From positions 1-64,000 of IMG/VR virus record IMGVR_UViG_3300028920_000041: a stretch of 64,000 nt of DNA; one strand, written 5' to 3'. Shown piece after piece: positions 1-64,000 of the stretch. The notes under the pieces are model-generated. The model ran no database searches and was not told the origin of the DNA. It was given only the letters and a program-made list of their open reading frames with translations. This DNA comes from a virus. Positions within the stretch are counted from its first letter, which is position 1, and the number at the start of each line of letters is the position of its first letter. Made by a program: the position numbers and the translations under genes.

Positions 1-22
1 GGGTATTAGTTTTAGATATTAC

Positions 23-51
23 TTGACATCAAACTGGAAGTGGTCTATAAG
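23..51 (+). promoter_or_regulatory. sigma70-type promoter
   Basis: TTGACA (23-28), 17-bp spacer, TATAAG (46-51), upstream of an AAGGGG RBS and ATG at 64. Confidence 0.7.
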
Positions 52-63
52 AAGGGGTTTCGA

Positions 64-366
64 ATGAGAGCTTTACGGATACGGATGGTAGGCAAGCAGG
101 ACGTTAATAAGGATGATTACTATTTTACGACTACTCATGTTCCTGCTTTAATCGATCTGAATCGTGCTGTGATACATTTTTATCCAGACGAAGAGGCAAA
201 TGGCCCTGGTTTTGGTGGCGAGTTAGTGGTCCGACACTACGACCCACACATGAAGGCCTCGGCTGTGCAGAAGTCTTATAGAAGGAGACGTAGAAAGACT
301 TCGTCAGACGATGCGACAGAGCCTGAAGATCAGAATTCGGAGGTTTTAGAGGAAGAAGACGAGTAG
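64..366 (+). CDS. hypothetical protein with basic patch and acidic C-terminus
   Basis: ORF 40..366; ATG 64 preferred because GTG 40 lies inside the promoter; RBS AAGGGG. Confidence 0.65.
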   Translation: MRALRIRMVGKQDVNKDDYYFTTTHVPALIDLNRAVIHFYPDEEANGPGFGGELVVRHYDPHMKASAVQKSYRRRRRKTSSDDATEPEDQNSEVLEEEDE

Positions 367-414
367 GATCTATCACCATCTAATCTTTTACTACATTCTA
401 CAGACGGGTCTAAT

Positions 415-1128
415 ATGTCTTCTGATTTCATGTACAGACTCTCTACGTTGGAACCGGTTGTGTGGTCTTATGCAAGGCATTACGAGATAAAAGGAATCCT
501 CCCAGCAGACGATTTGTATCAAGAGGGTCTTATAGAGCTTGACAAAACTTCCTCCCTGGAGTTTTATAAGAACCTTTCCCGCGAGCAGTTCGCTACTTAC
601 TTCAGAGTAAGACTCTCCAGCAGATATAGACGGTTGATCCGCTTTCACACTCAGCAGAAGCGGGACTGGAGAAGTACTGTCTATTTTGATGAGTTCTTAG
701 AAGAAAAAAGCTTTAGCAGGGTGGAGGAATCAGATCCATTCACTGTTGATGCATCGTCTTTGCCTTACTTCTGTGGCAGCAATACTGATTCTCCCTATAC
801 AGAGCTAGAGCTAAGGGGTAAGGCAAAGGAGGCTGAAGAGTTCATAGAAGCTGTTAAAGCAGGGTTAGATTTGGACTCAAGAAAGGCTTTCGAGCATATC
901 ATTTCTGGTGACTTCCCCGAAGAGATTAAAGCAGAGTATCAACGTGTTCCCGGACATGTGTCTATCACAGTGTTAAGCAAGATACTTGGATGGGATCGCG
1001 GGAAGACCTGTTATGCGCTCAAAAGAATCAAGAAGTGTGCTTCTGCTGTCATAAAGAAGCAGTTTCGTACAGGCTCACTTCTTTGGACTAAAGACAACGT
1101 TAAAGACGTAATCAAACGACAAAAGTGA
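415..1128 (+). CDS. phage RNA polymerase sigma-70-like factor
   Basis: Region-2-like ADDLYQEGLIEL and FATYFRVRLSSRYRRLIR; C-terminal HTH-like SITVLSKILGWDRGKTCYALKRIK. Confidence 0.7.
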   Translation: MSSDFMYRLSTLEPVVWSYARHYEIKGILPADDLYQEGLIELDKTSSLEFYKNLSREQFATYFRVRLSSRYRRLIRFHTQQKRDWRSTVYFDEFLEEKSFSRVEESDPFTVDASSLPYFCGSNTDSPYTELELRGKAKEAEEFIEAVKAGLDLDSRKAFEHIISGDFPEEIKAEYQRVPGHVSITVLSKILGWDRGKTCYALKRIKKCASAVIKKQFRTGSLLWTKDNVKDVIKRQK

Positions 1129-1134
1129 GGACGT

Positions 1135-1509
1135 ATGATCTATCATCCAACAGAGATACAGGTTTTTCATGATTTGGTACTTGTCAGAAGGATTGATACG
1201 GTACAGACTCCAGGTGGTTTGATTCTGCCATACCATCCGGACAAAAAAGAATCAAACATTGTTAAGGTGGTCCAGGTGGGCTGTGGCGTCGTGAATAAGC
1301 CTGAGACAGTGCCGCAGTGCTGCCCCGGTGAGTATTGGCTAGTTGCTCGATACATTGGGACGATTATAACGCTAAATGGTCTTGATCATGTATTGGTCAA
1401 GTGGAACGACATGCAGGCGCGAGTATCCTTTTCTGAGGAAGCCAGGAAGCTTTTGGATGATGCGTTAGATTCCAAGGAAGGTCTTGCTAATGAGCGAAAG
1501 GCTTCTTGA
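1135..1509 (+). CDS. groES: GroES/Cpn10 co-chaperonin
   Basis: VFHDLVLVRRIDTVQTPGGLILP (mobile loop), VKVVQVGCG, YIGTIITLNGLDHVLVKWNDMQA match the Cpn10 pattern. Confidence 0.85.
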   Translation: MIYHPTEIQVFHDLVLVRRIDTVQTPGGLILPYHPDKKESNIVKVVQVGCGVVNKPETVPQCCPGEYWLVARYIGTIITLNGLDHVLVKWNDMQARVSFSEEARKLLDDALDSKEGLANERKAS

Positions 1510-4438
1510 TGTTGCTTGTACAAAGTGTCCACTTCATCTAAGCGCGTTTACTGTTAAGGTAGCTAGTAGAGGATCTGAGAAGCCTCGAATACTCTTTGTT
1601 GGTGAAGCACCTGGTAGGGTCGAGGACAAGGCTGGCCAAGCCTTTGTTGGCAAGTCTGGTAAGAAGCTCAAGGAGTTATTTGGCCGGACGGGTATCGATG
1701 AGGACTGGTGTCGCTTCACCAACGTCGTTAGGTGCCTCCCACCGGGTCAAGGTGGGGCCAGTGTCAGGCCACCTTATCCCGAAGAGGTAGAAGCCTGCAG
1801 AGACTATTTAGAAGCAGAGATAGTCTCATGTGATCCTATATTCATTGTTCCACTTGGCCTTAGTGCTATAAAGTTTTTCTGTCCTAATCTAAAGACAGTC
1901 AAAGGAGCACGTGGTAAACGCCATGTTGTAGAGTTTCCATCGATAACATGGAGCTATAAGAAGTACAGGAAGTGGCTTCAGATCAAAGGCCTCGACGATG
2001 AGGTAAAGCAGGTATCCTCTGAAGGCCAGATGAAGGCTCAGCTAAAAAAAGCTATCAAGTCTGGGTTTCCAAATATACCGACAAAGACCTATACTGTTTG
2101 GCCGACGTTTCACCCCGCTGCAGTTCTTCGGGGGAATGCTGAAGCCGAACAACACATGGTTGAAGACTTCAGCTATATCAGGCATCAGATCACAGGGGAG
2201 TCTTCCATTCCCTGGCAGAAGTATAGGATTCTAAAGACTCTTGATGAGATCAAAGAAGTCTATGAGAACATAAAACAGCTTTACTTAACCGGGCAAATAA
2301 AGCACATTGTTTCAGATGTTGAAACGACAACTCTTGAAACGCATTTATGTCCGTTCTATGAGCTACTGTGTTTCTGTATTACATGGGGCGAAGAGCAGTC
2401 GGTTACGATTCCTTTCAACCATAAAGACAGCCCGTTTTTTAATGATAAGCTCTTACTTGATGCAGTTCGCTCTCTCACGAATGAACTTTTCGAGCTAGTT
2501 CCTGTTGCGAACCATAACCTCAAGTTTGATGTTCAGGCGTTTTGGAAGGCAGGCATCCATGTTAAGAAGGTATCTGATGATCCGATGCTTGCTGCCTGGA
2601 CACTTTTCAACGATACAGCAGAGCATGGATTAGAAGCTCTGACAACGCGTTATACGGATATGTTGTCCCACAAGGAAGAGTTTAGCTTGGCCTATAATAC
2701 TCTTCCCAATTACATGCCGTTGGAGGAAAAATATCATCGGGCAGATGGTGAGATCCCAAAGTTTTGTATCGAAGACGATAGTGGTAACCTTTATCGTCCT
2801 AAACACTATGGGGATGTGGATTTTGATATCCTCTGCAGGTACTGCGCAGCGGATGGTGATGGTACGTTTCGTCTCCAGGTTGTGTTAGAAAAGATCTTGC
2901 GGGAAAAGGGTTTGTGGGAGTCTCATCAAGCGCTTGCCATAAGAGCAACGCTGCCCGTTGCACAGATGGAATGGGATGGTATCCGACTTGATGTGGATAT
3001 GTTCCGGAAGTCTCAAAAAGAGTTTGAAAGGTCTTTGTCTCAAATAACACAGTGGTTCGAGGATCGTGGTTATTTAGAAGAGGCTTTGGAGGTTGTTAAT
3101 ACTCGGCTCAAGAAACCGGCTAAGTCAGCAAAGCTCACAAGTACGAATGTCAAACGAGCTATCGTTTACGACATACTTGGGTTTCCTGTTAAGAAGAAAA
3201 CGAAGAACAAAGATCCATTAAAAAGACTTCCTTCCACAGACAAAGAGGCTATAGAAGAGTGCCTAGAGCAGTGTTTGAAGCATAAAGGTACAGCTAAAGA
3301 CAAGCAAGGTTTCTACTCGCACCGAATAGAGGCTCTGACCAAGATCTTAACGTTCAACAAGGACAATAAAACTCTTACCAGTTACCTGAAGCGACTTCCA
3401 GAGCAAGTTGACGAAAACAAAATAGGTCACACGCATCTGGGAATACGAACAACAGACACTGGCAGATTTAACTGTAAGTCACCTTCATGGCATATTATCC
3501 CCTGGCACTCCATTATCAAAAAAGCTATCGTGCCCCTTCATGAAAATGGTTTGATCATGGTTTCGGACTTTGCACAGCAAGAGCTAAGAGTCCTGGCTAT
3601 GGTGACACAGGATGAAAAGCTCTTAGCTGCGTTTTCTAGTGATCGGGACCTGCACCGATACGTTGCGTCTTTGTGCTACAAAAAGCCTGAAGAGGACATT
3701 ACCGATGCAGAGAGACGAGACACAAAGTCTGTCTCTTTTGGTATTATATTTGGTCGTGGTGCGCCTGCTATTGCTGCACAGTTAAATATCTCCATAGACG
3801 AAGCGCAAGGCTTGATTGATCTGTGGATGACAACTTTCCCCAAAGTCAAGGAGTGGATTGATAGGCAGCACGAATTAGCACACAAGAACATGGAGGTTTG
3901 GACATGTTCAGGGTTCCATCGCATCTTTCCAGAGGGTATGTATGATGTTGGTGAAATAGAAAGAAGAGCACAAAATACACCGATTCAGGGTCCTGCTTCT
4001 GATATCTGTGATTATGCGATGATTCGCGCACAGGAAATTCTGTCAAAGGTAACCCAGCTACAATCAAAGCTCTGGGTTACGATTCATGACAGTCTTTGTT
4101 TTTCAATCTATCCATCGGAACTTTTGCCTATTGCAAACCTGGCAAGGAAGACAATGGTTGACTTAACACAAAGAGAGTTGCCGTGGGTGAAAATACCGCT
4201 AAAGAATGATTATGAAGTTGGGGTGACATGGGGTGAGCTTTTGAAAATGGAGCTACTCCAGGAGTTTGGAAAAGTTGAGCTAGATGGTCCTACAGAATAC
4301 TATGATCGCTTTGTCGAGTGTGTAATGAATTGGCAAAAGACACCAGAGCTATTATATGAAGAAACAAGGACAAAAGAAGGAGACGATGGATCTGTTGTAG
4401 AGTACACAAAATCTACTTGGAACTTAGCTGTTAACTAA
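1490..4438 (+). CDS. family A DNA polymerase with N-terminal family-4 uracil-DNA glycosylase domain and 3'-5' exonuclease
   Basis: UDG4 motifs CTKC, FVGEAPG, NVVRC, EAC, TFHPAAVLR; exonuclease SDVETT, NHNLKFD, YCAADGD; PolA motifs TDTGRF, DFAQQELRVLA, RRDTKSVSFGIIFG, NTPIQGPASD, TIHDSL; ATG 1490 after AAGGAAGG. Confidence 0.95.
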   Translation: MSERLLDVACTKCPLHLSAFTVKVASRGSEKPRILFVGEAPGRVEDKAGQAFVGKSGKKLKELFGRTGIDEDWCRFTNVVRCLPPGQGGASVRPPYPEEVEACRDYLEAEIVSCDPIFIVPLGLSAIKFFCPNLKTVKGARGKRHVVEFPSITWSYKKYRKWLQIKGLDDEVKQVSSEGQMKAQLKKAIKSGFPNIPTKTYTVWPTFHPAAVLRGNAEAEQHMVEDFSYIRHQITGESSIPWQKYRILKTLDEIKEVYENIKQLYLTGQIKHIVSDVETTTLETHLCPFYELLCFCITWGEEQSVTIPFNHKDSPFFNDKLLLDAVRSLTNELFELVPVANHNLKFDVQAFWKAGIHVKKVSDDPMLAAWTLFNDTAEHGLEALTTRYTDMLSHKEEFSLAYNTLPNYMPLEEKYHRADGEIPKFCIEDDSGNLYRPKHYGDVDFDILCRYCAADGDGTFRLQVVLEKILREKGLWESHQALAIRATLPVAQMEWDGIRLDVDMFRKSQKEFERSLSQITQWFEDRGYLEEALEVVNTRLKKPAKSAKLTSTNVKRAIVYDILGFPVKKKTKNKDPLKRLPSTDKEAIEECLEQCLKHKGTAKDKQGFYSHRIEALTKILTFNKDNKTLTSYLKRLPEQVDENKIGHTHLGIRTTDTGRFNCKSPSWHIIPWHSIIKKAIVPLHENGLIMVSDFAQQELRVLAMVTQDEKLLAAFSSDRDLHRYVASLCYKKPEEDITDAERRDTKSVSFGIIFGRGAPAIAAQLNISIDEAQGLIDLWMTTFPKVKEWIDRQHELAHKNMEVWTCSGFHRIFPEGMYDVGEIERRAQNTPIQGPASDICDYAMIRAQEILSKVTQLQSKLWVTIHDSLCFSIYPSELLPIANLARKTMVDLTQRELPWVKIPLKNDYEVGVTWGELLKMELLQEFGKVELDGPTEYYDRFVECVMNWQKTPELLYEETRTKEGDDGSVVEYTKSTWNLAVN

Positions 4439-4481
4439 TAATAATACCTCTACGACCACCGTTTTGTGCAAATACTTCATT

Positions 4482-4525
4482 CCAGTAAGGAGGGCACTGG
4501 CCTATATACCAAAGGAGGGTATATG
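4482..4525 (+). promoter_or_regulatory. two tandem hairpins with AGGAG in their loops; the second sequesters the start codon
   Basis: CCAGT-AAGGAGGGC-ACTGG (4482-4500) and ATATACC-AAAGGAG-GGTATAT (4504-4524); ATG at 4523. Confidence 0.55.
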
Positions 4526-5017
4526 TCCATTTCTGATAGTGGGTATCTTGCTATTGTCAAGCTTGCAGTTCGTAATGAACAGCTTGATTCAGAGGACAGG
4601 GTTGTGCTTAAAGAGGTTGTCAACGGACTTGACATAACGAGTCCACAAGCTTTTCTGGACATGAATCAGAGATGGACGATCCAACAAAGATTAGAAGCAA
4701 GTATGATCTACTTGCTTACGAAGTATGAATCGAGAGCGGCTAAACAGGAGCGTTTCACGGAGGAAGTCGAGGCAGCAGAGTTTCTAAGCCTGCCAGAAAA
4801 GAAGTCTGATGGGAAGAGGTACACAGTAGAAGATAAAAAGAGCTTACTGAAGTTGGAGGATACCGTAAGGACATGTAACAAAACTCTGCTAGATACACAA
4901 GAACTAAGTAATTTGATGAACAAGTTAGCCAAGTCTGTATTTGGTCGAAACCAGAAATTAGATCACATGGGCGTGAATTATCGTCGAGAGCTTTCATGTG
5001 ATGAGAATTCCCACTAA
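4523..5017 (+). CDS. helical protein, candidate UvsY-like recombination mediator
   Basis: Strong RBS AAAGGAGG; helical/coiled-coil character; sits between polymerase and SSB-RecA. Function inferred from context only. Confidence 0.45.
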   Translation: MSISDSGYLAIVKLAVRNEQLDSEDRVVLKEVVNGLDITSPQAFLDMNQRWTIQQRLEASMIYLLTKYESRAAKQERFTEEVEAAEFLSLPEKKSDGKRYTVEDKKSLLKLEDTVRTCNKTLLDTQELSNLMNKLAKSVFGRNQKLDHMGVNYRRELSCDENSH

Positions 5018-5043
5018 GGGAATCTTTGTACTAAGGAGCCACC

Positions 5044-6048
5044 GTGCAAATTACTGTCCATAAGCCTAATCTCGAAGTCATCTCGCAAGAAGCAAAGCGT
5101 ATCAGGCTCGAAGGTGGAGGTAGCGGAGAGATCAAGCGATTCGATTTCAAGGAAGGCAAAAACACCATACGGCTTCTACCTCCCTGGAGTGTTAAGGGTC
5201 TTTTGTTTAAGAAGTTCATGACGCACTTTAGTATCAAGCCTGAAAACAGCATCTTTAACTGCCTTTCGACGTGGCCGGACAAGTATGATTCATGCTTTGT
5301 CTGTGAGTCCCTAGATAAGGTACAAGCGCTCTTTCCAGACCTTGACTTGTGGCGACAAAGAGCAACTGTTAATTACCATTCTAACGTGATAGACAGAGCC
5401 GATGAAGACAAAGGTGTCCAGATAGCCAGGATCACACCTGGAGTCTATAACTGGATTATGCTACAAATGGATAATCCTGAAGTAGGGGATTTGTCTGACT
5501 ACGAAAGCGCGTTTGATATTGTCGTAACAAAAACTGTTGAGAAAAAGGGCAATCAAAAACGGACAACTTATAAGTGTGATAGAGCTGTTAACAGGACAGC
5601 TTTGCATGAAGATGAGGACATAGTAGCATCATGGTTAACATCTATCTATGACCTGGACCGGATCGTAGCTCCTCCAAAGGACGAGATCTTATCGGAGATG
5701 AAGGGTGCATCCAGCCGGATGCTGACGTACTATCAGCGCAAGCACAGGGATGGGGCAGACCTCGGGGAGGATAGTCCGGACTCAGATCCAGCCCCAGCGC
5801 CTTCTGAGCCTTCTGAGGTTGCGTCCAAATCCAATGGCAGCCCATCGGGGCAGTCGGTGGAAAAGAGCGCTCCTGCTGATAGCCTCGAAGAGCTAGACCC
5901 GTCCCAGTATCCCCCCTGCCATGCGAGCCTTGATGCGCCCAAGAAGAACGAAAGCGGCACCATCGGGTTTGATCCGTCTGGCGAAGACTGCATTACCTGT
6001 GCATTTGAGTTTGCGTGCATGGACGCTAAAGCTGCTAAGGGTCTTTAA
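5044..6048 (+). CDS. single-stranded DNA-binding protein, T4 gp32-like
   Basis: FDFKEGKNTIRLLPP, THF...CL...DSCFVCE metal-binding pattern, acidic low-complexity C-terminal region; adjacent to RecA; RBS AAGGAG. Confidence 0.8.
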   Translation: MQITVHKPNLEVISQEAKRIRLEGGGSGEIKRFDFKEGKNTIRLLPPWSVKGLLFKKFMTHFSIKPENSIFNCLSTWPDKYDSCFVCESLDKVQALFPDLDLWRQRATVNYHSNVIDRADEDKGVQIARITPGVYNWIMLQMDNPEVGDLSDYESAFDIVVTKTVEKKGNQKRTTYKCDRAVNRTALHEDEDIVASWLTSIYDLDRIVAPPKDEILSEMKGASSRMLTYYQRKHRDGADLGEDSPDSDPAPAPSEPSEVASKSNGSPSGQSVEKSAPADSLEELDPSQYPPCHASLDAPKKNESGTIGFDPSGEDCITCAFEFACMDAKAAKGL

Positions 6049-7094
6049 TGCCAAACTCTGATGTTTCCCACCTTCAGACCGTAACAAAAGACCTAAACAA
6101 AGAGTTCAAGTCAATCGTAGCTGTTACAGGCGACGATCTGTGTATCTCTGATGTAACGACAATTGTACCTACCAGAAGCTTTGGCCTTAATAAGGTCTTA
6201 GGTGGTGGTGCGCCTTGTGGTCGTGTTGTTGAGATTTTTGGTGATCCGTCTCATGGTAAAAGTACTATCATTGAAGAAATGATGATAGGCTTTCAGCGGT
6301 ACCCTGGTATCAGCGTGTTAATCGATGCTGATACAGGTTGGTCTCGTAAGCGTGCAGAGATCATGGGGCACAACAGCTCAAGGCATATCCATTTGCAAGC
6401 TGATACAGTCGAGTATGGTTTCAAAGTCATTACATCAACCATAGAGCGGCTAAGAATGCCGGGCCGGTTCCCTAAAGAGGTACCTATCGGCATTTTTTGG
6501 GATACAATCTCTGCGTCTCAAACAGAAGGTGAAAAGGAAGGTGACAAATACAAAGAGGGAATGATGGACAAGCCAAAGAAGATCAGAGAAGCGCTTCGAA
6601 AGCTTGCACCAGAACTCCCTAGAAAGAACGTTTGTCTTGTTTTTGCTTGTCATACCCACGCAGAGGTTAAAGCGAAAAAGGGCCAGCAAGGAAAGAAATC
6701 ATCTACAGGTGGTGAAGCCATACCGTTCTGGGCTTGCAAACGTATCAAGGTGTGGATAGCGGGCAGATTGCAGCATCCATACAAAGGCGCGGGTATTTTG
6801 ACAGCGGTGGAAGCCGTTAAAGACAAGCTAAACGCACCGTGGAGACGAGTTGAAATCCCGATTATCCACGAAACAGGGATCAATCCGGGTTATGAGCTAG
6901 TGTACTACCTGGTAGATAACTCTTCATGGGTCAATATGCATGGAGCCTATCTTTCTATTCCAGATTATCCGGAGCCTGGTAAGAATCTTGGCTTCTTTCC
7001 AAAAGAGTTACATGCCAAGCTAGAGAGATTTCCAGATCTGTTTGACTACCTTTGGTCTTGTGCAGAGCAGACATGGAAAGAGCAACATGGATAA
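6048..7094 (+). CDS. recA: RecA/UvsX-like recombinase
   Basis: LGGGAPCGRVVEIFGDPSHGKST (Walker A), VLIDAD, IFWDTISA (Walker B), STGGEAIPFW, VKDKLNAPWR. Confidence 0.92.
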   Translation: MPNSDVSHLQTVTKDLNKEFKSIVAVTGDDLCISDVTTIVPTRSFGLNKVLGGGAPCGRVVEIFGDPSHGKSTIIEEMMIGFQRYPGISVLIDADTGWSRKRAEIMGHNSSRHIHLQADTVEYGFKVITSTIERLRMPGRFPKEVPIGIFWDTISASQTEGEKEGDKYKEGMMDKPKKIREALRKLAPELPRKNVCLVFACHTHAEVKAKKGQQGKKSSTGGEAIPFWACKRIKVWIAGRLQHPYKGAGILTAVEAVKDKLNAPWRRVEIPIIHETGINPGYELVYYLVDNSSWVNMHGAYLSIPDYPEPGKNLGFFPKELHAKLERFPDLFDYLWSCAEQTWKEQHG

Positions 7095-7782
7095 CTATAA
7101 GCCGAAAGTTTACCTGGAGGTAGAAGGGGGTGAATTAGACTCTGTTTTGGAATGGGTCATGCTCTCAAATTGTCCTTATGATGTACAAGAGGTTGTCTAT
7201 CCTGATGACATGATCAAGTCTGTTTATTCTACGGTTGAAGAACAGGCAAAAGAGATAGAAGACCTTATCTCTAAGACATCAAGGCTAGAGTGCGCTCTTG
7301 AAAAAGAAATCAAACGCGCTAACGATGCCGAGAGCGAGGTTGAAGAGCTTTTGGCACCTAGCAGTCGGAGGCCTCCACCTCATTTCAGGTTACCTGATGA
7401 GCGGCCAAGTGTAACCCATTCGTTTCATATCGGATCTTCTGACTTGGGCAAAGGCTATATCACAGCTAGCTACTATCCTGGTACCAAAGATGTTGGTGAA
7501 GTTTTTATCAAGATGAATTCAATGGCGACTAAAGTGGATAGTCTTGACAACGCTAAGCAGCAGATTAGCGACTTGACGTGGTTTCTGAAGGGTATTTTAG
7601 ATCAATTGGCTATTTCTGTGTCAATAGGTCTGCAACGCGGCATACCACTTAGCGTTTATATCAACAGGTTTTCTCACACAAAGTTTACTCCAGATGGAAT
7701 GACCCATAACAAAGAGATACCTCGGTGTTCATCGATTGTTGACTACTTGTTTCGTTGGCTAGGACGCAAGTTTGGCTCGTAA
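7087..7782 (+). CDS. stand-alone TSCPD domain protein (class II ribonucleotide reductase C-terminal/NrdJb-like) with extra N-terminal coiled region
   Basis: RLPDERPSVTHSFHIG, GYITASYY, GEVFIKM, AISVSIGLQRGIPL, KFTPDGMTHNKEIPRCSSIVDYLFRWLG; ATG 7087 overlaps the recA stop. Confidence 0.75.
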   Translation: MDNYKPKVYLEVEGGELDSVLEWVMLSNCPYDVQEVVYPDDMIKSVYSTVEEQAKEIEDLISKTSRLECALEKEIKRANDAESEVEELLAPSSRRPPPHFRLPDERPSVTHSFHIGSSDLGKGYITASYYPGTKDVGEVFIKMNSMATKVDSLDNAKQQISDLTWFLKGILDQLAISVSIGLQRGIPLSVYINRFSHTKFTPDGMTHNKEIPRCSSIVDYLFRWLGRKFGS

Positions 7783-7837
7783 GTTTAGTCAAGGTGTCTG
7801 ATGCTGTTATGGCTCATGCTACTGTTAGGAGAGTTGA

Positions 7838-8146
7838 ATGGAGATCCCAATAGTGCAGTTGGAAGAAAAACAGTCTAAGAGTCAAAAAACTCCGGTAAGT
7901 CTAGAGCGAGCTGTAATAGGATCTATCTTTGGATTGGGTAATCTCCTTATAGAAGGTGTTTCTTTAACACACAAAGCCGTATCGCGAATTGTAGTAGTAC
8001 CCTTGGTACTTATGGAGCTATTTGCAACATTAGGACTTTCTTGTGCACAAGAACTCGTTTTATGGATCGTGGTCCATATGGTGCGATTGTCTCATGCAGC
8101 CAAGCAAAGAGGGTTGCCCGGAGCCGAGGATTCACTGTCCGCTTAG
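7838..8146 (+). CDS. hypothetical protein with hydrophobic segments
   Basis: RBS AGGAG; hydrophobic stretch IVVVPLVLMELFATLGL. Confidence 0.55.
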   Translation: MEIPIVQLEEKQSKSQKTPVSLERAVIGSIFGLGNLLIEGVSLTHKAVSRIVVVPLVLMELFATLGLSCAQELVLWIVVHMVRLSHAAKQRGLPGAEDSLSA

Positions 8147-8154
8147 GTACTCAT

Positions 8155-9120
8155 ATGTCAGTAGCTATTGTTGACGGAAATTACCTGTTACATAGATGCA
8201 TGCGTGTTGGGTCTGTAGCGGACTTGACAACCAAGACAGGGAAGCCTACAGGCGGGTTTTTTGCTTCTCTTAGATTCATACATGGGGCCATATCAGACAG
8301 CAATGCTAGCTCTGTCTATGTAGTGTTTGATTCTGGTATTTCGAAGAGACGAAGAGCACTACTACCACAGTACAAAGGCTCTCGTTATAGGGACGAGTCA
8401 GATCCTCTATACGAGCCACCAGACGAAGAGCACGCGCTTTACCTAAAGAAGTTTCGGCTTCAAAGAGCAATGCTGCAGTACATACTACCAAGACTTGCAG
8501 TGAGAACAGTAAGACTAAAGGAACCACATGGCTGGGAGGCAGATGATCTCATTTACTCGCTAACCAAGCTAGTCCCGTCCAAGAATGTCATTGTGGTTTC
8601 TGATGACAAAGACATGTTGCAACTTGTGTCACACACAGAAGATAGGTGTGTACAGGTTTCAAGACCTATTGCTAAGCAGTTTGTGACACAAGAGAACTTC
8701 GAGGACTGGTTTGAGTATCCACACGATCAAGAGCTTTTAAGAAAAGCCATACTAGGTGATTCAAGTGATAACATTCCTAAAGTGCCTGGTTGTGGTAAGA
8801 AGGGTGTTGATGCCATCTTTGATGAAGGTGCTCCGGTCGATTCTTATCCATTTGGAGATTTTATATGTTGGTGCATGGATCACAGACTCAAGAAGGTGCG
8901 CAGTATAGCGGATAACCTTGACGTTGTAATCAGAAACTATGAATTGATGTGTTTTGGTTTTGAAGATATGAGCCTTGCTGAAGCACAGTTAAAAGACATA
9001 ATCTCAGCGCCGGTAGATGTAGACTTGATCGAAGTCAAGAGTTTTTTGTCTAAGCTGGAACTGGCATCTATTGTCAATGAGCTTCATACGTGGGCCGCGG
9101 CTTTTCAGAGATTGAGATGA
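8155..9120 (+). CDS. 5'-3' exonuclease / flap endonuclease (T4 RNase H, PolI N-terminal family)
   Basis: AIVDGNYLLHR, VVFDSG, RRALLPQYKGSR, WEADDLI, VSDDKDMLQL, GDSSDNIPKVPGCGKK. Confidence 0.93.
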   Translation: MSVAIVDGNYLLHRCMRVGSVADLTTKTGKPTGGFFASLRFIHGAISDSNASSVYVVFDSGISKRRRALLPQYKGSRYRDESDPLYEPPDEEHALYLKKFRLQRAMLQYILPRLAVRTVRLKEPHGWEADDLIYSLTKLVPSKNVIVVSDDKDMLQLVSHTEDRCVQVSRPIAKQFVTQENFEDWFEYPHDQELLRKAILGDSSDNIPKVPGCGKKGVDAIFDEGAPVDSYPFGDFICWCMDHRLKKVRSIADNLDVVIRNYELMCFGFEDMSLAEAQLKDIISAPVDVDLIEVKSFLSKLELASIVNELHTWAAAFQRLR

Positions 9121-11975
9121 AATTTCTTCTGTTCACAGACACCCATATTAGCTCTAAAGTGGAGTTTTCTAAGCCTACCGAAGATGGCTTAACAGACTAC
9201 CTGCATAGAGTAATCAGATCTTTTGAATGGGTAGAAAGTCTAATTGAAAGTCATGATCCTGACTCTGTAGCTATGCTTGGGGATTTGTTTGATACAACAG
9301 GCTTTGTCGATACACTTTCTCTGCATGTAGGGTCTAAGGTTTGCAGTAGCTTAATCAGTACGTGTTGTGCGTTAGAAAAGCCGCTTTATTGGGTTGTCGG
9401 CAATCACGATATCTATTCAGAAGCAGCACACAATCTAGGGTTCCTAGGTGATCTGTCTACATGGGGTCAAGTTGTAGACAAGCCTCGAATTGTAAGGATT
9501 CAAGACACACCGATATTGTTTCTGCCATGGGGCTATGAGCCAAAAGAGGGTGAGTATTCTATCATCTTGTCTCATACAGAAATCAAAGGCGGTATGCTCA
9601 ACCCAAAGGCTCGCAGTACGGAAGGCATGGACCCAAATCACGGGCCTTGGATATTTAATGGACACTATCATCTTCCAGATCAACTAAGCGAAAGGTGTGT
9701 TCAAGTTGGGTCACTTCTTTCTAAGGACTTTAGGGATGGTCCTTCACTTTGTCGTGGTGTTGCTATTGTGGATTACGACGGTAGTAACTGCATTGTCACA
9801 AGGATAGCAAACCCACACGAAGTACCGTATAGAACAGTTAGAGTACTAGAGCACAAAGACTCTGTTTTGTGGAAGGCCAGGCTTGATGAAGGTATTACGG
9901 GCTTGGAAGATTCTTATGTTAAAGTTGTCTATGATGAGGCTTACAAGGAGGTTGCAGAACAGGTTTCTTACCTGACAAAAGGATCTAGGCTGGAGTTAAA
10001 GTCAGAACCTATACCAGAGTTAAAAGACAGTGTCGTAAACGAAGCTTTCTCGCCCGAAGAGAACTTTAAGAAGTATGTTGAAAATGTATTGCTCTTTGAC
10101 GAAGAAAAAGATGCTGAATTGGTCTTGTCAAAGGGTTTGGGTTATATAGAGTCTGTCAAAAAAGACTTCAATACTTCCACACAGCCTGTACTGTTCAAGT
10201 CACTCTATATCAAGGGTTTTCAGTCTATTGGTGAGATTGAAGTTGATTTGAAAGATCAGGGTTTGATTTGGGTAGGTGGCCCGAACGGGGTAGGCAAGAC
10301 AACGCTACTAGAGTCCTTGTTTTGGGCTTTGACAGGAAGGTCAGCGCGTCATGGGGATAGGTCTGGGGATGAGGTTATCGGCTGGCACACAGACACCTGT
10401 GAAGTGTCCGTAGATCTAACAATTGGAGGCCATGACTACACGATTACGAGAGGCAGGAAACCCAACAGAGTAGAGCTTTATCTAGGTGAGACTTCAATAA
10501 GCGCAAGAAGAGCTAGAGACACAGATAAAATCATACAAGAGCTAGTTGGACGATCCAAAGATGTCTTACAACACAGCATCTTTTTGACTTCCGGACTCGA
10601 TACCAAGTTCACCTCTCTGTCTTATCCAGATCGTATCCGCTTACTTGAGAGCATTACAGACGCTGGAGTTTATTCAAAAGTAGAAAGTAAAGTAAAGAAA
10701 GACATAAAGCAAGTTTATAGGGGCTTATCCTATGAGGAAGGTGCAAAGGAGTCCATAGAGAAAAGGCTTAATTCGCTCAATAGTAGGTTGCCTGAAGTAC
10801 AGGGCGAGATTGTCCAAGTTAGACGGGAGCTGTCAACGAAACAAGATAGTCTCAGAAGAGATCTAAAGGAGCTAGTAAATCAAAGAAAGGATTTTGTAGT
10901 TCTTCTTAAAGACAAAGAGGCAGAACGGAGGAAAATAGAGGAAGAGTACTCTGTGCTTGATAGAACAGCTTCTATGGTCCGTTCTGCTAGAGTGTCTATG
11001 GTAAACAGGTTGACAGAGCTAGAGACCACAGCACGGTATTTGAAGCAAGACATAAAGAACAAACTAGATCTAGCGGCTTCTGGGCGGTGTCCAACGTGCT
11101 TTTCATCCAACGTAAAGAAGTCTCTAACGGGGTATATTGAAAAGCAACAGACAGAGTTGAGCGAAGTATTAAGCGAGCGTAACGAGAAAATTCTACCAAA
11201 GAGTAAGTTCTACGAAAACGAAGAAAAGAAACAAGAGAGCAAGTTAGCAAACCTTGATCTCAGAGTCAGACAGTACAGGAACGAAGAAGATAGGCTAAAC
11301 ATAAAGCTTCAAGAAATAGAACGCACAATAAATGGTGTTAAAGTAGAAATCAACCTATCAAGCTCCAAGGTTGATAAGCTGGAAGCCAAAAAAGAAGAGA
11401 TACAACTCTCTATTGCCGAAGAGCGTTCTGCACTTCAAAACAGCAAAGAAAAGATCTCATCGCTTCAACTGGAAGAAAGGATCTATTCGTTCTTGGTCAA
11501 GGCGTTTTCAACCAATGGTATCCGGGCAAGCATGCTTTCTTCCACTACAGTTCCGTTTCTTAACTCTCGGATAGAACAATACGCGTCAACACTGAGCCTG
11601 CCGTTTAGTCTTACAAACAAAGTAGAGACCAAATCAGGTGCTGAAGACAACAAGGTTGATATAGCTCTTCCAGGAAAGCGGACCTACAAAGCATGCTCCA
11701 GAGGTGAGAGACGCAGAATTGATTTGGCTGTACAATGCGCCATAAATGATCTTGCTATTGCAACAGGTGGTTCCAGAGTTAACTTGCTTGTAGCAGATGA
11801 AGTCATAGATCCATTGGATGATGCAGGCGTCAAGTCATTCATTGACATACTGCAAACCAAATCAAAAGACAGCACAGTCATTTTAATTACACACAAGCCT
11901 TTCATAGATTCTTATGCAGCTAAAAGATGGCTCTTGACTAAAGAGTATGACGTAACGAACCTACAGACGGTATAA
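9117..11975 (+). CDS. fused Mre11/SbcD nuclease - Rad50/SbcC ATPase
   Basis: N-terminal phosphoesterase motifs FTDTH, GDLFD, GNHD, SHT, GHYH; then Walker A GPNGVGKTT, coiled coil with CPTC zinc hook, signature CSRGERRRIDLA, Walker B LLVADE, LITH; no stop between the halves. Confidence 0.92.
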   Translation: MKFLLFTDTHISSKVEFSKPTEDGLTDYLHRVIRSFEWVESLIESHDPDSVAMLGDLFDTTGFVDTLSLHVGSKVCSSLISTCCALEKPLYWVVGNHDIYSEAAHNLGFLGDLSTWGQVVDKPRIVRIQDTPILFLPWGYEPKEGEYSIILSHTEIKGGMLNPKARSTEGMDPNHGPWIFNGHYHLPDQLSERCVQVGSLLSKDFRDGPSLCRGVAIVDYDGSNCIVTRIANPHEVPYRTVRVLEHKDSVLWKARLDEGITGLEDSYVKVVYDEAYKEVAEQVSYLTKGSRLELKSEPIPELKDSVVNEAFSPEENFKKYVENVLLFDEEKDAELVLSKGLGYIESVKKDFNTSTQPVLFKSLYIKGFQSIGEIEVDLKDQGLIWVGGPNGVGKTTLLESLFWALTGRSARHGDRSGDEVIGWHTDTCEVSVDLTIGGHDYTITRGRKPNRVELYLGETSISARRARDTDKIIQELVGRSKDVLQHSIFLTSGLDTKFTSLSYPDRIRLLESITDAGVYSKVESKVKKDIKQVYRGLSYEEGAKESIEKRLNSLNSRLPEVQGEIVQVRRELSTKQDSLRRDLKELVNQRKDFVVLLKDKEAERRKIEEEYSVLDRTASMVRSARVSMVNRLTELETTARYLKQDIKNKLDLAASGRCPTCFSSNVKKSLTGYIEKQQTELSEVLSERNEKILPKSKFYENEEKKQESKLANLDLRVRQYRNEEDRLNIKLQEIERTINGVKVEINLSSSKVDKLEAKKEEIQLSIAEERSALQNSKEKISSLQLEERIYSFLVKAFSTNGIRASMLSSTTVPFLNSRIEQYASTLSLPFSLTNKVETKSGAEDNKVDIALPGKRTYKACSRGERRRIDLAVQCAINDLAIATGGSRVNLLVADEVIDPLDDAGVKSFIDILQTKSKDSTVILITHKPFIDSYAAKRWLLTKEYDVTNLQTV

Positions 11976-11976
11976 C

Positions 11977-12552
11977 ATGTCTTCAACAAGAGGTTTTAAA
12001 CTTCCGAGAGATGAGTACTTGACGCCTCGAAGGCTAGTCAAGGCTGCTATTATCAAGCTGCATAGATCTTATCCGGAGTTTAAGCCTCTTACGTGTCTTG
12101 AACCGGGCTGTTCTTGGGCTTCTCACCTGGATTATGCACAAGATACCTTCTCAACATTAATCTACACAGTAGGTGTTGACGTATTAGACCAACCCACACA
12201 CCCAAGCCATGAGTTTATGTGTCATGACTTCACAACATGGCAAACAGAAGACAAGTTTGATCTGATAGTAACGAATCCACCATTCGGACTAGCAGAAGAG
12301 TTCTTCTTAAAGTCAAAAAACTTGCTAACGCCAACAGGCATAGCAATGTTGTTTCAGCGAATTGGTTTTTTTGCTTCGAAGAAAAGAAGACACAACTTGT
12401 GGGGCGAGATTAACTTAAAGCAGGTATGGATCTGTACGACGCGGCCTGCGATGATAGGCCAGCCGTCTGCAGACTCTTGCGAGTACGCTTATTACGTGTT
12501 TGATGCTAATTTGCCTGAAGGGAAAGTTCGGCTGGATTGGCTGGATTGGTAA
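11977..12552 (+). CDS. putative N6-adenine DNA methyltransferase
   Basis: DEYLTP, LEPGCS (degenerate motif I), DLIVTNPPF (motif IV). Confidence 0.75.
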   Translation: MSSTRGFKLPRDEYLTPRRLVKAAIIKLHRSYPEFKPLTCLEPGCSWASHLDYAQDTFSTLIYTVGVDVLDQPTHPSHEFMCHDFTTWQTEDKFDLIVTNPPFGLAEEFFLKSKNLLTPTGIAMLFQRIGFFASKKRRHNLWGEINLKQVWICTTRPAMIGQPSADSCEYAYYVFDANLPEGKVRLDWLDW

Positions 12553-12829
12553 CTTTATCAGAACATGTGTCCTGACCAATGTTGCTAAGCAGATAGTGAA
12601 GCTGTACTATCTTTTTTGCTAAAGACACACCGCCCATGCCTGAAAGAGTCCATGTTGCCAGGCACAAGAAACCAGAGGCTAAGAGCAGTCTATTGGAGCA
12701 TCCCTTCTGACCGGGTTGCTGCGCTTGGGATTGCGCTGTCTGGTGTAGTACCTCCATAACCGATGTGATCTGATTCCCACAATTCTGGACCACTGAAGTG
12801 GGATTACAGGGTTTTGACGTAGCCATCAT
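12506..12829 (-). CDS. possible small hypothetical protein (uncertain)
   Basis: AGGAGG 4 nt upstream of ATG on the minus strand, but the product looks poorly protein-like and overlaps the MTase 3' end. Confidence 0.3.
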   Translation of the reverse strand: MMATSKPCNPTSVVQNCGNQITSVMEVLHQTAQSQAQQPGQKGCSNRLLLASGFLCLATWTLSGMGGVSLAKKIVQLHYLLSNIGQDTCSDKVTNPANPAELSLQAN

Positions 12830-12986
12830 GAAACCTCCTACGGACATCTATAGCACCGATATGAGGCTATTTCCAGGCCTCTTCTTTTCAGCTACTCTAA
12901 CCTACGAAAAATGTCCATAGATTATCACTAAATTTTATTGACAGCTATATATCTGCCTGCTACCTATGGTCGGTGGAGGGTTAGGC

Positions 12987-13157
12987 ATGATGCTGTCCAA
13001 AGAGAACCTGAGGAAAATGATCGGCCAGAACAGCAACACGAGGCAGCGCCTGGAGCAACTCAGGGCCGTAACGCTACAGCTCCTGGCGACACTCGATAGC
13101 CGACCGAAAAACCAGGCTCGCTCAGCCTATCCACTCCCAAACCTGATCGCATGCTGA
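12987..13157 (+). CDS. small helical hypothetical protein
   Basis: GGAGG RBS before ATG; TTGACA at 12938-12943 upstream. Confidence 0.45.
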   Translation: MMLSKENLRKMIGQNSNTRQRLEQLRAVTLQLLATLDSRPKNQARSAYPLPNLIAC

Positions 13158-13178
13158 ACTAGCTCCCCACCTGCGATA

Positions 13179-13534
13179 TTAGCTAGAATGTTCTTTCTGG
13201 CTAAATCTCTCCCCTGATCTGTCAAGCTTCCAAACACAAACTTAGCTAGAATCTACCTGGAAAACTTGATCCAGAAATGCAGCTCTTTGTCAAGAGCTGT
13301 GTTACTGGCTGTCTTGTCGTGTCTTGATGCAATGCAGATCATGCACACTGGCTTGGCAGGACTAGACAGGAACCGTGTCACTGGCCACTCTACTAGCCCG
13401 TACCCTGCTAGGTAATCCCTTGTAATGATTACAGTAATTTGCCTGGTATTTGTCCGACAAATGTCCTTGACTGGATAGTACTATCTGTGTGAAACTAAAA
13501 GGAAAAACTAAAATTTGTTAGATTGGGAATCCCA
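13179..13534. promoter_or_regulatory. palindrome- and repeat-dense control region
   Basis: TTAGCTAGAAT x2 (13179, 13242); dyads CAGCTCTT-N4-AAGAGCTG (13280-13299), TGTAAT-G-ATTACA (13421-13433), ATTTGTC-C-GACAAAT (13448-13462), GATAGTACTATC (13474-13485), TGGGA-A-TCCCA (13524-13534). Confidence 0.6.
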
Positions 13535-13539
13535 GCAAC

Positions 13540-13571
13540 GTCAACAACAGAGTCAACAACAGAGTCAACAA
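13540..13571 (+). repeat. 12-bp tandem repeat GTCAACAACAGA, about 2.7 copies, abutting the RBS
   Basis: GTCAACAACAGA GTCAACAACAGA GTCAACAA followed by GGAG. Confidence 0.85.
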
Positions 13572-13582
13572 GGAGATGAGAG

Positions 13583-14590
13583 ATGAGTAAGACCACGAAG
13601 CGCAACACCAAGTCCGTCCACAACAACCGTTACAGTGACGGTGCCTTTGTGATGTGGAGTGCCAGGCTCACTGCCGCAGCGATGTCCTCACAGGACATCA
13701 GAGACATGGCCAACGCGGCTGGTCTCCCGGAGTCCATTGTCCCTGACTATGCCGGGGACCGAGCAATATGCAGTAGGGTCATTGACAGGCATGCGAGCAA
13801 GCTCAAGCGCCAGGGTTACGTGCTGTCCAAGCTCAAGAGGACCAAGAGCCATGTGCTCATGACAATCCACGAAACCTCGCGGGACATTGCTGCGAGGGAG
13901 ACAGAGTTACCGCAGGCGGGCACCCTGGAATGGACTAGCGAGACAAACGGCATTGTCTCGCCAGAGCAGCACACCGTTGCCGATTACCTGGATTACCACT
14001 ATCAGGATGCAGTGGGCAAAATCCATGCAACGGATTGGTCTAGCACCCTGATTGCCTATTTGCAGGATGAATGCCTTGCACAGGCCTGGAGAGATGATGG
14101 TCGGGTTTACTGGGTCCCTCCGACCCATCTTGACAGAGTCAGAGAGCTACAGGATTGGCTACAGAGTGTTGGTGTGAGCCTGGCCGTTGCTGAGATTGAC
14201 GGCGCTGTCAGAGAGTCTGTGGTTGAGGTAGTCGAGGCCTCTTTGGTGGACCAATTGGATGAGCTGCAAGCCGAAGTGGATGGATTCAACGGCTTGCAGA
14301 AGCCAAGCACCTACGCCGACCGTATCGAGAGGTATCATGAGCTACGCAAACGCGTTACCGTGCATACAGAGTGCCTGGGTATCGCTAAGTCCACTGCTAA
14401 CAGCCTCCTAAAGCAACTCGAAGACATGGAAGTGACCGTAGTGCAGCACTTGGCAACCCGTGAGAACATCCGTGTCAAAAGGGATGGCACAATAGAGCAG
14501 TTGGCTCCGGCCACAGACGAGTATGAGGACTCCGAGGACGAAGAGACGGACAACGAAACCGATACTCCCGTTGTGTCGTTTGATTGGTAG
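13583..14590 (+). CDS. DUF6744-like protein
   Basis: GAFVMWS...AAGLPESIVP, RDDGRVYWVP, SLVDQLDELQAEV pattern recalled from the DUF6744 family; directly upstream of an AAA-VWA pair; acidic tail. Confidence 0.55.
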   Translation: MSKTTKRNTKSVHNNRYSDGAFVMWSARLTAAAMSSQDIRDMANAAGLPESIVPDYAGDRAICSRVIDRHASKLKRQGYVLSKLKRTKSHVLMTIHETSRDIAARETELPQAGTLEWTSETNGIVSPEQHTVADYLDYHYQDAVGKIHATDWSSTLIAYLQDECLAQAWRDDGRVYWVPPTHLDRVRELQDWLQSVGVSLAVAEIDGAVRESVVEVVEASLVDQLDELQAEVDGFNGLQKPSTYADRIERYHELRKRVTVHTECLGIAKSTANSLLKQLEDMEVTVVQHLATRENIRVKRDGTIEQLAPATDEYEDSEDEETDNETDTPVVSFDW

Positions 14591-14599
14591 GAGGGGACC

Positions 14600-15820
14600 A
14601 TGGCAACCAAAAAGAGTGCTAATAAGAAGACAACCAAGACGAACGGTATCCGTAAAAAAGTAACGGAATTTGTCATTGAATTGACAAAATGCCTCTTGGA
14701 ACGCGAGAGAGCGATAATGCTCGCCATGGTGGCCTTGTTGTCCAGAGAGCACTTGTTGTTGTTGGGTCCTCCAGGGGTTGCCAAGTCGCTATTGGTCCGC
14801 GAGATAACAAAGAGGATTGAAGGTAGCCAGTACTACGAACGCTTAATGAGCCAAACCACCGAGCCCAACGAAGTTTTCGGCCCAGTGGACTTGGCAGCGC
14901 TTAGTGACAGAGGCGAGTACCGCAGAGTCAGTAAGGGTGCGTTACAGACCGCCCATATTGGTTTTTTGGACGAGATATTCAAGGCTAACAGTACCATCTT
15001 GAATTGTCTGTTGACGCTAACCAACGAAAGACTGTACCACGAGGTTGGCTATGAGCCTCAACAGGCCCCACTACTGTCAATATTTGGGGCCAGCAACGAA
15101 ACACCGCAAGAGGACGAGTTAGGCGCGTTGTATGACCGGTTTCCCTTGAAGGTCGTGATTACCGATACGGTAGAGGAGTCCTCTTTTGAAGCTCTTGTGT
15201 TGGGTACCTTTGGCTCTACTGTCAAAAACACCATTACTGTTGACGATATCTTGGAAGCGCAGAAATTGTGTGACGCAGTAACAATACCCTCCGAAGTAGT
15301 TGAGGGGCTTAAACGCATTTGCCGTATCGAAGCCCCATCACAAGGGATCAGGGTGTCTGACCGTACCGTTGTCAAAGCCGCTAAAGTGCTCAAAGCAGCG
15401 GCCTGGTTGCGTGGTCGTAATGAGGTGATAGTAGAGGACTTGTCAATATTGGCTGATATGCTCTGGTCCGAACCAAAACAAATTAAAGCAGTTGAGCGTT
15501 TGGTCTACGAGGTTAGCAACCCACTACATCTCAGGGCAATTGAGACAGAGGACAGCGCTCGCGAAGTTTTTGGACAAATGCCGGATGATGATGCTGCCTG
15601 GCAGTCCAGCTATGACTCGTCCAAACGGACTGCGGAAAACGTAATTAAGCAGTTAGTTGATATGGATAACACTTTAGAGCGAGATATAGCGTCTAGTAAG
15701 GCCAGAGACAAGCGCAGAGCTTGGCAGTCCCTGCATGCGGTAAGAGAGCTACGCAAGCAAGCTGCTACAGTGCTTTACCGCAAAGCAGGCAAACAGTCCA
15801 CGCGCCTGGCGAGGGGCTGA
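14600..15820 (+). CDS. MoxR/RavA-family AAA+ ATPase
   Basis: LLLGPPGVAKS (Walker A), TEPNEVFGP, FLDEIFKANSTILNCLL (Walker B), ASNETP, LYDRF, VSDRTVVK. Confidence 0.92.
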   Translation: MATKKSANKKTTKTNGIRKKVTEFVIELTKCLLERERAIMLAMVALLSREHLLLLGPPGVAKSLLVREITKRIEGSQYYERLMSQTTEPNEVFGPVDLAALSDRGEYRRVSKGALQTAHIGFLDEIFKANSTILNCLLTLTNERLYHEVGYEPQQAPLLSIFGASNETPQEDELGALYDRFPLKVVITDTVEESSFEALVLGTFGSTVKNTITVDDILEAQKLCDAVTIPSEVVEGLKRICRIEAPSQGIRVSDRTVVKAAKVLKAAAWLRGRNEVIVEDLSILADMLWSEPKQIKAVERLVYEVSNPLHLRAIETEDSAREVFGQMPDDDAAWQSSYDSSKRTAENVIKQLVDMDNTLERDIASSKARDKRRAWQSLHAVRELRKQAATVLYRKAGKQSTRLARG

Positions 15821-15822
15821 CA

Positions 15823-17253
15823 ATGGGACTATGTTACAAAACTTCAACGTGGGCTGACCGATTGTGGTCTAGCCACGTTAAGCAGTCCCGACAGGCACAG
15901 GCTATTGTTAGTAGAGGAGAGGTTAAGCAGGGAGCTAGCTACAGCGGGTTCGCTAGCGACCTACACAGCAGATTGTACCTCAACAACGAGCCTGACAAGC
16001 TTAACAGTGGTCCAGACTGGGCGAGCAAACTGCATGAGTCAGCTAGTGACCTAGCGGAGTGGCGTCAACTCAAGTCGCGGTGTCGCCATGATGGGTTTGC
16101 CGCTGGCGTTGCTACAGAGGCAATCCTGTCGTGTCTGTCAGATCAGATACCCGATAGTAGCGATAGTGACAACTCCGACCCTGACACGTCAGAGCTACCC
16201 TATACGGATGCACCAGTGGTGCCTGGCCAGGCCAGCGGCCCCCCAGCGGCTTGGACGGACCAGAGTCCACCTGATGATGCTGACACCCGCCAGGCGCTTA
16301 GGCGGGCTGTCAGAGCGGCCAGAGATGCAGTGGTGGAGATAGACGCCAGTCTAGACGGTCTGCAGACTGCTCTAGGACTGCGCCGGCCAGGGACCGCTAT
16401 CGGGGAGCAAGCTACGTATCAGGATATAGATAAAATCAGAGAGGCACACCGGACAGTATCCCGGTCCCGCAACCTGCAGCAGATAGCAGAGCTAGCAGGC
16501 CGGTTCACGCGCTTGGCAGCAACCAAGCAGCGTAACAAAGTGCGCGGTAGCGTGGGCGCGGTCAAAGGGGTTGAGCTATCTGGTGACCTATCACGCGTGC
16601 TACCAAGCGAGCTAGCAGGCCTCAGAGGCAGCCGCTATGAGCGTTTGCTCACACTGGCCAAGTTGGTTGACAAGAGAGCGCTCTCCTATCGGTTGGAGGC
16701 TAAAGAGACCGAGGCCAGGGGTCCCGTAGTCATATGCACTGACCTATCAAGCTCTATGCGAGGGTCCAGAGACCTGTGGGCCAAAGCTTGCACGCTAGCC
16801 ATCCTGTCCACGGCCACTAGACAGCGTCGGGCCTGCACTGTGCTCGGCTTTGACCGGGCTATCAGGCATACAGACACTATCAGAGCCAGTGATACTACGG
16901 CCGATGATATTGACAGGGTACTATCGCATGCCCCGCGCGGAGGTACCGATTACAATCCTCCGCTTACAAAGGCTGCAGATATAATAGAGACAGATCATGT
17001 TATGTCTAAAGCTGACATTATCCTAATCACTGACGGCGAGGCATACCTGGATACTGAGGTTGCTACTAGATTGCAGAGCCTGACTACAGACCATGGTGTT
17101 AACATCTACGTCATAGCCATTGGCAACGAGGCGAGGGAAATACAGCAGGGACCACTGTCAAGGGTAGCAACGCGGCTAGCAGTGGTCGAGTCAACAGCAC
17201 TCGATACGGCCACAGACCCGGTCGTATTCGAGTCGGTAAATTTGGAGGGATAA
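15823..17253 (+). CDS. ViaA-like VWA (MIDAS) domain protein
   Basis: GVELSGDLSRVLPSEL, CTDLSSSM (DxSxS), GGTDYN, ILITDG; follows the RavA-like ATPase. Confidence 0.88.
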   Translation: MGLCYKTSTWADRLWSSHVKQSRQAQAIVSRGEVKQGASYSGFASDLHSRLYLNNEPDKLNSGPDWASKLHESASDLAEWRQLKSRCRHDGFAAGVATEAILSCLSDQIPDSSDSDNSDPDTSELPYTDAPVVPGQASGPPAAWTDQSPPDDADTRQALRRAVRAARDAVVEIDASLDGLQTALGLRRPGTAIGEQATYQDIDKIREAHRTVSRSRNLQQIAELAGRFTRLAATKQRNKVRGSVGAVKGVELSGDLSRVLPSELAGLRGSRYERLLTLAKLVDKRALSYRLEAKETEARGPVVICTDLSSSMRGSRDLWAKACTLAILSTATRQRRACTVLGFDRAIRHTDTIRASDTTADDIDRVLSHAPRGGTDYNPPLTKAADIIETDHVMSKADIILITDGEAYLDTEVATRLQSLTTDHGVNIYVIAIGNEAREIQQGPLSRVATRLAVVESTALDTATDPVVFESVNLEG

Positions 17254-17254
17254 G

Positions 17255-17761
17255 ATGGCAACAGAGATGCAAGATCAGGAGTTGAGGTCAGAGTTTGAGA
17301 GTATTGTCGATTGGGTTGAGAGCAATTGTCATAAGAGTTTGCTCTACGTGTACAACTACCAGGTGCACGGTACTGGCAGGAGTGATAGGTATGAGCGGGC
17401 GCTCAAAGAGGTTAACAACTCTGTGCATTACGCGATAGCCTGTTTTAAGGTGATTCGGTTGCGTAGGATTTGCAAACTGTACGAGGTTAATCTGTTTGGT
17501 GACACACGCAAGGCTAACATGATAGATCGTATCTGTAGCAGGATGGTGACAATTTTGCTAGATAGGTTTTCGAAGTACGAAGACAGCGAAAAGGCCAAAG
17601 AAGAGACAATACATTTTATTACTCGCATTCACGAGCACTATATTGCGCATAAACACGTTGGAGAGCATCCAGAACAGTATACAGAGACCATCGTAACGCG
17701 CCAGATGGCTCTAACGATGTTGAGGATTGCCACATCGGTTCTCACAGACTACGAGGACTAG
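17255..17761 (+). CDS. hypothetical protein
   Basis: 168-aa ORF starting 2 nt after the VWA gene stop; GGAGG RBS. Confidence 0.7.
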   Translation: MATEMQDQELRSEFESIVDWVESNCHKSLLYVYNYQVHGTGRSDRYERALKEVNNSVHYAIACFKVIRLRRICKLYEVNLFGDTRKANMIDRICSRMVTILLDRFSKYEDSEKAKEETIHFITRIHEHYIAHKHVGEHPEQYTETIVTRQMALTMLRIATSVLTDYED

Positions 17762-17771
17762 ACGCAACGTG

Positions 17772-17822
17772 TGATAGCTGCTAGGCTGCATCGCTACCAC
17801 GGTGCGGCCTGTGGAGCTATCA
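17772..17822 (+). other. long intergenic RNA hairpin
   Basis: TGATAGCT/AGCTATCA outer stem; AGGCTGCATCG/CGGTGCGGCCT inner stem with three G-U pairs; 6-nt loop. Confidence 0.6.
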
Positions 17823-17842
17823 ACCCGTGCTAAGGAGGATCC

Positions 17843-18484
17843 ATGCGACCAAGAGTGACAATCAATGACAAAAGCATTGTCAGCCACAACTACAATCGCG
17901 CTAGCAGTACATATGAGCGATCAAACTGGCAACACCTTTTAACGATGGATGAGGACGGCACCATAGACGTAGAGACGCTGTTTGGAGGTGGGACTCCACT
18001 GTCTGTACACACGGGCAGGACGCTGGTACTAGCTCACGTACCAGACGGGGTGGCGGATGCCTCTGACTTGGCAGAGTGGCTACAGGACCAGGACAACCTG
18101 ACAGGCCTGCAGAGCCTGCTAGATGGCCACAGTACGAGCATGGACAACAACGGCCGGTGGCAGGGGGTGCTGACAGACAGCGCGGCAGACTGGCTCCAGG
18201 AGCTAGCAGACCGCTGCCAGGCGGTCTGCTACGAGTTGCCTCAGTACTGGGATGCTAACGACTATTATATTGACACATCGCGAGAGCTAATCGAGGCTGC
18301 GTTTTCCGATGACCGCCAGACGCAGGTGGAGCTACTCGTTGACGCTGCGTTGACAGATAGCGAGCCGGCGCACCTGGAGCCTGCAGATGTGGACTCTCAC
18401 CTGGATTGGGTCAAGGATAACTACTGTCACCAGTGCTACGAGGACAGCAGATACTGTACCTGTGAGGAGGACTCAGCATGCTAG
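17843..18484 (+). CDS. highly acidic hypothetical protein with C-terminal CxxC-x6-CxC
   Basis: Strong RBS TAAGGAGG; about 40 D/E versus about 12 K/R by hand count. Confidence 0.75.
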   Translation: MRPRVTINDKSIVSHNYNRASSTYERSNWQHLLTMDEDGTIDVETLFGGGTPLSVHTGRTLVLAHVPDGVADASDLAEWLQDQDNLTGLQSLLDGHSTSMDNNGRWQGVLTDSAADWLQELADRCQAVCYELPQYWDANDYYIDTSRELIEAAFSDDRQTQVELLVDAALTDSEPAHLEPADVDSHLDWVKDNYCHQCYEDSRYCTCEEDSAC

Positions 18485-18690
18485 CTCCAGGTACACGAGT
18501 CATCATGGTTGAGGTGGACCACAGGGGTGTTGCGCACCGGGTCAACTGCATAGGGACGGTGGTGCAAACGGGTCTGTCAGAGTCTGTCAGTGGTAGCAAA
18601 GCGTGGTACAAAGTTCGGTGGGACGCTGTTACAGGCCTCGGCACCGGATGGATTCACATTACGCAACTAGAGCCACTGTATCATGGCTGA
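18478..18690 (+). CDS. small SH3/KOW-like beta-barrel protein
   Basis: LAPGTRVIM...GTVV...WYKVRWD...GWIHITQLEPL; RBS GAGGAGG; overlaps both neighbours. Confidence 0.6.
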   Translation: MLAPGTRVIMVEVDHRGVAHRVNCIGTVVQTGLSESVSGSKAWYKVRWDAVTGLGTGWIHITQLEPLYHG

Positions 18691-18847
18691 CAAAACCGAT
18701 AGCAGGCGTATTGACATCCGAGTCAGCGGACAGCTATTTTCGTGGGTTGACTCTCAGGCCAAAGCCAAAGGGTTTCGCACTCGTTCTGAGTTTATTCGTT
18801 ATGTCCTGGAGTCTCTAAGGCTCAAAGACCGTAAAAAACTCCTGTAG
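18683..18847 (+). CDS. ribbon-helix-helix (CopG/NikR-like) DNA-binding protein, 54 aa, absent from the ORF track
   Basis: Manual translation MADKTDSRRIDIRVSGQLFSWVDSQAKAKGFRTRSEFIRYVLESLRLKDRKKLL: alternating beta strand, helix, G-x-x-x-RSEFIR. Confidence 0.8.
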   Translation: MADKTDSRRIDIRVSGQLFSWVDSQAKAKGFRTRSEFIRYVLESLRLKDRKKLL

Positions 18848-18947
18848 CCCCTTCTTCACTCCACACACACACAAGCCAAGTTTTGGTGCCAACAAGCTTA
18901 GCACAGGTCTATATACCGCAGAGCGATAGATCTACCTGGAGCCTGCT

Positions 18948-20306
18948 ATGAATTTACTTTCTCTTTTCGATGCGTTAGACGAGTGCAAAGACTGCTCTTC
19001 CACGACTGAAAAACGGAAAGTCATAGACGAGATACTTAGCTCTGAAAATTCTGCTGCTTTTACGGACATAGCTTCTTTTGTGCATAACCCTTTTCGTAAA
19101 GCACATATCAAGGTAACAGATGATCTGTTGTTCTTTACGAAAGAAGTGTTAGCAAGTCCAGCTAGAAAGAACGTAGATCTAAAAGACACACAAATATGGG
19201 CAAGGTTTAAGAGCATACTGCACTCTCTGGAGACGAGAGAAGTCACTGGCAACTCTGCTAGTAGAGTAGTAGCTAACTTTTTCTCCAGCATACCAGAAGA
19301 GTACTATGATTACTTCGTTGGTATTATCAACAAAGATCTAAAGATTGGTGTTGGTAAGAAGATACTTGAAAAGCATATACCAAACCTTGCACCTAAATTT
19401 AACGTACAACTATGTCCTAGCAAACAATGGGACGGATACACAGTACCTAATGGTGGATGGCTGGTATCCCCTAAGATAGATGGTATTAGAGGCATAGTCG
19501 TACAAGTTGGTACAGACGGTAAGTTCCACGGGTATAGAGCACTGTCAAGAAACGGCCACGAACTAAGTAACACAGATCATATACTTGATGAACTTTCCTA
19601 TTTAGCTAAAGCTTTTTATGACAAAGAGTCTGTATGGCCTGTCTTTGACGGTGAGTTTTATACGCATGGCTGGGAGTTATCAAGCTCTATTGTCTCAACA
19701 AAGAAGACAAGCCATCCCGAGGCCTACAGGCTCCAGTATCATGTGTTTGATATGCTCACCTATCCGGAGTGGACAGCCAATCAGTGCAAAGCAGAAGCAC
19801 ACCTTCGAGACCGTGCTCTCGCTAATGTCTTAAAAAATTGCTCAGAAAAAATCGTGCATGTTCCATCGATGCTGTCCGTAGATCCTGATGAGGTGGGGAT
19901 CATCACAGATGCGTATGTGGCGGATGGCTATGAAGGCTCTGTCATCAAGGCTCGAAATTCCCTCTACGAATTCAAGCGTTCCAAGGCCTGGCAAAAAGTC
20001 AAGCCCTACTTCGACCTTGACGCACCGGTGACAAAAATCATCTACGGGAGGCTTGACACGGGCGGTACCATGTATGATGATGCAGACCCTAGAGCAACAG
20101 GCAGGCGAGCTGTAAGATCACTGGTGGTGAACGTGGCAGGTGTGGAGACGGCGGTAGGCACCGGGCTGAGTCAGGATCAGCGACTCAGGTATGCGGAGTG
20201 TCCAGCCGAGGTAGTCGGGCTGACTATCACGGTAAGGTACCAGCGGATCTCAGAAGATGGAAGACTCATATTCCCAAGGTATCAGGGGATACGAATTGAT
20301 AAGTAG
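18948..20306 (+). CDS. ATP-dependent DNA ligase
   Basis: SPKIDGIRG (motif I KxDG), FDGEFY, YHVFDM, GYEGSVIK, RSKAWQKVK, VGTGLS, IFPRYQGIRIDK. Confidence 0.93.
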   Translation: MNLLSLFDALDECKDCSSTTEKRKVIDEILSSENSAAFTDIASFVHNPFRKAHIKVTDDLLFFTKEVLASPARKNVDLKDTQIWARFKSILHSLETREVTGNSASRVVANFFSSIPEEYYDYFVGIINKDLKIGVGKKILEKHIPNLAPKFNVQLCPSKQWDGYTVPNGGWLVSPKIDGIRGIVVQVGTDGKFHGYRALSRNGHELSNTDHILDELSYLAKAFYDKESVWPVFDGEFYTHGWELSSSIVSTKKTSHPEAYRLQYHVFDMLTYPEWTANQCKAEAHLRDRALANVLKNCSEKIVHVPSMLSVDPDEVGIITDAYVADGYEGSVIKARNSLYEFKRSKAWQKVKPYFDLDAPVTKIIYGRLDTGGTMYDDADPRATGRRAVRSLVVNVAGVETAVGTGLSQDQRLRYAECPAEVVGLTITVRYQRISEDGRLIFPRYQGIRIDK

Positions 20307-20339
20307 GAGTAGCGTTCACGTCAAAAGGAGAGAGGTAAA

Positions 20340-21161
20340 ATGGGCACTATTGAAAAACTTCAGGCAGCCGGTCTTGATGTACAGTTTGACTCATTTATGG
20401 ATGAGTTTTTCCTTGATGATGCAAAAAAGGATCAGCTCCGCACTATGGTTGATCAGAGGGGGCTGACGGATCCGGTGGTCATGAAGACCATCGGTGTGAT
20501 GCAGCGTGAAAAAGTGATGCAGGTTGGCATTTACAAGCAGTTCAAGGCCCTGCAGGCCGAGCTGGACGATCCCTCTGGTGAGTCTGCTCCGCAGTCTGTG
20601 GATGCCTCCGAGGCACCTGCGAGCGATTCTGAGACGGCTCAGAGTCCTTCAGGCGGCAATGGTCATTCGGCAGCGGCAGAGCCCAGCGACGAAGAGGTGG
20701 AGGCCAGGATCGCAGCCTACTCGTTTTCCTCCGAGCAAGAGGAGATGATCAAGCAGCGTCTCAAAGCCGAGGAAGAGAAGATTCGTAAGCGTCTTCTGGC
20801 TCAAGAAAAGAAGATCCGCGAGCAGATTGTTACCGGCCGTGTCAGGAAGCGGACAAGGCTTGGTCTCAAGCCCGAGCAAGCCAAGGAGTTTACTGAGGCG
20901 CGGGAAGCAATCAAGAAGAACCAGGCAAAGATCAAAGAGCTGCGCGCTGAAAATGCGCAGCATAAGAAGGTTATTGAAAGACTGCGTCCCAAGCGCAATG
21001 TGACGCCTTCCACGCCAGCGCAGAAGCAACTCAGGGTTGCCAAGCGCAAGCTCACCATGGCTATCAACGAAAAGAATGATACGTTGATCGAACAGGCCAA
21101 GCTCAATCTTGCCAAGGCAGAGCAAGTGCTCGAAGCCGAGCAAGCGCAGCTTCAGGTGTAG
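20340..21161 (+). CDS. hypothetical coiled-coil protein with basic C-terminal half
   Basis: Strong RBS; long K/R/E-rich heptad region after a low-complexity linker. Confidence 0.8.
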   Translation: MGTIEKLQAAGLDVQFDSFMDEFFLDDAKKDQLRTMVDQRGLTDPVVMKTIGVMQREKVMQVGIYKQFKALQAELDDPSGESAPQSVDASEAPASDSETAQSPSGGNGHSAAAEPSDEEVEARIAAYSFSSEQEEMIKQRLKAEEEKIRKRLLAQEKKIREQIVTGRVRKRTRLGLKPEQAKEFTEAREAIKKNQAKIKELRAENAQHKKVIERLRPKRNVTPSTPAQKQLRVAKRKLTMAINEKNDTLIEQAKLNLAKAEQVLEAEQAQLQV

Positions 21162-21172
21162 ATCAAACTTCC

Positions 21173-21249
21173 TGGAGCGAGGAAAGCTCTATATCGGCGG
21201 TACTCCTCCCGCACGGTTCTCCTTTGTGGATGCGATATAGCTTGCTCCA
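21173..21249 (+). ncRNA. candidate structured RNA (multi-stem, two CUCCU-containing loops)
   Basis: TGGAGC/GCTCCA, AAGC/GCTT and TATATCG/CGATATA stems enclose GCGG-TACTCCTC-CCGC and CACGG-TTCTCCT-TTGTG hairpins (sharing one base). Confidence 0.4.
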
Positions 21250-21287
21250 AAGGGGTGTCTACGGTCTTTTGACTTCAACGATGCCTC

Positions 21288-21324
21288 TTGCTTGACACAA
21301 AAGCTTTCTTCGAGTGTCAAGCAA
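21288..21324. promoter_or_regulatory. 11-bp inverted repeat built from opposed TTGACA hexamers
   Basis: TTGCTTGACAC-N15-GTGTCAAGCAA. Confidence 0.55.
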
Positions 21325-21379
21325 CTCTTACCGCAGTACAAAAACTTCAGCCAGTACATTCTAGTTAAAGTAAGCCATC

Positions 21380-21835
21380 ATGTTTGCCGGGTTTGATCTG
21401 GGTGCAAAGCTTGGGTACGCCTTCTTAACGGATGAAGGTGCTATTTGTGACTCTGGTGTGCTGAAGCTTGGCAAGAGAACTCCAGAGTCGGTCAGGAAGG
21501 CTTATGATGGAATTAGAGCGCTTTTTACAGCGCACACACCGCCGATTGTGGGCTATGAAAAAGTCACGTTCTTTGGTCGTGGGATCCAGGCAGCCCATGC
21601 TTATGGCAGCTATGAGGCTGTTCTGTGGCTCATAGCTCTTGATTCAGAGTCTCTTATAGAGCAAGTAACAGTCAAAGAAGTAAAGAAGCTGGCAACCGGA
21701 AAAGCGAACGCTATCAAACACGACATGATCACTCAGGCCTTGATGAGATGGGCATACCTTCCAGATGACGACAATGAAGCAGACGCCTTATGGATCGCAG
21801 AGTGTACCAGAAGAAAGTACTTTGGATTGCTTTGA
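21380..21835 (+). CDS. ruvC: RuvC-like Holliday junction resolvase
   Basis: FAGFDLGAKLGYA, VGYEKV, VKKLATGKANAIK, DDNEADALWI. Confidence 0.85.
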   Translation: MFAGFDLGAKLGYAFLTDEGAICDSGVLKLGKRTPESVRKAYDGIRALFTAHTPPIVGYEKVTFFGRGIQAAHAYGSYEAVLWLIALDSESLIEQVTVKEVKKLATGKANAIKHDMITQALMRWAYLPDDDNEADALWIAECTRRKYFGLL

Positions 21836-22496
21836 TGAGACTTATGATCCTGATTTGTCTTGTCTATTGTTTCATGCGTTAACAAATGGAACAAAAGAAA
21901 AAGACAAACCGGAAGTTTTAAATGAATTGGTGCATCAAATGGCTCCATTGGTGAAGCTGGTAGCCAGCGTTGAGCTGAATCCAAATCTTGGAGGACATAG
22001 TACAGATGTCATAAAGCTAGAAGCGTTAGAGTACCTCTACTTTATGTTGATATCAGATGCGTATGTACCTCCACACATCAGTCAGAATAGCTGGATATTC
22101 ACGCGATACTTTTGGACCATAATAAAGCGAGGCCTTCAGTCAGGTTATCGTAAGAACTACGATCAACCTGTGTTTGATTGTATTGAGTATGGGCGGGAAG
22201 AGCCTATCTATGGCAGGGTTCCGACGCATAGTGACACAGAAACCAGGATCTATCTAACTCAGTTTTATAGGACAGTACTGCAGACGTGTATTGATGACAT
22301 CAGGTTCACAGGTGTTGAAAAGAAAGCATGTATCTATATCGGAATGTGCCTGATAGGTCTTATCAACTTCCATCCGCATTCAGCACGGTTTAGATATGGT
22401 TTGAAGTATGCAAGGGCGAGGTTTCTGACAGACTATATGGAGCACTTAATCAAAGCCACAATCTATGAGGTTAGGCGAATTGAAGACGAAATCTGA
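21765..22496 (+). CDS. hypothetical protein (true start may be TTG near 21825)
   Basis: 243-aa ORF in a continuous operon. Confidence 0.65.
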   Translation: MTTMKQTPYGSQSVPEESTLDCFDETYDPDLSCLLFHALTNGTKEKDKPEVLNELVHQMAPLVKLVASVELNPNLGGHSTDVIKLEALEYLYFMLISDAYVPPHISQNSWIFTRYFWTIIKRGLQSGYRKNYDQPVFDCIEYGREEPIYGRVPTHSDTETRIYLTQFYRTVLQTCIDDIRFTGVEKKACIYIGMCLIGLINFHPHSARFRYGLKYARARFLTDYMEHLIKATIYEVRRIEDEI

Positions 22497-22842
22497 GATT
22501 CACGATACAGCGTTAAAAGAGCAGATCATATACATCATGCTCTTGCGCTCCGGTAAGCATTCTTTCTTACCCGAACTGCTAGACGTAGTGGGTAAAGACA
22601 AGATGATGGAACTTCTCCAGCTATTCTCTGGCTTACAGATTTCGTTTCCTACAATGTCAGAACTTAACTTGCACGCAAAAGAAGTGAACATCTTTTTCAG
22701 GATGCACAGAGCAACAAAAGCTCAACAGTCCAGAGTCGTAAAAGACTTAACTGAAGAGTACTATATTGATGAAGATACTGTTCACTATATCTATAAGAAG
22801 CTGAAGTATCTCCTGGAAGATGAGTTGTTGATCTCTGTGTGA
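22465..22842 (+). CDS. possible Mor-like/HTH DNA-binding protein
   Basis: FSGLQISFPT...VVKDLTEEYYIDEDTVHYIYKK resembles a Mor-type C-terminal HTH. Confidence 0.45.
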   Translation: MRLGELKTKSEIHDTALKEQIIYIMLLRSGKHSFLPELLDVVGKDKMMELLQLFSGLQISFPTMSELNLHAKEVNIFFRMHRATKAQQSRVVKDLTEEYYIDEDTVHYIYKKLKYLLEDELLISV

Positions 22843-23480
22843 CGGTATTGGAGGTTTTTGTGTCGAAAACAGAAGATTCTATAAGACAAGAAATTGACAG
22901 GCTCTTAAACAAGCCTATAGCGAGTGAGAAACGGGTATTAGAGATCATTGTCGACGCTATCACAAGCAAGTACGCCGACCCTGACCTGGTAGAAAAAGCA
23001 GTAAGACAATCTGTGTTCAACTATGAAACACAGATGCGTATCTTCCAAATTGCTGCAGCAAAAAGACAGCTAAACCGTATTGTCAAGTTAATCAATATGA
23101 CAGAGGCTCTTGAAGATCACGCCATGTCACCCGAGGTTATGGCGAAAATGGAGTCTAAGGATTTGATTAACCTCTACGGTAAAGCACAAGCGGCAGTTAG
23201 GGAAGGGTTAGACCATATCAAGAGAGTTGTCGATATGCGGCTTGAGGCTACAGCCGCACAGACAGCTATGATGTCTACAATTAACCAAAGAGAAGTAGAG
23301 GCTGTAGATATCACAGGGATCAGCAATTTGACATCACAGCAAAGAGACAAAGTCAGAAGGATTGTAGATGGTATAGTTGACGATATAGATGACTTGAATA
23401 CAGGCGATGCAAATCTACTAAAAGAGTCTGGCAGCAATGGGCATGGTGGTAACGGAGAATCCAATCTAGGTTCTATCTAA
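22839..23480 (+). CDS. helical protein, candidate terminase small subunit
   Basis: Immediately upstream of and coupled to terL; all-helical; assignment is positional. Confidence 0.45.
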   Translation: MTVLEVFVSKTEDSIRQEIDRLLNKPIASEKRVLEIIVDAITSKYADPDLVEKAVRQSVFNYETQMRIFQIAAAKRQLNRIVKLINMTEALEDHAMSPEVMAKMESKDLINLYGKAQAAVREGLDHIKRVVDMRLEATAAQTAMMSTINQREVEAVDITGISNLTSQQRDKVRRIVDGIVDDIDDLNTGDANLLKESGSNGHGGNGESNLGSI

Positions 23481-26400
23481 TGCAGCACAAAACCGTAGAG
23501 ACGATAGTTAATCAGCTACTCCAGGGCAATACGAGTATCTATGATCAGCTAGCAGCCGATGAGCGAAAGCTACTCGATTCCATACTAGATGAGCTAAAGA
23601 AGTTTGGTAAGTCAACAACGCTATCGTCGCTATGGGAACAAGACTTCGAGATTAAGCCAGTAACTATTGATAAGTTCCTGCATGATGATTACTACCTAGG
23701 CAAGATAGGTAAAGACATATTCCCGAAGTGGAAAGATGAGCTAAAGACCGTATGTGATCCCAATAAAGAAATTTGTGAATGGGTAATTCGTGGCTGCGTA
23801 GGCAGTGGAAAAACTACTGTGGCAGTAGTAGCTCTTCTGCATAGGATTCATTTACTCTGCTGTATGAAGAATCCACAGCAGTTCTATGGTTTGATGGAAG
23901 GGTCTCCAATCGTTTTTGGCTTGTTCAATATCTATAAGTACTTAGCACAGGATACTAGCTATAAGTACTTTACTAATTGGGTGAAGCTATCACCTTTCTT
24001 TCAAGAGTCTATGCGCGCAGCCTATGCGCAAGAGAGATCTGTACCGGGTTGGCTACAGCGCTTAAATAGGATGTATGGTATTGATAATGATGAGATGGCC
24101 AATAGCTATATGCGATTTCCAAAAGGGATTACAATAGCACTTGGCAGCAGTGCTATCCACGCATTGGGTCAGAATTTGTTTGGAGGTTTGTGCTTTGTAG
24201 GGAGTACTAAGATTCCTTTATTGAATGGTACAATTAAAACTCTTGAGGAGTTATCTAGATCCTCAGATGATAGTTTCTGGTATTATGGGGTTGATAGAGA
24301 CGGGGGGTTAGTTCCAACTTTAGGGACCAAACCAGTAAAAACTAGATCTAATGTACCTGTAGTAAAGGTAACTCTAGACAATGGTTCTCACGAGGTTTGT
24401 ACTCCAGACCATGAATGGATGCTTACAGATGGAAGCTATGTAAAAGCTTCGAATCTCAGTAGCGGGGATTCGTTGATGCCTTTTTATTCAAAGATAAATG
24501 ACTATGGTTACCAAGAAGTGTGGAGTAGTGAGTCTCATTCTTGGGAGAAAACTCACCAGATGGTGGGTAGGTTTATGTGGGGTGATCTTTATGGGGAAAA
24601 AGTCGCAGAGGGTCAATACAATGTTGTTCATCATACTAATGGTAAGCTGGATAATACTCCTGAGTCTTTAAGGTTGATGGGACATTTGGATCATATGGAG
24701 TTACATACTCGTCTAGTAGAGTTAAGCCATTCTCCAAAAGCTATGGAGAAGAGACGAAAGACACTAGAGGATTATTGGAAGACAGAACGCCCAGATATCA
24801 GTTCTAAGATCTCTAAAAAAGCTTGGAAAGAGTACAAGGCAGGTTTGAGAACTGGCTATGATAATACTATAATAAGAGCTAAGTTCAAGACAGAAGAGGA
24901 ATTGCTGACACTTAAAAATATGTGCATAAATAGGAACAAAACCGATAAAATGCGGGAGTTGTCTGGAAAAAGGATTTTAAAGTGGAGTTTAGAGCATAAG
25001 GAAGAGTTACGTAGGGCAGGCCGGGAGCAGATGAAGAGATTGTGGAGTGATCCAGAGTTTGTAGATAGGCAACGCGAAAGAGCTAGGCTCCGGTTCTATG
25101 AATACAATAAAACAGTAAAAAGGTCAAAGTTGACGTTTGGTGATTTAACTTCAGCTACTATGGACATTTTGCGTGATGTAGGAGTTAACACCAGAGGTCA
25201 AGATTATATCTTTTCTAAGAATTTACTGGCTGATTATCTTGGGCTTAGATCAAGAACAGTTATAGATCGTATTTTACGGGAGAATGATTTATCCTGGAAC
25301 GAATTCACCTCTGCGTTTGGTTGTAGAGTTAGGAACCATAAAGTTGTTTCTGTGGAGCCTTATGGGAGTGCTGATGTCTATTGCTTAAAGACGACTGTTG
25401 GTAATTTTGCTCTTACAAACAGCATAGTCCATAACTGCGATGAAGCTGACATGAGCAAAAATAGAGCGCTCAAGTCCGACGAAAAGACTAAGGTCGAAGA
25501 GCTATATGGCCAAGCAAAGTCAAGGCTAGACTCCAGGTTTCTTCAATTAGGTGGTGTTAATCCAGGACTCTTGATCTTGGTATCTCAGGTTCAAGAGTCA
25601 GATAGTTTTTTAAGTAAGCATGTAGATAAGGTTTCTAAAGATCTAAGAACCCACATTAGTGGGTTTGCTCTTTGGGAGATCAAGGACCATCTTTTCCCAG
25701 ATACAGAACCACGGTTCAAGGTCGTAGTAGGAACACGAAGCTACAGAAGCTTTATTGCGGAACCGGGTAAGCTAATCCCCAAAGGCGCACAGATTATTGA
25801 GGTACCAGAGTCTCTAAGGCCTAGGTTCGAATACTCTGTAGATGATGCTATCAGAGACCAAGCAGGTATCCCCACCTATGGTGCCAACCTGTTTCTTCCA
25901 AGGCGGGATAAGCTCTTCGAGTGTTACCAGAAGTCTGCATACAGAGATCATCCTTTTACGACAGATACAGTAGAGCTTTCTATTGAGGTTGAAGACCAAA
26001 GCTCCATAGCAGATTACTTTACCAAAGAAGCTTGCATGGAGCAATACGACAAAGCCACAGGCAGGTGGAGGCCTAAGTGGTTTCCTGGAGAAGACAGAGC
26101 GATCCATATTGACCTTTCAAAAAATGGTGACTGTACAGGCTTAGCCATGGGGTGTATCGGCAACATCAAACGTGTACAGCGTTATGATGGTGATGGTAGA
26201 CCTTATTGGGAGCAAGACTATGAGACCTTTATTGACTTTGTCTTGCAGATTAAAGCAGCTAAAGGTTCAGAGATAGACTTTTCCAAGATCAGACAGTTCA
26301 TTTTCTACTTACAGGCTTTAGGTTACCAGATACGCTATATTAGCCTTGATGGCTGGAATTCTGTAGACACCATTCAGATCATGAAAAAGGCAGGATTCGA

Positions 26401-26800
26401 CGCTAAAGAACTGTCTGTTGACAAGAAAGCTACTCAGTACAATTACCTGAAATCGACTATCTATGAACTTAGATTGGACATGTACGAGTACGAGGTTTTT
26501 ACGAGCGAGATAACAACACTACAAGATAGGACTCTGGACAATGGTAAGCCTCCCATAGATCACCCACCTAAGAAAAGTAAAGACTGCTCTGATGCTGTCT
26601 GTGGAGTCACTTCCAGGTTAGCTGAGATTAAAGAAGAGCTACGGCCAGGTGTTACTTCTTCTATGATTCTTGAAAGAGCCAAAGTCCATAATCCTGACAA
26701 GACAGTACCACTGCAGCAAATGCAAGATCCTAGTTGGGTTGGACGGGTTAAGAATGAAAACCCATTGTCTCAACTTTTCAGGCCACAGAGTAGGAGGTAA
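23480..26800 (+). CDS. terL: terminase large subunit interrupted by an intein
   Basis: Walker A RGCVGSGKTT; Walker B reconstituted as FGGL/CDEAD after splicing; RNase H-like nuclease IHIDLSKNGDCTG, DHPPKKSKDCSDAV. Confidence 0.9.
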   Translation: MQHKTVETIVNQLLQGNTSIYDQLAADERKLLDSILDELKKFGKSTTLSSLWEQDFEIKPVTIDKFLHDDYYLGKIGKDIFPKWKDELKTVCDPNKEICEWVIRGCVGSGKTTVAVVALLHRIHLLCCMKNPQQFYGLMEGSPIVFGLFNIYKYLAQDTSYKYFTNWVKLSPFFQESMRAAYAQERSVPGWLQRLNRMYGIDNDEMANSYMRFPKGITIALGSSAIHALGQNLFGGLCFVGSTKIPLLNGTIKTLEELSRSSDDSFWYYGVDRDGGLVPTLGTKPVKTRSNVPVVKVTLDNGSHEVCTPDHEWMLTDGSYVKASNLSSGDSLMPFYSKINDYGYQEVWSSESHSWEKTHQMVGRFMWGDLYGEKVAEGQYNVVHHTNGKLDNTPESLRLMGHLDHMELHTRLVELSHSPKAMEKRRKTLEDYWKTERPDISSKISKKAWKEYKAGLRTGYDNTIIRAKFKTEEELLTLKNMCINRNKTDKMRELSGKRILKWSLEHKEELRRAGREQMKRLWSDPEFVDRQRERARLRFYEYNKTVKRSKLTFGDLTSATMDILRDVGVNTRGQDYIFSKNLLADYLGLRSRTVIDRILRENDLSWNEFTSAFGCRVRNHKVVSVEPYGSADVYCLKTTVGNFALTNSIVHNCDEADMSKNRALKSDEKTKVEELYGQAKSRLDSRFLQLGGVNPGLLILVSQVQESDSFLSKHVDKVSKDLRTHISGFALWEIKDHLFPDTEPRFKVVVGTRSYRSFIAEPGKLIPKGAQIIEVPESLRPRFEYSVDDAIRDQAGIPTYGANLFLPRRDKLFECYQKSAYRDHPFTTDTVELSIEVEDQSSIADYFTKEACMEQYDKATGRWRPKWFPGEDRAIHIDLSKNGDCTGLAMGCIGNIKRVQRYDGDGRPYWEQDYETFIDFVLQIKAAKGSEIDFSKIRQFIFYLQALGYQIRYISLDGWNSVDTIQIMKKAGFDAKELSVDKKATQYNYLKSTIYELRLDMYEYEVFTSEITTLQDRTLDNGKPPIDHPPKKSKDCSDAVCGVTSRLAEIKEELRPGVTSSMILERAKVHNPDKTVPLQQMQDPSWVGRVKNENPLSQLFRPQSRR
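24191..25435 (+). mobile_element. intein (415 aa) with HNH homing endonuclease
   Basis: N-terminal CFVGSTKIPLLNG, block B CTPDHEWM, HNH VVHHTNGKLDNTPESL, C-terminal ADVYCLKTTVGNFALTNSIVHN followed by Cys+1. Confidence 0.92.
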
Positions 26801-26803
26801 CTC

Positions 26804-27004
26804 GTGTCATCTTGTGCAAAGTGTGGGTATGGTTTTGTCAATGAGTCAATGAAGCCATACAAGCGTGTTTATAACTCATGTCCTCGGTGTGGTGCAGTGT
26901 TGTCACCACCAGTAGTAACAGGGTCTCCGAATGAGTCTCAGGAGTCAGAGAAACCTGCCTATGGTCCTATTATTGAGTGTGACAAACAGCGGGGGGCATC
27001 ATGA
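26804..27004 (+). CDS. small zinc-ribbon protein
   Basis: CAKC...CPRC; RBS AGGAGG. Confidence 0.7.
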   Translation: MSSCAKCGYGFVNESMKPYKRVYNSCPRCGAVLSPPVVTGSPNESQESEKPAYGPIIECDKQRGAS

Positions 27005-27339
27005 CAATAGATGGGTTGATAGATGTCATCTTAGAGCAAAATCCGGGTATGATCAAAGAAGATGTCAGGAAGATTGTCAGGGTCGTTTTCAAAGGAACTA
27101 AAGAGGTAGTACATAGAGGCGAGTCGTTATTGTTGCCAGGGATAGGGAAGATTTATCCTGCATTCAAAGAGGGGAAAGAGTTGTGGAGAAATCCTTATAC
27201 GAAAAAGCATGTTGTGCTAGATAGAAGGATTGTACTAAAGTTTACAGCGTACAAGAAATTTGAAGATCACTTAACGAGTCTTATGGCTGAAGAGATTTCG
27301 CCAGAGGACTTTGGACTTGATGAAAGTACGAGGGTATGA
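27001..27339 (+). CDS. HU/IHF-family DNA-binding protein
   Basis: MTIDGLIDVI, GESLLLPGIGKI, WRNPYT, LKFTAYKKF. Confidence 0.85.
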   Translation: MTIDGLIDVILEQNPGMIKEDVRKIVRVVFKGTKEVVHRGESLLLPGIGKIYPAFKEGKELWRNPYTKKHVVLDRRIVLKFTAYKKFEDHLTSLMAEEISPEDFGLDESTRV

Positions 27340-27815
27340 GAGTGAGTGCAGGACATAAGAAGAAAACTAAGAAGATAAGTACTAGCTTGACTAAGAAGCT
27401 CAAGATCCATTCGAGGATTCAGGTAGTCGAGTCTCAGATTAAAAGCATGCTGGAGTCCAAATCACAAGAGGCTCATTTCCAGGCTAGTATGATGTTTGGT
27501 CTGAATGGTTTGGTTGAAGCACTTGTGGAAAAGAATGTTGTCACTATGGACGATATAGAAAGATCCCGTTTCAAAGTGATGGCAGATTACAGAGCTGAAA
27601 GAGTTGAGCAATTAAAAGCAAGCAAGACAGCAGAGAAGTACAATAACTGCCCGGTTCACTATGACTCAACAACAGATAAGTGGTTTGTGTTTGCTCCTAA
27701 TTGGAAGGATAAGCTTGGACCGTTTTTGTCTCAGGAAGCCGCAGAGACTGCAAGGAAACAGATAGAAGATCCAAGGACTGTTTCAACACCTGTTAATCAA
27801 GAGGTAGAGAGCTGA
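27336..27815 (+). CDS. hypothetical protein
   Basis: 159-aa ORF overlapping both neighbours. Confidence 0.7.
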   Translation: MRVSAGHKKKTKKISTSLTKKLKIHSRIQVVESQIKSMLESKSQEAHFQASMMFGLNGLVEALVEKNVVTMDDIERSRFKVMADYRAERVEQLKASKTAEKYNNCPVHYDSTTDKWFVFAPNWKDKLGPFLSQEAAETARKQIEDPRTVSTPVNQEVES

Positions 27816-28084
27816 TGTCTCTTAGCATTACTGACTATTGGGTATATGTACTAACAAGCATTGTGCTTTTCTTTCTAACCAATACGGTGTTTTTTAGGTG
27901 GGGTTTTTCTCGTGGTCGGAAAGAAGTGATAAGTGTTTTTGACCAGATCTTAATTCGTATGTACAAGCTGGTTTTGTCAGGAAAAAATGAAGAGCTTCAC
28001 TCTTTTTTGAGTGATGTTTGTGGTAAGCAGATTGACGACAAATTAGTGCATAATGATAGTGGGAAGAAGGGTTATATACAGTAG
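27815..28084 (+). CDS. small single-pass membrane protein (lysis-related candidate)
   Basis: N-terminal hydrophobic helix YWVYVLTSIVLFFLTNTVFF; three genes upstream of the endolysin. Confidence 0.6.
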   Translation: MSLSITDYWVYVLTSIVLFFLTNTVFFRWGFSRGRKEVISVFDQILIRMYKLVLSGKNEELHSFLSDVCGKQIDDKLVHNDSGKKGYIQ

Positions 28085-28102
28085 ACTAGCAGGGATGATG
28101 AC

Positions 28103-28312
28103 TTGTCAACTTGGGAATCAACGCTCCACATAGTTAGTTCTTTGAGACATAGTCCATTACTCATAAGTGTAGTGCTAGACGACTTGGAAAGTGAGATTTC
28201 AGATCTAAGGAATAAAAGAGAATCCGGAGAATTGACAAAGAGTCAAGAAGAGAAGCTTAGGGTTTCTCTACTCAAAAGGTATATCCTGAGTAAGAGGTTG
28301 AATCTCTTGTGA
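28103..28312 (+). CDS. hypothetical protein
   Basis: ORF in operon. Confidence 0.5.
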   Translation: MSTWESTLHIVSSLRHSPLLISVVLDDLESEISDLRNKRESGELTKSQEEKLRVSLLKRYILSKRLNLL

Positions 28313-28319
28313 GGATCAC

Positions 28320-28544
28320 ATGGCCTTGTTTGAGTACAACGAATGTTCTGATTATTGGTTTCTAGCCTACCACACCAGAGGCATTCCAGGTTCTATTGAC
28401 AATACGGTCATTGATGAAAGTCCTTTTGATTGGCTTCTGGAAGGCGACAGAGCTTTGTTGTACACTATTGTTTTCTTCTGTAGGATAAAGCAGGGAAGAT
28501 ACGAAGAGCTTTTTCAAGCGTTCAAGGATCTAGGTTTCGTGTAA
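28320..28544 (+). CDS. hypothetical protein
   Basis: RBS GAGGA; ORF in operon. Confidence 0.6.
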   Translation: MALFEYNECSDYWFLAYHTRGIPGSIDNTVIDESPFDWLLEGDRALLYTIVFFCRIKQGRYEELFQAFKDLGFV

Positions 28545-28565
28545 CGAGCACGTAAGGAGAGTGTT

Positions 28566-29438
28566 ATGTACTTGTTTCTAACAGAGCCAAGGTTACGCGG
28601 TGCGGCAGTTAAGAGACTTCAAGAAATGCTCTCTTTTTGTGGTTACGACATAGGAGAATGGGGCGCAGATGGGATCTTTGGAGAAGATACCTTGCGTGCT
28701 GTTGTTCGTTACCAGTCCACAAAGCCACATTTGCTAAAAAAAGGAGTTGTCACTGAAAGCACATGGTACGCATTAGAAAAAGATGTGCAGACTGTATCCC
28801 AGCTTCATACGAGAGAGATAATACATCCATCAGGATCAGGGTGTGTTGTTGATATCAGAAAAGAGCACATAAAACCTAAGCTCTATAGGTTCCATAGATC
28901 TCCAAGGTCTTGGTCAAAGATTGAAGGAGTGACACTACACCAAACAGGATGCAATCTAGCAGATAAGCCGAAAAGATGGTACTCACTGAATGCCCATATT
29001 GGTGTTCTCAAAGACGGCACTATTTTACTGGTTAATGATCCCACGGATTTCATCTGGCATGCACAAGGGTTTTCACACAACACAATAGGAATAGAGTTTA
29101 ACGGTAATTTCTGGGGTGATGGTAGTGACATTAGTACATGGTGGGCAGCCGGTGGGGAAGCCTCGTTTTTGACACCAGAGCAGAAGAAAGCATCTAAGAC
29201 TTTACTAAGGTGGCTAGAGCTTCAATTTGCGAAAAACGATGCTACGTTTTCCAAGGTCTATGCCCATAGACAAGCTTCTAAGGATAGGCGAGCAGATCCA
29301 GGCTCTGAGATATGGCGTTCTGTAGCAATGCCTTGGATGAGAGAACTTGGAGCTACAGATGGTGGACCGGAGTTCACCTATGGATCTGGCAGACCAATAC
29401 CAAAGAACTGGGACCCTTCTTACTTTCATTCTTACTAG
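28566..29438 (+). CDS. endolysin: peptidoglycan-binding domain plus amidase_2 (N-acetylmuramoyl-L-alanine amidase)
   Basis: LRGAAVKRLQEML...GADGIFGEDTLRAVVRYQ; Zn-amidase motifs VTLHQT, AHIGV, WHAQG..NTIGIEF, YAHRQ...DPG. Confidence 0.9.
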   Translation: MYLFLTEPRLRGAAVKRLQEMLSFCGYDIGEWGADGIFGEDTLRAVVRYQSTKPHLLKKGVVTESTWYALEKDVQTVSQLHTREIIHPSGSGCVVDIRKEHIKPKLYRFHRSPRSWSKIEGVTLHQTGCNLADKPKRWYSLNAHIGVLKDGTILLVNDPTDFIWHAQGFSHNTIGIEFNGNFWGDGSDISTWWAAGGEASFLTPEQKKASKTLLRWLELQFAKNDATFSKVYAHRQASKDRRADPGSEIWRSVAMPWMRELGATDGGPEFTYGSGRPIPKNWDPSYFHSY

Positions 29439-29451
29439 AAAGGCACTCTAC

Positions 29452-29715
29452 ATGGAATTCTGGTCAAAATACGCTAGAGACGCACTAGCCTACACTCTTC
29501 CAGACATCAGTGATGAGGAGTTGAAGTACAGACCTTATGCTGCAAGTGAGTATTTTTCAAAAGACTTGGAAGCTATGGTTTCGGCCTGGCGAAAGAGATA
29601 CGGAACCCATCTTACAAGACACAGTGTTTCAACAATTCTCCAAGAGATGATCCTACGCCTAGAAAAAAATGAACATAAACAAAGGAAGGAACAAAAGGAA
29701 CGAAGAGACGGCTAA
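29452..29715 (+). CDS. hypothetical protein
   Basis: ATG 29452 after GAAAGG. Confidence 0.5.
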   Translation: MEFWSKYARDALAYTLPDISDEELKYRPYAASEYFSKDLEAMVSAWRKRYGTHLTRHSVSTILQEMILRLEKNEHKQRKEQKERRDG

Positions 29716-30265
29716 GTATGCTTCTATGTGTGATAAGCCTTGGCCTCCTAAAGACATACTGATAGCAGCTTTTGAGAGTTTGGTGAACTGGTACACAGTA
29801 GATGAGATAGCTATGTTCTTTGGTAGAACGCGCTATGCTACCGGGCGAAAGATTAGTGCTCTCAAAGTCAAAGTGAGGTGGAGGAAGAACCATAAAGGAT
29901 CTGCTCGTATGTGGCAGAAAGGAGAAAGAGCGCTACTGACAGCAGAAAGCAGTCAATCAAAAACACAAAGAGAGGTAGCAGAGAAGTTAGGTGTATCAAG
30001 GTATGCGGTTGTCTTCAAGTGGTCCAAGATAGGTTCCAAATGGGGCCAAGGTTATATCAGTTTATCGGATATTGCACGTATTGCAGGTTGCACTGCATCC
30101 GCTGTTTCGAAGCGTGTTAAAGACTCATTACCTCACATAGCAAGACTCCAACAAGGCAGAGGTAAAGGGAGCCGTTACAGACTCTCTGTAGATCAGGCAG
30201 AGGAAGTTATGGCTAAAGTGCGTCCAGGGAGGGTTTATTTCATCCGGCAGATTTATGGTGATTAA
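29669..30265 (+). CDS. multi-HTH DNA-binding protein
   Basis: YTVDEIAMFFGRT, TQREVAEKLGVSRYAV, SLSDIARIAGCTASAVSKRV. Confidence 0.7.
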   Translation: MNINKGRNKRNEETAKYASMCDKPWPPKDILIAAFESLVNWYTVDEIAMFFGRTRYATGRKISALKVKVRWRKNHKGSARMWQKGERALLTAESSQSKTQREVAEKLGVSRYAVVFKWSKIGSKWGQGYISLSDIARIAGCTASAVSKRVKDSLPHIARLQQGRGKGSRYRLSVDQAEEVMAKVRPGRVYFIRQIYGD

Positions 30266-30281
30266 AAGTTTAAAAACACTA

Positions 30282-30310
30282 TTGAATCTGTTGTAGCGGT
30301 GGTGTAGTCT
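30282..30310 (+). promoter_or_regulatory. probable sigma70-type promoter for the small-gene cluster
   Basis: TTGAAT, 17 bp, TAGTCT, upstream of an AGGAG RBS and ATG 30343. Confidence 0.45.
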
Positions 30311-30342
30311 TGCAGGTCGTTTGGTAGATACAGGAGTTAGTT

Positions 30343-30531
30343 ATGGAGCGTGTGTACAATGTGGTTAAGGTGTTTTCTGCAACGAGAGCTAGGGAAAGAA
30401 TAGCGTTAGGAGATCCGGTTACGGAATGGTTAAAGCAAAACAAAGGATTAGAGGTTATCGAAGTTATGGTTAAACAGTCATCAGATAACGCGTTTCACTG
30501 TCTGACGATATTGCTTTTCTGCAAGAGGTAG
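30343..30531 (+). CDS. small protein resembling a conserved myxobacterial hypothetical family
   Basis: VKVFSATRARER..LG..VTEWL...VKQSSDNAFHCLTILLF matches a pattern I recall from Myxococcales; not verified. Confidence 0.6.
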   Translation: MERVYNVVKVFSATRARERIALGDPVTEWLKQNKGLEVIEVMVKQSSDNAFHCLTILLFCKR

Positions 30532-30539
30532 GAGTATCT

Positions 30540-30917
30540 ATGGTTCCTGGATATAAGACGCTAGATGTTTTGTACACAGAACAGGATGTAGCGGGTAAGA
30601 TCCCTGTAGAAGTCCACGTGGAAAAGCAGCAGAGGGTACGAGACGATGAGTCTGTTACAAGGCCATTCATCAAATTGAGGCTAGTGATAGGCAATCGTGT
30701 TGTTTATTGTGACATCAGGCAAGCAGAGGCACTGTCCAGATTGATTGATAGGATTGCTCCGAGTGCTCAAGATGCTTTAGAAGAGCTGTTGTCATCTTCA
30801 GATCGCAGTTACAAGCCATTCAAAGAGGCACCAGTGACTTCAGATGGAACACCTGTAGAGAATAGACGAGTTAGACGGAAGGTTCGAAAGTATCAGGAGT
30901 ATGACAACAACCATTAG
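30540..30917 (+). CDS. hypothetical protein
   Basis: RBS AGGAG; 125 aa. Confidence 0.7.
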   Translation: MVPGYKTLDVLYTEQDVAGKIPVEVHVEKQQRVRDDESVTRPFIKLRLVIGNRVVYCDIRQAEALSRLIDRIAPSAQDALEELLSSSDRSYKPFKEAPVTSDGTPVENRRVRRKVRKYQEYDNNH

Positions 30918-31284
30918 AAAGTCTCTATGTTTTACTATGACTGATGAAGAGTATGAGTACATCAAGGCATGGTTTAAGCACCTTTATCAATGGACAGATC
31001 TATTAGAACGTTCTGGTTACGTAGGTTATAATTCGATGAACATCGAAAAGATGCGAGTCACTACATATGCTGCACTGCTAATGCTAGCGGATGGTTGCTA
31101 CGCTACAGCGGAAGAGATAGCAAGTGCGGCCGATATTGGAATAGGTAGTATGGAGGATGTTTTGACCGGTCTCACCTATATGCGGGAGGTCGAAGCGGAG
31201 ATGTTCGATGACGGGGAGATTGGGTACAAATTGACATCGTTTGGTCAAGCGTGGGCATCTACGCTCGTTGCAGAATGTGAATAG
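30901..31284 (+). CDS. winged-helix DNA-binding protein
   Basis: ATAEEIASAADIG...VLTGL...GYKLTSFG. Confidence 0.6.
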   Translation: MTTTIRKSLCFTMTDEEYEYIKAWFKHLYQWTDLLERSGYVGYNSMNIEKMRVTTYAALLMLADGCYATAEEIASAADIGIGSMEDVLTGLTYMREVEAEMFDDGEIGYKLTSFGQAWASTLVAECE

Positions 31285-31358
31285 GCCTCCATAGGCCAAC
31301 TGGCAGAGCCATGACACTTAAAATGTCAAAAGTCTGGGTTCGAATCCCAGTGGAGGCA
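31285..31358 (+). tRNA. trnL: tRNA-Leu, anticodon TAA, short variable arm, CCA not encoded
   Basis: Acceptor GCCTCCA/TGGAGGC, D-arm GGC..GCC, anticodon arm TGACA-CTTAAAA-TGTCA, T-arm CTGGG-TTCGAAT-CCCAG, discriminator A. Confidence 0.93.
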
Positions 31359-31380
31359 GCGTCTCTGTGGAGGTAGTCTA

Positions 31381-31596
31381 GTGGAGGTTATCTTCAGGAA
31401 GGTAGATCGTAGTGTGTGGTTGGTCTATCTAAAGAGTGACTATTGGGGGAAGCTGTGGCAGACACTGCCCAGCGGTTTGTGGACTCTCATTGACACGAAT
31501 CATAGGAGGTACAGTCTAGGCCAGTTTTTAACACCGTCTAAGGCGAAGTCGAAAGCGGTTATTTTAATCACAGAGTCTCACTGCTCTGTTAACTGA
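31381..31596 (+). CDS. hypothetical protein
   Basis: GGAGG RBS before GTG. Confidence 0.55.
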   Translation: MEVIFRKVDRSVWLVYLKSDYWGKLWQTLPSGLWTLIDTNHRRYSLGQFLTPSKAKSKAVILITESHCSVN

Positions 31597-31634
31597 GAAG
31601 GTGTGTTAGACATTTTTTCAATGGGAGCCAAGCA

Positions 31635-31958
31635 ATGGATGAGCAGTCCAAAAAATTCCTAGCTGGTATGTTTGGTCCAGCCGCGCCTGTTATGGACCTT
31701 GATACATGTGCCAAGGTTCTTTACAAGCCCCTCAAGGACAGCAAAGACATTGCTTGGCTTCCCATTGGATGGGAGACACATCAGCCAGTGCTCTTTGTTC
31801 AGGCCCAAGATCCAGAGGACAGGCTTTTGGTCAATGCGTTAGGCGAGCAAGAGGTGATTATTTCCGGCCGAACGTATGTCAACCTTGATGTACTGTCACC
31901 GGAGTTAAAACGATCAATCAGGGAAGAGCTAGGCCTATCCCTGCAGACGAAGCAATGA
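31635..31958 (+). CDS. hypothetical protein
   Basis: GGGAG RBS; 107 aa. Confidence 0.7.
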   Translation: MDEQSKKFLAGMFGPAAPVMDLDTCAKVLYKPLKDSKDIAWLPIGWETHQPVLFVQAQDPEDRLLVNALGEQEVIISGRTYVNLDVLSPELKRSIREELGLSLQTKQ

Positions 31959-31974
31959 TAAGGCCTGACAAGCA

Positions 31975-32319
31975 GTGAAAAATCCTGACAGAGATAAGCG
32001 GATAGACAAAACGCTAACAAGCATTCTGTCAGGGACTTACTCAGAGGCTCGCCAGTCCCTGACTGACATCTACCAGTTTGCACCGAATAGGCGTATTGTG
32101 TGCTCTGTCTGTGCCATCAAAGGAATAGAGCCAGAGAATCTAAGGCATCTTGTTTTGGTGATTCGAGACCTAATCACAAATCGCTGGATTGGTCTTCGCT
32201 TGCCTACGGTCCGTAAGATTGTCAAGTTTGTTATTGGTAATAAACTCTTGTCAAGCCGTGCATTGTCAGATGTAGAGAGGCTAAAATTATACTGGATTAA
32301 AACGTTCAAGGAAAGTTAA
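31975..32319 (+). CDS. hypothetical protein
   Basis: 114-aa ORF; see finding on the junction with the next gene. Confidence 0.55.
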   Translation: MKNPDRDKRIDKTLTSILSGTYSEARQSLTDIYQFAPNRRIVCSVCAIKGIEPENLRHLVLVIRDLITNRWIGLRLPTVRKIVKFVIGNKLLSSRALSDVERLKLYWIKTFKES

Positions 32320-32446
32320 GAACAGAATCAAGCGCACAACACGAAGAGTCATCAGGGAGGTTATAGAAGAAGGCGAGGAGTTTTCAGCAAAGTTTGTTGA
32401 AGGTAAGATCCGCGACAAGGGTCTTTTAAACAAATGTGTCTTAGAC

Positions 32447-33343
32447 TTGGGTCAATACCTAAAAGAGGAAGCTCGTAGTAAGGTGTGGGTTGTCTGTACA
32501 AAGGATACAGGAGTTCCACGCTATAAGCTGATTCAAGGTGGTATTGAGTCTACTGAAGCAATTGAGGTAAAAGAAGAGATGTCAGAATCTACAGAGTCTA
32601 TTAGTGATAGGATAGCTGAGATACAGGGACCGGAAGAGCCAGTAGGATCTAAGGGATTCTCCAGAATAGCCCAATACGTTACACGGTTCGTGGAAGTCTT
32701 CGCTTCTGTGCTGGGTACAGAAGAGTCCATGTCCAAGCAAGAGGCCAAAGAAGTTTTGCGCAAGGTGTGTGGTTTTACGGACCAGACACCAGCCACTGCC
32801 GTTGGAAAGATACTAGCAGGCCTTGCTAAGACAACATCGGCAAGACCAGAGCTATTGTACTTTCTAGATCATCAACAGGTAACACTGAGCCTGACCGGTC
32901 GCAAGGTTGCTAAGGGTACGTGGGCGCTAAGAGACCATTTCAAAGGTGTAAGGGTCCTTAACTTCGCTACGGGCTGTTTTGTAGACGCTGACGAGATGGA
33001 TATCGAGGAAGCAGACAAGCCCCCCAAGCGGACCCGAGCCAAAGTGCCCCCTTTCAATCCCCCTCGCCTGGCGGCCGAATCCAGGCCAGCCAGACAGCGC
33101 CAGACAGCGCCTGACAGCTCGGATAGGCCTGGTATCCCCGAGCTACCCACAACGCAATCTCAAGAGGCTGGCGAGGCCTCAGAGCCTGTCCCAAGTGTTC
33201 CCACCGGACAGGTTTCCTATCAAGAGTTCTATTGGTCTCGTGCCGCGCAGCGGCTGTTTGAGATTTTGGTAACGGAGTGCCATCCGGCAGATTACCCACA
33301 CGTGATAGACCTGTTTGTACAAAAGATAACAGGTAGAAAGTAA
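32447..33343 (+). CDS. hypothetical protein with winged-helix-like regions and Pro-rich linker; frame open upstream to 32285
   Basis: TTG 32447 lacks an RBS; the 43 upstream in-frame codons read as protein (KNRIKRTTRRVIREVIEEGEEF...). Confidence 0.7.
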   Translation: MGQYLKEEARSKVWVVCTKDTGVPRYKLIQGGIESTEAIEVKEEMSESTESISDRIAEIQGPEEPVGSKGFSRIAQYVTRFVEVFASVLGTEESMSKQEAKEVLRKVCGFTDQTPATAVGKILAGLAKTTSARPELLYFLDHQQVTLSLTGRKVAKGTWALRDHFKGVRVLNFATGCFVDADEMDIEEADKPPKRTRAKVPPFNPPRLAAESRPARQRQTAPDSSDRPGIPELPTTQSQEAGEASEPVPSVPTGQVSYQEFYWSRAAQRLFEILVTECHPADYPHVIDLFVQKITGRK

Positions 33344-33348
33344 GATCT

Positions 33349-33609
33349 ATGTCCAAGCTTCGTGAGGATTTGGCAGACTATGCGCATGAGACCTGGTGTG
33401 GATGGATGCGTTATATGTTCCATGTCTGCACGGAGCTAGACAGAACAGAAAAAGAAGTGATACTGAGCCTTCCAGCCAAGACCTACGACCGGTGGCAGCG
33501 ACAGATGAATACGCTTTATGCTAATTTGCCAGTGCAGGAGAAGGACAGTGATAGGCGGGAAGCAGACCGTATTTTGTCTATCATTCATTTTGACTATCCT
33601 TCGAGATAG
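33349..33609 (+). CDS. RyR-repeat-like small phage protein
   Basis: LADYAHETW...LYANLPVQEKDSDRREA resembles the RyR-domain LA..H..W...Y..L...EK..DR pattern. Confidence 0.5.
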   Translation: MSKLREDLADYAHETWCGWMRYMFHVCTELDRTEKEVILSLPAKTYDRWQRQMNTLYANLPVQEKDSDRREADRILSIIHFDYPSR

Positions 33610-33618
33610 TGAGATCTT

Positions 33619-33879
33619 ATGACACAAAAAGTGAAGTTAGAAACTAACTTAACGGACGAAGAAAAAGAGTTGCTTGATGCAATTATGGATGTGTCTAGGC
33701 TCCTTAGAAAAGCGTTAGAAATCGCTAGATCAAAAGAGGAAGAGTTACAACATTCTTCAAAGGTCGTGGAACACCTGCAATCGGATTTTGAAGAGCTGAA
33801 ACAAAAGATAAAAGAGCATGATTTAGGTGGCAACTACAGAAGGCTTTGCTACATTCACGGTATAATAAAAGGATTTTAA
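33619..33879 (+). CDS. coiled-coil hypothetical protein
   Basis: Heptad-rich 86-aa ORF in operon. Confidence 0.65.
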   Translation: MTQKVKLETNLTDEEKELLDAIMDVSRLLRKALEIARSKEEELQHSSKVVEHLQSDFEELKQKIKEHDLGGNYRRLCYIHGIIKGF

Positions 33880-33882
33880 GCT

Positions 33883-34149
33883 ATGCCTATATATGAAGTT
33901 TCAGGTACTCTCAAGTGTACAGTTGTCTGCGAAGTGGAAGTGTCTAAGGAAGAGATAGATCGGATTAAGGAAAATGAAGGTGATGTAGATGATTACATCA
34001 TTGCAAAGGCCTACGATACCTTTGGTGGTGTGAGTAACTATTCTGGCAACGGTGGGATGGACAAGTTAGTTGGTGTCTGTGGTAGTGATGAGTCTATCGA
34101 GGCATCTGATGACTATGAGTTTACTACTGTTGAAGAACAAAGAGTCTAA
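33883..34149 (+). CDS. acidic hypothetical protein
   Basis: 88-aa ORF, AAAGGA RBS. Confidence 0.7.
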   Translation: MPIYEVSGTLKCTVVCEVEVSKEEIDRIKENEGDVDDYIIAKAYDTFGGVSNYSGNGGMDKLVGVCGSDESIEASDDYEFTTVEEQRV

Positions 34150-34297
34150 TACGTTCATAAAGTACGTCAAAGTGGACTCTTTAATGGCTTACTTGGACGG
34201 ACTCGAAAAAGACGTAGCATCGAAAGAGCAATTAGCTGTTGTCAAAGAAATCAAAAGGTGGTTGCGAATTAAATTCTATTTGGAGGATCGTCAATGA
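34070..34297 (+). CDS. small hypothetical protein (true start probably downstream)
   Basis: Fills the gap; stop overlaps the next ATG. Confidence 0.4.
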   Translation: MVSVVVMSLSRHLMTMSLLLLKNKESNTFIKYVKVDSLMAYLDGLEKDVASKEQLAVVKEIKRWLRIKFYLEDRQ

Positions 34298-34533
34298 AAG
34301 ACAAAGCAAAGACTCGGTGTGAAAAATTCGTCAAGGCAGTAAAGGACCAGACCTACGGCAAGACTCTAGGCCTCAAAGACAGAATCGACAACATGGTTTT
34401 TGTCTTTGATGATCGTGTTAACGTTACCGTATCTCAGTGCTCAGATAAACAGAAACGCTATCTACTGAATGTGGCTCGTGAGCTTCAGTATGAGCCTCTT
34501 TGGTACAATCCAGAGCCATCGTTTGATTGGTAA
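34294..34533 (+). CDS. hypothetical protein
   Basis: GGAGG RBS. Confidence 0.7.
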   Translation: MKDKAKTRCEKFVKAVKDQTYGKTLGLKDRIDNMVFVFDDRVNVTVSQCSDKQKRYLLNVARELQYEPLWYNPEPSFDW

Positions 34534-34823
34534 TGGATGATCTGTTACACACGGTAGTTAAAGTGGTAGCCAGGCTCAACTATGTCTCAGAAAAAGAGCT
34601 TGGCTGCCACCTTTTTCGTGTGGAGTATGTACCCAACACAGTTATTTCCATTTGCACCAGTGAGTTTGTCATCTGGAATAACGAGGAAGAGCAGTATGAC
34701 GACTGCGATGGATCAGAGACTAGCATACTGTCTTACGTGAAGTTGAGGTTAGGTGAGATACAAGATGAGATGGGTAAGATAGTGGAAGCCTACCCGTCAC
34801 TATCTCCAGGCCTGATGAGTTAA
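34527..34823 (+). CDS. acidic hypothetical protein
   Basis: Translationally coupled ORF. Confidence 0.65.
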   Translation: MVMDDLLHTVVKVVARLNYVSEKELGCHLFRVEYVPNTVISICTSEFVIWNNEEEQYDDCDGSETSILSYVKLRLGEIQDEMGKIVEAYPSLSPGLMS

Positions 34824-34825
34824 GC

Positions 34826-35140
34826 ATGAACATAGGACCATCAAGAAACAAACTGAGGTATAAGAATCACTGCAAGTACTGTGGCCGAGAGTTTAATGCT
34901 AAGAGAAGCTCTACTCTTGTGTGTGACAGAGGGGAGTGTCAGCGTCGTAAAGGCTCTGAGAACAACCATAAGAAGTATGTTACCAGTGTCCGCCGCAAAT
35001 GGGAGGAGTCAGATAGTGTAGTGGACCAGATCCATTACCTGGAGCTTTGTCTGAAGCATGAGGTTTTGTACAACAACGGGGAGCCTAACCAAGAAAAAAT
35101 AGAGTCAATAAAGAAGCAAATACAAGAGCTGTGTATTTAA
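34826..35140 (+). CDS. zinc-finger protein
   Basis: CKYCGREF...VCDRGECQRR. Confidence 0.7.
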   Translation: MNIGPSRNKLRYKNHCKYCGREFNAKRSSTLVCDRGECQRRKGSENNHKKYVTSVRRKWEESDSVVDQIHYLELCLKHEVLYNNGEPNQEKIESIKKQIQELCI

Positions 35141-35355
35141 TGACGAACATCATCAGAAGTGGAACACCTTGTCCATTCTGTGGCTCGACAGAATGGTATG
35201 GCTACTTTTTTCAAGCGGATGGTTCTTTGGATGAAGAGCACGTTAGTTCTCCAGAGATGTATCCTCCGCTGATAGATTGTGACTATGATCTATATTTCTC
35301 AATCCATGGTGCGCTTGATGAGTGCGTCAACTGCGGTGCAGTGATAGGAGTCTAG
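35131..35355 (+). CDS. zinc-ribbon protein
   Basis: CPFCGS...CVNCG. Confidence 0.7.
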   Translation: MYLMTNIIRSGTPCPFCGSTEWYGYFFQADGSLDEEHVSSPEMYPPLIDCDYDLYFSIHGALDECVNCGAVIGV

Positions 35356-35356
35356 T

Positions 35357-35587
35357 GTGAATATGGTTGACGATATATTTGAGCCTTTACTTGACAAAGA
35401 AGTACAGATTGGCATCTACACAGCCGAAGGAGACTACAGACGGATTTTGGTTGCTGTGTTTGTGGATTATGCAGTAGATGAGTATAACAGTGTTACACTG
35501 CTCAAAGTCAGGCATGGTCGTGTGGTATCAGTTCTTTTTGTGAGACCTGGAATGCTGATACAAGAAACTGTCCGTAATGCGGAGTAA
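35357..35587 (+). CDS. hypothetical protein
   Basis: AGGAG RBS. Confidence 0.6.
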   Translation: MNMVDDIFEPLLDKEVQIGIYTAEGDYRRILVAVFVDYAVDEYNSVTLLKVRHGRVVSVLFVRPGMLIQETVRNAE

Positions 35588-35592
35588 TCGAT

Positions 35593-35934
35593 ATGATCCG
35601 TTTACGTAGAAAAGTGATTGAGATACTCTCTCAAACGAGAAGTGGTGTCCGTATGTACCTCTTAGAGTGTGGCCACACAGTAAGCCGAAGAGACTATGGC
35701 AAGAACAAGCCACACAATTCTACTTACTGTGATTTGTGTCAGATTGTCTTAGAGCGATTAGACAGGCTAGGTGGGAATCAGACTTCTTTTGCGCTTAGAA
35801 CAAACGATGAGGTTATGGAGTTCTTGGCAAAGGAAGGTCGTGTTAAACGGATCGAAGAGCCTGCAGATCCTACAACACAAGCACAGTGCCCAAATGCTGT
35901 TGTCGTTTCGTGGAAGCGTTACGATTACAGGTAA
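35593..35934 (+). CDS. hypothetical protein with Cys/His cluster
   Basis: LECGH...YCDLC; GGAG RBS. Confidence 0.65.
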   Translation: MIRLRRKVIEILSQTRSGVRMYLLECGHTVSRRDYGKNKPHNSTYCDLCQIVLERLDRLGGNQTSFALRTNDEVMEFLAKEGRVKRIEEPADPTTQAQCPNAVVVSWKRYDYR

Positions 35935-35942
35935 CAGGGACT

Positions 35943-36332
35943 ATGCATAGAACAACAAAGCAAGGTGTACGAGACCTGAACAGCTTGAAACCATCTGTAG
36001 ATGTTCCAGAGCCTGCTAAGCCTTCTAAAGAGTCATGCTCTGAGCTTGACAAACCAATTCAGCAGGACTTGATCTATGATTCGTCAGCTAAGGAAGACAT
36101 ACTCACACAGTTTCCAAATGCTAAGATTGCAGAGGTATGGGATTATATCCATGACACAAGGCTGAAGGTCGTTATTCCAGACTGCTCCTTACGAAGTTGG
36201 TTTATGTTTTTGCTAGATACGGGCTGGGCTGGTGTTTCTTTTGTGTGTCAAATGTATATTATACAAGATACTGAGTTGATATCTGGTTTGATGGACGAGA
36301 TCAATCCAGGTTGGAGGAACAAAAACAGATGA
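35943..36332 (+). CDS. hypothetical protein
   Basis: ATG 35943 after AGGGA. Confidence 0.65.
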   Translation: MHRTTKQGVRDLNSLKPSVDVPEPAKPSKESCSELDKPIQQDLIYDSSAKEDILTQFPNAKIAEVWDYIHDTRLKVVIPDCSLRSWFMFLLDTGWAGVSFVCQMYIIQDTELISGLMDEINPGWRNKNR

Positions 36333-36589
36333 ACGAACAAGAGATTGAAGTGGTAAAGATTATACAAAGGTTCGTTAAAAGGTCTGGAGGCCTTGAAAGA
36401 ATTGTCAAGGCGAAAGATGCTATCAAGTCAATACCTCCAGGCAGTATGAGTGAGTACGTTAAAAGGATATCCCAAACAGAAGGGGGATCTAGTCAGTTAC
36501 TAGCAGCAGCTCTTTTAGGCTTCTCTGTTGCAGCACAGATAGGCAAGGTCAAACTTGAGGATAAGGTCAAACTTGAGGATGATGAATAA
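36329..36589 (+). CDS. hypothetical protein with C-terminal KVKLED duplication
   Basis: Overlaps the previous stop; 18-bp tandem duplication at 36545-36580. Confidence 0.6.
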   Translation: MNEQEIEVVKIIQRFVKRSGGLERIVKAKDAIKSIPPGSMSEYVKRISQTEGGSSQLLAAALLGFSVAAQIGKVKLEDKVKLEDDE

Positions 36590-36659
36590 AGAGCAAGAGA
36601 CGCCCGGAGCCTGTTACCTGCGATGTGTGTAGGAAAAAACTAGAAAAGGGTGAGTACCG

Positions 36660-36866
36660 ATGATCCCCACTGGTTACTGGGTAAAGCCAGCACCACACAT
36701 AAGGCAATACCCGGAGCCACCCTATTATGGTTCTTGGGTCTGTCAAAAGTGTTGGGGCATTGATGAGTGTTGGTGCATGGGAGATGAGTCAGACCCTATA
36801 TGTGATTGTGGATGGCCTGCATATTCTTGTCGATGCGACGATGAAGAGGCTTGGATTGAAGAGTAA
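36660..36866 (+). CDS. Cys/Trp-rich microprotein
   Basis: Twice repeated CxxCxx...CxC pattern (CQKCWGIDECWC; CDCGWPAYSCRC). Confidence 0.6.
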   Translation: MIPTGYWVKPAPHIRQYPEPPYYGSWVCQKCWGIDECWCMGDESDPICDCGWPAYSCRCDDEEAWIEE

Positions 36867-36869
36867 TCA

Positions 36870-37115
36870 ATGCAAGTAAGAACAACATGCGCCAGGTGCG
36901 GTAGTACTGAAACTTATAAGATTGACCCGTCCCATCACCTTGACCCATGGGTTGGTTGTTGGGTTTGTTTTGATTGCAAGAACGGCAATCAGTCTCAATT
37001 TGAGCCGGTAGAGCACAAGGGAAGAGACGAAATCCGTTGTAAGCTCTGCGGAAGTTTTAACACCGGTGAACCTGACTGGCATGCAGGAACAGAAACGGAT
37101 GGCCAAAAATACTGA
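36870..37115 (+). CDS. triple zinc-ribbon microprotein
   Basis: CARC, CWVCFDC, CKLC. Confidence 0.65.
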   Translation: MQVRTTCARCGSTETYKIDPSHHLDPWVGCWVCFDCKNGNQSQFEPVEHKGRDEIRCKLCGSFNTGEPDWHAGTETDGQKY

Positions 37116-37314
37116 AGTCCGTGTTTGTGCTTGCGGCCACTACTACGTAGGAGATCATGGTTGTCCTGAATGTGGTGCTCCTTGGCTTCTGACTAGTCGA
37201 ATCATGATAGCGGTATCCAGGAAGGTCGCAAGGCTGATTGCAGCGGAGTGTCGGGCCAACGGGAAGCGAGCGGTGGAGCACCACAAGGGAGGACGATTTG
37301 GTGCAGAGCATTGA
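37099..37314 (+). CDS. zinc-ribbon microprotein
   Basis: CACGH...CPECG. Confidence 0.6.
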   Translation: MAKNTEVRVCACGHYYVGDHGCPECGAPWLLTSRIMIAVSRKVARLIAAECRANGKRAVEHHKGGRFGAEH

Positions 37315-37630
37315 TTGCCGAAAGTGTGGGGCATGTTGTTCTGGGCTCATGGACTATGGGTATTTTGTTGATCTGGAAGAGGGTGACGTTTTGCGTCTGC
37401 CCAAGCACTACCGCAAGAAGCATGTGCTTCAGGTGAACAATTCCAGTGACTGGATGGCCTTGGCGACAAAGGTTCGACCATCAGGGATGGTGGTTTGCGT
37501 GGCGTTTCGAGGTCGGCCAGGCAAAAAGTGTTGGTGTTCCATTTATGACATGAGGCCTAGGGCTTGCAGAGACTTTAAGCCTGGAAGCCTTGCTTGTCGA
37601 GAGTTAGTCAAGCTACAGGAGCGTAAATAA
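37301..37630 (+). CDS. YkgJ-family cysteine-cluster protein
   Basis: DCRKCGACC...CVAF...CSIYDMRPRACRDF; GGGAGGA RBS before GTG 37301. Confidence 0.85.
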   Translation: MQSIDCRKCGACCSGLMDYGYFVDLEEGDVLRLPKHYRKKHVLQVNNSSDWMALATKVRPSGMVVCVAFRGRPGKKCWCSIYDMRPRACRDFKPGSLACRELVKLQERK

Positions 37631-37631
37631 C

Positions 37632-37829
37632 ATGGACGACAAGAGCAACGTATTAGCCGTGGGCACTATCAAAGATGCACGTGTTGAATGCAGGATTGTT
37701 GAGTGGCCGAACACTACTGGAAAAGACCAGTACGAAATCGTATGGATTGTGATCAAGGGGGATAAGGTTGTGAAGATAGACCCCATTCAAGCCATCGCTT
37801 TGGGTATAATGGAGGATTTTGAATCATAA
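37632..37829 (+). CDS. hypothetical protein
   Basis: AGGAG RBS. Confidence 0.6.
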   Translation: MDDKSNVLAVGTIKDARVECRIVEWPNTTGKDQYEIVWIVIKGDKVVKIDPIQAIALGIMEDFES

Positions 37830-38022
37830 ACAGAGAATGATAGACTTTATGGCTAGAGTTGATGTTCATCTTGGTGAATGTCCGAACTGTAAAGGGACTG
37901 GTAGAGACCCTCGTAAACGGACTCGTAATTGTCCTGAGTGTAATGGTCATAAAGTCATTGAACTTTGTAACAAGTGCAATACGAAGATTCCATGCCCTTG
38001 TGATGAAGGGATATTGTATTGA
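37819..38022 (+). CDS. DnaJ-type zinc-finger microprotein
   Basis: CPNCKGTG...CPECNG...CNKC...CPC. Confidence 0.7.
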   Translation: MNHKQRMIDFMARVDVHLGECPNCKGTGRDPRKRTRNCPECNGHKVIELCNKCNTKIPCPCDEGILY

Positions 38023-38024
38023 CA

Positions 38025-38198
38025 ATGAGAGATCCCAGAGACGAACCACAGGTTGAAACGGATGTAAATGGAGATATGTTTTTTGTGTCGCAGAACGGTA
38101 AACGAATTACAGTTGAAGGTATCGAAGTAGCTAAACTTATTGAAAAGGTTGAAAAGTATTTGAAGTTCTCAGAACAGTTCCCTATGGGGATGAAATAA
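38025..38198 (+). CDS. 57-aa hypothetical protein absent from the ORF track
   Basis: Manual translation MRDPRDEPQVETDVNGDMFFVSQNGKRITVEGIEVAKLIEKVEKYLKFSEQFPMGMK fills the operon gap. Confidence 0.55.
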   Translation: MRDPRDEPQVETDVNGDMFFVSQNGKRITVEGIEVAKLIEKVEKYLKFSEQFPMGMK

Positions 38199-38219
38199 GA
38201 TAATAAACAAAAGAGGCCT

Positions 38220-38516
38220 GTGATGTTACCTAAACTAAACCTTGGTATTGTTAGAAACAAAGAACGTTCTATTTCACATAGGTCTCTTCTAAAGGTTGTC
38301 TGCAATCCCTTCCTCAGAACATTAGGTTTTATGATAGCTACTATTGTGCAACCTAAATTGCAGAGTGTATTTGTAGATGAAGATGAAGATGAAGTCGTTG
38401 GTATCTCTCTCATAAGAGTACCAAAGAGCTTTGATCTAATAAGTAACCTTAGAGATAGCTGGATATACGAGCTAGAGCCTGATGAATTTGTAATCAAATC
38501 AAACAGACTATGGTGA
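38220..38516 (+). CDS. hypothetical protein
   Basis: AGAGG RBS. Confidence 0.6.
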   Translation: MMLPKLNLGIVRNKERSISHRSLLKVVCNPFLRTLGFMIATIVQPKLQSVFVDEDEDEVVGISLIRVPKSFDLISNLRDSWIYELEPDEFVIKSNRLW

Positions 38517-38542
38517 GTCCGATTAATGAAAAGGAGTAAGAG

Positions 38543-39172
38543 ATGAAAGACGCAACTGAGATTGTTATTGTTCTAGATAAATCTGGATCCATGTACGGCA
38601 TTAAGGATGATACAATAGGTGGGTTCAACAATTTTCTCCAGGAGCAACAGAAAGAATCAGGAGAAGCTAATTTAACACTTATCCAGTTCGATAGTGGCTA
38701 CCGTACAGTTTATTTAGGCAAGCCAATCAAGCAAGTAGAGCCTTTGAACAAAGAAACTTATGTTACAGGAGGCAACACAGCTCTGAATGATTCGTTGGCT
38801 AGCGCAATACTACAAACAGGAATGCGTTTAGAGGCACTGGAAGAGCAAAATAGACCAGACAAGGTTATTGTTGTTGTGATAACAGATGGTCAGGAGAATA
38901 GCTCCAAAGAACATTCTAAGCAGCAACTTGCTGAAATGGTCAAACACCAAGAAGAGAAGTACGATTGGGCATTCTTGTTTTTCGGAGCTGATATTGATTC
39001 GTTTAGAGAAGCTAGGAAGATTGGAATAAGTGGGGATGCTGTAATGGATTTTAGTAAGACTCAGATCAAGTCTGCTTATTTAGGGGCAAGCCATGCGGTT
39101 AGTAGCTTTAGAGTGGGCGGTAAGAAAAAGATGAAGGAGGAAGAGACTTCTTGGAAGTCAAAGGTTAAGTAA
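38543..39172 (+). CDS. stand-alone VWA domain protein
   Basis: IVIVLDKSGSM (MIDAS), TLIQFD, GGNTALNDS, VVITDGQENSSKE. Confidence 0.88.
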   Translation: MKDATEIVIVLDKSGSMYGIKDDTIGGFNNFLQEQQKESGEANLTLIQFDSGYRTVYLGKPIKQVEPLNKETYVTGGNTALNDSLASAILQTGMRLEALEEQNRPDKVIVVVITDGQENSSKEHSKQQLAEMVKHQEEKYDWAFLFFGADIDSFREARKIGISGDAVMDFSKTQIKSAYLGASHAVSSFRVGGKKKMKEEETSWKSKVK

Positions 39173-39243
39173 ATGGTATATGGCTTTCGCAGAAATCCTT
39201 TAGTCAAGTCAATCAACCCCTCACCGGATAACTGGGATCTCGT

Positions 39244-39456
39244 GTGGCAGAACTGTCAAACGGTAGTAGCCACTGTACAACCATAACTAAAGCTTACTCT
39301 CTAAATGAGATAATCGTAGACATGGAACGGTACCACGAGCAAGAAAACGAACCCATGCCTGACATACCTACAATAGCCTATGATCTAATCAGACTCATCT
39401 CAGTAGGCCTGGTACTGGTAGAAGAGATTAAAGAAGAAAAGCACTCCACAACCTAA
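39244..39456 (+). CDS. hypothetical protein
   Basis: 70-aa ORF ending the small-gene block. Confidence 0.45.
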   Translation: MAELSNGSSHCTTITKAYSLNEIIVDMERYHEQENEPMPDIPTIAYDLIRLISVGLVLVEEIKEEKHSTT

Positions 39457-40005
39457 TACCCACGCTAAATCCTCCCTAAACCACTTCCAGATGGTAATTC
39501 CATTCGGTCTTTACCAATCACTATCTTATGTTTTTCGCAGTAGACTTTGTAGCTAACCCGTCAAACATGATCAGTCAAGACAAGCAAAACAACTTCTTGA
39601 GCGATGACTTCAAGTCAAACTCATTCGTTTGTTGTTCCTTCCAAAGAGATTTTCATCTCAAGTCTTGACTTCTCCAACCAATCAAACTTAACAATTCATT
39701 TAACACACCAACTATGTCCAAACAGTCTTAACACTGTTTGTGACCAAGATACCCCTTTTCACCCTATAGGGGATGCATCAAACCATGTCAATTTCGCCCA
39801 AATCCATCCGATATTGACACAAACCAAATCAACTCAAACAAACGATATCAACAGCACAACCCAATCAACACTCCTCACTGACACAAACGATATCAACAAC
39901 ACAAACCAACCCCACAGAACACACAAACCGAATCAACGAACCCAAACAGCTAACTCCAACCCTATCAACAAAACACACAAACGATATCAAAAAACACACA
40001 AATCA
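39457..40005. repeat. G-poor, A/C-rich non-coding tract with three copies of ACAAACGATATCAA
   Basis: Copies at 39838-39851, 39883-39896 and 39977-39990; dyad CAAACAGT-N6-ACTGTTTG at 39719-39740. Confidence 0.75.
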
Positions 40006-40098
40006 TGTCAAGACGTAGTTTCCCCCCGGTGGAACCGCGCTGTTTCGTGACTTTTGGATCTGATTCACTATGTAACGGACAATAACAAGGAGAAACAA

Positions 40099-40524
40099 AT
40101 GGGATTCAAGCGAATGAACGAAGTTGGACCCGGTGGCTACTCTGGACCCGAGAAGGTACTGAGAGATGAAAAGAAGAAGAAGAAGCCAAAGTTCGGCAAG
40201 ATCACAACCAAGAACACGAGCGATGATGAAATCTCTGTAAAGGCTCCAGCTGGGAGCATGATGGCAGACAAGCTTGACAATACGGATTTCCAAAAGGAGA
40301 TCAAAGGCGTCAAGACTTCCAAGAAGTATCCAAAGAAAGCACAAGCAAAGAGAGCGTTCCTTGCAGGCCTCATCCATAAGATGACTGGCAAGAGCGAGTC
40401 CTCGGATACAGCTAACGAGATGATTGATTTGGTACTCGAAGGCTATGATCCGTTTGACATCGTCGAGAAGTTCCCGTTCAAGAAAAAGAAGTGCAAGGAC
40501 GACGAAGAAGACGATGACGAGTAG
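40099..40524 (+). CDS. charged putative prohead core/internal protein (motif A)
   Basis: AAGGAG RBS; EMIDLVLEGYDPFDIVE; K-rich then acidic tail KKKKCKDDEEDDDE. Confidence 0.6.
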   Translation: MGFKRMNEVGPGGYSGPEKVLRDEKKKKKPKFGKITTKNTSDDEISVKAPAGSMMADKLDNTDFQKEIKGVKTSKKYPKKAQAKRAFLAGLIHKMTGKSESSDTANEMIDLVLEGYDPFDIVEKFPFKKKKCKDDEEDDDE

Positions 40525-40561
40525 GTCATAACGATAACCCACAAACACAGCACATAGCCCA

Positions 40562-41440
40562 ATGACAAAAAACGCATCGAATAGCAGAGCAAGAAACCCG
40601 CCCAAAGAATCTGTAGCAACCAGGCTCGTTGAATCAGCCACACAAGGAACACTTCCAGCCGATTTAATCAAGTCTATGATCTACCAGGGTAAGTTTAACG
40701 ATGACCACAAAGAGCATCACTATAAGCTAACTGAAGGTGAAGCCGCTTTCAAGCTCAACACACCGGAAGAGATGACACAGGTTGAAGAGCTTATAACGAA
40801 CTTGTCAGCGGCACAAATACCCTATACTCTTTCAGACGATGAAGACACAAGAGAAGTAGTCTTGTCATGGAAAGAAGAGTACACAGATCAAATTGAATCC
40901 ACGATGGAAGCTCTTGGTATCGAAGTCTACGATGATGACAGTCAAACAGAGTCACTTATAGAGACTTCCATTTTCAAACCGCAAGGCGAAATCAAGAACA
41001 CAAAACCACCATACAAGAGAAAGCCGACCGGTTACTTGCAGAGACTCTCAAAGAAGACACAATCCACGCATGCAAGAGGCCTGCAGCCAGAGACACCAAT
41101 AGAGCCGATGGTATCGGCTATGGAGCAATCAATGAACGTAAAAGAGATGATCGACAGTGTTATCAACGGTGAGTCTGTAAAGCACTTGGTAGGCTCTTTC
41201 TGTGAATCTGATAAGCCTTGGTTGAAGAAACTAAAGAGTCTTGGATGGGATCCGACTCCTGTAGAGGTTAAGCAAGCTCTTTCTACCTATAAATCGCTCA
41301 ATAAGAAGTATGGGGCGCAGAGGGCAGCAGTTGAAGTGTTTGGAGGTGTAAAGAACAAACTTCGTAGAGCAGAGATGGCAAATGTTCTACGAAAAGAACT
41401 TGGCTTAGATCCAGTGGAGTTGCCTAAGCCTCTTAGGTAG
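40562..41440 (+). CDS. putative internal head protein (motif A)
   Basis: ESVATRLVES; EMIDSVINGESVKHLV. Confidence 0.55.
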   Translation: MTKNASNSRARNPPKESVATRLVESATQGTLPADLIKSMIYQGKFNDDHKEHHYKLTEGEAAFKLNTPEEMTQVEELITNLSAAQIPYTLSDDEDTREVVLSWKEEYTDQIESTMEALGIEVYDDDSQTESLIETSIFKPQGEIKNTKPPYKRKPTGYLQRLSKKTQSTHARGLQPETPIEPMVSAMEQSMNVKEMIDSVINGESVKHLVGSFCESDKPWLKKLKSLGWDPTPVEVKQALSTYKSLNKKYGAQRAAVEVFGGVKNKLRRAEMANVLRKELGLDPVELPKPLR

Positions 41441-41471
41441 GGATATAGTAATCTATCCAAGGAGCAAGCAA

Positions 41472-41909
41472 ATGGATTGGTCACCAAATAGCTCAAAGAG
41501 AAGACTGCTGGAAGCCTGCGAGTCAAGAGGCATTGATGCTTCAATGACTATGGTCAAAGCTGAGCTGATTGCTTTGCTGACAGCTCACGACATAGAAGCC
41601 GACATAGAAGCCGATCAAGGCCCACCAGAGCCACCTGCAGAGCCCACACAGCTGCCACCCCTTCCCCCTATCCCCAAGTTCGAGCCGACTCCTAAACCGG
41701 CCCCACAGGCCACGCCAGAGCCACCACAGGCCACGCCAGAGCAAGGTGGAGTCCTGGATTACCTCGCAGCGGCAGAAGAGAAGGTATCCCTGAAACACCT
41801 TGTCAAAGACCTTGGCAGTGAAGTGATCGAAGAACTCAGAGAGCTAGTAAAAGCCAACAAAGTAACTCAGTACAAACAGCACAACAATTTTTGGTACAAG
41901 GCTAGGTAA
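41472..41909 (+). CDS. two-domain DNA-binding protein: SAP/HeH-like N-terminus, Pro-rich linker, winged helix
   Basis: LLEACESRGIDASMTMVKAELIALL; linker with 21-bp and 12-bp tandem repeats; VLDYL...VSLKHL...LRELVKANKV...WYKA. Confidence 0.55.
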   Translation: MDWSPNSSKRRLLEACESRGIDASMTMVKAELIALLTAHDIEADIEADQGPPEPPAEPTQLPPLPPIPKFEPTPKPAPQATPEPPQATPEQGGVLDYLAAAEEKVSLKHLVKDLGSEVIEELRELVKANKVTQYKQHNNFWYKAR

Positions 41910-41920
41910 TAGTCCACTAG

Positions 41921-42562
41921 ATGACACCCGAGCTAATCACACCAAAGCCGATCATATTCATACACATACCAAGAACTGGAGGTATGTCTTTCCGTAAGAT
42001 GATGCACATTGCTTACGGCTATGACAACATAGGTAGGCCATGGTGGGGTGAGCATGAAGGCGAGTACATAAACGATAAGCAGAAGTCTAAGAAAGCTTGG
42101 TATGGTCACTTCAAGTTTGGACTACATGAGCAGATACCTTTTCCAGTCAAATACTTCACTATAGTAAGAGAGCCAGCAGCTAGGTTGCTATCTGAGTATC
42201 ATAGAAACGAGTACAGGACTCGATATAACATGAGTCCATTGGACTTGGCTAGATCTGACAGAGGCAATAACATCATGGTTCGTATGCTATCAGGTGCGAA
42301 CATGACAGACACTCTAACGATACACCATGTAGATATCGCTATGGCCAACATAGAAGAGCACTTCGTTTTCGTTGGCCAGACAGAGAAGTTTTCTGACATT
42401 ATGCGAGTAGTAAAGCGCATGGGTTGGCCTGTATCGAAACAGCCTCATGAGAACACCGGTAAGACAGAAACGATAACACTGAATGAGTTGATAGATCTAA
42501 GGAAGCTACCAGAGCTTGCCTTGGACTATGAACTATACAGGAGGGTTGCCTATGCCTGGTAG
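41921..42562 (+). CDS. sulfotransferase family protein (Sulfotransfer_2-like)
   Basis: FIHIPRTGGMS (5'-PSB loop), FTIVREPAARLLSEY (3'-PB), NIMVRMLSG, FVFVGQTE. Confidence 0.8.
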   Translation: MTPELITPKPIIFIHIPRTGGMSFRKMMHIAYGYDNIGRPWWGEHEGEYINDKQKSKKAWYGHFKFGLHEQIPFPVKYFTIVREPAARLLSEYHRNEYRTRYNMSPLDLARSDRGNNIMVRMLSGANMTDTLTIHHVDIAMANIEEHFVFVGQTEKFSDIMRVVKRMGWPVSKQPHENTGKTETITLNELIDLRKLPELALDYELYRRVAYAW

Positions 42563-43100
42563 AGTAGAGTCCATTCGACAAGTACTAAGGTCTACGTTAC
42601 TGGAGTCAACACAAGATTTTTCGAAGATGTCTAAGGATCAGCTAAAGGATGCACGTCAGATGTATCAAGACGTTATTTCCATGAATAAATCCAAGGGAAG
42701 GCCTATAAAGCAGTACTACCTTGATAATTTGAGTAGTATTGAGGCTCTTCTTTCAGGCAAGCCTAGTGGTCAAGGTGTTACTAGCGATCCTTCAGTGTTT
42801 GGGCATCCACAGCAAACTAGCCATCCTAAGTATAGAAACTTGGTTCCTGTCAAAGTAAAAACCAAGGCACAGGTTCAGAAGTTCATAGACAAAGCACAGA
42901 AGTCTTATGATTCAATAATGACTAAATGGTCTAAGGAAGAGGCTATTGCTTTAGGTAGAATCAAGGCAACACCGACACGAAGAGCTAAAGCCAAGAGAGC
43001 TATCAAGTCAAGAGACTGGATTGATCTGAAAAGCTATGCAGAGCTTATCAGAGATGAGACAATGAAAGAGCTTCAGAGGCTTTACAAGTTGGCGGGATAA
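42552..43100 (+). CDS. basic putative virion cargo protein (motif B leader)
   Basis: MPGRVESIRQVLRSTLLE leader. Confidence 0.65.
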   Translation: MPGRVESIRQVLRSTLLESTQDFSKMSKDQLKDARQMYQDVISMNKSKGRPIKQYYLDNLSSIEALLSGKPSGQGVTSDPSVFGHPQQTSHPKYRNLVPVKVKTKAQVQKFIDKAQKSYDSIMTKWSKEEAIALGRIKATPTRRAKAKRAIKSRDWIDLKSYAELIRDETMKELQRLYKLAG

Positions 43101-43112
43101 AGAGAGAGACCT

Positions 43113-43703
43113 ATGCCTGGTAAAGTAGAGTCCATTCGACAAGTACTCAGAGAGTCCCTTTTGAAAGAAGCCAATGATTGGGATGGTCGTTCTACAATGT
43201 TTGGACACCTTCCAAGCCAAGATCTATACTTCTCTCCAGTTGAGAAGCTAAAAAACGGTAACTACAAGGGCTATATGGTTGATGTGAGTTCGGGCCGACC
43301 AAAGAAGGCCAAACAGACCAGTATGAACAAGCGTTGGTGGTCAGAGTCCTGGAAGATAATCAGTCAAAGCGAAGTTCCAAAAACGGTGCTTAGCAAGTTT
43401 TCAGACAAAATCGAATTACAAGCGCAGAAGGCCAGCGAACCAAAGGCAGCACCAACACCTGTTAATGTTAAGTCACCGGACAAGCTCTTGACGCAGAGAC
43501 AAGCCAGGGTAGGGCTCAGAGTAGATACAGATCCAGAGAGTGAAAGCAGTAGTTGGGTGATTCGGCGTATGACAAACAAGTCTGTTACCATTGGCTCTGA
43601 TAGTGGGGTTGACGTTGGACCAAAGTTTGCTGGAAGGACATTCATGTATCGTTGGGACGGTACAGGGTTTGTTAGACAAAAACAGTACCTCTATGCGGTG
43701 TGA
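43113..43703 (+). CDS. putative virion cargo protein (motif B leader)
   Basis: MPGKVESIRQVLRESLLKE leader; first 38 nt nearly identical to the previous gene. Confidence 0.65.
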   Translation: MPGKVESIRQVLRESLLKEANDWDGRSTMFGHLPSQDLYFSPVEKLKNGNYKGYMVDVSSGRPKKAKQTSMNKRWWSESWKIISQSEVPKTVLSKFSDKIELQAQKASEPKAAPTPVNVKSPDKLLTQRQARVGLRVDTDPESESSSWVIRRMTNKSVTIGSDSGVDVGPKFAGRTFMYRWDGTGFVRQKQYLYAV

Positions 43704-44497
43704 CGATGCCTGATACGGTTCAAGAGTCCATTAGAGACTCTCTGAGAGCAACGCTACTTGAGGGAAGACCTGTCCCTATCAAGAAAGCCTATCTGAAAAG
43801 GCTAGCTAGGTCTCTATTTGATGAAATGTACAAAAGGTGGCTCAAACCATTTCACTTAAAGAAGCGGGATCGACCAACCAGTATATTGTTCATTGGGAGT
43901 AAAGATGGGATCCCAAGTCACCATACTATAGAGTTTACAGAGTTAGCTGGCCCCTGGAAGGGTCGCAAGAGGCAAGTTCCCATTGTCTTCCAGTTAGGAG
44001 GAACAGGGAATTTTGTAAGAAAGTACATCACAGGTGGCGGTGTCTATAGTGTGAGGCAGGGTAAACGTAGTGTTTCTAAGTACATGATCTATCTTAATAT
44101 AGCTGATACTCTTATTCTGGATTTTGTCAAGAACAAGAAACAAGTTATAGATGAGTTTTACTCTGTTTTGATACACGAAGCAACACACCTAGCAGATCAA
44201 CTCCCTAGAGTTGCTTCTGATGCAGATAACGAAGACCTAAAAATCTACTACAATAAGCCAACAGAAGTCAGAGCGTTCATGCAGCAGATTGTTGATGAAG
44301 TAGTTGCACACGCTAGGTCCATAGCGAAAGACCTTGAAGGCTTCACTGACACAGAACAGCTTGTCAGATTGTCTCTTGAGCGAAGCACGACATGGGACAG
44401 AGTCAGACCCTACGTCAACCCAAGCAACAAAAGGAAGATACTGAAAGCTGTTCATGGAGTCATAGACAGAGCCAATCTTCCAGCTAGGTATGAGTGA
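43700..44497 (+). CDS. zincin-like metallopeptidase with motif B leader
   Basis: VQESIRDSLRATLLEG leader; VLIHEATHLAD (HExxH); YYNKPTEVRAF. Confidence 0.7.
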   Translation: MTMPDTVQESIRDSLRATLLEGRPVPIKKAYLKRLARSLFDEMYKRWLKPFHLKKRDRPTSILFIGSKDGIPSHHTIEFTELAGPWKGRKRQVPIVFQLGGTGNFVRKYITGGGVYSVRQGKRSVSKYMIYLNIADTLILDFVKNKKQVIDEFYSVLIHEATHLADQLPRVASDADNEDLKIYYNKPTEVRAFMQQIVDEVVAHARSIAKDLEGFTDTEQLVRLSLERSTTWDRVRPYVNPSNKRKILKAVHGVIDRANLPARYE

Positions 44498-47400
44498 TGC
44501 CTGACAGAGATAAGTGGATCTATGGTAAGGGCCAGTCAAAGTCCACTGGACTCTATAAAGACGTAACGTATGCCTCAAAAGGCAGTCAACCTCACTCTAC
44601 TACTCCAGATGACTGGCCATGGTCCAAAGAAGCCAAAAAGAAGTATGGTAAGAACATAGCATTCAACAAGCCATTGCCTGAAGTGTCAGACGATGAAGAT
44701 GTTGAAGCATGGTTCAAGCGTGTTGAAAAAGAACGCAAAGAACGAGAGAGACGCTATAAGCGTGAAGTCAAGTTAGGCACAGAATGGAAGACAAGAAACC
44801 TTGACTGGATCGCAGTCCTGCCTGATGCAAGTCACCCGGGCAAGGTCCGTATACAGCGCTATGATGAAGATGGCTTCTCAGGACATACTACGTTTGACAA
44901 TCTACAGAAGCTAGTGGCCTATCTCATTGAATGGGAAACATCACTAAAGAAGGCCAACGGCACTATGGACAAGTTCAGCAAGACAGCCCGATGGAAACGA
45001 GGCATGAAAAGACTAGCAGCGTTTCACACCAAAGAGTCTAGTGTTGAAGATCTTGTTGATAGGATAGACCAGTTACTTGAGAGAGCGGCGCGAATAAAGC
45101 CTATCCTTATGTTCCATGGTACGGCTTCCAAGAATCTTCGTTCAATACTCAAAAAAGGCTTTGTGCCGAATCCTAAAGAAAGGGTTTGGCAAGATGATCC
45201 AAATGCGGCACAGTCCTACCAGACAGTTACTAGAAAGACTGTAGGAGGTACCTATTTCTCTACTAACTTAAACGTAGCTACATCATCAGCATTAACAGCA
45301 GCACAAAAGTCCAAATCAGAGCAGTTGGTTATTGTTGCCAAGATACAGCCGAGAAGTGGTTATGCTGATGAAGACGACATTATTCATGATGCAAAACGCG
45401 GTATGAAGAAAGCCATGTTTCCATCTGGCCACATAGGGCATGAGGAAGCCTGGCCGCGGCGGTGGATAGAATTTGTTACGAGTCCGGGTGAAGCAAAGAA
45501 AGCTATCCAGAAGTTTGCTAAAGAGTTCAAGGTAGGTCTTGAGGCAGATCTACCTCAAGTAAAAAAGATACCCTTAGCTCCAAAAGCAGTAGAAGATATG
45601 TTTTGGGGTCTTTTAGAGCAAGTTGTAGCAAAGTGGTACTCGTATAACAAAAAGATGCCGTATGGTGCAGACTACTACGCAGCTACTAAGAGACTGAATC
45701 TCAGTAGAGAGCAAGAGCACAAGTACTATGCGTTGGTCTTGAAAAGGCTAAAGAGAGTCAGTTTGCAGAAGGCAGAAAAGCGCTACCTTAGTGCTGCAGA
45801 TAAGCTAACCAGACAGTTAAGCAAGTTAGCTATACCGAAGCCAGATGCTTTTAGAACGAATGTGAGGATCACAGACCCTGTCAACTTCAGGGGTAAGAAC
45901 AAGATTATTGCTGTGTTTGAGATGCGTAGTGGTGAGGACTATAAAGAAGATATCAAAGTCCACTATGGTAAGATCCCTTCAGAGGTAAAGAGCGCTCTTA
46001 ACCAGAATCTTGGGGACTGGCGTGAGGTTGATAAGTTTGAAACGTCTAGTTGGTGGACTAAGGCAAATAATGAGTCTGCTATGACTTTTTCAGATCCAAA
46101 GACGACACAAGAAAAGAAAGCTCTGAAGATGAACCGAAAGAAGTCAGAACAACAGCTCATCTCGAAGATTCAGAGCTTCATAGGTGACACTAATGAGGAA
46201 ACTCGACATAATACTAGGGTTCATGTTCGCTATGATAACAGCAGCACTGATCTACATAATCATGTCACTGAACTAGCAATAGGCAAGTTCAACTGGAAGC
46301 CTCTAAGAGATACGCCTATCGGTCCAGTCAAAGGCTATGAAGCAACCGGTTCGCTAAAGGGTAGGGCGAAGATTGAAAAGCGAAAAGTTGGAAGAGCACA
46401 GCGCTGGTTTTTGGTGTTGGATGGTAAGGACTATCCAATGCCTGGCAAGAAAGCGTCACTGGACCATGCCGAAGGGACTATAAAGAAAATGCTAGAATCA
46501 ACAGCCCTAGATCTTATTGAGCAAGTCATTCAAGGCGAAAGTCCATCGGAGTTGATTGAAAAGGTCAGCTACGCTTATGACATTCGACTTGACCAGAACA
46601 TACGAACTGGACCCGTGGTAAAGCTCACTAGCGGTCATTTCGGCGTAGCGAGTGCTCACAACTACGCCACAGAGTATGTGTGCGAAGCTAAGAAGGTCAA
46701 AGCAGTATGGTCGAAAGGTGCTACCAGAGCTTCTATAAGAAAGTGGCCTTTGACTGGCCGTAAAGCAGACCAATACAAAGATGGTACTTGGGCATGGGTA
46801 ACAAAGCTTGTCGATAATTGGAGTTCATCCAGTACGCGAAGACCTAAGCTTGTGATCAATGTTTTGGTATGGGACATGGATGGTAAACCTGTGCATAAAA
46901 AGCTTGGGCAGGAATTCACAGCGAAGGACTTAAAGGCAGCAAAGAGCTATGCAAAGAAGCTTATAGAGGATGGATTGTCTAGAATGACTAGTGTTGAGGG
47001 TAGGGTTATTATGCCTTATGAAGAAGATCAAATTGTTAATTTTGGGACTTTCGAACCTGCTAGGTCGTATGGGGAGGCGTTGAACGAAGTACGTAAGAAG
47101 CGAACACCATTCTATCAGATGGGTAAGGATGCTTTTGAGTCAGGTGTCAAGAGTCCAGCACCTATACTCAATAAGAAGGTGTTTGGTAAGATCTCAAAGA
47201 TAAAGTCAGACAAAGAACGTATGAAAGCAATGAAGGACTATCAAGATGGATGGCAACAAGCCAACCTAGATTCTCCACTTTCAGAGTCTATTGATGAAGC
47301 TAAGGGTAAGAAGCGCAAGGTTGGTGGTAGAATGGAGTATGCTCTAAGAGCTGCAGCAGATCATGGTATTACTGCCGGTGGTTCTTTTGCTTCATTTTCC

Positions 47401-47511
47401 TTGTTTCACAAAATGAGGGAAGCAGAGCTTATACATCCTCCAGGTTCAGGAGCTTGGAAGATCACAGATAAAGGTAAGCAAGCGCTCAAAGATGGGTTCT
47501 ACTACGCTTGA
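44494..47511 (+). CDS. 1005-aa multidomain protein containing an ADP-ribosyltransferase-fold (HGT...YFS) domain
   Basis: LMFHGTASKNLRSILKKGF...GGTYFSTNLNVA...LVIVAKI; internal motif B (DLVDRIDQLLE) and motif A (DLIEQVIQGESPSELIE). Confidence 0.65.
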   Translation: MMPDRDKWIYGKGQSKSTGLYKDVTYASKGSQPHSTTPDDWPWSKEAKKKYGKNIAFNKPLPEVSDDEDVEAWFKRVEKERKERERRYKREVKLGTEWKTRNLDWIAVLPDASHPGKVRIQRYDEDGFSGHTTFDNLQKLVAYLIEWETSLKKANGTMDKFSKTARWKRGMKRLAAFHTKESSVEDLVDRIDQLLERAARIKPILMFHGTASKNLRSILKKGFVPNPKERVWQDDPNAAQSYQTVTRKTVGGTYFSTNLNVATSSALTAAQKSKSEQLVIVAKIQPRSGYADEDDIIHDAKRGMKKAMFPSGHIGHEEAWPRRWIEFVTSPGEAKKAIQKFAKEFKVGLEADLPQVKKIPLAPKAVEDMFWGLLEQVVAKWYSYNKKMPYGADYYAATKRLNLSREQEHKYYALVLKRLKRVSLQKAEKRYLSAADKLTRQLSKLAIPKPDAFRTNVRITDPVNFRGKNKIIAVFEMRSGEDYKEDIKVHYGKIPSEVKSALNQNLGDWREVDKFETSSWWTKANNESAMTFSDPKTTQEKKALKMNRKKSEQQLISKIQSFIGDTNEETRHNTRVHVRYDNSSTDLHNHVTELAIGKFNWKPLRDTPIGPVKGYEATGSLKGRAKIEKRKVGRAQRWFLVLDGKDYPMPGKKASLDHAEGTIKKMLESTALDLIEQVIQGESPSELIEKVSYAYDIRLDQNIRTGPVVKLTSGHFGVASAHNYATEYVCEAKKVKAVWSKGATRASIRKWPLTGRKADQYKDGTWAWVTKLVDNWSSSSTRRPKLVINVLVWDMDGKPVHKKLGQEFTAKDLKAAKSYAKKLIEDGLSRMTSVEGRVIMPYEEDQIVNFGTFEPARSYGEALNEVRKKRTPFYQMGKDAFESGVKSPAPILNKKVFGKISKIKSDKERMKAMKDYQDGWQQANLDSPLSESIDEAKGKKRKVGGRMEYALRAAADHGITAGGSFASFSLFHKMREAELIHPPGSGAWKITDKGKQALKDGFYYA

Positions 47512-47526
47512 TATGGAGTTAGTAAC

Positions 47527-48621
47527 ATGACTCTTGCCAGTGATTTGATTGAAGCTGTCTTGAACGAGATTCCTGCATCTATTGTCTTAGGCTCCATTTG
47601 TGAAGTAGCCCATCAAGATGAGTTTTCCAAGATAGCTTTCAGGTTGGTCAAGTCTAACAAAGGCAACTGGAAGAGTGAAAAGCAAGCTCTGTTCTTGCTC
47701 GACAGTGCCACTGGTTTTAGCAAAAGACTTCTAGCACACGAGTCCGGGCTAGCGAAAGATTGGCTCAAAAAGAAAGGCTACAAAACAGACAATCTAGTAG
47801 CTTTAGCGTGGGCAAAACAGCTCAAAGGCTATGGTACGAGAGATCCAAGCAAGGTCCGTTACTCAGGTACTATTGTGGCCTTTGATGAGGTTGGTGTAGT
47901 ACTGATTGGTACTGTCAAAGTCATTCACCAAAAGCAGGGTGTGAAGCAGCAAAAAGGCTCAAGCCTAGATTTCAGCCGAGTCACTGTCAAGTATGAGAGA
48001 CCCAAGAGCCATAAGCCTACCGTTGTTATCAACTACTACAACAGACCCGTGGACTCAAAGACCATTGAAGTCATCAAGGGCATACCTGGCTATCAGAACC
48101 ACAGAATTCTGGTTAGCTTCCTTGATCAGCTAAACGACCATAAGAAGCTCTCACCAAAGCAGATGGTTGTCTTGAACAAGTTCTTACCGGAGCCGAAAGA
48201 CACCGGCATAGGGACCAAACAAGATCTACAGAAGGAACTAGAGACATTCTTCCAGTTGATACGAACCAAGTGTGTGCCTGTTGTCGTGGAAGGTGCTAAG
48301 GAGTTCGGTTGGAAGATCACAGAGGCTGATATTTCAAAGGACTGGACAAGCTTTGAGAAGGGAGCTAAGTATGATTTTTCTTCATCGGTGAAGCATGTTC
48401 AGACGTTGATTGTTCGTCTCTTTGAGAATGCTAGTGGTAGGCCAAAGAAGCTCTACAGTCAGACTTTCCTTCACGACACGAGAGACAGAGTCAAACGTGC
48501 TATCAAGATGAAGACACCAGGCAAGAGTCACGTTGAAGCCATTGCTGATATGCGATGGCTGAATAAAGCCTTAGAGAGGGTATCTGTGTCTAAGATACGA
48601 ACAGCGATGCAGCTTGATTAA
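47527..48621 (+). CDS. putative virion cargo protein (motif A leader)
   Basis: SDLIEAVLNEIPASIVLGSICE; SFLDQL...KLSPKQ motif. Confidence 0.6.
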   Translation: MTLASDLIEAVLNEIPASIVLGSICEVAHQDEFSKIAFRLVKSNKGNWKSEKQALFLLDSATGFSKRLLAHESGLAKDWLKKKGYKTDNLVALAWAKQLKGYGTRDPSKVRYSGTIVAFDEVGVVLIGTVKVIHQKQGVKQQKGSSLDFSRVTVKYERPKSHKPTVVINYYNRPVDSKTIEVIKGIPGYQNHRILVSFLDQLNDHKKLSPKQMVVLNKFLPEPKDTGIGTKQDLQKELETFFQLIRTKCVPVVVEGAKEFGWKITEADISKDWTSFEKGAKYDFSSSVKHVQTLIVRLFENASGRPKKLYSQTFLHDTRDRVKRAIKMKTPGKSHVEAIADMRWLNKALERVSVSKIRTAMQLD

Positions 48622-48632
48622 CGGAGAGACCT

Positions 48633-48977
48633 ATGGACTTGGTAGATCGCATCCAAGAGTTCTTAGAGGAAGACTTGAGGACTCTTTTCCCAAAAAGACA
48701 GTTCAAAGGATGGAAGTCAAGCAAGAGCAAAAAAGACTTCATTTGGTACACCAAAGGAGATTATGTCTTCAGGCTCGAAGATGATGGTAATGCTGTGTCT
48801 ATCTTTTTGCAGTGGCCTGCATCGTTAGGTGATAGATTCGTTCCATCCGGCCGTAGTTGGATGGCAAGCAAGTCTGGCAACAAGTACTCTTTGTCTACTG
48901 ACTCCGATGAAGAGACTTGGAGTGATGATGTAGCTACCTTGAAAAAGATCATGAAACTGTTTATCTCCAAGGCGTAA
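48633..48977 (+). CDS. small putative cargo protein (motif B leader)
   Basis: MDLVDRIQEFLEE; GGAG RBS. Confidence 0.6.
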   Translation: MDLVDRIQEFLEEDLRTLFPKRQFKGWKSSKSKKDFIWYTKGDYVFRLEDDGNAVSIFLQWPASLGDRFVPSGRSWMASKSGNKYSLSTDSDEETWSDDVATLKKIMKLFISKA

Positions 48978-48983
48978 TCAAAG

Positions 48984-49337
48984 ATGAGAGTATCTGCAAA
49001 ACTGCATCAGTCAATCCAGGCTCTAGGTCTTATGCTAGAGTTGAATCGAGTAGCACAGTCAAGGTCGTTTGATGAAGCGAAGCAGCAATTAGCAGATCTA
49101 AAGAGCAAGGCTAAGCAGAACTTCAAAGAGCTATCGCTAAAGCATCATCCCGATGTTGGTGGTGATGAAGAAACCATGAAGCTACTATCTGCAGCGTATG
49201 ACGAGATCAAGAAAGTTGACATAAAACAAGCACAGCCAAGGCCTGTTGCTCAAGTGGTTCGTGTTTATTGTGGTGGTGTGTACTCAACAACTAGCACTTG
49301 GCCCACAGGCAGCACAACCTCAACAAGCGGTTGGTGA
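48984..49337 (+). CDS. J-domain (DnaJ-like) protein
   Basis: AKQNFKELSLKHHPDVGGDEETMKLLSAAYDEI (HPD motif). Confidence 0.85.
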   Translation: MRVSAKLHQSIQALGLMLELNRVAQSRSFDEAKQQLADLKSKAKQNFKELSLKHHPDVGGDEETMKLLSAAYDEIKKVDIKQAQPRPVAQVVRVYCGGVYSTTSTWPTGSTTSTSGW

Positions 49338-49341
49338 TCTT

Positions 49342-50877
49342 ATGAACACACTAGCACTCATAGAGGACTACATAAACAACAACTCTGTTTCATCTGCTAT
49401 AGACAACGCTCTATGGGAGGCTAGTTTATGTCAAATCAAGAAACAGAAGCCATGGTTCAAGGACTTAATAGACCTACTGAAAAAAGAGAAAGTAGCTAAC
49501 AAGTACATCCCATGGATCGTAGCTGTAATTGATGACAGAGAGAAAAGCACAATAGCTTCAATAAAAAAAGACTATAGTACTAGAGGTACAGCAGCAGGTA
49601 AAGTGTGGAACTCTTTTCTACTGTTTCCAGAGTACAAAATGGCGAAGCGTAGTAAAACGGTAAGTTTAAGATCTATGCCTCATTTGATAGGTGGGCTTGT
49701 TGGGCTCGCACTCCGCTACGAAGAAGCAGACAAAGCCAAACGGTGGGACAAAGCCATCAAGATGGGTCTCTTCCAGAACAGTCGTGTTAAAGACATCATG
49801 TTCTGGTCAAAGAAGAACGTCAAAACACAGTTCAAAAGTGGCGACTCGCTAGATGTCTTGTCTTCAGCACTTGATAGAATCTCAACACTCAAGAGCAGAA
49901 AAGAAATCAAAGTATCCGATGCAGATCTAATCCACAGAGACGATAGGTTTGTTATCTACTCACCACGGACAAAGAGAGCCTCTTGCCAGCTAGGTGCTGG
50001 TACCAAGTGGTGTATTGCTTCACGGCAAGATGACTACTTTGAAGACTACACAGAAAAGGGCGTTGCTTTTGCTTTCATCATGGACTCTGCAGCCGGCAAG
50101 GACATGGAAAAAATTGCAGTGGTCTATGATATAAACACCAGATCTATTGATGAGTACTATGATGTCATAGATGACAGCATCCCGGAGAAAGAAGTTAAGG
50201 ACAGTGTTGGCGACGCTAACTGGAAAAAGCTCAAGCCAAAGATATTGAGCTATATGAAGACCAGAAAGCTCGATATCAAGAGAAAAGAGGGTGACTACTG
50301 GGCTGGAGATCAAGTTGAGTATGATACTCAGATTAACGATAGTCTATGGAACAGGCTCTATGATGAAGTTAAACACTACTGGCTAGATCCTTGGCGATTC
50401 AAGAGCAAGCTACCAAGTACCGATCCTCCAGAATTTCGAGATGACGGGCTAGAAAATGAGGTACACGAAGCTCTTCACGATATCTTTTCCGGTGCATCGG
50501 GAGTAATCATAGCTCCGACTAGAACAAATGTAGACGATACAGAACCTATGGTCGATGTTGAGGGCGAGCTAGATTCAGATGCCAAGGATTGGAAAGAAAT
50601 AGCAGAGGAGTACTTTCCTATTCCAGACAAGCCAAAAGAGCCTGGCCAGAAAGATATATCCCTAGACAAAGGGAAGGGTCTCAGGGACCAGTACTTGATT
50701 GATCTGGAAGCTTATAACGATGCTGTGATGTTAAGGAAGGCTTTTGAAAAGGAAGTTGTAAAACCAATCAAAGCCTTGAGGTATGGTAAGTGGAAGGAAG
50801 AAATACACGTTTTCGACTTGAGCATAACCATGAAGATAGACCCAGCAAAATCTATTGAGAAGTATGGGCCTGTGTGA
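49342..50877 (+). CDS. putative cargo protein with T-x-W-C (possibly PcfJ-related) domain
   Basis: Leader LALIEDYINNNSVSSAIDNALWE; IYSPRTKRASCQLGAGTKWCIA...YFEDY...FAFIM. Confidence 0.55.
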   Translation: MNTLALIEDYINNNSVSSAIDNALWEASLCQIKKQKPWFKDLIDLLKKEKVANKYIPWIVAVIDDREKSTIASIKKDYSTRGTAAGKVWNSFLLFPEYKMAKRSKTVSLRSMPHLIGGLVGLALRYEEADKAKRWDKAIKMGLFQNSRVKDIMFWSKKNVKTQFKSGDSLDVLSSALDRISTLKSRKEIKVSDADLIHRDDRFVIYSPRTKRASCQLGAGTKWCIASRQDDYFEDYTEKGVAFAFIMDSAAGKDMEKIAVVYDINTRSIDEYYDVIDDSIPEKEVKDSVGDANWKKLKPKILSYMKTRKLDIKRKEGDYWAGDQVEYDTQINDSLWNRLYDEVKHYWLDPWRFKSKLPSTDPPEFRDDGLENEVHEALHDIFSGASGVIIAPTRTNVDDTEPMVDVEGELDSDAKDWKEIAEEYFPIPDKPKEPGQKDISLDKGKGLRDQYLIDLEAYNDAVMLRKAFEKEVVKPIKALRYGKWKEEIHVFDLSITMKIDPAKSIEKYGPV

Positions 50878-50975
50878 TTCTGGTAAGCGCTACTCTTGCA
50901 AGTCCTCTTCGTAGAGTAGATCCATGCCCAAGGCTTTAATGGTTTTTTTAATGGTTTTCCTTGTTCCATGAGTCG

Positions 50976-51365
50976 TTACCTCTCAACTCCAGTAACTATG
51001 ACACGTTCAGAATCAAGTATGAACTCAACATTGTCAGGTTTTGAGTAAGCTTTTTGAAACAGAGAGAAATCAATTCGGTTCATGTACTGGTGATCTCTTA
51101 GTGGAACACAGATGTAAACTTTACTATCACGAGATTCTTTCCAACCCTGGAGTAATTGGTATAGCTTTAGCACATTTTCGTTGCTCCAGTTGTCGTCGAT
51201 GTCAATATGTGCTGTCTTCCCGTGGCATTTATAGAGTAGTTTATACCCCTGTATATCAGAGTCCTTCCATGAGACATAGTACATAGTTACTTTGTTGGAA
51301 TCCGGATGGTCCACTGAGACTTCTTCCCAGATCACTACGAAGTTTCTCATGATGTCTTTAGACAT
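50976..51365 (-). CDS. hypothetical protein
   Basis: AGAGGT RBS on the minus strand; 129 aa. Confidence 0.65.
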   Translation of the reverse strand: MSKDIMRNFVVIWEEVSVDHPDSNKVTMYYVSWKDSDIQGYKLLYKCHGKTAHIDIDDNWSNENVLKLYQLLQGWKESRDSKVYICVPLRDHQYMNRIDFSLFQKAYSKPDNVEFILDSERVIVTGVER

Positions 51366-51531
51366 TTACCTCTACCTCTCAATTCGGTTGTCAAAGAACA
51401 GAATATCGGGCAGGGTCTTACCACGAATCATGGCAAGCGTCAACTTGGCAGGAATGGCTTGGATTGACGGAACTAGAGTGTGCTCCTGACACGGAGCCGA
51501 GGAAGGAATGAGTGTGTGTGGTTAGCAGAGT

Positions 51532-52014
51532 CTAGGGCACAGAATCGCCATGCTCCGCTGCAAGCTTTCCAGAGACTAAGTCTTGCCCCCATGAGCACGG
51601 ACAAGGATGGCCTTCCAGATCGTCACCTCGAATCAATCCGGTGTTCTCGCATCGGTGACAATTCGGCCGGGGAACTTGGCCAAGCTTGCTACAGCCGGTG
51701 ATGCGTCCCTTGTCGTCCCTGACAAGTCCTGCAGGGAAAACAAGGTCACGCCTTTCAGGCACGGCATTAGCAACCATCTGTGAAACGATGAGCCAGACTC
51801 CAGGTTGTGGTTCAGGTAGACCGGTCACCCGGCCAGGCCTCTGCAGGACCAGCGGGACAGGAAGCTCAAGGCTTCCCACGACCCTCACAGGCTCTTCGAG
51901 CATGGAGACCCGGGGCAGTGCCCCACAAGGCTCCAGGATGGCTGTGGTGGCGCTGTCAGACGCCACCAGATTGATGGTATGGGGTGTGCAGTTCTTGATT
52001 GTGGTGTGTTCCAT
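51532..52014 (-). CDS. conserved phage hypothetical protein (NxTPH...GLP...VRD...GC family) with C-terminal zinc finger
   Basis: IKNCTPHTINL, VTGLPEPQPGVWLIVS, DLVFPAGLVRDDKGRITGC, then CHRC...CPC. Confidence 0.75.
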   Translation of the reverse strand: MEHTTIKNCTPHTINLVASDSATTAILEPCGALPRVSMLEEPVRVVGSLELPVPLVLQRPGRVTGLPEPQPGVWLIVSQMVANAVPERRDLVFPAGLVRDDKGRITGCSKLGQVPRPNCHRCENTGLIRGDDLEGHPCPCSWGQDLVSGKLAAEHGDSVP

Positions 52015-52098
52015 GCCGACCTAGACGACATGAGACAGGCCAATTTGACAGGTGCCTGAAAAATAATTTCCAAGTAGCTCAGAGAGAGAGAGAGTCCG

Positions 52099-52836
52099 AT
52101 GATTCAAGAGAGCACACTTGACGTATTCAAGAAACTCGTTTTGACAGAGGCTGCTACGAGACTAAAGAAGATGCCTCCTAACACGAAGATCTATGCGGAT
52201 GCTCTTCACTGGTCATCTTGGGATGGCAAGCTGTCAATGGTCCATGGTCCTAGCTACTACAACACACAGAACAGTGCTTCTAAAGAATGGTTTGATCCTG
52301 CTTTGATGGCTAGAAAGTACATCGTACAGTTTGCCGTTGACAGCAATGGTAAGAGGTTGGCCCCACCTTCACAAGCCGTTATTGGTGGCAACATTGTGGT
52401 GAGAGATAGACGGTTACCTTATCACAAAACAACATGGTCCATGGGAACACCAAACTATGGACCAGTTATCACAGGATCGTTTGAGCCTAAACAATATGAG
52501 TACTTAGTGTTGGTAAAGTTGAAAGAGCTTGGTAAAGCTGAAGTAGGTATGGTTACAGATCTATATGACTCCTATGGGTACCTTGATGTTTCCGGGTATC
52601 CAAAGCTAAAGACTAAACAAGCTAACTGGAAAAAGCTTTTCACTAAGCGCAAGTTTGCAGACACTCAAAACCTGGATTCAGACTTAGCTAATGTTGCTGA
52701 TGCACTTATTCACATGAAAAACTCTTTCAGGTACGCAGATGATGAGACGCATGAACAGATCTTATGGGATGCTATCCAGGGTGTTTATAGCACAAACAAA
52801 AAAGGCGATAAGATTTCTTTTATCATAAAGAAGTGA
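52099..52836 (+). CDS. putative cargo protein (motif B-like leader)
   Basis: MIQESTLDVFKKLVLTEA. Confidence 0.6.
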   Translation: MIQESTLDVFKKLVLTEAATRLKKMPPNTKIYADALHWSSWDGKLSMVHGPSYYNTQNSASKEWFDPALMARKYIVQFAVDSNGKRLAPPSQAVIGGNIVVRDRRLPYHKTTWSMGTPNYGPVITGSFEPKQYEYLVLVKLKELGKAEVGMVTDLYDSYGYLDVSGYPKLKTKQANWKKLFTKRKFADTQNLDSDLANVADALIHMKNSFRYADDETHEQILWDAIQGVYSTNKKGDKISFIIKK

Positions 52837-52842
52837 GTAACC

Positions 52843-53169
52843 ATGCCCAAGATAGACAAAAAGAAAGCTAAGAAGGTCTACAACAAGTTGATGATGTCAG
52901 CGGCTTCTCTTAGCCCAGCGATGGTAGATCAAATTAGGCTCTTGTATTCTCTACTGTCCGGCCAAGTCGAAGACACAAGAAAGAGCTATCTTGTGAGGGT
53001 ACTCAGCGGCGAAGAGCCTGCAGACCTAATCAATGAGCTGACTACGTCTGCAAATAGCCTTGCAACCAAGATACCCAAGCCAATGGGTATGATCAAAAAG
53101 ACTCGAAAGAAAGACAAAATCATCAAACCAGCCGAGGCGAAGAAGCTTGGGCTAGACTTGAATGGATAA
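52843..53169 (+). CDS. basic putative head protein (motif A)
   Basis: LVRVLSGEEPADLINE. Confidence 0.6.
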   Translation: MPKIDKKKAKKVYNKLMMSAASLSPAMVDQIRLLYSLLSGQVEDTRKSYLVRVLSGEEPADLINELTTSANSLATKIPKPMGMIKKTRKKDKIIKPAEAKKLGLDLNG

Positions 53170-53172
53170 CAA

Positions 53173-53418
53173 ATGACGCCAGAACAGAGACGAACCGGGA
53201 ACATCGCAGCACTATATGGGTACAAGGTTCATGAAGACACGGTAGCTGCTGAATCATTTTCTCCAGGTGATGGTGCTATCGTTTTGACAGCAAAAGGTGA
53301 GCCTGTGATGTCAGGTACCATAGAAGAGGTCAAACCTGGTAACGATATGATGGCAGCTTCAATCAAGATAGGTGATATGTGGTACTATGAAGGACAATAC
53401 AAATTCAGAGATCTGTAA
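53173..53418 (+). CDS. small SH3-like protein
   Basis: FSPGDGAIV...SGTIEEV...IKIGDMWY. Confidence 0.55.
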   Translation: MTPEQRRTGNIAALYGYKVHEDTVAAESFSPGDGAIVLTAKGEPVMSGTIEEVKPGNDMMAASIKIGDMWYYEGQYKFRDL

Positions 53419-53421
53419 TTC

Positions 53422-53691
53422 ATGACGACAAGTACAAAGCTAATTGATTTACGTGTTTCTGGGACATCTGCTAAGTACTTGGTAGACGCTTTGTTAGAAG
53501 AGCTTCCCCCTCCGGATGTGATCAAAAGAACCATTCTTAGGGACCTTCCAAAGAGCCTGGTTATTGTTAAAGAGGATGTTGTCTACATAGAATGCAGCGA
53601 TCGACAACTGCTAGCCTCAACACTCCCGCTCTTTGAACATATGTATCCTGAACTTGACTTTGTCAACTTAAACAAGACAGACAAAAGATAA
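53422..53691 (+). CDS. small putative head protein (motif A-like)
   Basis: YLVDALLEELPPPDVI. Confidence 0.55.
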   Translation: MTTSTKLIDLRVSGTSAKYLVDALLEELPPPDVIKRTILRDLPKSLVIVKEDVVYIECSDRQLLASTLPLFEHMYPELDFVNLNKTDKR

Positions 53692-54581
53692 TGGAGAGAA
53701 TCATGCAAGACAGAATGTCCCTGATCGAAGAGCAAGTAGAAGGTTTGATTGATCTCGTTCTGGACGGGGAAGATGCGAATGACTTGATGGAAGGTGTGTA
53801 TAGTGAGATTAACGAGGGTCCTGGTAACGGTCCTTATCACATCGGCTCTAAGGTCAAAGTCAATACAGGTTGGTCCGGGCAAGGAATCGATGGAAGCAAC
53901 GTCAATGTGTCCAAGGGCGACGTTGTCTCTGTTGTCTTGGCTAACTTAGGTGAGGAAGGCCAGGATCGTATGGTCCTCTTAGCAGACGGTAAGACCCGTG
54001 TAGTGGTTCCGTTTGCTATCTTGGGTGAAGGCCTCGAAGAGCAGAGCATGATGCATGGCCCAAAGGGACATGTTGTTAAATCTGCCAAAGGCAAGCTAGG
54101 TGGTATGGTCCAAGGCAGAGCACAGGGTGATGCGACAACTCCTGAACAGAGCATGTTAAAGCCAATTCCGGGCACTCGTAAGCCAAGCTCTCTGCAGTCC
54201 AAATCCATTGGTAAAGCAAAGCCAAAGGGTGACCCAACAGCCCAGATGCAAGGCCAGATGGTACCTTCTACTATCTCTGGAAAGACAGTAGAGCAAGTAG
54301 TGGATGAAGTTCTTTCCAGGTTTGAAGAAATCAGTGAAAAAGACGCTAGTGCACAGTCGCTAAGCGAAATGTTGGTTTCTGAAGATGATGAGATCATGTA
54401 TGCCATTATGCATGAGGCTCTCTTTGGTGAAGGTGAGTGCACACTAGATACTCTGCAGGGACTTGCAGAGATGATGAAAGACAAAAAGAAGAAGAACAAG
54501 AAAGACGATGACGAAGAAGGATACACTGAAGAAGACATTGACGAGATCTTCAGTGCTATGCACGAAGCATCGATGAGTTAA
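53691..54581 (+). CDS. acidic putative scaffold/prohead core protein (motif A)
   Basis: GLIDLVLDGEDANDLME; many x-x-E junctions; KDKKKKNKKDDDEE tail like that of the 40099 protein. Confidence 0.6.
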   Translation: MERIMQDRMSLIEEQVEGLIDLVLDGEDANDLMEGVYSEINEGPGNGPYHIGSKVKVNTGWSGQGIDGSNVNVSKGDVVSVVLANLGEEGQDRMVLLADGKTRVVVPFAILGEGLEEQSMMHGPKGHVVKSAKGKLGGMVQGRAQGDATTPEQSMLKPIPGTRKPSSLQSKSIGKAKPKGDPTAQMQGQMVPSTISGKTVEQVVDEVLSRFEEISEKDASAQSLSEMLVSEDDEIMYAIMHEALFGEGECTLDTLQGLAEMMKDKKKKNKKDDDEEGYTEEDIDEIFSAMHEASMS

Positions 54582-54650
54582 TCTCAACTCATCACAAGTT
54601 GGTACAGACCAACTTAACACACAAGGTACAGACCTAAAAGGAGTAGGAAC

Positions 54651-55271
54651 ATGAGCGCAGTTCATCAGGGTTTTGGTGCCGCACTTGAAAACGCTGCAAC
54701 AGAGATTATGAGGATCGGGGAAGCCAAGGGACCGATTACTTTGTCCGTGAAACACGTGGATGAAGATGGTGGTCTTTTGGTTGTTCAGGTATCTCGTAAG
54801 AGTGACGGGGCATTGGTAGCGCTTGCCGAGGAAACAGCCGTTACCGATGAAGATACGGCATATGACGGCGATGCTTCGGAACTGGTCTTTACGGGTCAGG
54901 CTCTTGACAACACGCCTATCGTTCCAGGCTCAGTGACGATCAAGCCTACTGCAGGTGGTAACACCGTTAACCTGGTTGACACCAATGCAGATGGTATTCT
55001 GTACACTGATGACGTTGATGCAGACGTGGCCGGGAGTGTTAACTACTTCACTGGTGATCTTGAGCTGTCTTTCCCGAGTGGCAAAGACCCGGCTGCTACG
55101 AACATCTTGGCTGACTACAGCTATGGTGTTGGTGTTAACGTGCTCGGTACCAGGAATTTCCAGATCCAGTACTTCTCTGCAGCGGTTGACTTTGAGACGC
55201 TGATTGTCAAGGCGGCTGCAGCATCTAGTTCCAGGGTTCGTATTGAGGCCTATCAGTCAACGGTCGGCTAA
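54651..55271 (+). CDS. putative virion structural protein
   Basis: NTPIVPGSVTI...GILY...GSVNYFTGDLELSF, a beta module seen in sheath/baseplate proteins; AAAAGGAG RBS. Confidence 0.6.
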   Translation: MSAVHQGFGAALENAATEIMRIGEAKGPITLSVKHVDEDGGLLVVQVSRKSDGALVALAEETAVTDEDTAYDGDASELVFTGQALDNTPIVPGSVTIKPTAGGNTVNLVDTNADGILYTDDVDADVAGSVNYFTGDLELSFPSGKDPAATNILADYSYGVGVNVLGTRNFQIQYFSAAVDFETLIVKAAAASSSRVRIEAYQSTVG

Positions 55272-55284
55272 CAGGTAGGTTTTT

Positions 55285-55346
55285 GGCACCGTAGGGGGTG
55301 ATTTGGAGCATGCTTCCCTGTGCGATCACCCCCTACGGTACCTTTT
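55285..55346 (+). terminator. long-stem hairpin, probable terminator or processing site
   Basis: ACCGTAGGGGGTGAT/ATCACCCCCTACGGT perfect 15-bp stem, 22-nt loop, T-runs on both sides. Confidence 0.7.
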
Positions 55347-55357
55347 AGGACAATCAA

Positions 55358-55612
55358 ATGCCAAGACGACATGGATGGTTGCAAGACTATCACCAAGAGT
55401 TAGACCATGGTCCAGAAAGGTCTATCCAGGTGAACAATGGTTCTAGCACGCCACAAGCGCAGCCAAGTCCTGTAACTGTCAATGTGAATATCAATCTAGG
55501 GGACATTATAAGCCAGTTAATTAAGGGCCAGAAGACAACGAAAGAGGCTCTTGAAGAGATAGTTCAAGAAAGTCACAATAGAAAGAGATTGCTGATCGAA
55601 GATGAAGATTGA
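55358..55612 (+). CDS. hypothetical protein
   Basis: AGGA RBS; 84 aa. Confidence 0.6.
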   Translation: MPRRHGWLQDYHQELDHGPERSIQVNNGSSTPQAQPSPVTVNVNINLGDIISQLIKGQKTTKEALEEIVQESHNRKRLLIEDED

Positions 55613-55719
55613 GGGAGTGATTTACAGGTACATACAGCCTGATAAGTGCATAGTTGCTAAGAAGGTATACCCTAGTAGACTTATCCTGTTGAAAGAGATT
55701 AAGGCAAAAAAGGTCAAAG

Positions 55720-56085
55720 ATGGCAGTTCCGATCAATAAAGCAATTTACTTCAGAAGCTACACGTTCGAAACACTGACAGAAAAGACAAGCGGGCCAGCA
55801 CAGTTTGTAGGGGTTCAAGGTGTTGTGTTCTACTGCAAGTCAACACAAGCTGGCATTCTACATATAGACATCAAAGTAGGATCTAATTGGGAAGAGCTTA
55901 CCGAGGAAACAGTCAGAGAAAACAAACTGCATGTATTGGATGTAGGATTCTATATCCCAGAGGCAAGAGTGAGGTTTGAACCAAAGGTAATCAACGCAGT
56001 GTTCTCAGCGTCTGCTTTTGGTTATCCATCTGTTTATGTCCGTGAGGACTTGAGTATCTTTGATACAGAAAGAGATCAGTTCTAG
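55720..56085 (+). CDS. beta-rich putative structural protein
   Basis: Jelly-roll-like alternating pattern; structural block context. Confidence 0.6.
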   Translation: MAVPINKAIYFRSYTFETLTEKTSGPAQFVGVQGVVFYCKSTQAGILHIDIKVGSNWEELTEETVRENKLHVLDVGFYIPEARVRFEPKVINAVFSASAFGYPSVYVREDLSIFDTERDQF

Positions 56086-56288
56086 TGGCAGGTGGGGCTA
56101 CAGTACACAAGCTTGGCAAGCGTCCTCTACACAATCCCGAGGAAGGACCAAACCCGGAGCTTGTGTTAACGTGGTCCGGAGATGAATTGATCTATATTGA
56201 TAAGACTATCGGTGAAATAAAGTATCGTAAGACGTTAACATGGACTGCTGGTAACTTAACTTCTATAAGCGAATGGGTTGAGCAGTGA
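56085..56288 (+). CDS. small beta-hairpin-repeat structural protein
   Basis: LVLTWSGDELIYI...KTLTWTAGNLTSI. Confidence 0.6.
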   Translation: MAGGATVHKLGKRPLHNPEEGPNPELVLTWSGDELIYIDKTIGEIKYRKTLTWTAGNLTSISEWVEQ

Positions 56289-56289
56289 T

Positions 56290-56634
56290 ATGGCAAAGCA
56301 TACCCATTTTGTACTGGACTTTGAAGAAGGGGAAATAATAGGGCTTGCTTTACCTGTTGAAGCCAATGGAAGCTCTTCGGCAGGGAATGAAGTAACAGCA
56401 GTTCTTTCTGGATCAATCGACGGGTCAAACAGAGTGTTCGCTTTCCCTGTACCTGTGGTTTATGAAGGTGATGGTGGTGTTCAACCAAAGGTTTACCATG
56501 GGCCAAGAAGGCTGACTCCAGATCATATTGTCATATACGAGTCAAGTCCTGGTAGCTCTGGTTATGATAGGGTGCGGCTAAAGTGGTTCGCACCTAGAAG
56601 AAACAGCATCATTGCAGACTTCGTAGCCGCATAG
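56290..56634 (+). CDS. putative structural protein
   Basis: LSGSIDGSNRVFAF motif; ATG 56290. Confidence 0.6.
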   Translation: MAKHTHFVLDFEEGEIIGLALPVEANGSSSAGNEVTAVLSGSIDGSNRVFAFPVPVVYEGDGGVQPKVYHGPRRLTPDHIVIYESSPGSSGYDRVRLKWFAPRRNSIIADFVAA

Positions 56635-56646
56635 GAGGAAAGCCTC

Positions 56647-58599
56647 ATGTCTGGAATTCTTGATAACCTTATTGACCCTTTCAAAGACATCGGCGGTATT
56701 GATACCGCAGATCAGGCAAAGACCCTTGCCGATGAAAATTCCGGTATTGGTGATAGCGTCCAAACAGGGACAGGTGACTCCCTTACAGCGCCGGTATCCA
56801 ATGAGCAGACTTTAACGGATTCAGGCGCAACCTTTGTTGCTGCAGACATTGGCCGGTTTATTGTCATCAGTGGTGCGACCAATGGTGGCAATAACGGAAC
56901 CTTTCTTGTTACCGAGTTTGTTGATGTAAATAACATTAAGATCTTGAATTCCTCTGGTGTTGTAGAAACCAGTTCGTTTAGCTGGGACATCAGAGAGCCT
57001 TATATGATCGGTGACGATATCAACTTTGCTCGTACCGATAGAAAACTCATCAAAGGCACTACCAACTACTATGATGCTGTTCCGACTTATGAGCGGCCTA
57101 CAGCTATCGGTACTGACGTTGATGCAAACCTGACAAACTTAGCAGGTAAGACAGCGGATGCTTTGACCACTGTCAGGAATGTTAAGCAGGAAGGTATCAA
57201 GCTTCGTCCATCGATTACCGATGGTGATGCAACGCTAGCTATTGGTGATGAGACTTTCACCACAACGAACTATCACTTTACTTCAGACGATCTGAATTCG
57301 TTTATCACAATCAGTGGGTCAACGGATGCAGACGGTACTTACCGTATTAAGACAGTAACAAGTGGTAACACACTTGAACTTGATGGACTCAATAGCGCCA
57401 CAGCAGAGGGAACCATTACATGGGTCCTGGAAGCAGATTTGAAGGGCGTTCTTTCTTCCAGGAAGTATGCAGACGCTGCCAATAGGATCGGTCTTCCTAT
57501 TGCTGATAGCGGCGAGTATGACGAAACAAACTATGATGCTACTTACACCATGGTTGCCAATGGTGTTTCCGGTGGTGGGTCACCCCAAGAGGAAGATGGG
57601 GATGGGATTTATGGTCGTATGTTTGGTGATGAAAAAGATCCAAACAACACGACTTCAAATGAGGATACCAGGTTCTTTGTCCAGCTTGTTACCGGAGACA
57701 ATGACGGGACAGCCGTAGACAGCTCGTTAGAGGCTATCTCTGGTAGATCTGGTGCTGCAGCGTCGTTAGCGGGTAGCAATACCAATGTCTCTGGCCTTTC
57801 AGGCATGGTAACTGAGGACATTGGTCGATACATCTCCATTTGGAACCTTGCAGCCGATGAAGCAGGTCACTATCTCATTACTGCTGTGGTTTCTGCTACG
57901 GAAGTTACAGTAAGCCGTGGTTCTAGCTTCACAGCAGATGCTTCCGGAGCTATCAACTGGCAGGTTTCTAGGCATCCCGATACTTGGGATTTCTATAACG
58001 GTGATAGGTACCGCAACGATCAACTTGATGAAGCGTGGGCAAGAACGCTTTTGGTTGGTGGTCTGGTTTCTGGTAGCGAAGTCACCGGCGCTATTGATGA
58101 CTTGAGAGAGTTTGTTGGTGCTGCTGCTGGTGACACGACGCCAGGACTTACCAACACAGGTAACTACTACACGTTTTCAGATCTTGCTAATCCTGCAGAT
58201 ACGAGCCTTGAAGAAGCTGTCAACGTTATCAACCAAGAGATTGGGTCTAGAGACTACTCTGCAGGTGCTATTGCCAATGTTTCAGGCCTTGCAGACGGAC
58301 AGGACATCACAGCCAGTATTGAGGCTATCGCGCTGGCTATCGGTGCTTCGTCTGTAACCAGAACCATTGAAAGGCTTGCTGCTGCTATCCCCAAAAACAC
58401 AGCTTATACTATCCCGGTAACGTACACACTTGATGGGACAGGCAACGGTCGGAACCTTTGGGTTTTTGTCAGAGGGGTTCTGCAAGATCCTGGCACCAAA
58501 GCTGCTGGAGACAACTACGCTGAAACGTCTACTACACAGCTTACGTTCTATAAGCTTGTTTCAAGTGGAGACCACATCAACTACTTCTTACTCCAGTAA
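56647..58599 (+). CDS. 650-aa acidic beta-rich virion appendage/fibre protein with three internal repeats
   Basis: Repeats DIGRFIVISG..NGTFLV, DLNSFITISG..DGTYRI, DIGRYISI..AGHYLI; AGGAGG RBS. Confidence 0.7.
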   Translation: MSGILDNLIDPFKDIGGIDTADQAKTLADENSGIGDSVQTGTGDSLTAPVSNEQTLTDSGATFVAADIGRFIVISGATNGGNNGTFLVTEFVDVNNIKILNSSGVVETSSFSWDIREPYMIGDDINFARTDRKLIKGTTNYYDAVPTYERPTAIGTDVDANLTNLAGKTADALTTVRNVKQEGIKLRPSITDGDATLAIGDETFTTTNYHFTSDDLNSFITISGSTDADGTYRIKTVTSGNTLELDGLNSATAEGTITWVLEADLKGVLSSRKYADAANRIGLPIADSGEYDETNYDATYTMVANGVSGGGSPQEEDGDGIYGRMFGDEKDPNNTTSNEDTRFFVQLVTGDNDGTAVDSSLEAISGRSGAAASLAGSNTNVSGLSGMVTEDIGRYISIWNLAADEAGHYLITAVVSATEVTVSRGSSFTADASGAINWQVSRHPDTWDFYNGDRYRNDQLDEAWARTLLVGGLVSGSEVTGAIDDLREFVGAAAGDTTPGLTNTGNYYTFSDLANPADTSLEEAVNVINQEIGSRDYSAGAIANVSGLADGQDITASIEAIALAIGASSVTRTIERLAAAIPKNTAYTIPVTYTLDGTGNGRNLWVFVRGVLQDPGTKAAGDNYAETSTTQLTFYKLVSSGDHINYFLLQ

Positions 58600-58607
58600 T
58601 CAGTAAC

Positions 58608-58829
58608 ATGCTAAAAGCCAACCTCACCCTTAATCATTTGCTGGAAGATCACGAACTATATCCTCGCAACGGTTTGTGTAAGTCTGGTCATAAGGTTGAG
58701 GGTGAGGTTAGGTTCTTTTATATCTCTGGTGAAACCCTACCAAGCCATAGGTGGGGTGCTTACTGTGAAGGTTGTGTCAAAGCAGCGTTTGACTTGAACC
58801 ATGCAAGGAAGACTAATGTCAACAGATGA
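58608..58829 (+). CDS. small zinc-finger protein
   Basis: CKSGH...YCEGC. Confidence 0.55.
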   Translation: MLKANLTLNHLLEDHELYPRNGLCKSGHKVEGEVRFFYISGETLPSHRWGAYCEGCVKAAFDLNHARKTNVNR

Positions 58830-59352
58830 AGTGTCAACAGCTCAAAAGAGGCATGGTACGCTAAGAGAAAACATCGCTAGGCTTAGAGTAGAGCTTCGTT
58901 CTTTGCTCGAAATGGGTGCTGGTATAGGGGACTTTGAAGTTATCTTGTTTCGGTTGTTGAAAGAGTTTGAGACGAGTAGGATAAGAGCAGAAGCAGCACA
59001 TAGAGATCTAGAGAAGAAACTAGCTTATGTGGAAGCAGATATTCGCGCTGCATCGGCTTACAGTGAATCTTTGATTACACTTGTCGAAGGCTATCGCAGC
59101 GAAGCCAAACAAAAGCAAGAAAAAGTGGAGTATAAGCTTACAGAAGATGTTATTCAGAATGTTTGTGCTTGTGGTTGTACGGACGAAGAGGACGAAAAAG
59201 AGTGTAAATGTTCTTGTCATCAAGGGACTCCTTGTGATGTTCCATGGTGTGTACCTTGCAGGGAGATAGAAGGTGTGAAGCCAACACCACATCCACATGC
59301 TAGAAACAAAACTACGCCACTCCATGGATCTGCCCGGCCCGGAACACAGTAA
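58816..59352 (+). CDS. coiled-coil protein with metallothionein-like Cys-rich tail
   Basis: CACGC...CKCSCH...CDVPWCVPC. Confidence 0.7.
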   Translation: MSTDEVSTAQKRHGTLRENIARLRVELRSLLEMGAGIGDFEVILFRLLKEFETSRIRAEAAHRDLEKKLAYVEADIRAASAYSESLITLVEGYRSEAKQKQEKVEYKLTEDVIQNVCACGCTDEEDEKECKCSCHQGTPCDVPWCVPCREIEGVKPTPHPHARNKTTPLHGSARPGTQ

Positions 59353-60077
59353 TGACAGGTCTTCGTAAAGCAGACTTTGTTGATGTTGAGATTGTGGACC
59401 AAGAAGAGCTTGGTTCTGATGGCTCTTTGTCCATATTCACCGGAGCTACTGTTACTTCGTGTACGTCTTCAACAAAGAGGGTTGTCTGTTCAGGAACCCT
59501 CTTCATAAACGGTGATACAGATGAAACACTGGAGCCAAAAGACGTTGTCACAATAGCAGGATCTACAGCCGCAGATGGAACGTACACAGTAGACTCTATT
59601 GTCAGTGATACTGAATTTGATGTAGTTGAAGCTATATCAGACTCTACAGGCGGAACGCTAAGCGCGGTTCACCCTCCAGGAGCTAGGAAAGTAGGATTTG
59701 ATTCAACAGGCCTTACACATACAACAGCAGACAATTTACAAGATGCAATAGAAGATCTAGACGGGGCAATTTCTGATGGGGGTATAACAGAAGCCCAACA
59801 CGAAGCTCTTGATACCCTAACCCATGATCTGACAGAGAGCCACACGGTTACTATTACTAAAGCGTCTGGTAAGGTATCTCAAGTACTAGCTGAAGTCACT
59901 CCAGGCGGTACGGATATTAGGAAGGTAGATATACTGACTAGAACGGGCGGTAAAGTGAATACTCTTCGAGTCACACAGTATGCAGCAAATGGAACGACTA
60001 TAGAAAGACAACTTGATTTAACTCTCAATCGAACGGACGGTAAAGTAACGTCTATCACCGTAGTAAGGACTGTGTGA
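59352..60077 (+). CDS. putative fibre/appendage protein
   Basis: Shares the DVVTIAGS..DGTYTV repeat with the 650-aa protein; ADNLQDAIEDLD; C-terminal beta-hairpin repeats. Confidence 0.65.
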   Translation: MTGLRKADFVDVEIVDQEELGSDGSLSIFTGATVTSCTSSTKRVVCSGTLFINGDTDETLEPKDVVTIAGSTAADGTYTVDSIVSDTEFDVVEAISDSTGGTLSAVHPPGARKVGFDSTGLTHTTADNLQDAIEDLDGAISDGGITEAQHEALDTLTHDLTESHTVTITKASGKVSQVLAEVTPGGTDIRKVDILTRTGGKVNTLRVTQYAANGTTIERQLDLTLNRTDGKVTSITVVRTV

Positions 60078-60078
60078 T

Positions 60079-60708
60079 ATGTTCTTTATTGTCGAAGTAG
60101 ACAATGACGGGTTCCAGATACTGGACGTAAACGGCAACCCAATCATCTCTAAAGATAGGGGTGACGGAGATAGGTTAGGCGTTGATGCTACTATTGCTCC
60201 AGGCCAATCAATCAGTTTAGAGCCTGTCTCATCTAACGTAAGCCAGTCCTTTAGGGAATACTGTGAGAATGGTGGTTCTGAAGATCTAAGGGTTGATGGG
60301 AGTAGCTCTGCTGTTGATTTTGTGGTTAATGCTGACGCTACCGATGATATTCGTATAAGTGAAATTCGTTTTTTGTTAACTATAACCAATTTCAGAGAGA
60401 ATGGATCTATGTTTGGACAAGATCCAGAGCTTACCAATGGTATCCTCTTGTCTATTAGGTCGAATAGCATTGATAAAGACTTAATCAATATTACGCTATC
60501 GGAGCATTTTAGAGAGTTATTTAGTCATTCAGGAACAACGGTAGATCGTAGCGGCAATAATGATGTGGTTAGTGCTGGTATTTATTTTGGTGGTGCTGTT
60601 TCTCTTGTCGGAGGGAGCAGTGATTATGTCAGAGTTAGAGTTAGAGATGATCTGACTGATAATGAGTATAAGTATTTTACATGCACAGTCACAGGAATCA
60701 AAGGTTAG
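60079..60708 (+). CDS. putative virion protein, paralogue 1 of the VDGS...ELTNG family
   Basis: LRVDGSSSAVDF...MFGQDPELTNGILL. Confidence 0.65.
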   Translation: MFFIVEVDNDGFQILDVNGNPIISKDRGDGDRLGVDATIAPGQSISLEPVSSNVSQSFREYCENGGSEDLRVDGSSSAVDFVVNADATDDIRISEIRFLLTITNFRENGSMFGQDPELTNGILLSIRSNSIDKDLINITLSEHFRELFSHSGTTVDRSGNNDVVSAGIYFGGAVSLVGGSSDYVRVRVRDDLTDNEYKYFTCTVTGIKG

Positions 60709-60711
60709 ACT

Positions 60712-61950
60712 ATGCCGGTCACTACTGAAGAGTCTAAGGGCTTAAATGCTTCTGACGAAGAGACTCCTTTACGGATAGATGTTAACAACCGTTTGTTGGT
60801 TTCTACACAAGATGAACTTCATCCTGGTTTTCTTGCTGTAAAGACAACTGCTGCAGCTTTACCCGCTTGCATTACTTCTACAGGGACAGCGCCTTTTGCT
60901 ATTGGTGGCGAGACGCTCAATATCAAGGTCAACGGGGTGGCGCAGTCCGTAACGTTTTCGACGACGCCTGCCACGGCCGGAACGTCAACATCTGACTACG
61001 ACCCAGCCACCTCGAATGCGTCGAAGAACAAGTTCAAGATCAGCATTGATGGTGGGGCTTCTACAGAAATTGAAATTAGTAAGAGTCTGACAAGTGGTGT
61101 GGCTATAGCCGCTGATATTGAGGATGAAATTCAGTCTGAGGTACCTAACGGTGGTAGCGCAACGTGTGACTATGATTCATCTGCTCCGGGTAAATATCGT
61201 GTTACAAGCGGTACCACAGGATCTAGTTCTAGTGTAGTTATTGTTGATTCTGGTAAGAGCAATATGGCTGCTATCTTAAAAATGGGAGTAGTCAATGGAG
61301 GACTTGAGATTGTAGGCACAGATGCTAACTCGTATAGTGTTTATGATGTTGTTGAAGAGCTAAACTCTCAGCTTTCAGATATTAGTGCATATGTTATTGA
61401 TGGTGATGTTGCAATAAAAACACTAGATATAGGGGCTTCTACAACCTTAGAAGTGACCGGAGGGGCAGCCAATACAGATCTAGGATTCACGACAGACGAA
61501 GTAACAGGCTCTGCACCTTCCGGAGCAACAGATTTAGCTGTAGATGGCAGTTCAGTACCTGTGGTTTTTAGAGTACCGCTTCATTCTCAGTACAAGTACG
61601 TTGTTACAAGGATCGTTTATGCTATCCGTGATGCCTCTGCTTCCAACAATACATTTGGAGGACTCGCAGAGCTAACAAATGGAGTCAAGGTGGAGGTTGA
61701 AAACTACAGTGAGCCATTACACGAATGGTTTATCGTTAAGACGAATTCAGAGTTACTCTCTCGGGCTGGTAGAGGTCAGCTCATAATCAGTGCATACGCT
61801 ACAGACGATCTTGTGTATGCTGATTTTGTTCTGAGCCCCGGTATTGTTTTAAGACCCGGAAGCTCTGACACTGTGCAGTTTACAGTTCAAGATGATCTGT
61901 CCGGTCTTACAGCGTTCGATATATTGGCAGAAGGATACTTGTATACATGA
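60712..61950 (+). CDS. putative virion protein, paralogue 2 of the VDGS...ELTNG family
   Basis: LAVDGSSVPVVF...TFGGLAELTNGVKV preceded by a long S/T/G-rich beta region. Confidence 0.65.
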   Translation: MPVTTEESKGLNASDEETPLRIDVNNRLLVSTQDELHPGFLAVKTTAAALPACITSTGTAPFAIGGETLNIKVNGVAQSVTFSTTPATAGTSTSDYDPATSNASKNKFKISIDGGASTEIEISKSLTSGVAIAADIEDEIQSEVPNGGSATCDYDSSAPGKYRVTSGTTGSSSSVVIVDSGKSNMAAILKMGVVNGGLEIVGTDANSYSVYDVVEELNSQLSDISAYVIDGDVAIKTLDIGASTTLEVTGGAANTDLGFTTDEVTGSAPSGATDLAVDGSSVPVVFRVPLHSQYKYVVTRIVYAIRDASASNNTFGGLAELTNGVKVEVENYSEPLHEWFIVKTNSELLSRAGRGQLIISAYATDDLVYADFVLSPGIVLRPGSSDTVQFTVQDDLSGLTAFDILAEGYLYT

Positions 61951-62345
61951 GAATTTGTGCTGAATGTGCAGCTTGTTGTCGGTCCCTTATAGTTGAAGAA
62001 CTTTCTAAGCCAACTAATACGAAGTGTAGGTTCCAAGACATTGGATGTTTGGTTTACCACAATAGGCCTAAGTCTTGTAGAGGCTTCGATTGTGCTTGGA
62101 AGATTAATATGATCGGGTTTGAGTCAGAGAGCATGAGACCTGATAGGTGTGGTATTGTAGCAACTCCTTGCTCTACAGATCATGGTACTGGGTTAGCTCT
62201 TTTCGAAGTATGGTTAGATGCTGCTATAGACAGTCGTATACAAGACATCATCATAAAGTACAACAAAAGATATCCTATCATGATAGTTCCTCCAAGTGGC
62301 AATAAAGGTAACCTCTTCGATATACATGGTGCACTATGCGAGTAG
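61947..62345 (+). CDS. YkgJ-like cysteine-cluster protein
   Basis: CAECAACC...TKCRF...CLVYHNRPKSCRGFDCAW. Confidence 0.8.
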   Translation: MRICAECAACCRSLIVEELSKPTNTKCRFQDIGCLVYHNRPKSCRGFDCAWKINMIGFESESMRPDRCGIVATPCSTDHGTGLALFEVWLDAAIDSRIQDIIIKYNKRYPIMIVPPSGNKGNLFDIHGALCE

Positions 62346-63355
62346 TAGAGCTTCCAGCAATACGATCTATAGATGGTGTTCCTGTTTCTGCAAAGAGGAT
62401 TCTTAAACCGGGTCAAGTATCTTTTAAGAGACATGACAACAATACAGAGCAGATGAATGTTAATGGAGAGTCTTCTGGTACGGCTCTTGTTGTTTGGAAT
62501 GGAACCGGAGTAGGCGATACGGGAGGAGATTGGTCTGTATCAGGAGTAGGTTCTGAAACTTCAGGATCTATGTATTCAGGTACAAATGGATGGGATACCG
62601 GAGTCACGTCTTCTGGCAACAATACAACGCTTGACAATGGGTCTATGATTGATGTTGATGGCACCTATGATGAATTGAAGTTTTGGTTACAGCCGAAAGC
62701 GTATCCTGCAGGATCTAGGTTAAGAGTTGTGTGGTTGGATTCTAGCAATACAGCTATCGGACGCAGTATTCTAGTATCTAATTACACTGAAGACATGGAT
62801 CTAGACACTTGGCAACAGATAGCTATACCTATCAGTGATTTCAACTTGACGGGAAATGTTCAGAAGCTTCGTTTTATGTACATGAATGCCAGTGGACAGC
62901 AGTACTATCTAGATGACATAGATCTAGTCCATTCAGGTGGTGGAGGCCCTTATAGATTTCAAGTTGAGGCACCGGACGCTAACACTAGATACCATCTTTC
63001 TATGCTCGTGTTGATGATAGCAGGGCCGGGGTCTTCGTGGAGTCCGTCCACATTTGCAAACATATCTGCGCTTTCAAAAGGGCTATTGTTAAGGCAAAGA
63101 AGAAAGTCAGATGGTGAGATCTTGTGGAAGAGAAACAGTAAAGACAACCTAGCTCTGTTTGGTAGGTACCATCCTCAAGATGATATCACTTACTCAGATG
63201 GTACACTTCAGTTAGGTTTTATGATGAAACCAGGTAGGGCAGATGTTCTTATTACATATGATGAGATACTAGAGTTTGTTGTCAGAGATGATCTAAGTAG
63301 CATAACAGAGGCAAGAGCTTATGCAGAATTTGGTATAGAAGAGGCTTCATCATGA
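62336..63355 (+). CDS. putative virion protein, paralogue 3, with a carbohydrate-binding-module-like insert
   Basis: YDELKFWL...DTWQQIAIPISDF...KLRF...YYLDDIDL (galactose-binding-like CBM pattern); TFANISALSKGLLL. Confidence 0.6.
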   Translation: MRVVELPAIRSIDGVPVSAKRILKPGQVSFKRHDNNTEQMNVNGESSGTALVVWNGTGVGDTGGDWSVSGVGSETSGSMYSGTNGWDTGVTSSGNNTTLDNGSMIDVDGTYDELKFWLQPKAYPAGSRLRVVWLDSSNTAIGRSILVSNYTEDMDLDTWQQIAIPISDFNLTGNVQKLRFMYMNASGQQYYLDDIDLVHSGGGGPYRFQVEAPDANTRYHLSMLVLMIAGPGSSWSPSTFANISALSKGLLLRQRRKSDGEILWKRNSKDNLALFGRYHPQDDITYSDGTLQLGFMMKPGRADVLITYDEILEFVVRDDLSSITEARAYAEFGIEEASS

Positions 63356-64000
63356 GTGTTAATCTGAAGAGACCCTTAGAGACATCAGACCGTAAGCAGT
63401 ACATTAGATCTTCAGCGTACACTCTTGGTACACGTCTTTACATAGCCGGGTGTGGAGATCACAGAACCAATGGTACAGGTAAGGGGTCTCGGTTTGAAAA
63501 GGAACACAGTTCGTCAGGACTTTCTTCTTGGTATCCTTTTCAATTTAACGATTGGGTGGAATTAGGTGGCGGTGGGATGTGGTATAAGAATGCTGTTTAC
63601 GGTGACTATGTCACATTCAGAATGTACGCACCAGCTACAGAGATAGTTGAAAACGCGGGTAACGGAAACTGTAATGTGCACGCTTCTGGGATCTTAATCC
63701 CTGCTAGTGATGATGGCTCACATGATGTGGACTTGACAACAGCGGACAAAGCGATTCCTTTGATTACATCCGGTGGATTCTGGGACTGGAGCTATCCGGA
63801 TACAGGCCTAGGATCTTGTACTCCAGCACCTTCAGGGACTGGTAACTGCAATTTGGTGCCTGCCGAGGTTGCTATACACACCTACGTTGCCGATGTTGGG
63901 ATCTTAGGTGATGGTTACTTGAATGTCACTTTCCCTGGAGTAGACCCAACACGGTTTTTACCGCATTGGAAGATGGCTTGTAGGATCTATAATACAGATG
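63352..64000 (+). CDS. putative virion protein, truncated by the window end (absent from the ORF track)
   Basis: ATG 63352 overlaps the previous stop; frame open to 64000 (MSVNLKRPLETSDRKQYIRSS...). Confidence 0.7.
   Translation, partial: MSVNLKRPLETSDRKQYIRSSAYTLGTRLYIAGCGDHRTNGTGKGSRFEKEHSSSGLSSWYPFQFNDWVELGGGGMWYKNAVYGDYVTFRMYAPATEIVENAGNGNCNVHASGILIPASDDGSHDVDLTTADKAIPLITSGGFWDWSYPDTGLGSCTPAPSGTGNCNLVPAEVAIHTYVADVGILGDGYLNVTFPGVDPTRFLPHWKMACRIYNTD

What the first reader, a model, noticed from the sequence alone, without database searches (positions are those of the whole stretch)
40099..54581. Cluster of about 14 unrelated proteins sharing two Glu-terminated helical leader motifs: candidate capsid-targeting and maturation code for virion cargo
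Seen: motif A (LI[DE]xV[LI]xGExxxx[LI][IVM]E) occurs in 40099 (EMIDLVLEGYDPFDIVE), 40562 (EMIDSVINGESVKHLV), 44494 (DLIEQVIQGESPSELIE), 47527 (DLIEAVLNEIPASIVL), 52843 (LVRVLSGEEPADLINE) and 53691 (GLIDLVLDGEDANDLME), and weakly in 49342 and 53422. Motif B occurs in 42552 (VESIRQVLRSTLLE), 43113 (VESIRQVLRESLLKE), 43700 (QESIRDSLRATLLE), 48633 (DLVDRIQEFLEE), 44494 (DLVDRIDQLLE) and 52099 (ESTLDVFKKLVLTE). The rest of each protein differs. Established: T4 internal proteins and Alt carry a capsid-targeting propeptide removed after Glu by prohead protease gp21, and phiKZ head proteins are also cleaved after Glu. Inference: these motifs load diverse payloads into the prohead and mark cleavage sites, making a modular injected arsenal with its own address code.
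Basis: partly seen in the sequence, partly recalled or inferred. Interest (0 to 1): 0.88.

Follow-up and report, generated by a model that had tools for sequence, protein, structure and literature searches.

The report
Shared address tags on phage cargo
A large uncultured phage puts the same short peptide tags on a dozen otherwise unrelated proteins, most likely to load them into its capsid as phage T4 does with its internal proteins. The principle is known; this tag and its reach are new.

Summary
The window is the first 64 kb of a 121-kb phage record with a T4-type prohead protease (S77) and gp23-like capsid gene at 71-74 kb. Motif A is real. It is a ~17-residue helix-turn-helix, h-I-[DE]-x-V-L-x-G-x-x-P-x-x-L-h-[ED]. 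It has 9 clean copies among 155 ORFs: 7 at 40-54.6 kb and 2 just upstream of the protease. Each passes leave-one-out tests. Only three adjacent genes (42552, 43113, 43706) share a proven leader, and two of them share 39 of 41 nt. T4 ipII/ipIII have the same architecture. Comparative data support a capsid-address role. Homologues of the 43706 body have other N-termini or almost none, and that body starts right after the leader's L-L-E. An ART-fold enzyme family carries T4-CTS-like leaders, motif A or nothing at one position. A second phage lineage has N-terminal motif A on at least seven genes, five with bodies unrelated to one another, and on a protamine-like protein beside its S77 protease. 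Relatives of the 1005-aa protein keep the end modules but swap payloads (Tad3, GNAT, PARP-like). Packaging and cleavage are not shown. Motif A is often internal or C-terminal. Other first-stage notes of this scan flagged the same motifs in overlapping windows of this genome. Verdict: a new variant of the T4 CTS/internal-protein principle.

The parts
40417..40467 (+). Motif A copy near the C-terminus of the 156-aa lysine/acid-rich protein (ORF 40054-40524, residues 122-138). It ends in I-V-E, the only [LI]-x-E in the protein.
41144..41194 (+). Motif A copy inside the 292-aa protein (ORF 40562-41440, residues 195-211).
42552..42605 (+). Leader B, 18 aa ending L-L-E, at the N-terminus of the protein 42552-43100. 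The start ATG at 42552 lies behind GGAGG.
43113..43169 (+). Leader B, 19 aa ending L-K-E, at the N-terminus of the protein 43113-43703. Its DNA matches 42549-42589 at 39 of 41 positions.
43706..43762 (+). Leader B, 19 aa ending L-L-E, at the N-terminus of the HExxH-containing protein 43706-44497. The conserved body (A/G-R-P-V-P-I...) begins at the next residue.
44494..47511 (+). 1005-aa modular protein. It has a conserved N-module (aa 1-64), a variable slot, an ART-fold core (aa ~197-515), a motif A module (aa 667-730), a further domain (aa ~720-861) and an Mrr_N-like C-terminus.
45049..45081 (+). Helix ending L-L-E (aa 186-196) directly in front of the ART-fold core. It corresponds to the N-terminal leaders of stand-alone homologues. 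It is weakly similar to the N-terminus of 48633.
45082..46038 (+). ART-fold (PARP/Tpt1/DarT-like) enzyme core with conserved H-G-T, Y and an invariant D-E-D acidic triplet (D109-E110-D111, within consensus A-D-E-D).
46510..46560 (+). Motif A copy (aa 673-689, ending L-I-E) at a domain junction of the 1005-aa protein. It is the start of a ~60-aa module that sits at the C-terminus of relatives P0008, P0009 and P0142 and near it in P0031.
47542..47604 (+). Motif A at the N-terminus of the 364-aa protein 47527-48621 (aa 6-22, then invariant C-E at 25-26). It is kept in four orthologues at 83-53% identity.
48633..48671 (+). 13-aa N-terminal helix of the 114-aa protein, with the protein's only two [LI]-x-E sites. 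It is a candidate leader of a further type; the similarity is marginal.
52099..52149 (+). 17-aa N-terminal helix ending L-T-E of the 245-aa protein. Its resemblance to genome 68234 is not significant.
52987..53037 (+). Motif A copy in the middle of the basic 108-aa protein (ORF 52843-53169, aa 49-65). It ends I-N-E, the only [LI]-x-E in the protein.
53476..53526 (+). Motif A copy near the N-terminus of the 89-aa protein (ORF 53422-53691, aa 19-35). It was not in the training set.
53742..53792 (+). Motif A copy near the N-terminus of the acidic 296-aa protein (ORF 53691-54581, aa 18-34, ending L-M-E). The protein has 11 [LI]-x-E sites and a Lys-then-acid C-terminal tail like 40054.

Best explanation
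The motifs are portable prohead-core address modules of a phage with a T4-type head.

INFERRED MECHANISM. A short amphipathic helix (leader B and similar) or a helix-turn-helix (motif A) binds the scaffolding core. Here the core is probably the long coiled-coil C-terminal half of the protease itself plus the small proteins encoded upstream of it. The tagged protein is therefore enclosed when the gp23-like shell forms. The S77 protease then cuts after Glu in [LI]-x-E at or just behind the tag. This frees the payload from the core, as in T4 IPI-III and Alt.

LIKELY ROLES OF THE CARRIERS.
- Some are probably core or scaffold proteins that are degraded: the acidic 40054 and 53691, and genome 67915.
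- One is a protamine-like DNA-condensing protein (genome 70423).
- The rest are enzymes and anti-defence domains that would be ejected with the DNA: the ART-fold enzyme, the HExxH protein, and Tad3 and GNAT in relatives.

WHAT IS SHOWN. The motifs exist. They are confined to two loci. Their attachment to bodies is modular and swappable. They are linked to S77-protease head modules in three lineages.

WHAT IS INFERRED. Binding to the core, packaging, cleavage and ejection.
For: 1. CONFINEMENT. The nine motif A copies lie only at 40-54.6 kb and at 67.9-69.9 kb, upstream of the protease (70938-72437) and MCP (72427-73902). There are none in 104 other ORFs.

2. SAME TAG IN HEAD MODULES OF RELATIVES.
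- L009 (protease 55% identical) has N-terminal motif A on a 99-aa protein.
- L009 also has it on a 105-aa protein whose remainder is Arg/Lys-rich. Both genes lie upstream of the protease.
- L096 (protease 41% identical, E 1e-41) has motif A plus a basic tail one gene before its protease.

3. MODULARITY.
- The three leader-B bodies are unrelated.
- In the 43706 family the body starts at a conserved A-R-P-[VI]-P-I. Leader B abuts it only in close relatives; distant homologues have other N-termini or almost none.
- In L088 the 47527 body carries a different leader, shared with its neighbour.
- Two L096 proteins share only their first 27 aa (E 6e-8).

4. ONE POSITION, INTERCHANGEABLE LEADERS. I examined 108 stand-alone homologues of the ART-fold core.
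- 78 have [LI]-x-E in the short stretch before the H-G-T strand. Equal windows from their own bodies give a mean of 21.8 and a maximum of 35.
- In 58 of the 78 the Glu lies 7-10 residues before the core. It is followed by A, R or K in 65 of the 78.
- Many of the leaders look like the T4 CTS by eye (not counted).
- Four carry motif A instead, at 10-14 bits.

5. T4 PRECEDENT REPRODUCED. T4 ipII and ipIII are adjacent, with 44 identical nt covering the RBS and an 11-residue identical N-terminus, which includes the 10-residue CTS. The window pair 42549/43110 is identical at 39 of 41 nt. T4 gp21 cuts L/I-x-E, and 10-19-aa CTS propeptides target proteins to the core (PMC9026906, PMC5694885).

6. SELECTION AT PROTEIN LEVEL. 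Motif A is conserved as protein, not DNA. Identical residues often use different codons.

7. L-x-E KEPT. It is retained at the end of all 7 copies of the 667-730 module despite a one-residue indel.

8. PAYLOAD TYPES FIT EJECTED PROTEINS. The payloads are an ART fold (T4 Alt is a packaged ART) and Tad3, which binds ThsB (PMC13728456).
Against: - There is no proteomic or experimental datum for this phage or any close relative. The nearest cultured phages share only ~36% MCP identity.
- Five of nine motif A copies in this genome are internal or C-terminal, unlike the T4 CTS.
- [LI]-x-E is not depleted outside the motifs: 30 observed against 27 expected.
- The enrichment inside the motifs is partly definitional. 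In the ART family the L-x-E helix could be a structural part of the domain (AF2 models it as helix 2-15, pLDDT 75-84).
- Position 17 of motif A is Asp almost as often as Glu. In T4 an Asp blocks processing (PMC9026906).
- Similarity of motif A to T4 gp67, gp22 or the CTS is not statistically detectable.
- The AF2 model of the 47527 family was poor (pLDDT 52), so it gives no structural support.
- The record is only ~57% complete, so the distribution over the whole genome is unknown.
Confidence: 0.6

Rival explanations
1. Motif A is a general docking or oligomerisation module that has nothing to do with the capsid. It would tie the proteins to one another, or to a phage or host hub protein in the cytoplasm, for instance a host-takeover complex or the neighbouring J-domain protein.
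For: - The motif occurs at N-termini, C-termini and domain junctions, as docking modules do.
- The cluster contains a J-domain protein (48984-49337; weak PHROG matches, and the H-P-D motif seen directly in the translation), a sulfotransferase and enzymes typical of host takeover.
- There is no evidence of cleavage.
Against: - It does not explain why tagged genes sit directly upstream of the prohead protease in three lineages.
- It does not explain why one carrier is a protamine-like basic protein.
- It does not explain why the same position in the ART family is otherwise filled by leaders that, by eye, resemble the T4 CTS and end in L-x-E.
Confidence: 0.2
2. The shared stretches are evolutionary or nucleic-acid-level leftovers. 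They would be remnants of duplicated genes whose bodies diverged, or conserved 5' cassettes (RBS plus first codons) that serve translation control or act as recombination joints. There would be no targeting role for the peptide.
For: - Leader B is conserved at the DNA level from 3 nt before the ATG (39 of 41 nt).
- A GAGAGA..CCTATG context recurs before 43113, 48633 and 52099 (family D9).
- The three leader-B genes are adjacent.
Against: - Motif A is conserved only as protein, with synonymous differences, and also at internal and C-terminal sites.
- The bodies have stand-alone homologues without the leader, so they are not diverged paralogues.
- Motif A is kept across lineages whose proteases are only 41-55% identical.
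Confidence: 0.12
3. Chance. The motifs are ordinary amphipathic helices picked out by eye.
For:
- A baseplate-hub protein in an unrelated locus reaches 9.1 bits with the motif A profile.
Against: - Leave-one-out recovery of all six motif A copies, with 0-6 of 3100 shuffles as good.
- Three untrained copies were found.
- There is a clean gap between 17 bits and 4.2 bits within the genome.
- Leader B scores 41-45 bits.
Confidence: 0.03

Closest known systems
T4 capsid targeting sequence (CTS) of internal proteins IPI-III and Alt, removed by prohead protease gp21
   Same: - A short helical leader is shared by otherwise unrelated proteins.
- Adjacent genes have DNA-identical leader cassettes (T4 ipII/ipIII; window 42549/43110).
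- The leader ends in L/I-x-E.
- The phage has a gp21-family S77 protease and a gp23-like MCP.
- The payloads include an ART-fold enzyme, as Alt is, and basic DNA-associated proteins.
- The payload set varies between related phages.
   Different: - Motif A is longer (~17-20 aa, helix-turn-helix) and has no detectable sequence similarity to the T4 CTS.
- It also occurs internally and at C-termini.
- At least three or four leader types coexist in one genome.
- The carriers are many (10-13 in the window, more beside the protease) and large (up to 1005 aa, multi-domain).
- The protease is fused to a ~300-aa coiled-coil tail, and no separate gp22 gene lies between it and the MCP.
- Nothing has been tested experimentally.
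Long N-terminal propeptides of phiKZ / 201phi2-1 / SPN3US head and ejection proteins (PMC5694885, PMC10052503)
   Same: - A large phage with many internal head proteins.
- Paralogous or conserved N-terminal segments are proposed to target proteins to the prohead.
- A related protease cleaves after Glu, with multiple sites per propeptide.
   Different: - Those proteases use S/A/G-x-E or A-x-E. The sites here look like T4-type [LI]-x-E.
- Those propeptides are 80-270 aa, not a discrete 17-aa motif.
- No similarity to phiKZ-group proteins came up in any search here; none was targeted at them.
P1 Dar system: DarB N-terminal capsid targeting signal (PMC9024508)
   Same: An N-terminal signal of 30 aa or less suffices to load a large anti-restriction enzyme and a reporter into the capsid. 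The cargo is an anti-defence protein delivered with the DNA.
   Different: P1 loads its cargo in a stepwise dependency chain of Dar proteins. It has no shared motif on many proteins and no known removal by an S77 protease.
T4 gp67 prohead core protein
   Same: - It is a small protein encoded next to the protease.
- Its N-terminus M-E-x-L-I-[ED]-A-[IV]-K-[SN]-[GN]-D resembles the first helix of motif A. This is clearest against genome 67915 and L009 5098.
- Its acidic C-terminal tail is like those of 40054 and 53691.
   Different: The resemblance covers ~10 residues and scores at most 2.7 bits with the motif A profile. BLASTP does not align it. No carrier matches the gp67 PHROG.

Membership tests
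T4-type CTS-bearing internal head proteins | A short leader shared by proteins whose remaining sequence is unrelated | tested here: met
   - Leader B on 42552, 43113 and 43706 scores 41-45 bits, with bodies at BLASTP E > 5.
- Motif A is on 9 proteins with no other pairwise similarity.
- The L096 pair shares only 27 aa.
T4-type CTS-bearing internal head proteins | The leader lies at the extreme N-terminus (10-19 aa) | tested here: inconclusive
   - Met for leader B (18-19 aa).
- Met for motif A in 47527, 53422, 53691, genome 67915, L009, L007 and L095/L096.
- Not met for 40054, 40562, 44494, 52843 and genome 69319, where the motif is internal or C-terminal.
T4-type CTS-bearing internal head proteins | The leader ends in the gp21 recognition motif L/I-x-E | tested here: met
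   - Present at or within 9 residues of the motif end in 13 of 17 candidate leaders.
- It is the only such site in 40054, 42552, 52843 and 67915.
- It is kept in 7 of 7 copies of the 667-730 module and in the leader-B orthologues.
- This is sequence evidence only; cleavage was not tested.
T4-type CTS-bearing internal head proteins | The phage encodes a gp21-family prohead protease and a gp23-type capsid | tested here: met
   - PF03420 Peptidase_S77 at 63.8 bits, over its cut-off, at genome 71055-71507.
- phrog_207 E 1e-46 and phrog_138.
- MCP tblastn matches to T4-like capsid genes.
T4-type CTS-bearing internal head proteins | Sequence similarity to the T4 CTS or to T4 core proteins | tested here: not met
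   - The motif A profile scores at most 2.4 bits on T4 gp67, gp68, gp21, gp22, gp23 and gp24.
- It scores at most 2.7 bits on five gp67 homologues.
- BLASTP finds no N-terminal alignment.
- The carriers match no head PHROG.
T4-type CTS-bearing internal head proteins | The protein is present in proheads or virions, and the leader is removed during maturation | not testable with these tools
   This needs virion mass spectrometry or N-terminal sequencing. No cultured close relative exists.
ADP-ribosyltransferase fold (payload of 44494-47511, aa ~197-515) | ART core fold with H-Y-E-type conserved residues | tested here: met
   - The AF2 model has pLDDT 91.4 and pTM 0.87.
- The best VIA matches are TreX, pertussis S1, DarT1, KptA, Scabin and Arr at Z 4.9-6.2. 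This is a middling score, but they are 8 of the top 10.
- Foldseek matches PARP1/Tpt1 at probability 0.9 but E 0.09-0.3.
- Pfam PARP is over its cut-off in relatives P0007, P0009 and P0022 and sub-threshold in the window protein.
- H25-G26-T27 are nearly invariant; Y71 and E110 are invariant.
- Catalysis was not tested.
T4 gp67 prohead core protein | Profile match to the gp67 family (phrog_1064) | tested here: not met
   T4 gp67 matches phrog_1064 at E 2e-30. Neither genome 67915 nor any other carrier does.

The most novel reading that the evidence does not exclude
Motif A is a portable capsid-address module used across a wide, uncultured clade of phages with a protease-scaffold fusion and a T4-type shell. 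It would work at either end of a protein and, inside fusion proteins, would mark where the protease cuts a polyprotein into separate ejected effectors. If so, the packaged and injected arsenal of such phages could be read directly from sequence. That arsenal would include pre-made anti-defence proteins such as Tad3 (an inhibitor of the Thoeris sensor ThsB) and ART-fold enzymes. The tag could also be used to load foreign proteins.
Probability: 0.35. Interest if true: 0.8.

Novelty: new variant of a known kind. Interest (0 to 1): 0.66.

Why it matters
Capsid-packaged proteins act before any phage gene is expressed. They are therefore the first line against host defences, yet they are known from only a few model phages (T4, P1, the phiKZ group). 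A recognisable address tag would have three uses:

- It would let the ejected proteome of uncultured phages be predicted from sequence.
- It would point to new anti-defence payloads. Here these are an ART-fold family with hundreds of metagenomic members, plus Tad3 and GNAT fusions in relatives.
- It would offer a second, longer targeting module for protein delivery by engineered phages.

The result also shows that the T4 'hyperplastic internal-protein' principle extends far beyond the T-even phages, with several leader types coexisting in one genome.

Tried and rejected
- Depletion of [LI]-x-E outside the motifs, as a footprint of protease exposure: not seen (30 observed, 27 expected).
- T4-type late promoter TATAAATA: absent from the + strand of the whole record (two minus-strand hits only), so none precedes the cluster or head genes. 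Sigma-70 and terminator scans gave nothing above shuffles, so there is no co-expression evidence.
- Link of genome 67039 to leader B, the 52099/68234 pair and 49342 to motif A: not above shuffled controls.
- Motif-A-like strings in the gene after the protease of marine T4-like loci (3.6-6.9 bits): within natural noise, since an unrelated baseplate hub scores 9.1. The genes are not annotated as scaffold.
- Homology of motif A to T4 gp67: only a ~10-residue resemblance.
- AF2 of the 47527 family from 5 sequences: pLDDT 52, unusable for a fold search. It only suggests helix 3-12, turn, helix 17-24 over the motif.
- Protein Atlas on genome 69319: no informative hit.
- Close relatives of the cluster: none by megablast in cultured phages or in IMG/VR with the 1005-aa or 364-aa proteins. 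The metagenome scan gave one 2.4-kb contig.
The contigs of orthologues P0002, P0005, P0157 and P0158 could therefore not be read.
- Alignment A3 was too divergent for the search for related loci.
- PHROG and Pfam gave no function for most carriers.

Full report
CONTEXT. The window is bases 1-64000 of a 120,930-bp IMG/VR virus record, which CheckV estimates to be ~57% complete.
- Bases 1-38 kb hold replication and recombination genes: DNA polymerase, UvsX-like recombinase, SbcCD-like nuclease and ligase, followed by many small ORFs.
- Outside the window lie a Peptidase_S77 (T4 gp21 family) prohead protease at genome 70938-72437 (63.8 bits, over the Pfam cut-off; phrog_207 E 1e-46) and, overlapping its end, a gp23-like major capsid gene at 72427-73902.
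- The best cultured matches to the MCP reach only ~36% identity (Listeria phage LIS04 and Bacillus phage SP-15, genus Thornevirus). More than a thousand T4-like phages follow.
- The protease is 499 aa. Its last ~300 aa are helical and rich in [LI]-x-E (14 sites). No separate scaffold gene lies between protease and MCP.
- Most proteins at 40-54.6 kb have no PHROG or Pfam match.

IS MOTIF A REAL? Yes.
These are 53422-53691 in the window, and genome 67915-68223 and 69319-69912 just upstream of the protease.
- In leave-one-out tests every held-out copy scored 3.3-12.7 bits, and only 0-6 of 3100 composition-matched shuffled proteins did as well.
- With nine copies in the profile all score at least 17 bits. 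The next real protein of the 155 ORFs scores 4.2, and the best of 3100 shuffles 9.1.
- The consensus from 20 copies here and in relatives is A-x-x-[LM]-[IV]-[ED]-x-V-[LI]-x-G-x-[SPD]-[PVA]-x-x-[VAL]-h-[ED]. The poor AF2 model of the 47527 family places a helix, a turn and a second helix over it.
- Conservation is at the protein level. Identical residues are often encoded by different codons, and no DNA repeat covers the copies.
- No copy lies in the 61 ORFs before 38 kb or the 43 ORFs after 74 kb.
- Weak copies occur in genome 66604 and 70423. Their L009 orthologues carry clearer versions.

IS MOTIF B REAL? Only in part.
- The three adjacent genes starting at 42552, 43113 and 43706 share an 18-19-residue N-terminal leader (41-45 bits against a best shuffle of 7.7). 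Their bodies show no similarity (E > 5).
- The first two are identical at 39 of 41 nt, from 3 nt before the ATG.
The pair 48633 and 44494 (position 186) is marginal. 52099 is not above noise. Genome 67039, which I had noticed as a look-alike, is not recovered by a profile of the three.
- So there are at least three leader types, not two.

COMPARISON WITH T4, DONE WITH TOOLS. T4 ipIII and ipII are adjacent. They share 44 identical nucleotides covering the RBS and an 11-residue identical N-terminus (the CTS is its first 10 residues), and diverge completely afterwards. This is the arrangement of 42549/43110. The literature held here states three things:
- T4 gp21 cuts after Glu in L/I-x-E.
- The 10-19-residue N-terminal propeptides of the IPs and Alt target them to the scaffolding core.
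- The IP set varies between T-even phages while the CTS is kept (PMC9026906, PMC3012670, PMC5694885).

MODULARITY: THE STRONGEST EVIDENCE.

(a) The 43706 family (N-termini).
- The conserved body begins A-R-P-[VI]-P-I in ten homologues.
- In this phage and its two close relatives (81% and 57% identity) leader B, ending L-L-E or L-S-E, directly abuts that residue.
- In distant homologues the N-terminus is different or only 7-9 residues long.

(b) The 47527 family.
- Four orthologues (83-53% identity) keep motif A and an invariant C-E at its end.
- A 29%-identical homologue on metagenome contig L088 has an unrelated N-terminus instead. The next, different gene shares that N-terminus.

(c) The 1005-aa protein.
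- Exhaustive search shows it is a chain of modules that occur separately elsewhere.
- Relatives P0007, P0008, P0009, P0031 and P0142 keep the N-module (aa 1-64). They also keep a ~60-aa module that starts with motif A (aa 667-730). That module is at the C-terminus of three of them, and P0008 has a second copy of motif A.
- What lies between is exchanged: a Tad3 domain (43-48 bits, cut-off 27), a GNAT acetyltransferase, or the PARP/Tpt1-like core.
- L-x-E at the end of motif A is kept in all seven copies although one residue is inserted in some.

(d) The core at aa ~197-515.
- It folds with high confidence (pLDDT 91.4). Its best structural matches are ADP-ribosyltransferases: TreX, pertussis S1, DarT1, KptA, Scabin and Arr at Z 4.9-6.2, and Foldseek PARP1/Tpt1 at probability ~0.9.
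- It has hundreds of ~310-aa stand-alone homologues, almost none in cultured phages.
- Of 108 with 8-60 residues in front of the H-G-T strand, 78 carry [LI]-x-E there. Equal-length windows from their own bodies give a mean of 21.8 and a maximum of 35 in 500 draws.
- The Glu lies 7-10 residues before the core in 58 of the 78, and is followed by A, R or K in 65.
- Many of these leaders resemble the T4 CTS by eye (not counted). Four carry motif A instead (10-14 bits), and a few start directly at the core.
- In the window protein the same position is filled by the helix at aa 186-196 ending L-L-E.

A SECOND LINEAGE. Contigs L095 and L096 were found with one of the motif-A-bearing ART homologues.
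- In the two overlapping contigs at least seven genes carry motif A near the N-terminus, five of them with bodies unrelated to one another.
- Two of these proteins share only their first 27 residues (E 6e-8).
- A 111-aa protein made of motif A plus an Arg/Lys-rich tail sits one gene upstream of an S77 protease. That protease is 41% identical to the one here over 214 residues (E 1e-41).
- The same protamine-like protein with N-terminal motif A lies upstream of the protease in L009 (protease 55% identical), separated from it by one small ORF. It corresponds to genome 70423-70737 here.
- A basic DNA-binding protein with an acidic removable leader, encoded beside the protease, is what an internal head protein should look like.

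WHAT SPEAKS AGAINST THE READING, OR LIMITS IT.
- No experiment or proteome exists.
- Half of the motif A copies in this genome are internal or C-terminal, so motif A is a portable module rather than a classical leader. T4 Alt is processed at both ends (PMC9026906), and phiKZ-type propeptides are long (PMC5694885), so this does not exclude a head role.
- [LI]-x-E is not depleted in the presumed mature parts.
- Position 17 of motif A is Asp nearly as often as Glu.
- In the ART family the L-x-E helix could be structural.
- Similarity to T4 gp67 is suggestive: an N-terminal M-E-x-L-I-[ED]-A-[IV]..G-D, an acidic tail and a position beside the protease. It is not significant.
- Some carriers (40054, 53691) are acidic, with many cleavage-type sites and Lys-then-acid tails. 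They may be core or scaffold components rather than cargo.

VERDICT.
- The best explanation is a T4-like capsid-addressing and maturation system with new tag sequences (confidence about 0.6). The main rival is a docking module unrelated to the capsid (about 0.2).
- It is a new variant of a known kind. The new elements are the helix-turn-helix tag, its use at either end and at junctions of multi-domain proteins, the coexistence of several leader types, its spread over at least three uncultured lineages, and the payloads it appears to carry.
- First-stage notes from overlapping windows of this genome had flagged the same motifs. I tested their claims independently, and I had found the copies upstream of the protease before reading those notes.

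Noticed in passing
L088:112-1299 and L088:1340-2362: A distant homologue of the 47527 body and its unrelated neighbour share a different ~10-residue N-terminus (M-K-[IL]-S-[ST]-F-L-N-[ST]-L). This looks like another lineage-specific leader type.
   Followed up: partly
window 23480-26800 and genome 111239-114049: Two large proteins share a 229-aa stretch (42% identity, E 3e-30) that begins with Cys and contains an HNH-like part. Both genes probably hold inteins, and the first has a weak terminase match.
   Followed up: no
window 39815-40011: An A/C-rich degenerate repeat array (units of ~19-21 nt, ACACAAAC..ATCAAC) lies directly upstream of the first gene of the cluster. The 148-aa 'ORF' 39604-40050 over it is probably not a gene.
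   Followed up: partly
window 31285-31358: tRNA-Leu (anticodon TAA), the only tRNA in the window.
   Followed up: no
window 55272-55357 and genome 73903-74010: Long G+C-rich hairpins follow the 206-aa gene 54651-55271 and the MCP gene. The 206-aa protein of unknown function may be an abundantly made structural protein.
   Followed up: no
genome 70938-72437: The S77 protease carries a ~300-aa helical C-terminal extension with many [LI]-x-E sites, and the MCP gene overlaps its end. This is a likely protease-scaffold fusion that replaces a separate gp22.
   Followed up: partly
window 43096-43115, 48616-48635, 52082-52101: A shared GAGAGA(G)NCC(T/G)ATG context lies in front of three genes that start with short helical leaders.
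   Followed up: no
window 50976-52014 (minus strand): Two genes on the opposite strand interrupt the cluster. One matches PHROGs of unknown function at E 8e-18.
   Followed up: no
window 38543-39172, 41921-42562, 48984-49337: Untagged neighbours are a vWA-like protein (seen in the sequence; it matches only PHROGs of unknown function), a galactose-3-O-sulfotransferase-like protein and a J-domain protein (H-P-D).
   Followed up: no
P0009, P0031, P0142 (relatives of window 44494-47511): A near-identical Tad3 (ThsB-binding anti-Thoeris) domain sits in the variable slot of three relatives. The window protein has a different domain there, shared with P0008 and P0020.
   Followed up: partly

Follow-up and report, generated by a model that had tools for sequence, protein, structure and literature searches.

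The gene at positions 44497 to 47511 (+ strand) of the window, a 64,000-nucleotide stretch of viral DNA, appears to encode a chain of swappable basic effector modules with acidic leaders. From sequence comparison we consider it moderately probable that this chain is packaged in the phage head, cut by a protease and injected, with an NAD-using ADP-ribosyltransferase (ART) as one of its modules. Head loading, cutting and injection are probable since the acidic tags that join the modules are of a kind that stands at the beginning of single proteins in related phages. Comparison favors the modular leader-plus-cargo logic proposed in the first-pass annotation, as three of the modules occur elsewhere as leader-bearing single proteins.

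Gene structure and order of the modules

The open reading frame (44494 to 47511, + strand) lies where the first-pass annotation had placed it, and the His codon (45115), the Tyr codon (45253), the GYADEDD stretch and both leader motifs were also correctly located. Translation probably begins with the ATG at 44497 and not with the GTG at 44494 that was set mechanically, because the identical database copy (P0002, 1004 aa) and the close homologues have the same start (MPDRDKW opens all three) and because the ATG overlaps the stop codon of the upstream gene (TGATG). From this ATG the product has 1004 aa, a mass of 114 kDa, a net charge of +57 and a pI of 9.7. A 72-kb contig of the likely source run contains the complete gene, and near-identical fragments are present in a second study. 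The source phage is uncultured, from marine sediment and distantly T4-like, with a contig of 120.9 kb.

All segments listed here with window coordinates are on the + strand. The N-terminal block (44497 to 44682, aa 2–63, ending LPE63) is kept in an alignment of four close homologues with the pattern MPDRDKW...DWPWSKE..KYGKN; a search for shorter relatives of this block found none, and the protein's own N-terminus is not leader-like. The same kind of alignment revealed a variable slot, V1 (44683 to 45036, aa 64–181), which in homologue P0005 is filled by a Tad3 (anti-Thoeris) domain (E 7.5e-12, 45.5 bits vs. a cut-off of 27) and in P0003 by a different body. Motif B and the ART domain follow, and then a second variable slot, V2 (46075 to 46488, aa 528–665), which is basic (pI 10) and for which no match to known families was found. 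Beyond motif A lies a conserved mini-module (46567 to 46686, aa 692–731), seen in the alignment, that begins SYAYDIRLDQNI, ends V-C-E731 and forms the C-terminal end of homologues P0004 and P0005. The basic module V3 (46687 to 47088, aa 732–865) is homologous to stand-alone proteins; its model has a core pLDDT of 80–90, and a structural search gave no informative fold match. After L-N-E865 comes V4 (47089 to 47298, aa 866–935), a basic segment of low model confidence that ends S-I-D-E935, followed by a C-terminal winged-helix-like module (47299 to 47508, aa 936–1005, AKGKKRKVGG...KDGFYYA) with a weak match to Pfam Mrr_N (E 0.0024). This last module is common to the target and P0003 and is also found in P0158, directly after an N-terminal motif A. 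A Pfam search of the target (E <= 1) returned weak PARP and Mrr_N matches only, and a PHROGs search returned no match. As first claimed, the modules are basic (pI 9.6–10) and motifs A and B acidic (pI about 4).

A predicted ADP-ribosyltransferase fold in the central module

Residues 180–530 were modelled by AlphaFold from a 61-sequence alignment with a pLDDT of 90.4 and a pTM of 0.85 (model m4508c663ffcd). When the ART model was compared with 48,161 chains by VIA-align, the top match was the NAD lobe of TkoKptA (9ld3_A; Z 9.8, rmsd 2.6 Å, 85 aligned residues, 22% identity), followed at ranks 2–42 by PARP16, pertussis toxin, mouse Tpt1, Arr, PARP13/15/10/1/2, DarT and diphtheria toxin. ART-fold chains made up about 40 of the top 42 rows, with Z of 5–7.4 for matches of the PARP, Arr and diphtheria toxin type, and Foldseek returned PARP1 and Tpt1 at a probability of 0.9 or more. 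The family profile matched Tpt1 chains (E 2e-5) and E. coli KptA (hhalign probability 95.2%), and the model contains the split β-sheet core, divided into two units of three strands, and the NAD-binding strand-helix element (strands at model positions 25–112 and 277–313). Taken together, the confident model and its matches support the ADP-ribosyltransferase fold claimed by the first-pass annotation, here assigned to aa 197–521. The accompanying claim that the domain is not Alt-like also stands, as the family profile showed no sequence relation to T4 Alt (hhalign probability 0.2%), a member of the R-S-E branch of ARTs.

The first β unit (45082 to 45375, aa 197–294), delimited by the model, structural matches and conserved columns, carries His208-Gly-Thr (45115), Trp232, Arg247, Tyr254 (45253) and Asp292-Glu293-Asp294 (Glu at 45370). 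It is followed by an insert of six long helices according to DSSP of the model (45376 to 45831, aa 295–446), which the structural alignments skip (22..112, then 277..314 in model numbering); this family-specific insert may read the target of the enzyme. The second β unit (45832 to 46056, aa 447–521, ending SWW521), delimited by the same evidence, has Arg458 and Ile471 invariant and Gly467, Asn469, Tyr491 and Gly492 near-invariant. An ART had been placed at aa 200–330, where part of it indeed lies, but the full unit spans aa 197–521; since the insert of about 150 aa splits the β core, a construct of aa 200–330 would be without the second half of the sheet. Nor is the domain bounded by leader motifs as had been stated, because a 138-aa variable module (V2) lies between its end (about aa 521–527) and motif A.

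At E <= 0.001 the family comprises 744 clusters, which are almost entirely metagenomic. Most members are stand-alone proteins of about 310 aa, fusions to NUDIX, to ART-PolyVal or to a second ART occur in others, and no Pfam model is dedicated to the family. The target scored 17.6–20.2 bits against Pfam PARP (PF00644), under the cut-off of 26.7, yet three homologues passed it (P0003 and P0005 with 27.6 and P0015 with 41 bits), so the target is a relative of the PARP family and not a curated member. Pfam PTS_2-RNA stayed below its cut-off in the tested proteins, covering profile positions of about 77–126 only, and a PF01885 search of the whole contig gave no match.

Active-site residues

The His of FHGT (His208, 45115–45117) is part of an H-G-T that is at least 90% conserved among 61 diverse members and aligns with the HGT of Tpt1 and E. 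coli KptA. The Tyr of GGTYFST (Tyr254, 45253–45255) is invariant in these members and located on model strand 74–77. In GYADEDD (aa 289–295) the residues D292-E293-D294 are also invariant; they follow model strand 110–112 and provide one candidate for the catalytic Glu. The strand that usually carries this Glu falls near the invariant R458 and the near-invariant N469, a placement given by PARP1 and diphtheria toxin alignment ranges and not at residue level, and from these ranges no Glu could be placed on it in the target. As the classical Glu position seems to lie near R458/N469, the triad of the modelled domain may not be H-Y-E. Of the proposed H-Y-E type, the His, the Tyr and the fold of the His-Tyr side are thus retained, while the Glu is not established; the data support placing the ART on the His-Tyr side of the superfamily, together with PARP, diphtheria toxin, Arr and Tpt1.

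Acidic leaders and candidate junctions

Motif A (46489 to 46566, aa 666–691) is an acidic helix-Gly-helix that ends L-I-E689, and its recurrence within the target, as first reported, was evident from an HMM score of 21.7 bits vs. a maximum of 7.5 bits in 30 shuffled proteomes. The HMM found seven instances in seven proteins of the 120.9-kb contig (19.7–27.8 bits). The internal copy is conserved in close homologues whereas its flanks vary, which argues against a decaying relic. In several contig proteins the motif lies mid-protein or near the C-terminus, which means that it does not act as a removable N-terminal propeptide in every case. Motif B (45037 to 45081, aa 182–196; VEDLVDRIDQLLE is aa 184–196) is an acidic helix ending L-L-E196, and its sequence and position predict a leader with a cut site before the ART. 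Its only other copy in the contig (48633 to 48671, MDLVDRIQEFLEE) is the N-terminus of an unrelated 114-aa neighbour (ORF 48633–48977; 11.5 bits vs. a null maximum of 7.9). The first-pass annotation had lumped two different motifs under this name: the MPG-type N-termini of three upstream ORFs are separate, as an HMM built from them gave no match to the target. As a sequence pattern, a short portable leader ending in aliphatic-x-Glu is therefore present in seven contig proteins for motif A and in two for motif B.

The x-x-E junctions that had been proposed were too loosely defined, since [LI]-x-E was not enriched above chance (10 in the target vs. 7.5 +/- 2.5 in shuffles) and DTNEET falls in a variable stretch without comparative support. 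Such support is confined to three junctions: LLE196/RA before the ART, VCE731/AKK before V3 and IDE935/AKGKK before the winged helix. In the ART family, 118 of 147 members have an h-x-E located 5–18 residues (mode 11) upstream of the His, with Leu or Ile at P3 and Arg, Ala or Lys at P1'. The E-[RA]-K at 11 residues from the His is retained in embedded ART members as well; instead of a cut site, it could be an N-terminal cap that is intrinsic to the ART domain. The junctions coincide with low-confidence stretches of the models and are probably flexible.

Single-module relatives and phage head context

The ART, the 135-aa V3-type module and the C-terminal winged helix are each found elsewhere as a single protein that opens either with motif A or with a tag resembling that of T4 IPII/IPIII; h-x-E and then A/S-K come next. 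Motif A precedes the ART in P0010, P0124 and P0142, the winged helix in P0158 and the V3 body in P0153, P0154, P0155 and P0156; P0157 has the V3 body with a short motif remnant. These five stand-alone V3 homologues (135–259 aa, 53–57% identity) all have h-x-E followed by A/S-K-K. In IMG/VR contig L008 a stand-alone ART lies amid 5–7 unrelated genes that all start MK[IV]xE[IF][IL]xE[AS], a start found neither in shuffles nor in four control loci. The T4 IPII/IPIII start, MKTYQEFIAE/A, has the same grammar, and this tag serves in core targeting and is cut off by gp21 (PMC3012670, PMC5694885).

At positions 70938–73902 the same contig encodes a Peptidase_S77 (E 8.3e-17) and a Gp23-type capsid protein (E 2.8e-57), 23 kb downstream of the target and on the same strand, which supports a T4-type head context. 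The N-terminus of the capsid protein aligns with the T4 gp23 propeptide, and L-x-E sites are present.

Proposed pathway and alternative explanations

By analogy with the T4 capsid-targeting sequence, the motif A and motif B leaders would attach the precursor to the prohead core. The S77 prohead protease of the phage, which is of gp21 type, could then cut after Glu at the aliphatic-x-Glu module starts, at LLE196/RA, at LIE689/K and/or VCE731/AKK, and at IDE935/AKGKK, perhaps also at LPE63, NNE527 and LNE865. The freed basic pieces would remain associated with the packaged DNA and be delivered into the host along with it. The central piece (aa 197–521, about 38 kDa) is modelled as an ART-fold enzyme whose nearest relatives in the His-Tyr branch are KptA/Tpt1 and PARP. 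With NAD+ as substrate, it most likely would ADP-ribosylate a host macromolecule at an early stage of infection, possibly a protein or a nucleic-acid phosphate end. The adjoining slots would provide other early-acting modules, such as the winged-helix DNA binder or, in a close homologue, Tad3.

It is rather unlikely that the target represents the classical polyvalent type, which would pass through head and injection as one full-length chain or be processed by a non-prohead protease, with internal leaders that serve docking only or are retained as linkers of fused cassettes. ART-bearing polyvalent proteins have been described as virion-embedded multidomain effectors, some of them unprocessed, e.g. 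the N4 virion RNA polymerase (PMC5512222); P0061 has an ART-PolyVal domain beside this family's ART, and the missing enrichment of L/I-x-E sites points in the same direction. However, the target has no embedded peptidase, and aliphatic-x-Glu followed by a small or basic residue is the grammar of S77 proteases (PMC5694885, PMC10052503), which sits exactly at the leader-to-body switch of the single-module relatives. A 114-kDa chain of seven loosely linked parts would also be an easy substrate in a protease-filled prohead.

An unpackaged cytoplasmic multidomain enzyme, e.g. of a KptA-like RNA-end or an NAD pathway, with the helices as structural elements or fusion remnants, seems improbable. The closest solved relative, KptA/Tpt1, is an RNA-repair enzyme encoded by some jumbo phages (PMC9503650), and some relatives of the target have NUDIX fusions. 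Among cultured phages a homologue is present only in Stenotrophomonas phages RAS14 and CM1, where it is amid nucleotide-metabolism genes and not head genes. Against this, the KptA NAD lobe alone is matched, and the target gene belongs to a block of motif-bearing genes, all on one strand, that lies upstream of those for the protease and the capsid protein. Furthermore, the N-terminal tags of the stand-alone relatives are common to unrelated neighbour genes, which argues against a structural ART helix. Finally, a mainly structural or DNA-condensing internal head protein, with an ART module that is catalytically inactive or restricted to the binding of NAD or ADP-ribose, would fit the strongly basic modules, as in T4 internal proteins, the unplaced classical Glu and the Gln376 that replaces a near-invariant family Arg in the target and close homologues. 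It is quite improbable, however, as the target and the 744-cluster family as a whole retain the His, the Tyr, the D-E-D loop, Arg458 and Asn469, implying selection on an active site.

Comparison with known systems

KptA/Tpt1 is both the best structural and the best sequence match, over the strand-helix element with His-Gly-Thr, the sequence alignment spanning only about 30 residues. The N-terminal winged-helix RNA lobe of KptA/Tpt1 carries the Arg-His-Arg of the catalytic tetrad; of the two lobes only the NAD lobe aligns (9ld3_A residues 91–180), and the target lacks the RNA-binding N-lobe, has a Tyr at the second His of KptA, and possesses the 150-aa helical insert and extra C-terminal strands. 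With PARP, Arr and diphtheria toxin it shares His-Gly-Thr and Tyr at the expected strands, but it is without the helical regulatory domain and acceptor loop of PARP.

Like T4 with IPI/IPII/IPIII and Alt, the phage has a head module with an S77 protease and a gp23-type capsid protein, and basic cargo with an acidic amphipathic tag, N-terminal in T4, that ends in aliphatic-x-Glu before Ala/Ser; stand-alone ART relatives start MKVNEIIQE/AKF vs. MKTYQEFIAE/A in T4. In Alt, as predicted for the target, the packaged cargo is an ART, although of the R-S-E branch and unrelated in sequence. T4 proteins have one N-terminal tag each, whereas the tags of the target are internal with several cargoes per chain, and motif A, with about 21 aa, exceeds the T4 tag (10 aa) in length. 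In the giant phages SPN3US, phiKZ and 201phi2-1, gp21-like proteases process ejection-protein precursors, and many head-internal proteins are cut after Glu in small/aliphatic-x-Glu, sometimes at several sites per chain, with propeptides of 20–250 residues (PMC5694885, PMC10052503). Sites of this type are predicted in the target, but the giant-phage cuts take N-terminal propeptides off a single mature body, whereas our comparisons suggest several independent bodies per chain.

The polyvalent proteins that phages and conjugative elements encode (Iyer, Burroughs, Anand, de Souza, Aravind 2017, PMC5512222) are likewise long chains of several unrelated early-acting conflict domains (2–15), frequently with an ART. 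They are predicted to travel in the virion, with Myovirus-type phages favored. In the target, the ART, V3 and winged helix occur independently elsewhere, and Tad3 occupies a homologue slot. Differences are that an embedded peptidase, whether MuF, zincin-like or other, and a Pfam ART-PolyVal match are absent from the target, that its ART belongs to a separate, unnamed family, and that its modules are punctuated by internal leaders of capsid-targeting type, N-terminal in related phages, which would imply release by the prohead protease and not by an embedded peptidase. Together with the head-packaged phage ARTs (PMC9503650), this suggests that the target is a variant of a known polyvalent / head-packaged ART theme, with cleavage, packaging and NAD use as its predicted properties.

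Gene, contig and genomic setting

The ORF at 44494-47511 (+) claimed by the first-pass annotation is present. An ATG at 44497, directly after the GTG, overlaps the stop of the upstream gene (TGATG), and MPDRDKW is the N-terminus of the database copy and of three homologues; judged from these start sites, the product is therefore most likely 1004 aa long. The gene lies on a 120,930-bp virus contig from marine-sediment metagenomes (completeness ~57%, CheckV), the first 64 kb of which make up the window. An assembly chimera was ruled out, since a 72-kb contig from what is likely the source run contains the stretch unbroken and a second study has near-identical fragments without indels; the architecture is also common to three homologues.

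All long genes of the contig are on one strand. Genes for a family-B DNA polymerase, SbcCD and a DNA ligase are located upstream of the target, and downstream (contig 70938-73902) are those for a prohead protease (Peptidase_S77, T4 gp21-type), extended at its C-terminus by a long stretch, and for a major capsid protein of the Gp23 type, with the tail sheath after the capsid gene. The protease gene (contig 70938-72437, or L002:6938-8437 in locus numbering) is outside the window and encodes 499 aa, with the protease domain at aa 40-190; the C-terminal tail of ~300 aa is acidic and helical and resembles a fused scaffold. The capsid protein N-terminus can be aligned to the T4 gp23 propeptide (LLEG.LPE) and has L-x-E sites. 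No close cultured phage was found at the DNA level, and PF03420 had no match in fragment G001 (18% complete), a result that counts neither for nor against. PHROGs has no family that matches the target. Related loci were found neither in viral and metagenome contigs with an alignment of the target and its close homologues, nor with a 61-sequence ART-family alignment, which has no conserved stretch, nor with the database protein P0153. The 64-kb window lacks the T4 late-promoter box TATAAATA, and around the target gene there is no enrichment of sigma-70-like promoters or terminators.

Immediately upstream, and in translational coupling with the target, is a 265-aa ORF at 43700-44497 (+). Its leader is of the MPD type, and an HExxH motif (LIHEATHLAD) suggests a zinc metallopeptidase-like cargo; Pfam and PHROGs have no match for it. 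A sulfotransferase-family protein is encoded among the putative cargo genes at 41921-42562 (+) (Pfam Sulfotransfer_2, E 2.4e-7; phrog_3347), and within the block of motif-bearing genes a small ORF at 48984-49337 (+) has a J-domain-like HPD motif (Pfam DnaJ, E 0.001, under the cut-off).

An ADP-ribosyltransferase-fold domain with a helical insert

An ADP-ribosyltransferase (ART) fold had been proposed from the sequence, and this claim stands. The AlphaFold model of aa 180-530 has a pLDDT of 90.4 and a pTM of 0.85, and its best structural match by VIA-align is the NAD lobe of Thermococcus KptA (Z 9.8, rmsd 2.6 Å over 85 residues, 22% identity). Ranks 2-42 of the same search are essentially all ART-fold chains, including PARP16, pertussis toxin, mouse Tpt1, Arr, PARP13/15/10/2/1, heat-labile toxin, Scabin, DarT and diphtheria toxin. 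Foldseek against the PDB returned no row at E ≤ 0.001 and gave PARP1 and Tpt1 at a probability of 0.9 or more; what supports the ART call is VIA-align, together with the profile searches and the composition of the list. At the head of the BFVD list were uncharacterised proteins, from Vibrio phage nt-1 and Bacillus phage G. The KptA RNA lobe is absent, and the domain is therefore not a KptA orthologue. Foldseek rank 1 for the same model was a pre-ejectosome chain of cyanophage A4 (PDB 9k3a_B; E 1.4e-2, poor TM-score; VIA Z 4.6 over 143 residues), a likeness that may be due to chance or may reflect an ART-like ejection protein.

The structural alignments cover model residues 22 to ~112 and then 277-314, and since they skip 112-277 the beta core is split by a 150-residue helical insert. 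With this insert, the unit of aa ~200-330 delimited earlier gives way to a predicted folding unit of aa 197-521. The positions of His208 (45115), Tyr254 (45253), GYADEDD (aa 289-295) and of the two short acidic leader-like tags, motif B (aa 184-196) and motif A (aa 666-691), had been placed correctly. As for the proposed H-Y-E signature, the His and the Tyr are borne out, both being aligned and conserved, and the Glu has two candidate sites: the invariant D-E-D loop (D292-E293-D294), or the usual Glu strand, which the alignment ranges against PARP1 and diphtheria toxin place near Arg458 or Asn469.

Pfam gives only a weak PARP match for the target (E 0.003, aa 200-229), and three homologues with 41-72% identity exceed or come close to the PARP and Tpt1 thresholds; phmmer with the single target sequence found no match in the PDB. 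A HMMER search with aa 180-530 against 1.84 billion representatives returned 744 clusters at E ≤ 0.001 (422 at E ≤ 1e-10), most of them ~300-350 aa long and matched along the whole 330 residues. Trp232, Tyr254, Asp292-Glu293-Asp294, Arg458 and Ile471 are invariant in the 61-sequence alignment, and His208-Gly-Thr, Arg247, Gly467, Asn469 and Tyr491-Gly492 are conserved in at least 90%. The family profile matched Tpt1 chains (E 2e-5) and E. coli KptA (hhalign 95.2%, 28 columns aligned), while T4 Alt reached 0.2%, in agreement with the earlier view that the domain is not Alt-related. Five members (P0016, P0050, P0061, P0089 and P0040) are fused to NUDIX, ART-PolyVal, DUF4116 repeats or DUF5661, and some of these have two ART copies.

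Leader motifs and junction sites

An HMM of motif A found seven instances in the contig (19.7-27.8 bits, compared to at best 7.5 bits in 30 shuffled proteomes), all at 40-70 kb, upstream of the protease gene. The motif is N-terminal in one protein and central or near the C-terminus in others, and each instance terminates in aliphatic-x-Glu. Motif B of the target has one further copy, with which the unrelated ORF 48633 begins. Upstream, three ORFs in a row (42516-43100, 43113-43703 and 43700-44497, all +), unrelated in other respects, have a common MPG/MPD...V(E/Q)SIR..L...LLE N-terminus, scoring 25-28 bits with its own HMM (null maximum 7.8); these were rejected as copies of motif B, their motif being distinct. 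For the x-x-E junctions listed in the first-pass annotation the number proved uninformative, as the target has 10 L/I-x-E sites compared to 7.5 ± 2.5 in shuffles. Bare counts of x-x-E or L-x-E were rejected as evidence, and position alone matters. The bodies of the target are basic (pI 9.6-10), the leaders acidic (pI about 4), and the junctions are in lower-confidence regions of the models.

In four close homologues, aa 1-60, 187-521 and 673-727 are conserved and the stretches between them are replaced wholesale. The first variable slot of P0005, one of these homologues, holds a Tad3 domain (aa 99-158, E 7.5e-12); Tad3 is a phage inhibitor of the Thoeris protein ThsB (type I Thoeris; PMC13728456). 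In another, P0003, this slot is filled by a different body, which contains an LYHGT motif of its own. Directly after motif A there is a 40-residue piece (aa 692-731, window 46567-46686) that is among the best-conserved parts of the four homologues. This piece forms the C-terminal end of two homologues, and no function was found for it. Internal motif A is conserved between flanks that vary, which argues that it would still work in the fused state.

Bodies and leaders also occur outside the target. When aa 660-1005 was searched among shorter proteins, five proteins of 135-259 aa had a body 53-57% identical to the basic module V3 (aa 732-865); four of them start with motif A, and the fifth, P0157, keeps a short remnant. 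In P0158 motif A is followed directly by the C-terminal winged-helix module of the target. In all six the switch from leader to body is aliphatic-x-Glu followed by Ala/Ser-Lys-Lys, and at the matching points the target reads VCE731/AKK and IDE935/AKGKK. The ART-family members P0010, P0124 and P0142 have motif A directly before the domain, and aliphatic-x-Glu is found 5-18 residues (mode 11) before the His in 118 of 147 members, with Leu or Ile at P3 in 90 and Arg, Ala or Lys at P1' in 99.

In L008, an IMG/VR jumbo-phage fragment, a stand-alone ART begins MKVNEIIQE/AKF, and unrelated neighbours begin MKINEILTE/S, MKINEFLSE/A, MKIKEIVVE/S and MKIVDFVSE/A. The strict tag pattern is present in 5/22 ORFs of this fragment, and was not seen in 200 shuffles or four control loci. 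Because unrelated neighbours carry the same tags, the tags are, on sequence grounds, portable signals and not part of the ART fold. T4 IPII and IPIII begin MKTYQEFIAE/A, and related proteases of giant phages likewise cleave behind the Glu of small-x-Glu motifs, frequently at several positions in one chain (PMC10052503). At L008:2380-3851 and 10001-15841, 5-7 clustered genes have an MK[IV]xE[IF][IL]xE[AS] N-terminus, in what looks like an internal-protein gene cluster; it includes a protein whose GNHR motif is ParB-like, along with two further proteins of the HGT/HFT type (195 and 295 aa). Only two cultured phages, Stenotrophomonas phages RAS14 and CM1, carry an ART-family homologue; it is stand-alone and begins MKIQTLLQLLNE/AETKP, an L-N-E/A tag. 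RAS14 encodes an S77 protease, and its ART homologue sits among nucleotide-metabolism genes.

A candidate cassette polyprotein

The target is best read, from its sequence organisation, as several leader-plus-cargo cassettes fused in one frame, in the order N-block with V1 (aa 64-181); motif B and ART; V2 (aa 528-665); motif A, the conserved 40-residue piece and V3; V4 (aa 866-935); and the winged helix. The S77 protease would cleave the protein, and the pieces would stay in the head and be injected.

Tentatively, and with somewhat less than even confidence, we extend this to a prohead-protease-decoded effector polyprotein, drawn from a cassette library of uncultured T4-like jumbo phages. Each internal leader would direct the chain to the prohead core and also show the S77 protease where to release the next cargo, and the ART would be a widespread injected enzyme. 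Such a library would contain the new KptA/PARP-like ART family, Tad3, winged helix, NUDIX and unknown folds, either free-standing or strung together in one ORF, and the ART would act on a new target, possibly a nucleic-acid end.

Several observations qualify the cassette reading. Embedded ART members, too, retain the E-[RA]-K element that precedes the His, and this element may cap the domain. The N-terminus of the target itself is unlike a leader, motif A is N-terminal in only part of its proteins, and in RAS14 the homologue has nucleotide-metabolism genes around it. A search for shorter relatives of aa 1-183 found none. The model of aa 660-1005 has a pLDDT of 59, with 80-90 in the V3 core; a fold search with it matched nothing to V3, and all its rows were helical look-alikes of the N-terminal helices, where confidence is low. 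ESM Atlas had no usable match for aa 1-183 and aa 690-1005, and neither Pfam, PHROGs, ESM Atlas nor fold search assigned a family or fold to the N-block, V1, V2, V3 or V4.

Significance and relation to known systems

In contractile-tail phages, ARTs packaged in the head and polyvalent effectors are predicted to be common, and to our knowledge T4 Alt is the only one with bench studies. The ART family described here combines its 744 clusters and the lack of a Pfam model with a confident structural model and clear active-site candidates. The grammar of leaders and putative cut sites could allow the virion cargo of uncultured phages to be predicted from sequence alone, and may provide a design rule by which a single gene loads several foreign proteins into a T4-type capsid. 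Through the Tad3 module of a sister protein, the slots have a direct link to known anti-defence functions.

Published work describes virion-embedded polyvalent proteins that include ART domains, and puts forward the idea that ARTs are often packaged by Myoviruses (PMC5512222, PMC9503650). The family shares the polyvalent theme, as members are fused to ART-PolyVal, NUDIX or a second ART. In contrast to the published polyvalent and head-packaged ARTs, it is nearest to KptA/PARP, has a helical insert and is without a Pfam model. The target also differs from polyvalent proteins in having no embedded peptidase or MuF; instead it uses internal leaders of the capsid-targeting type, with predicted cut sites that fit a prohead protease. 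With the T4 internal proteins it has in common basic bodies and acidic leaders.
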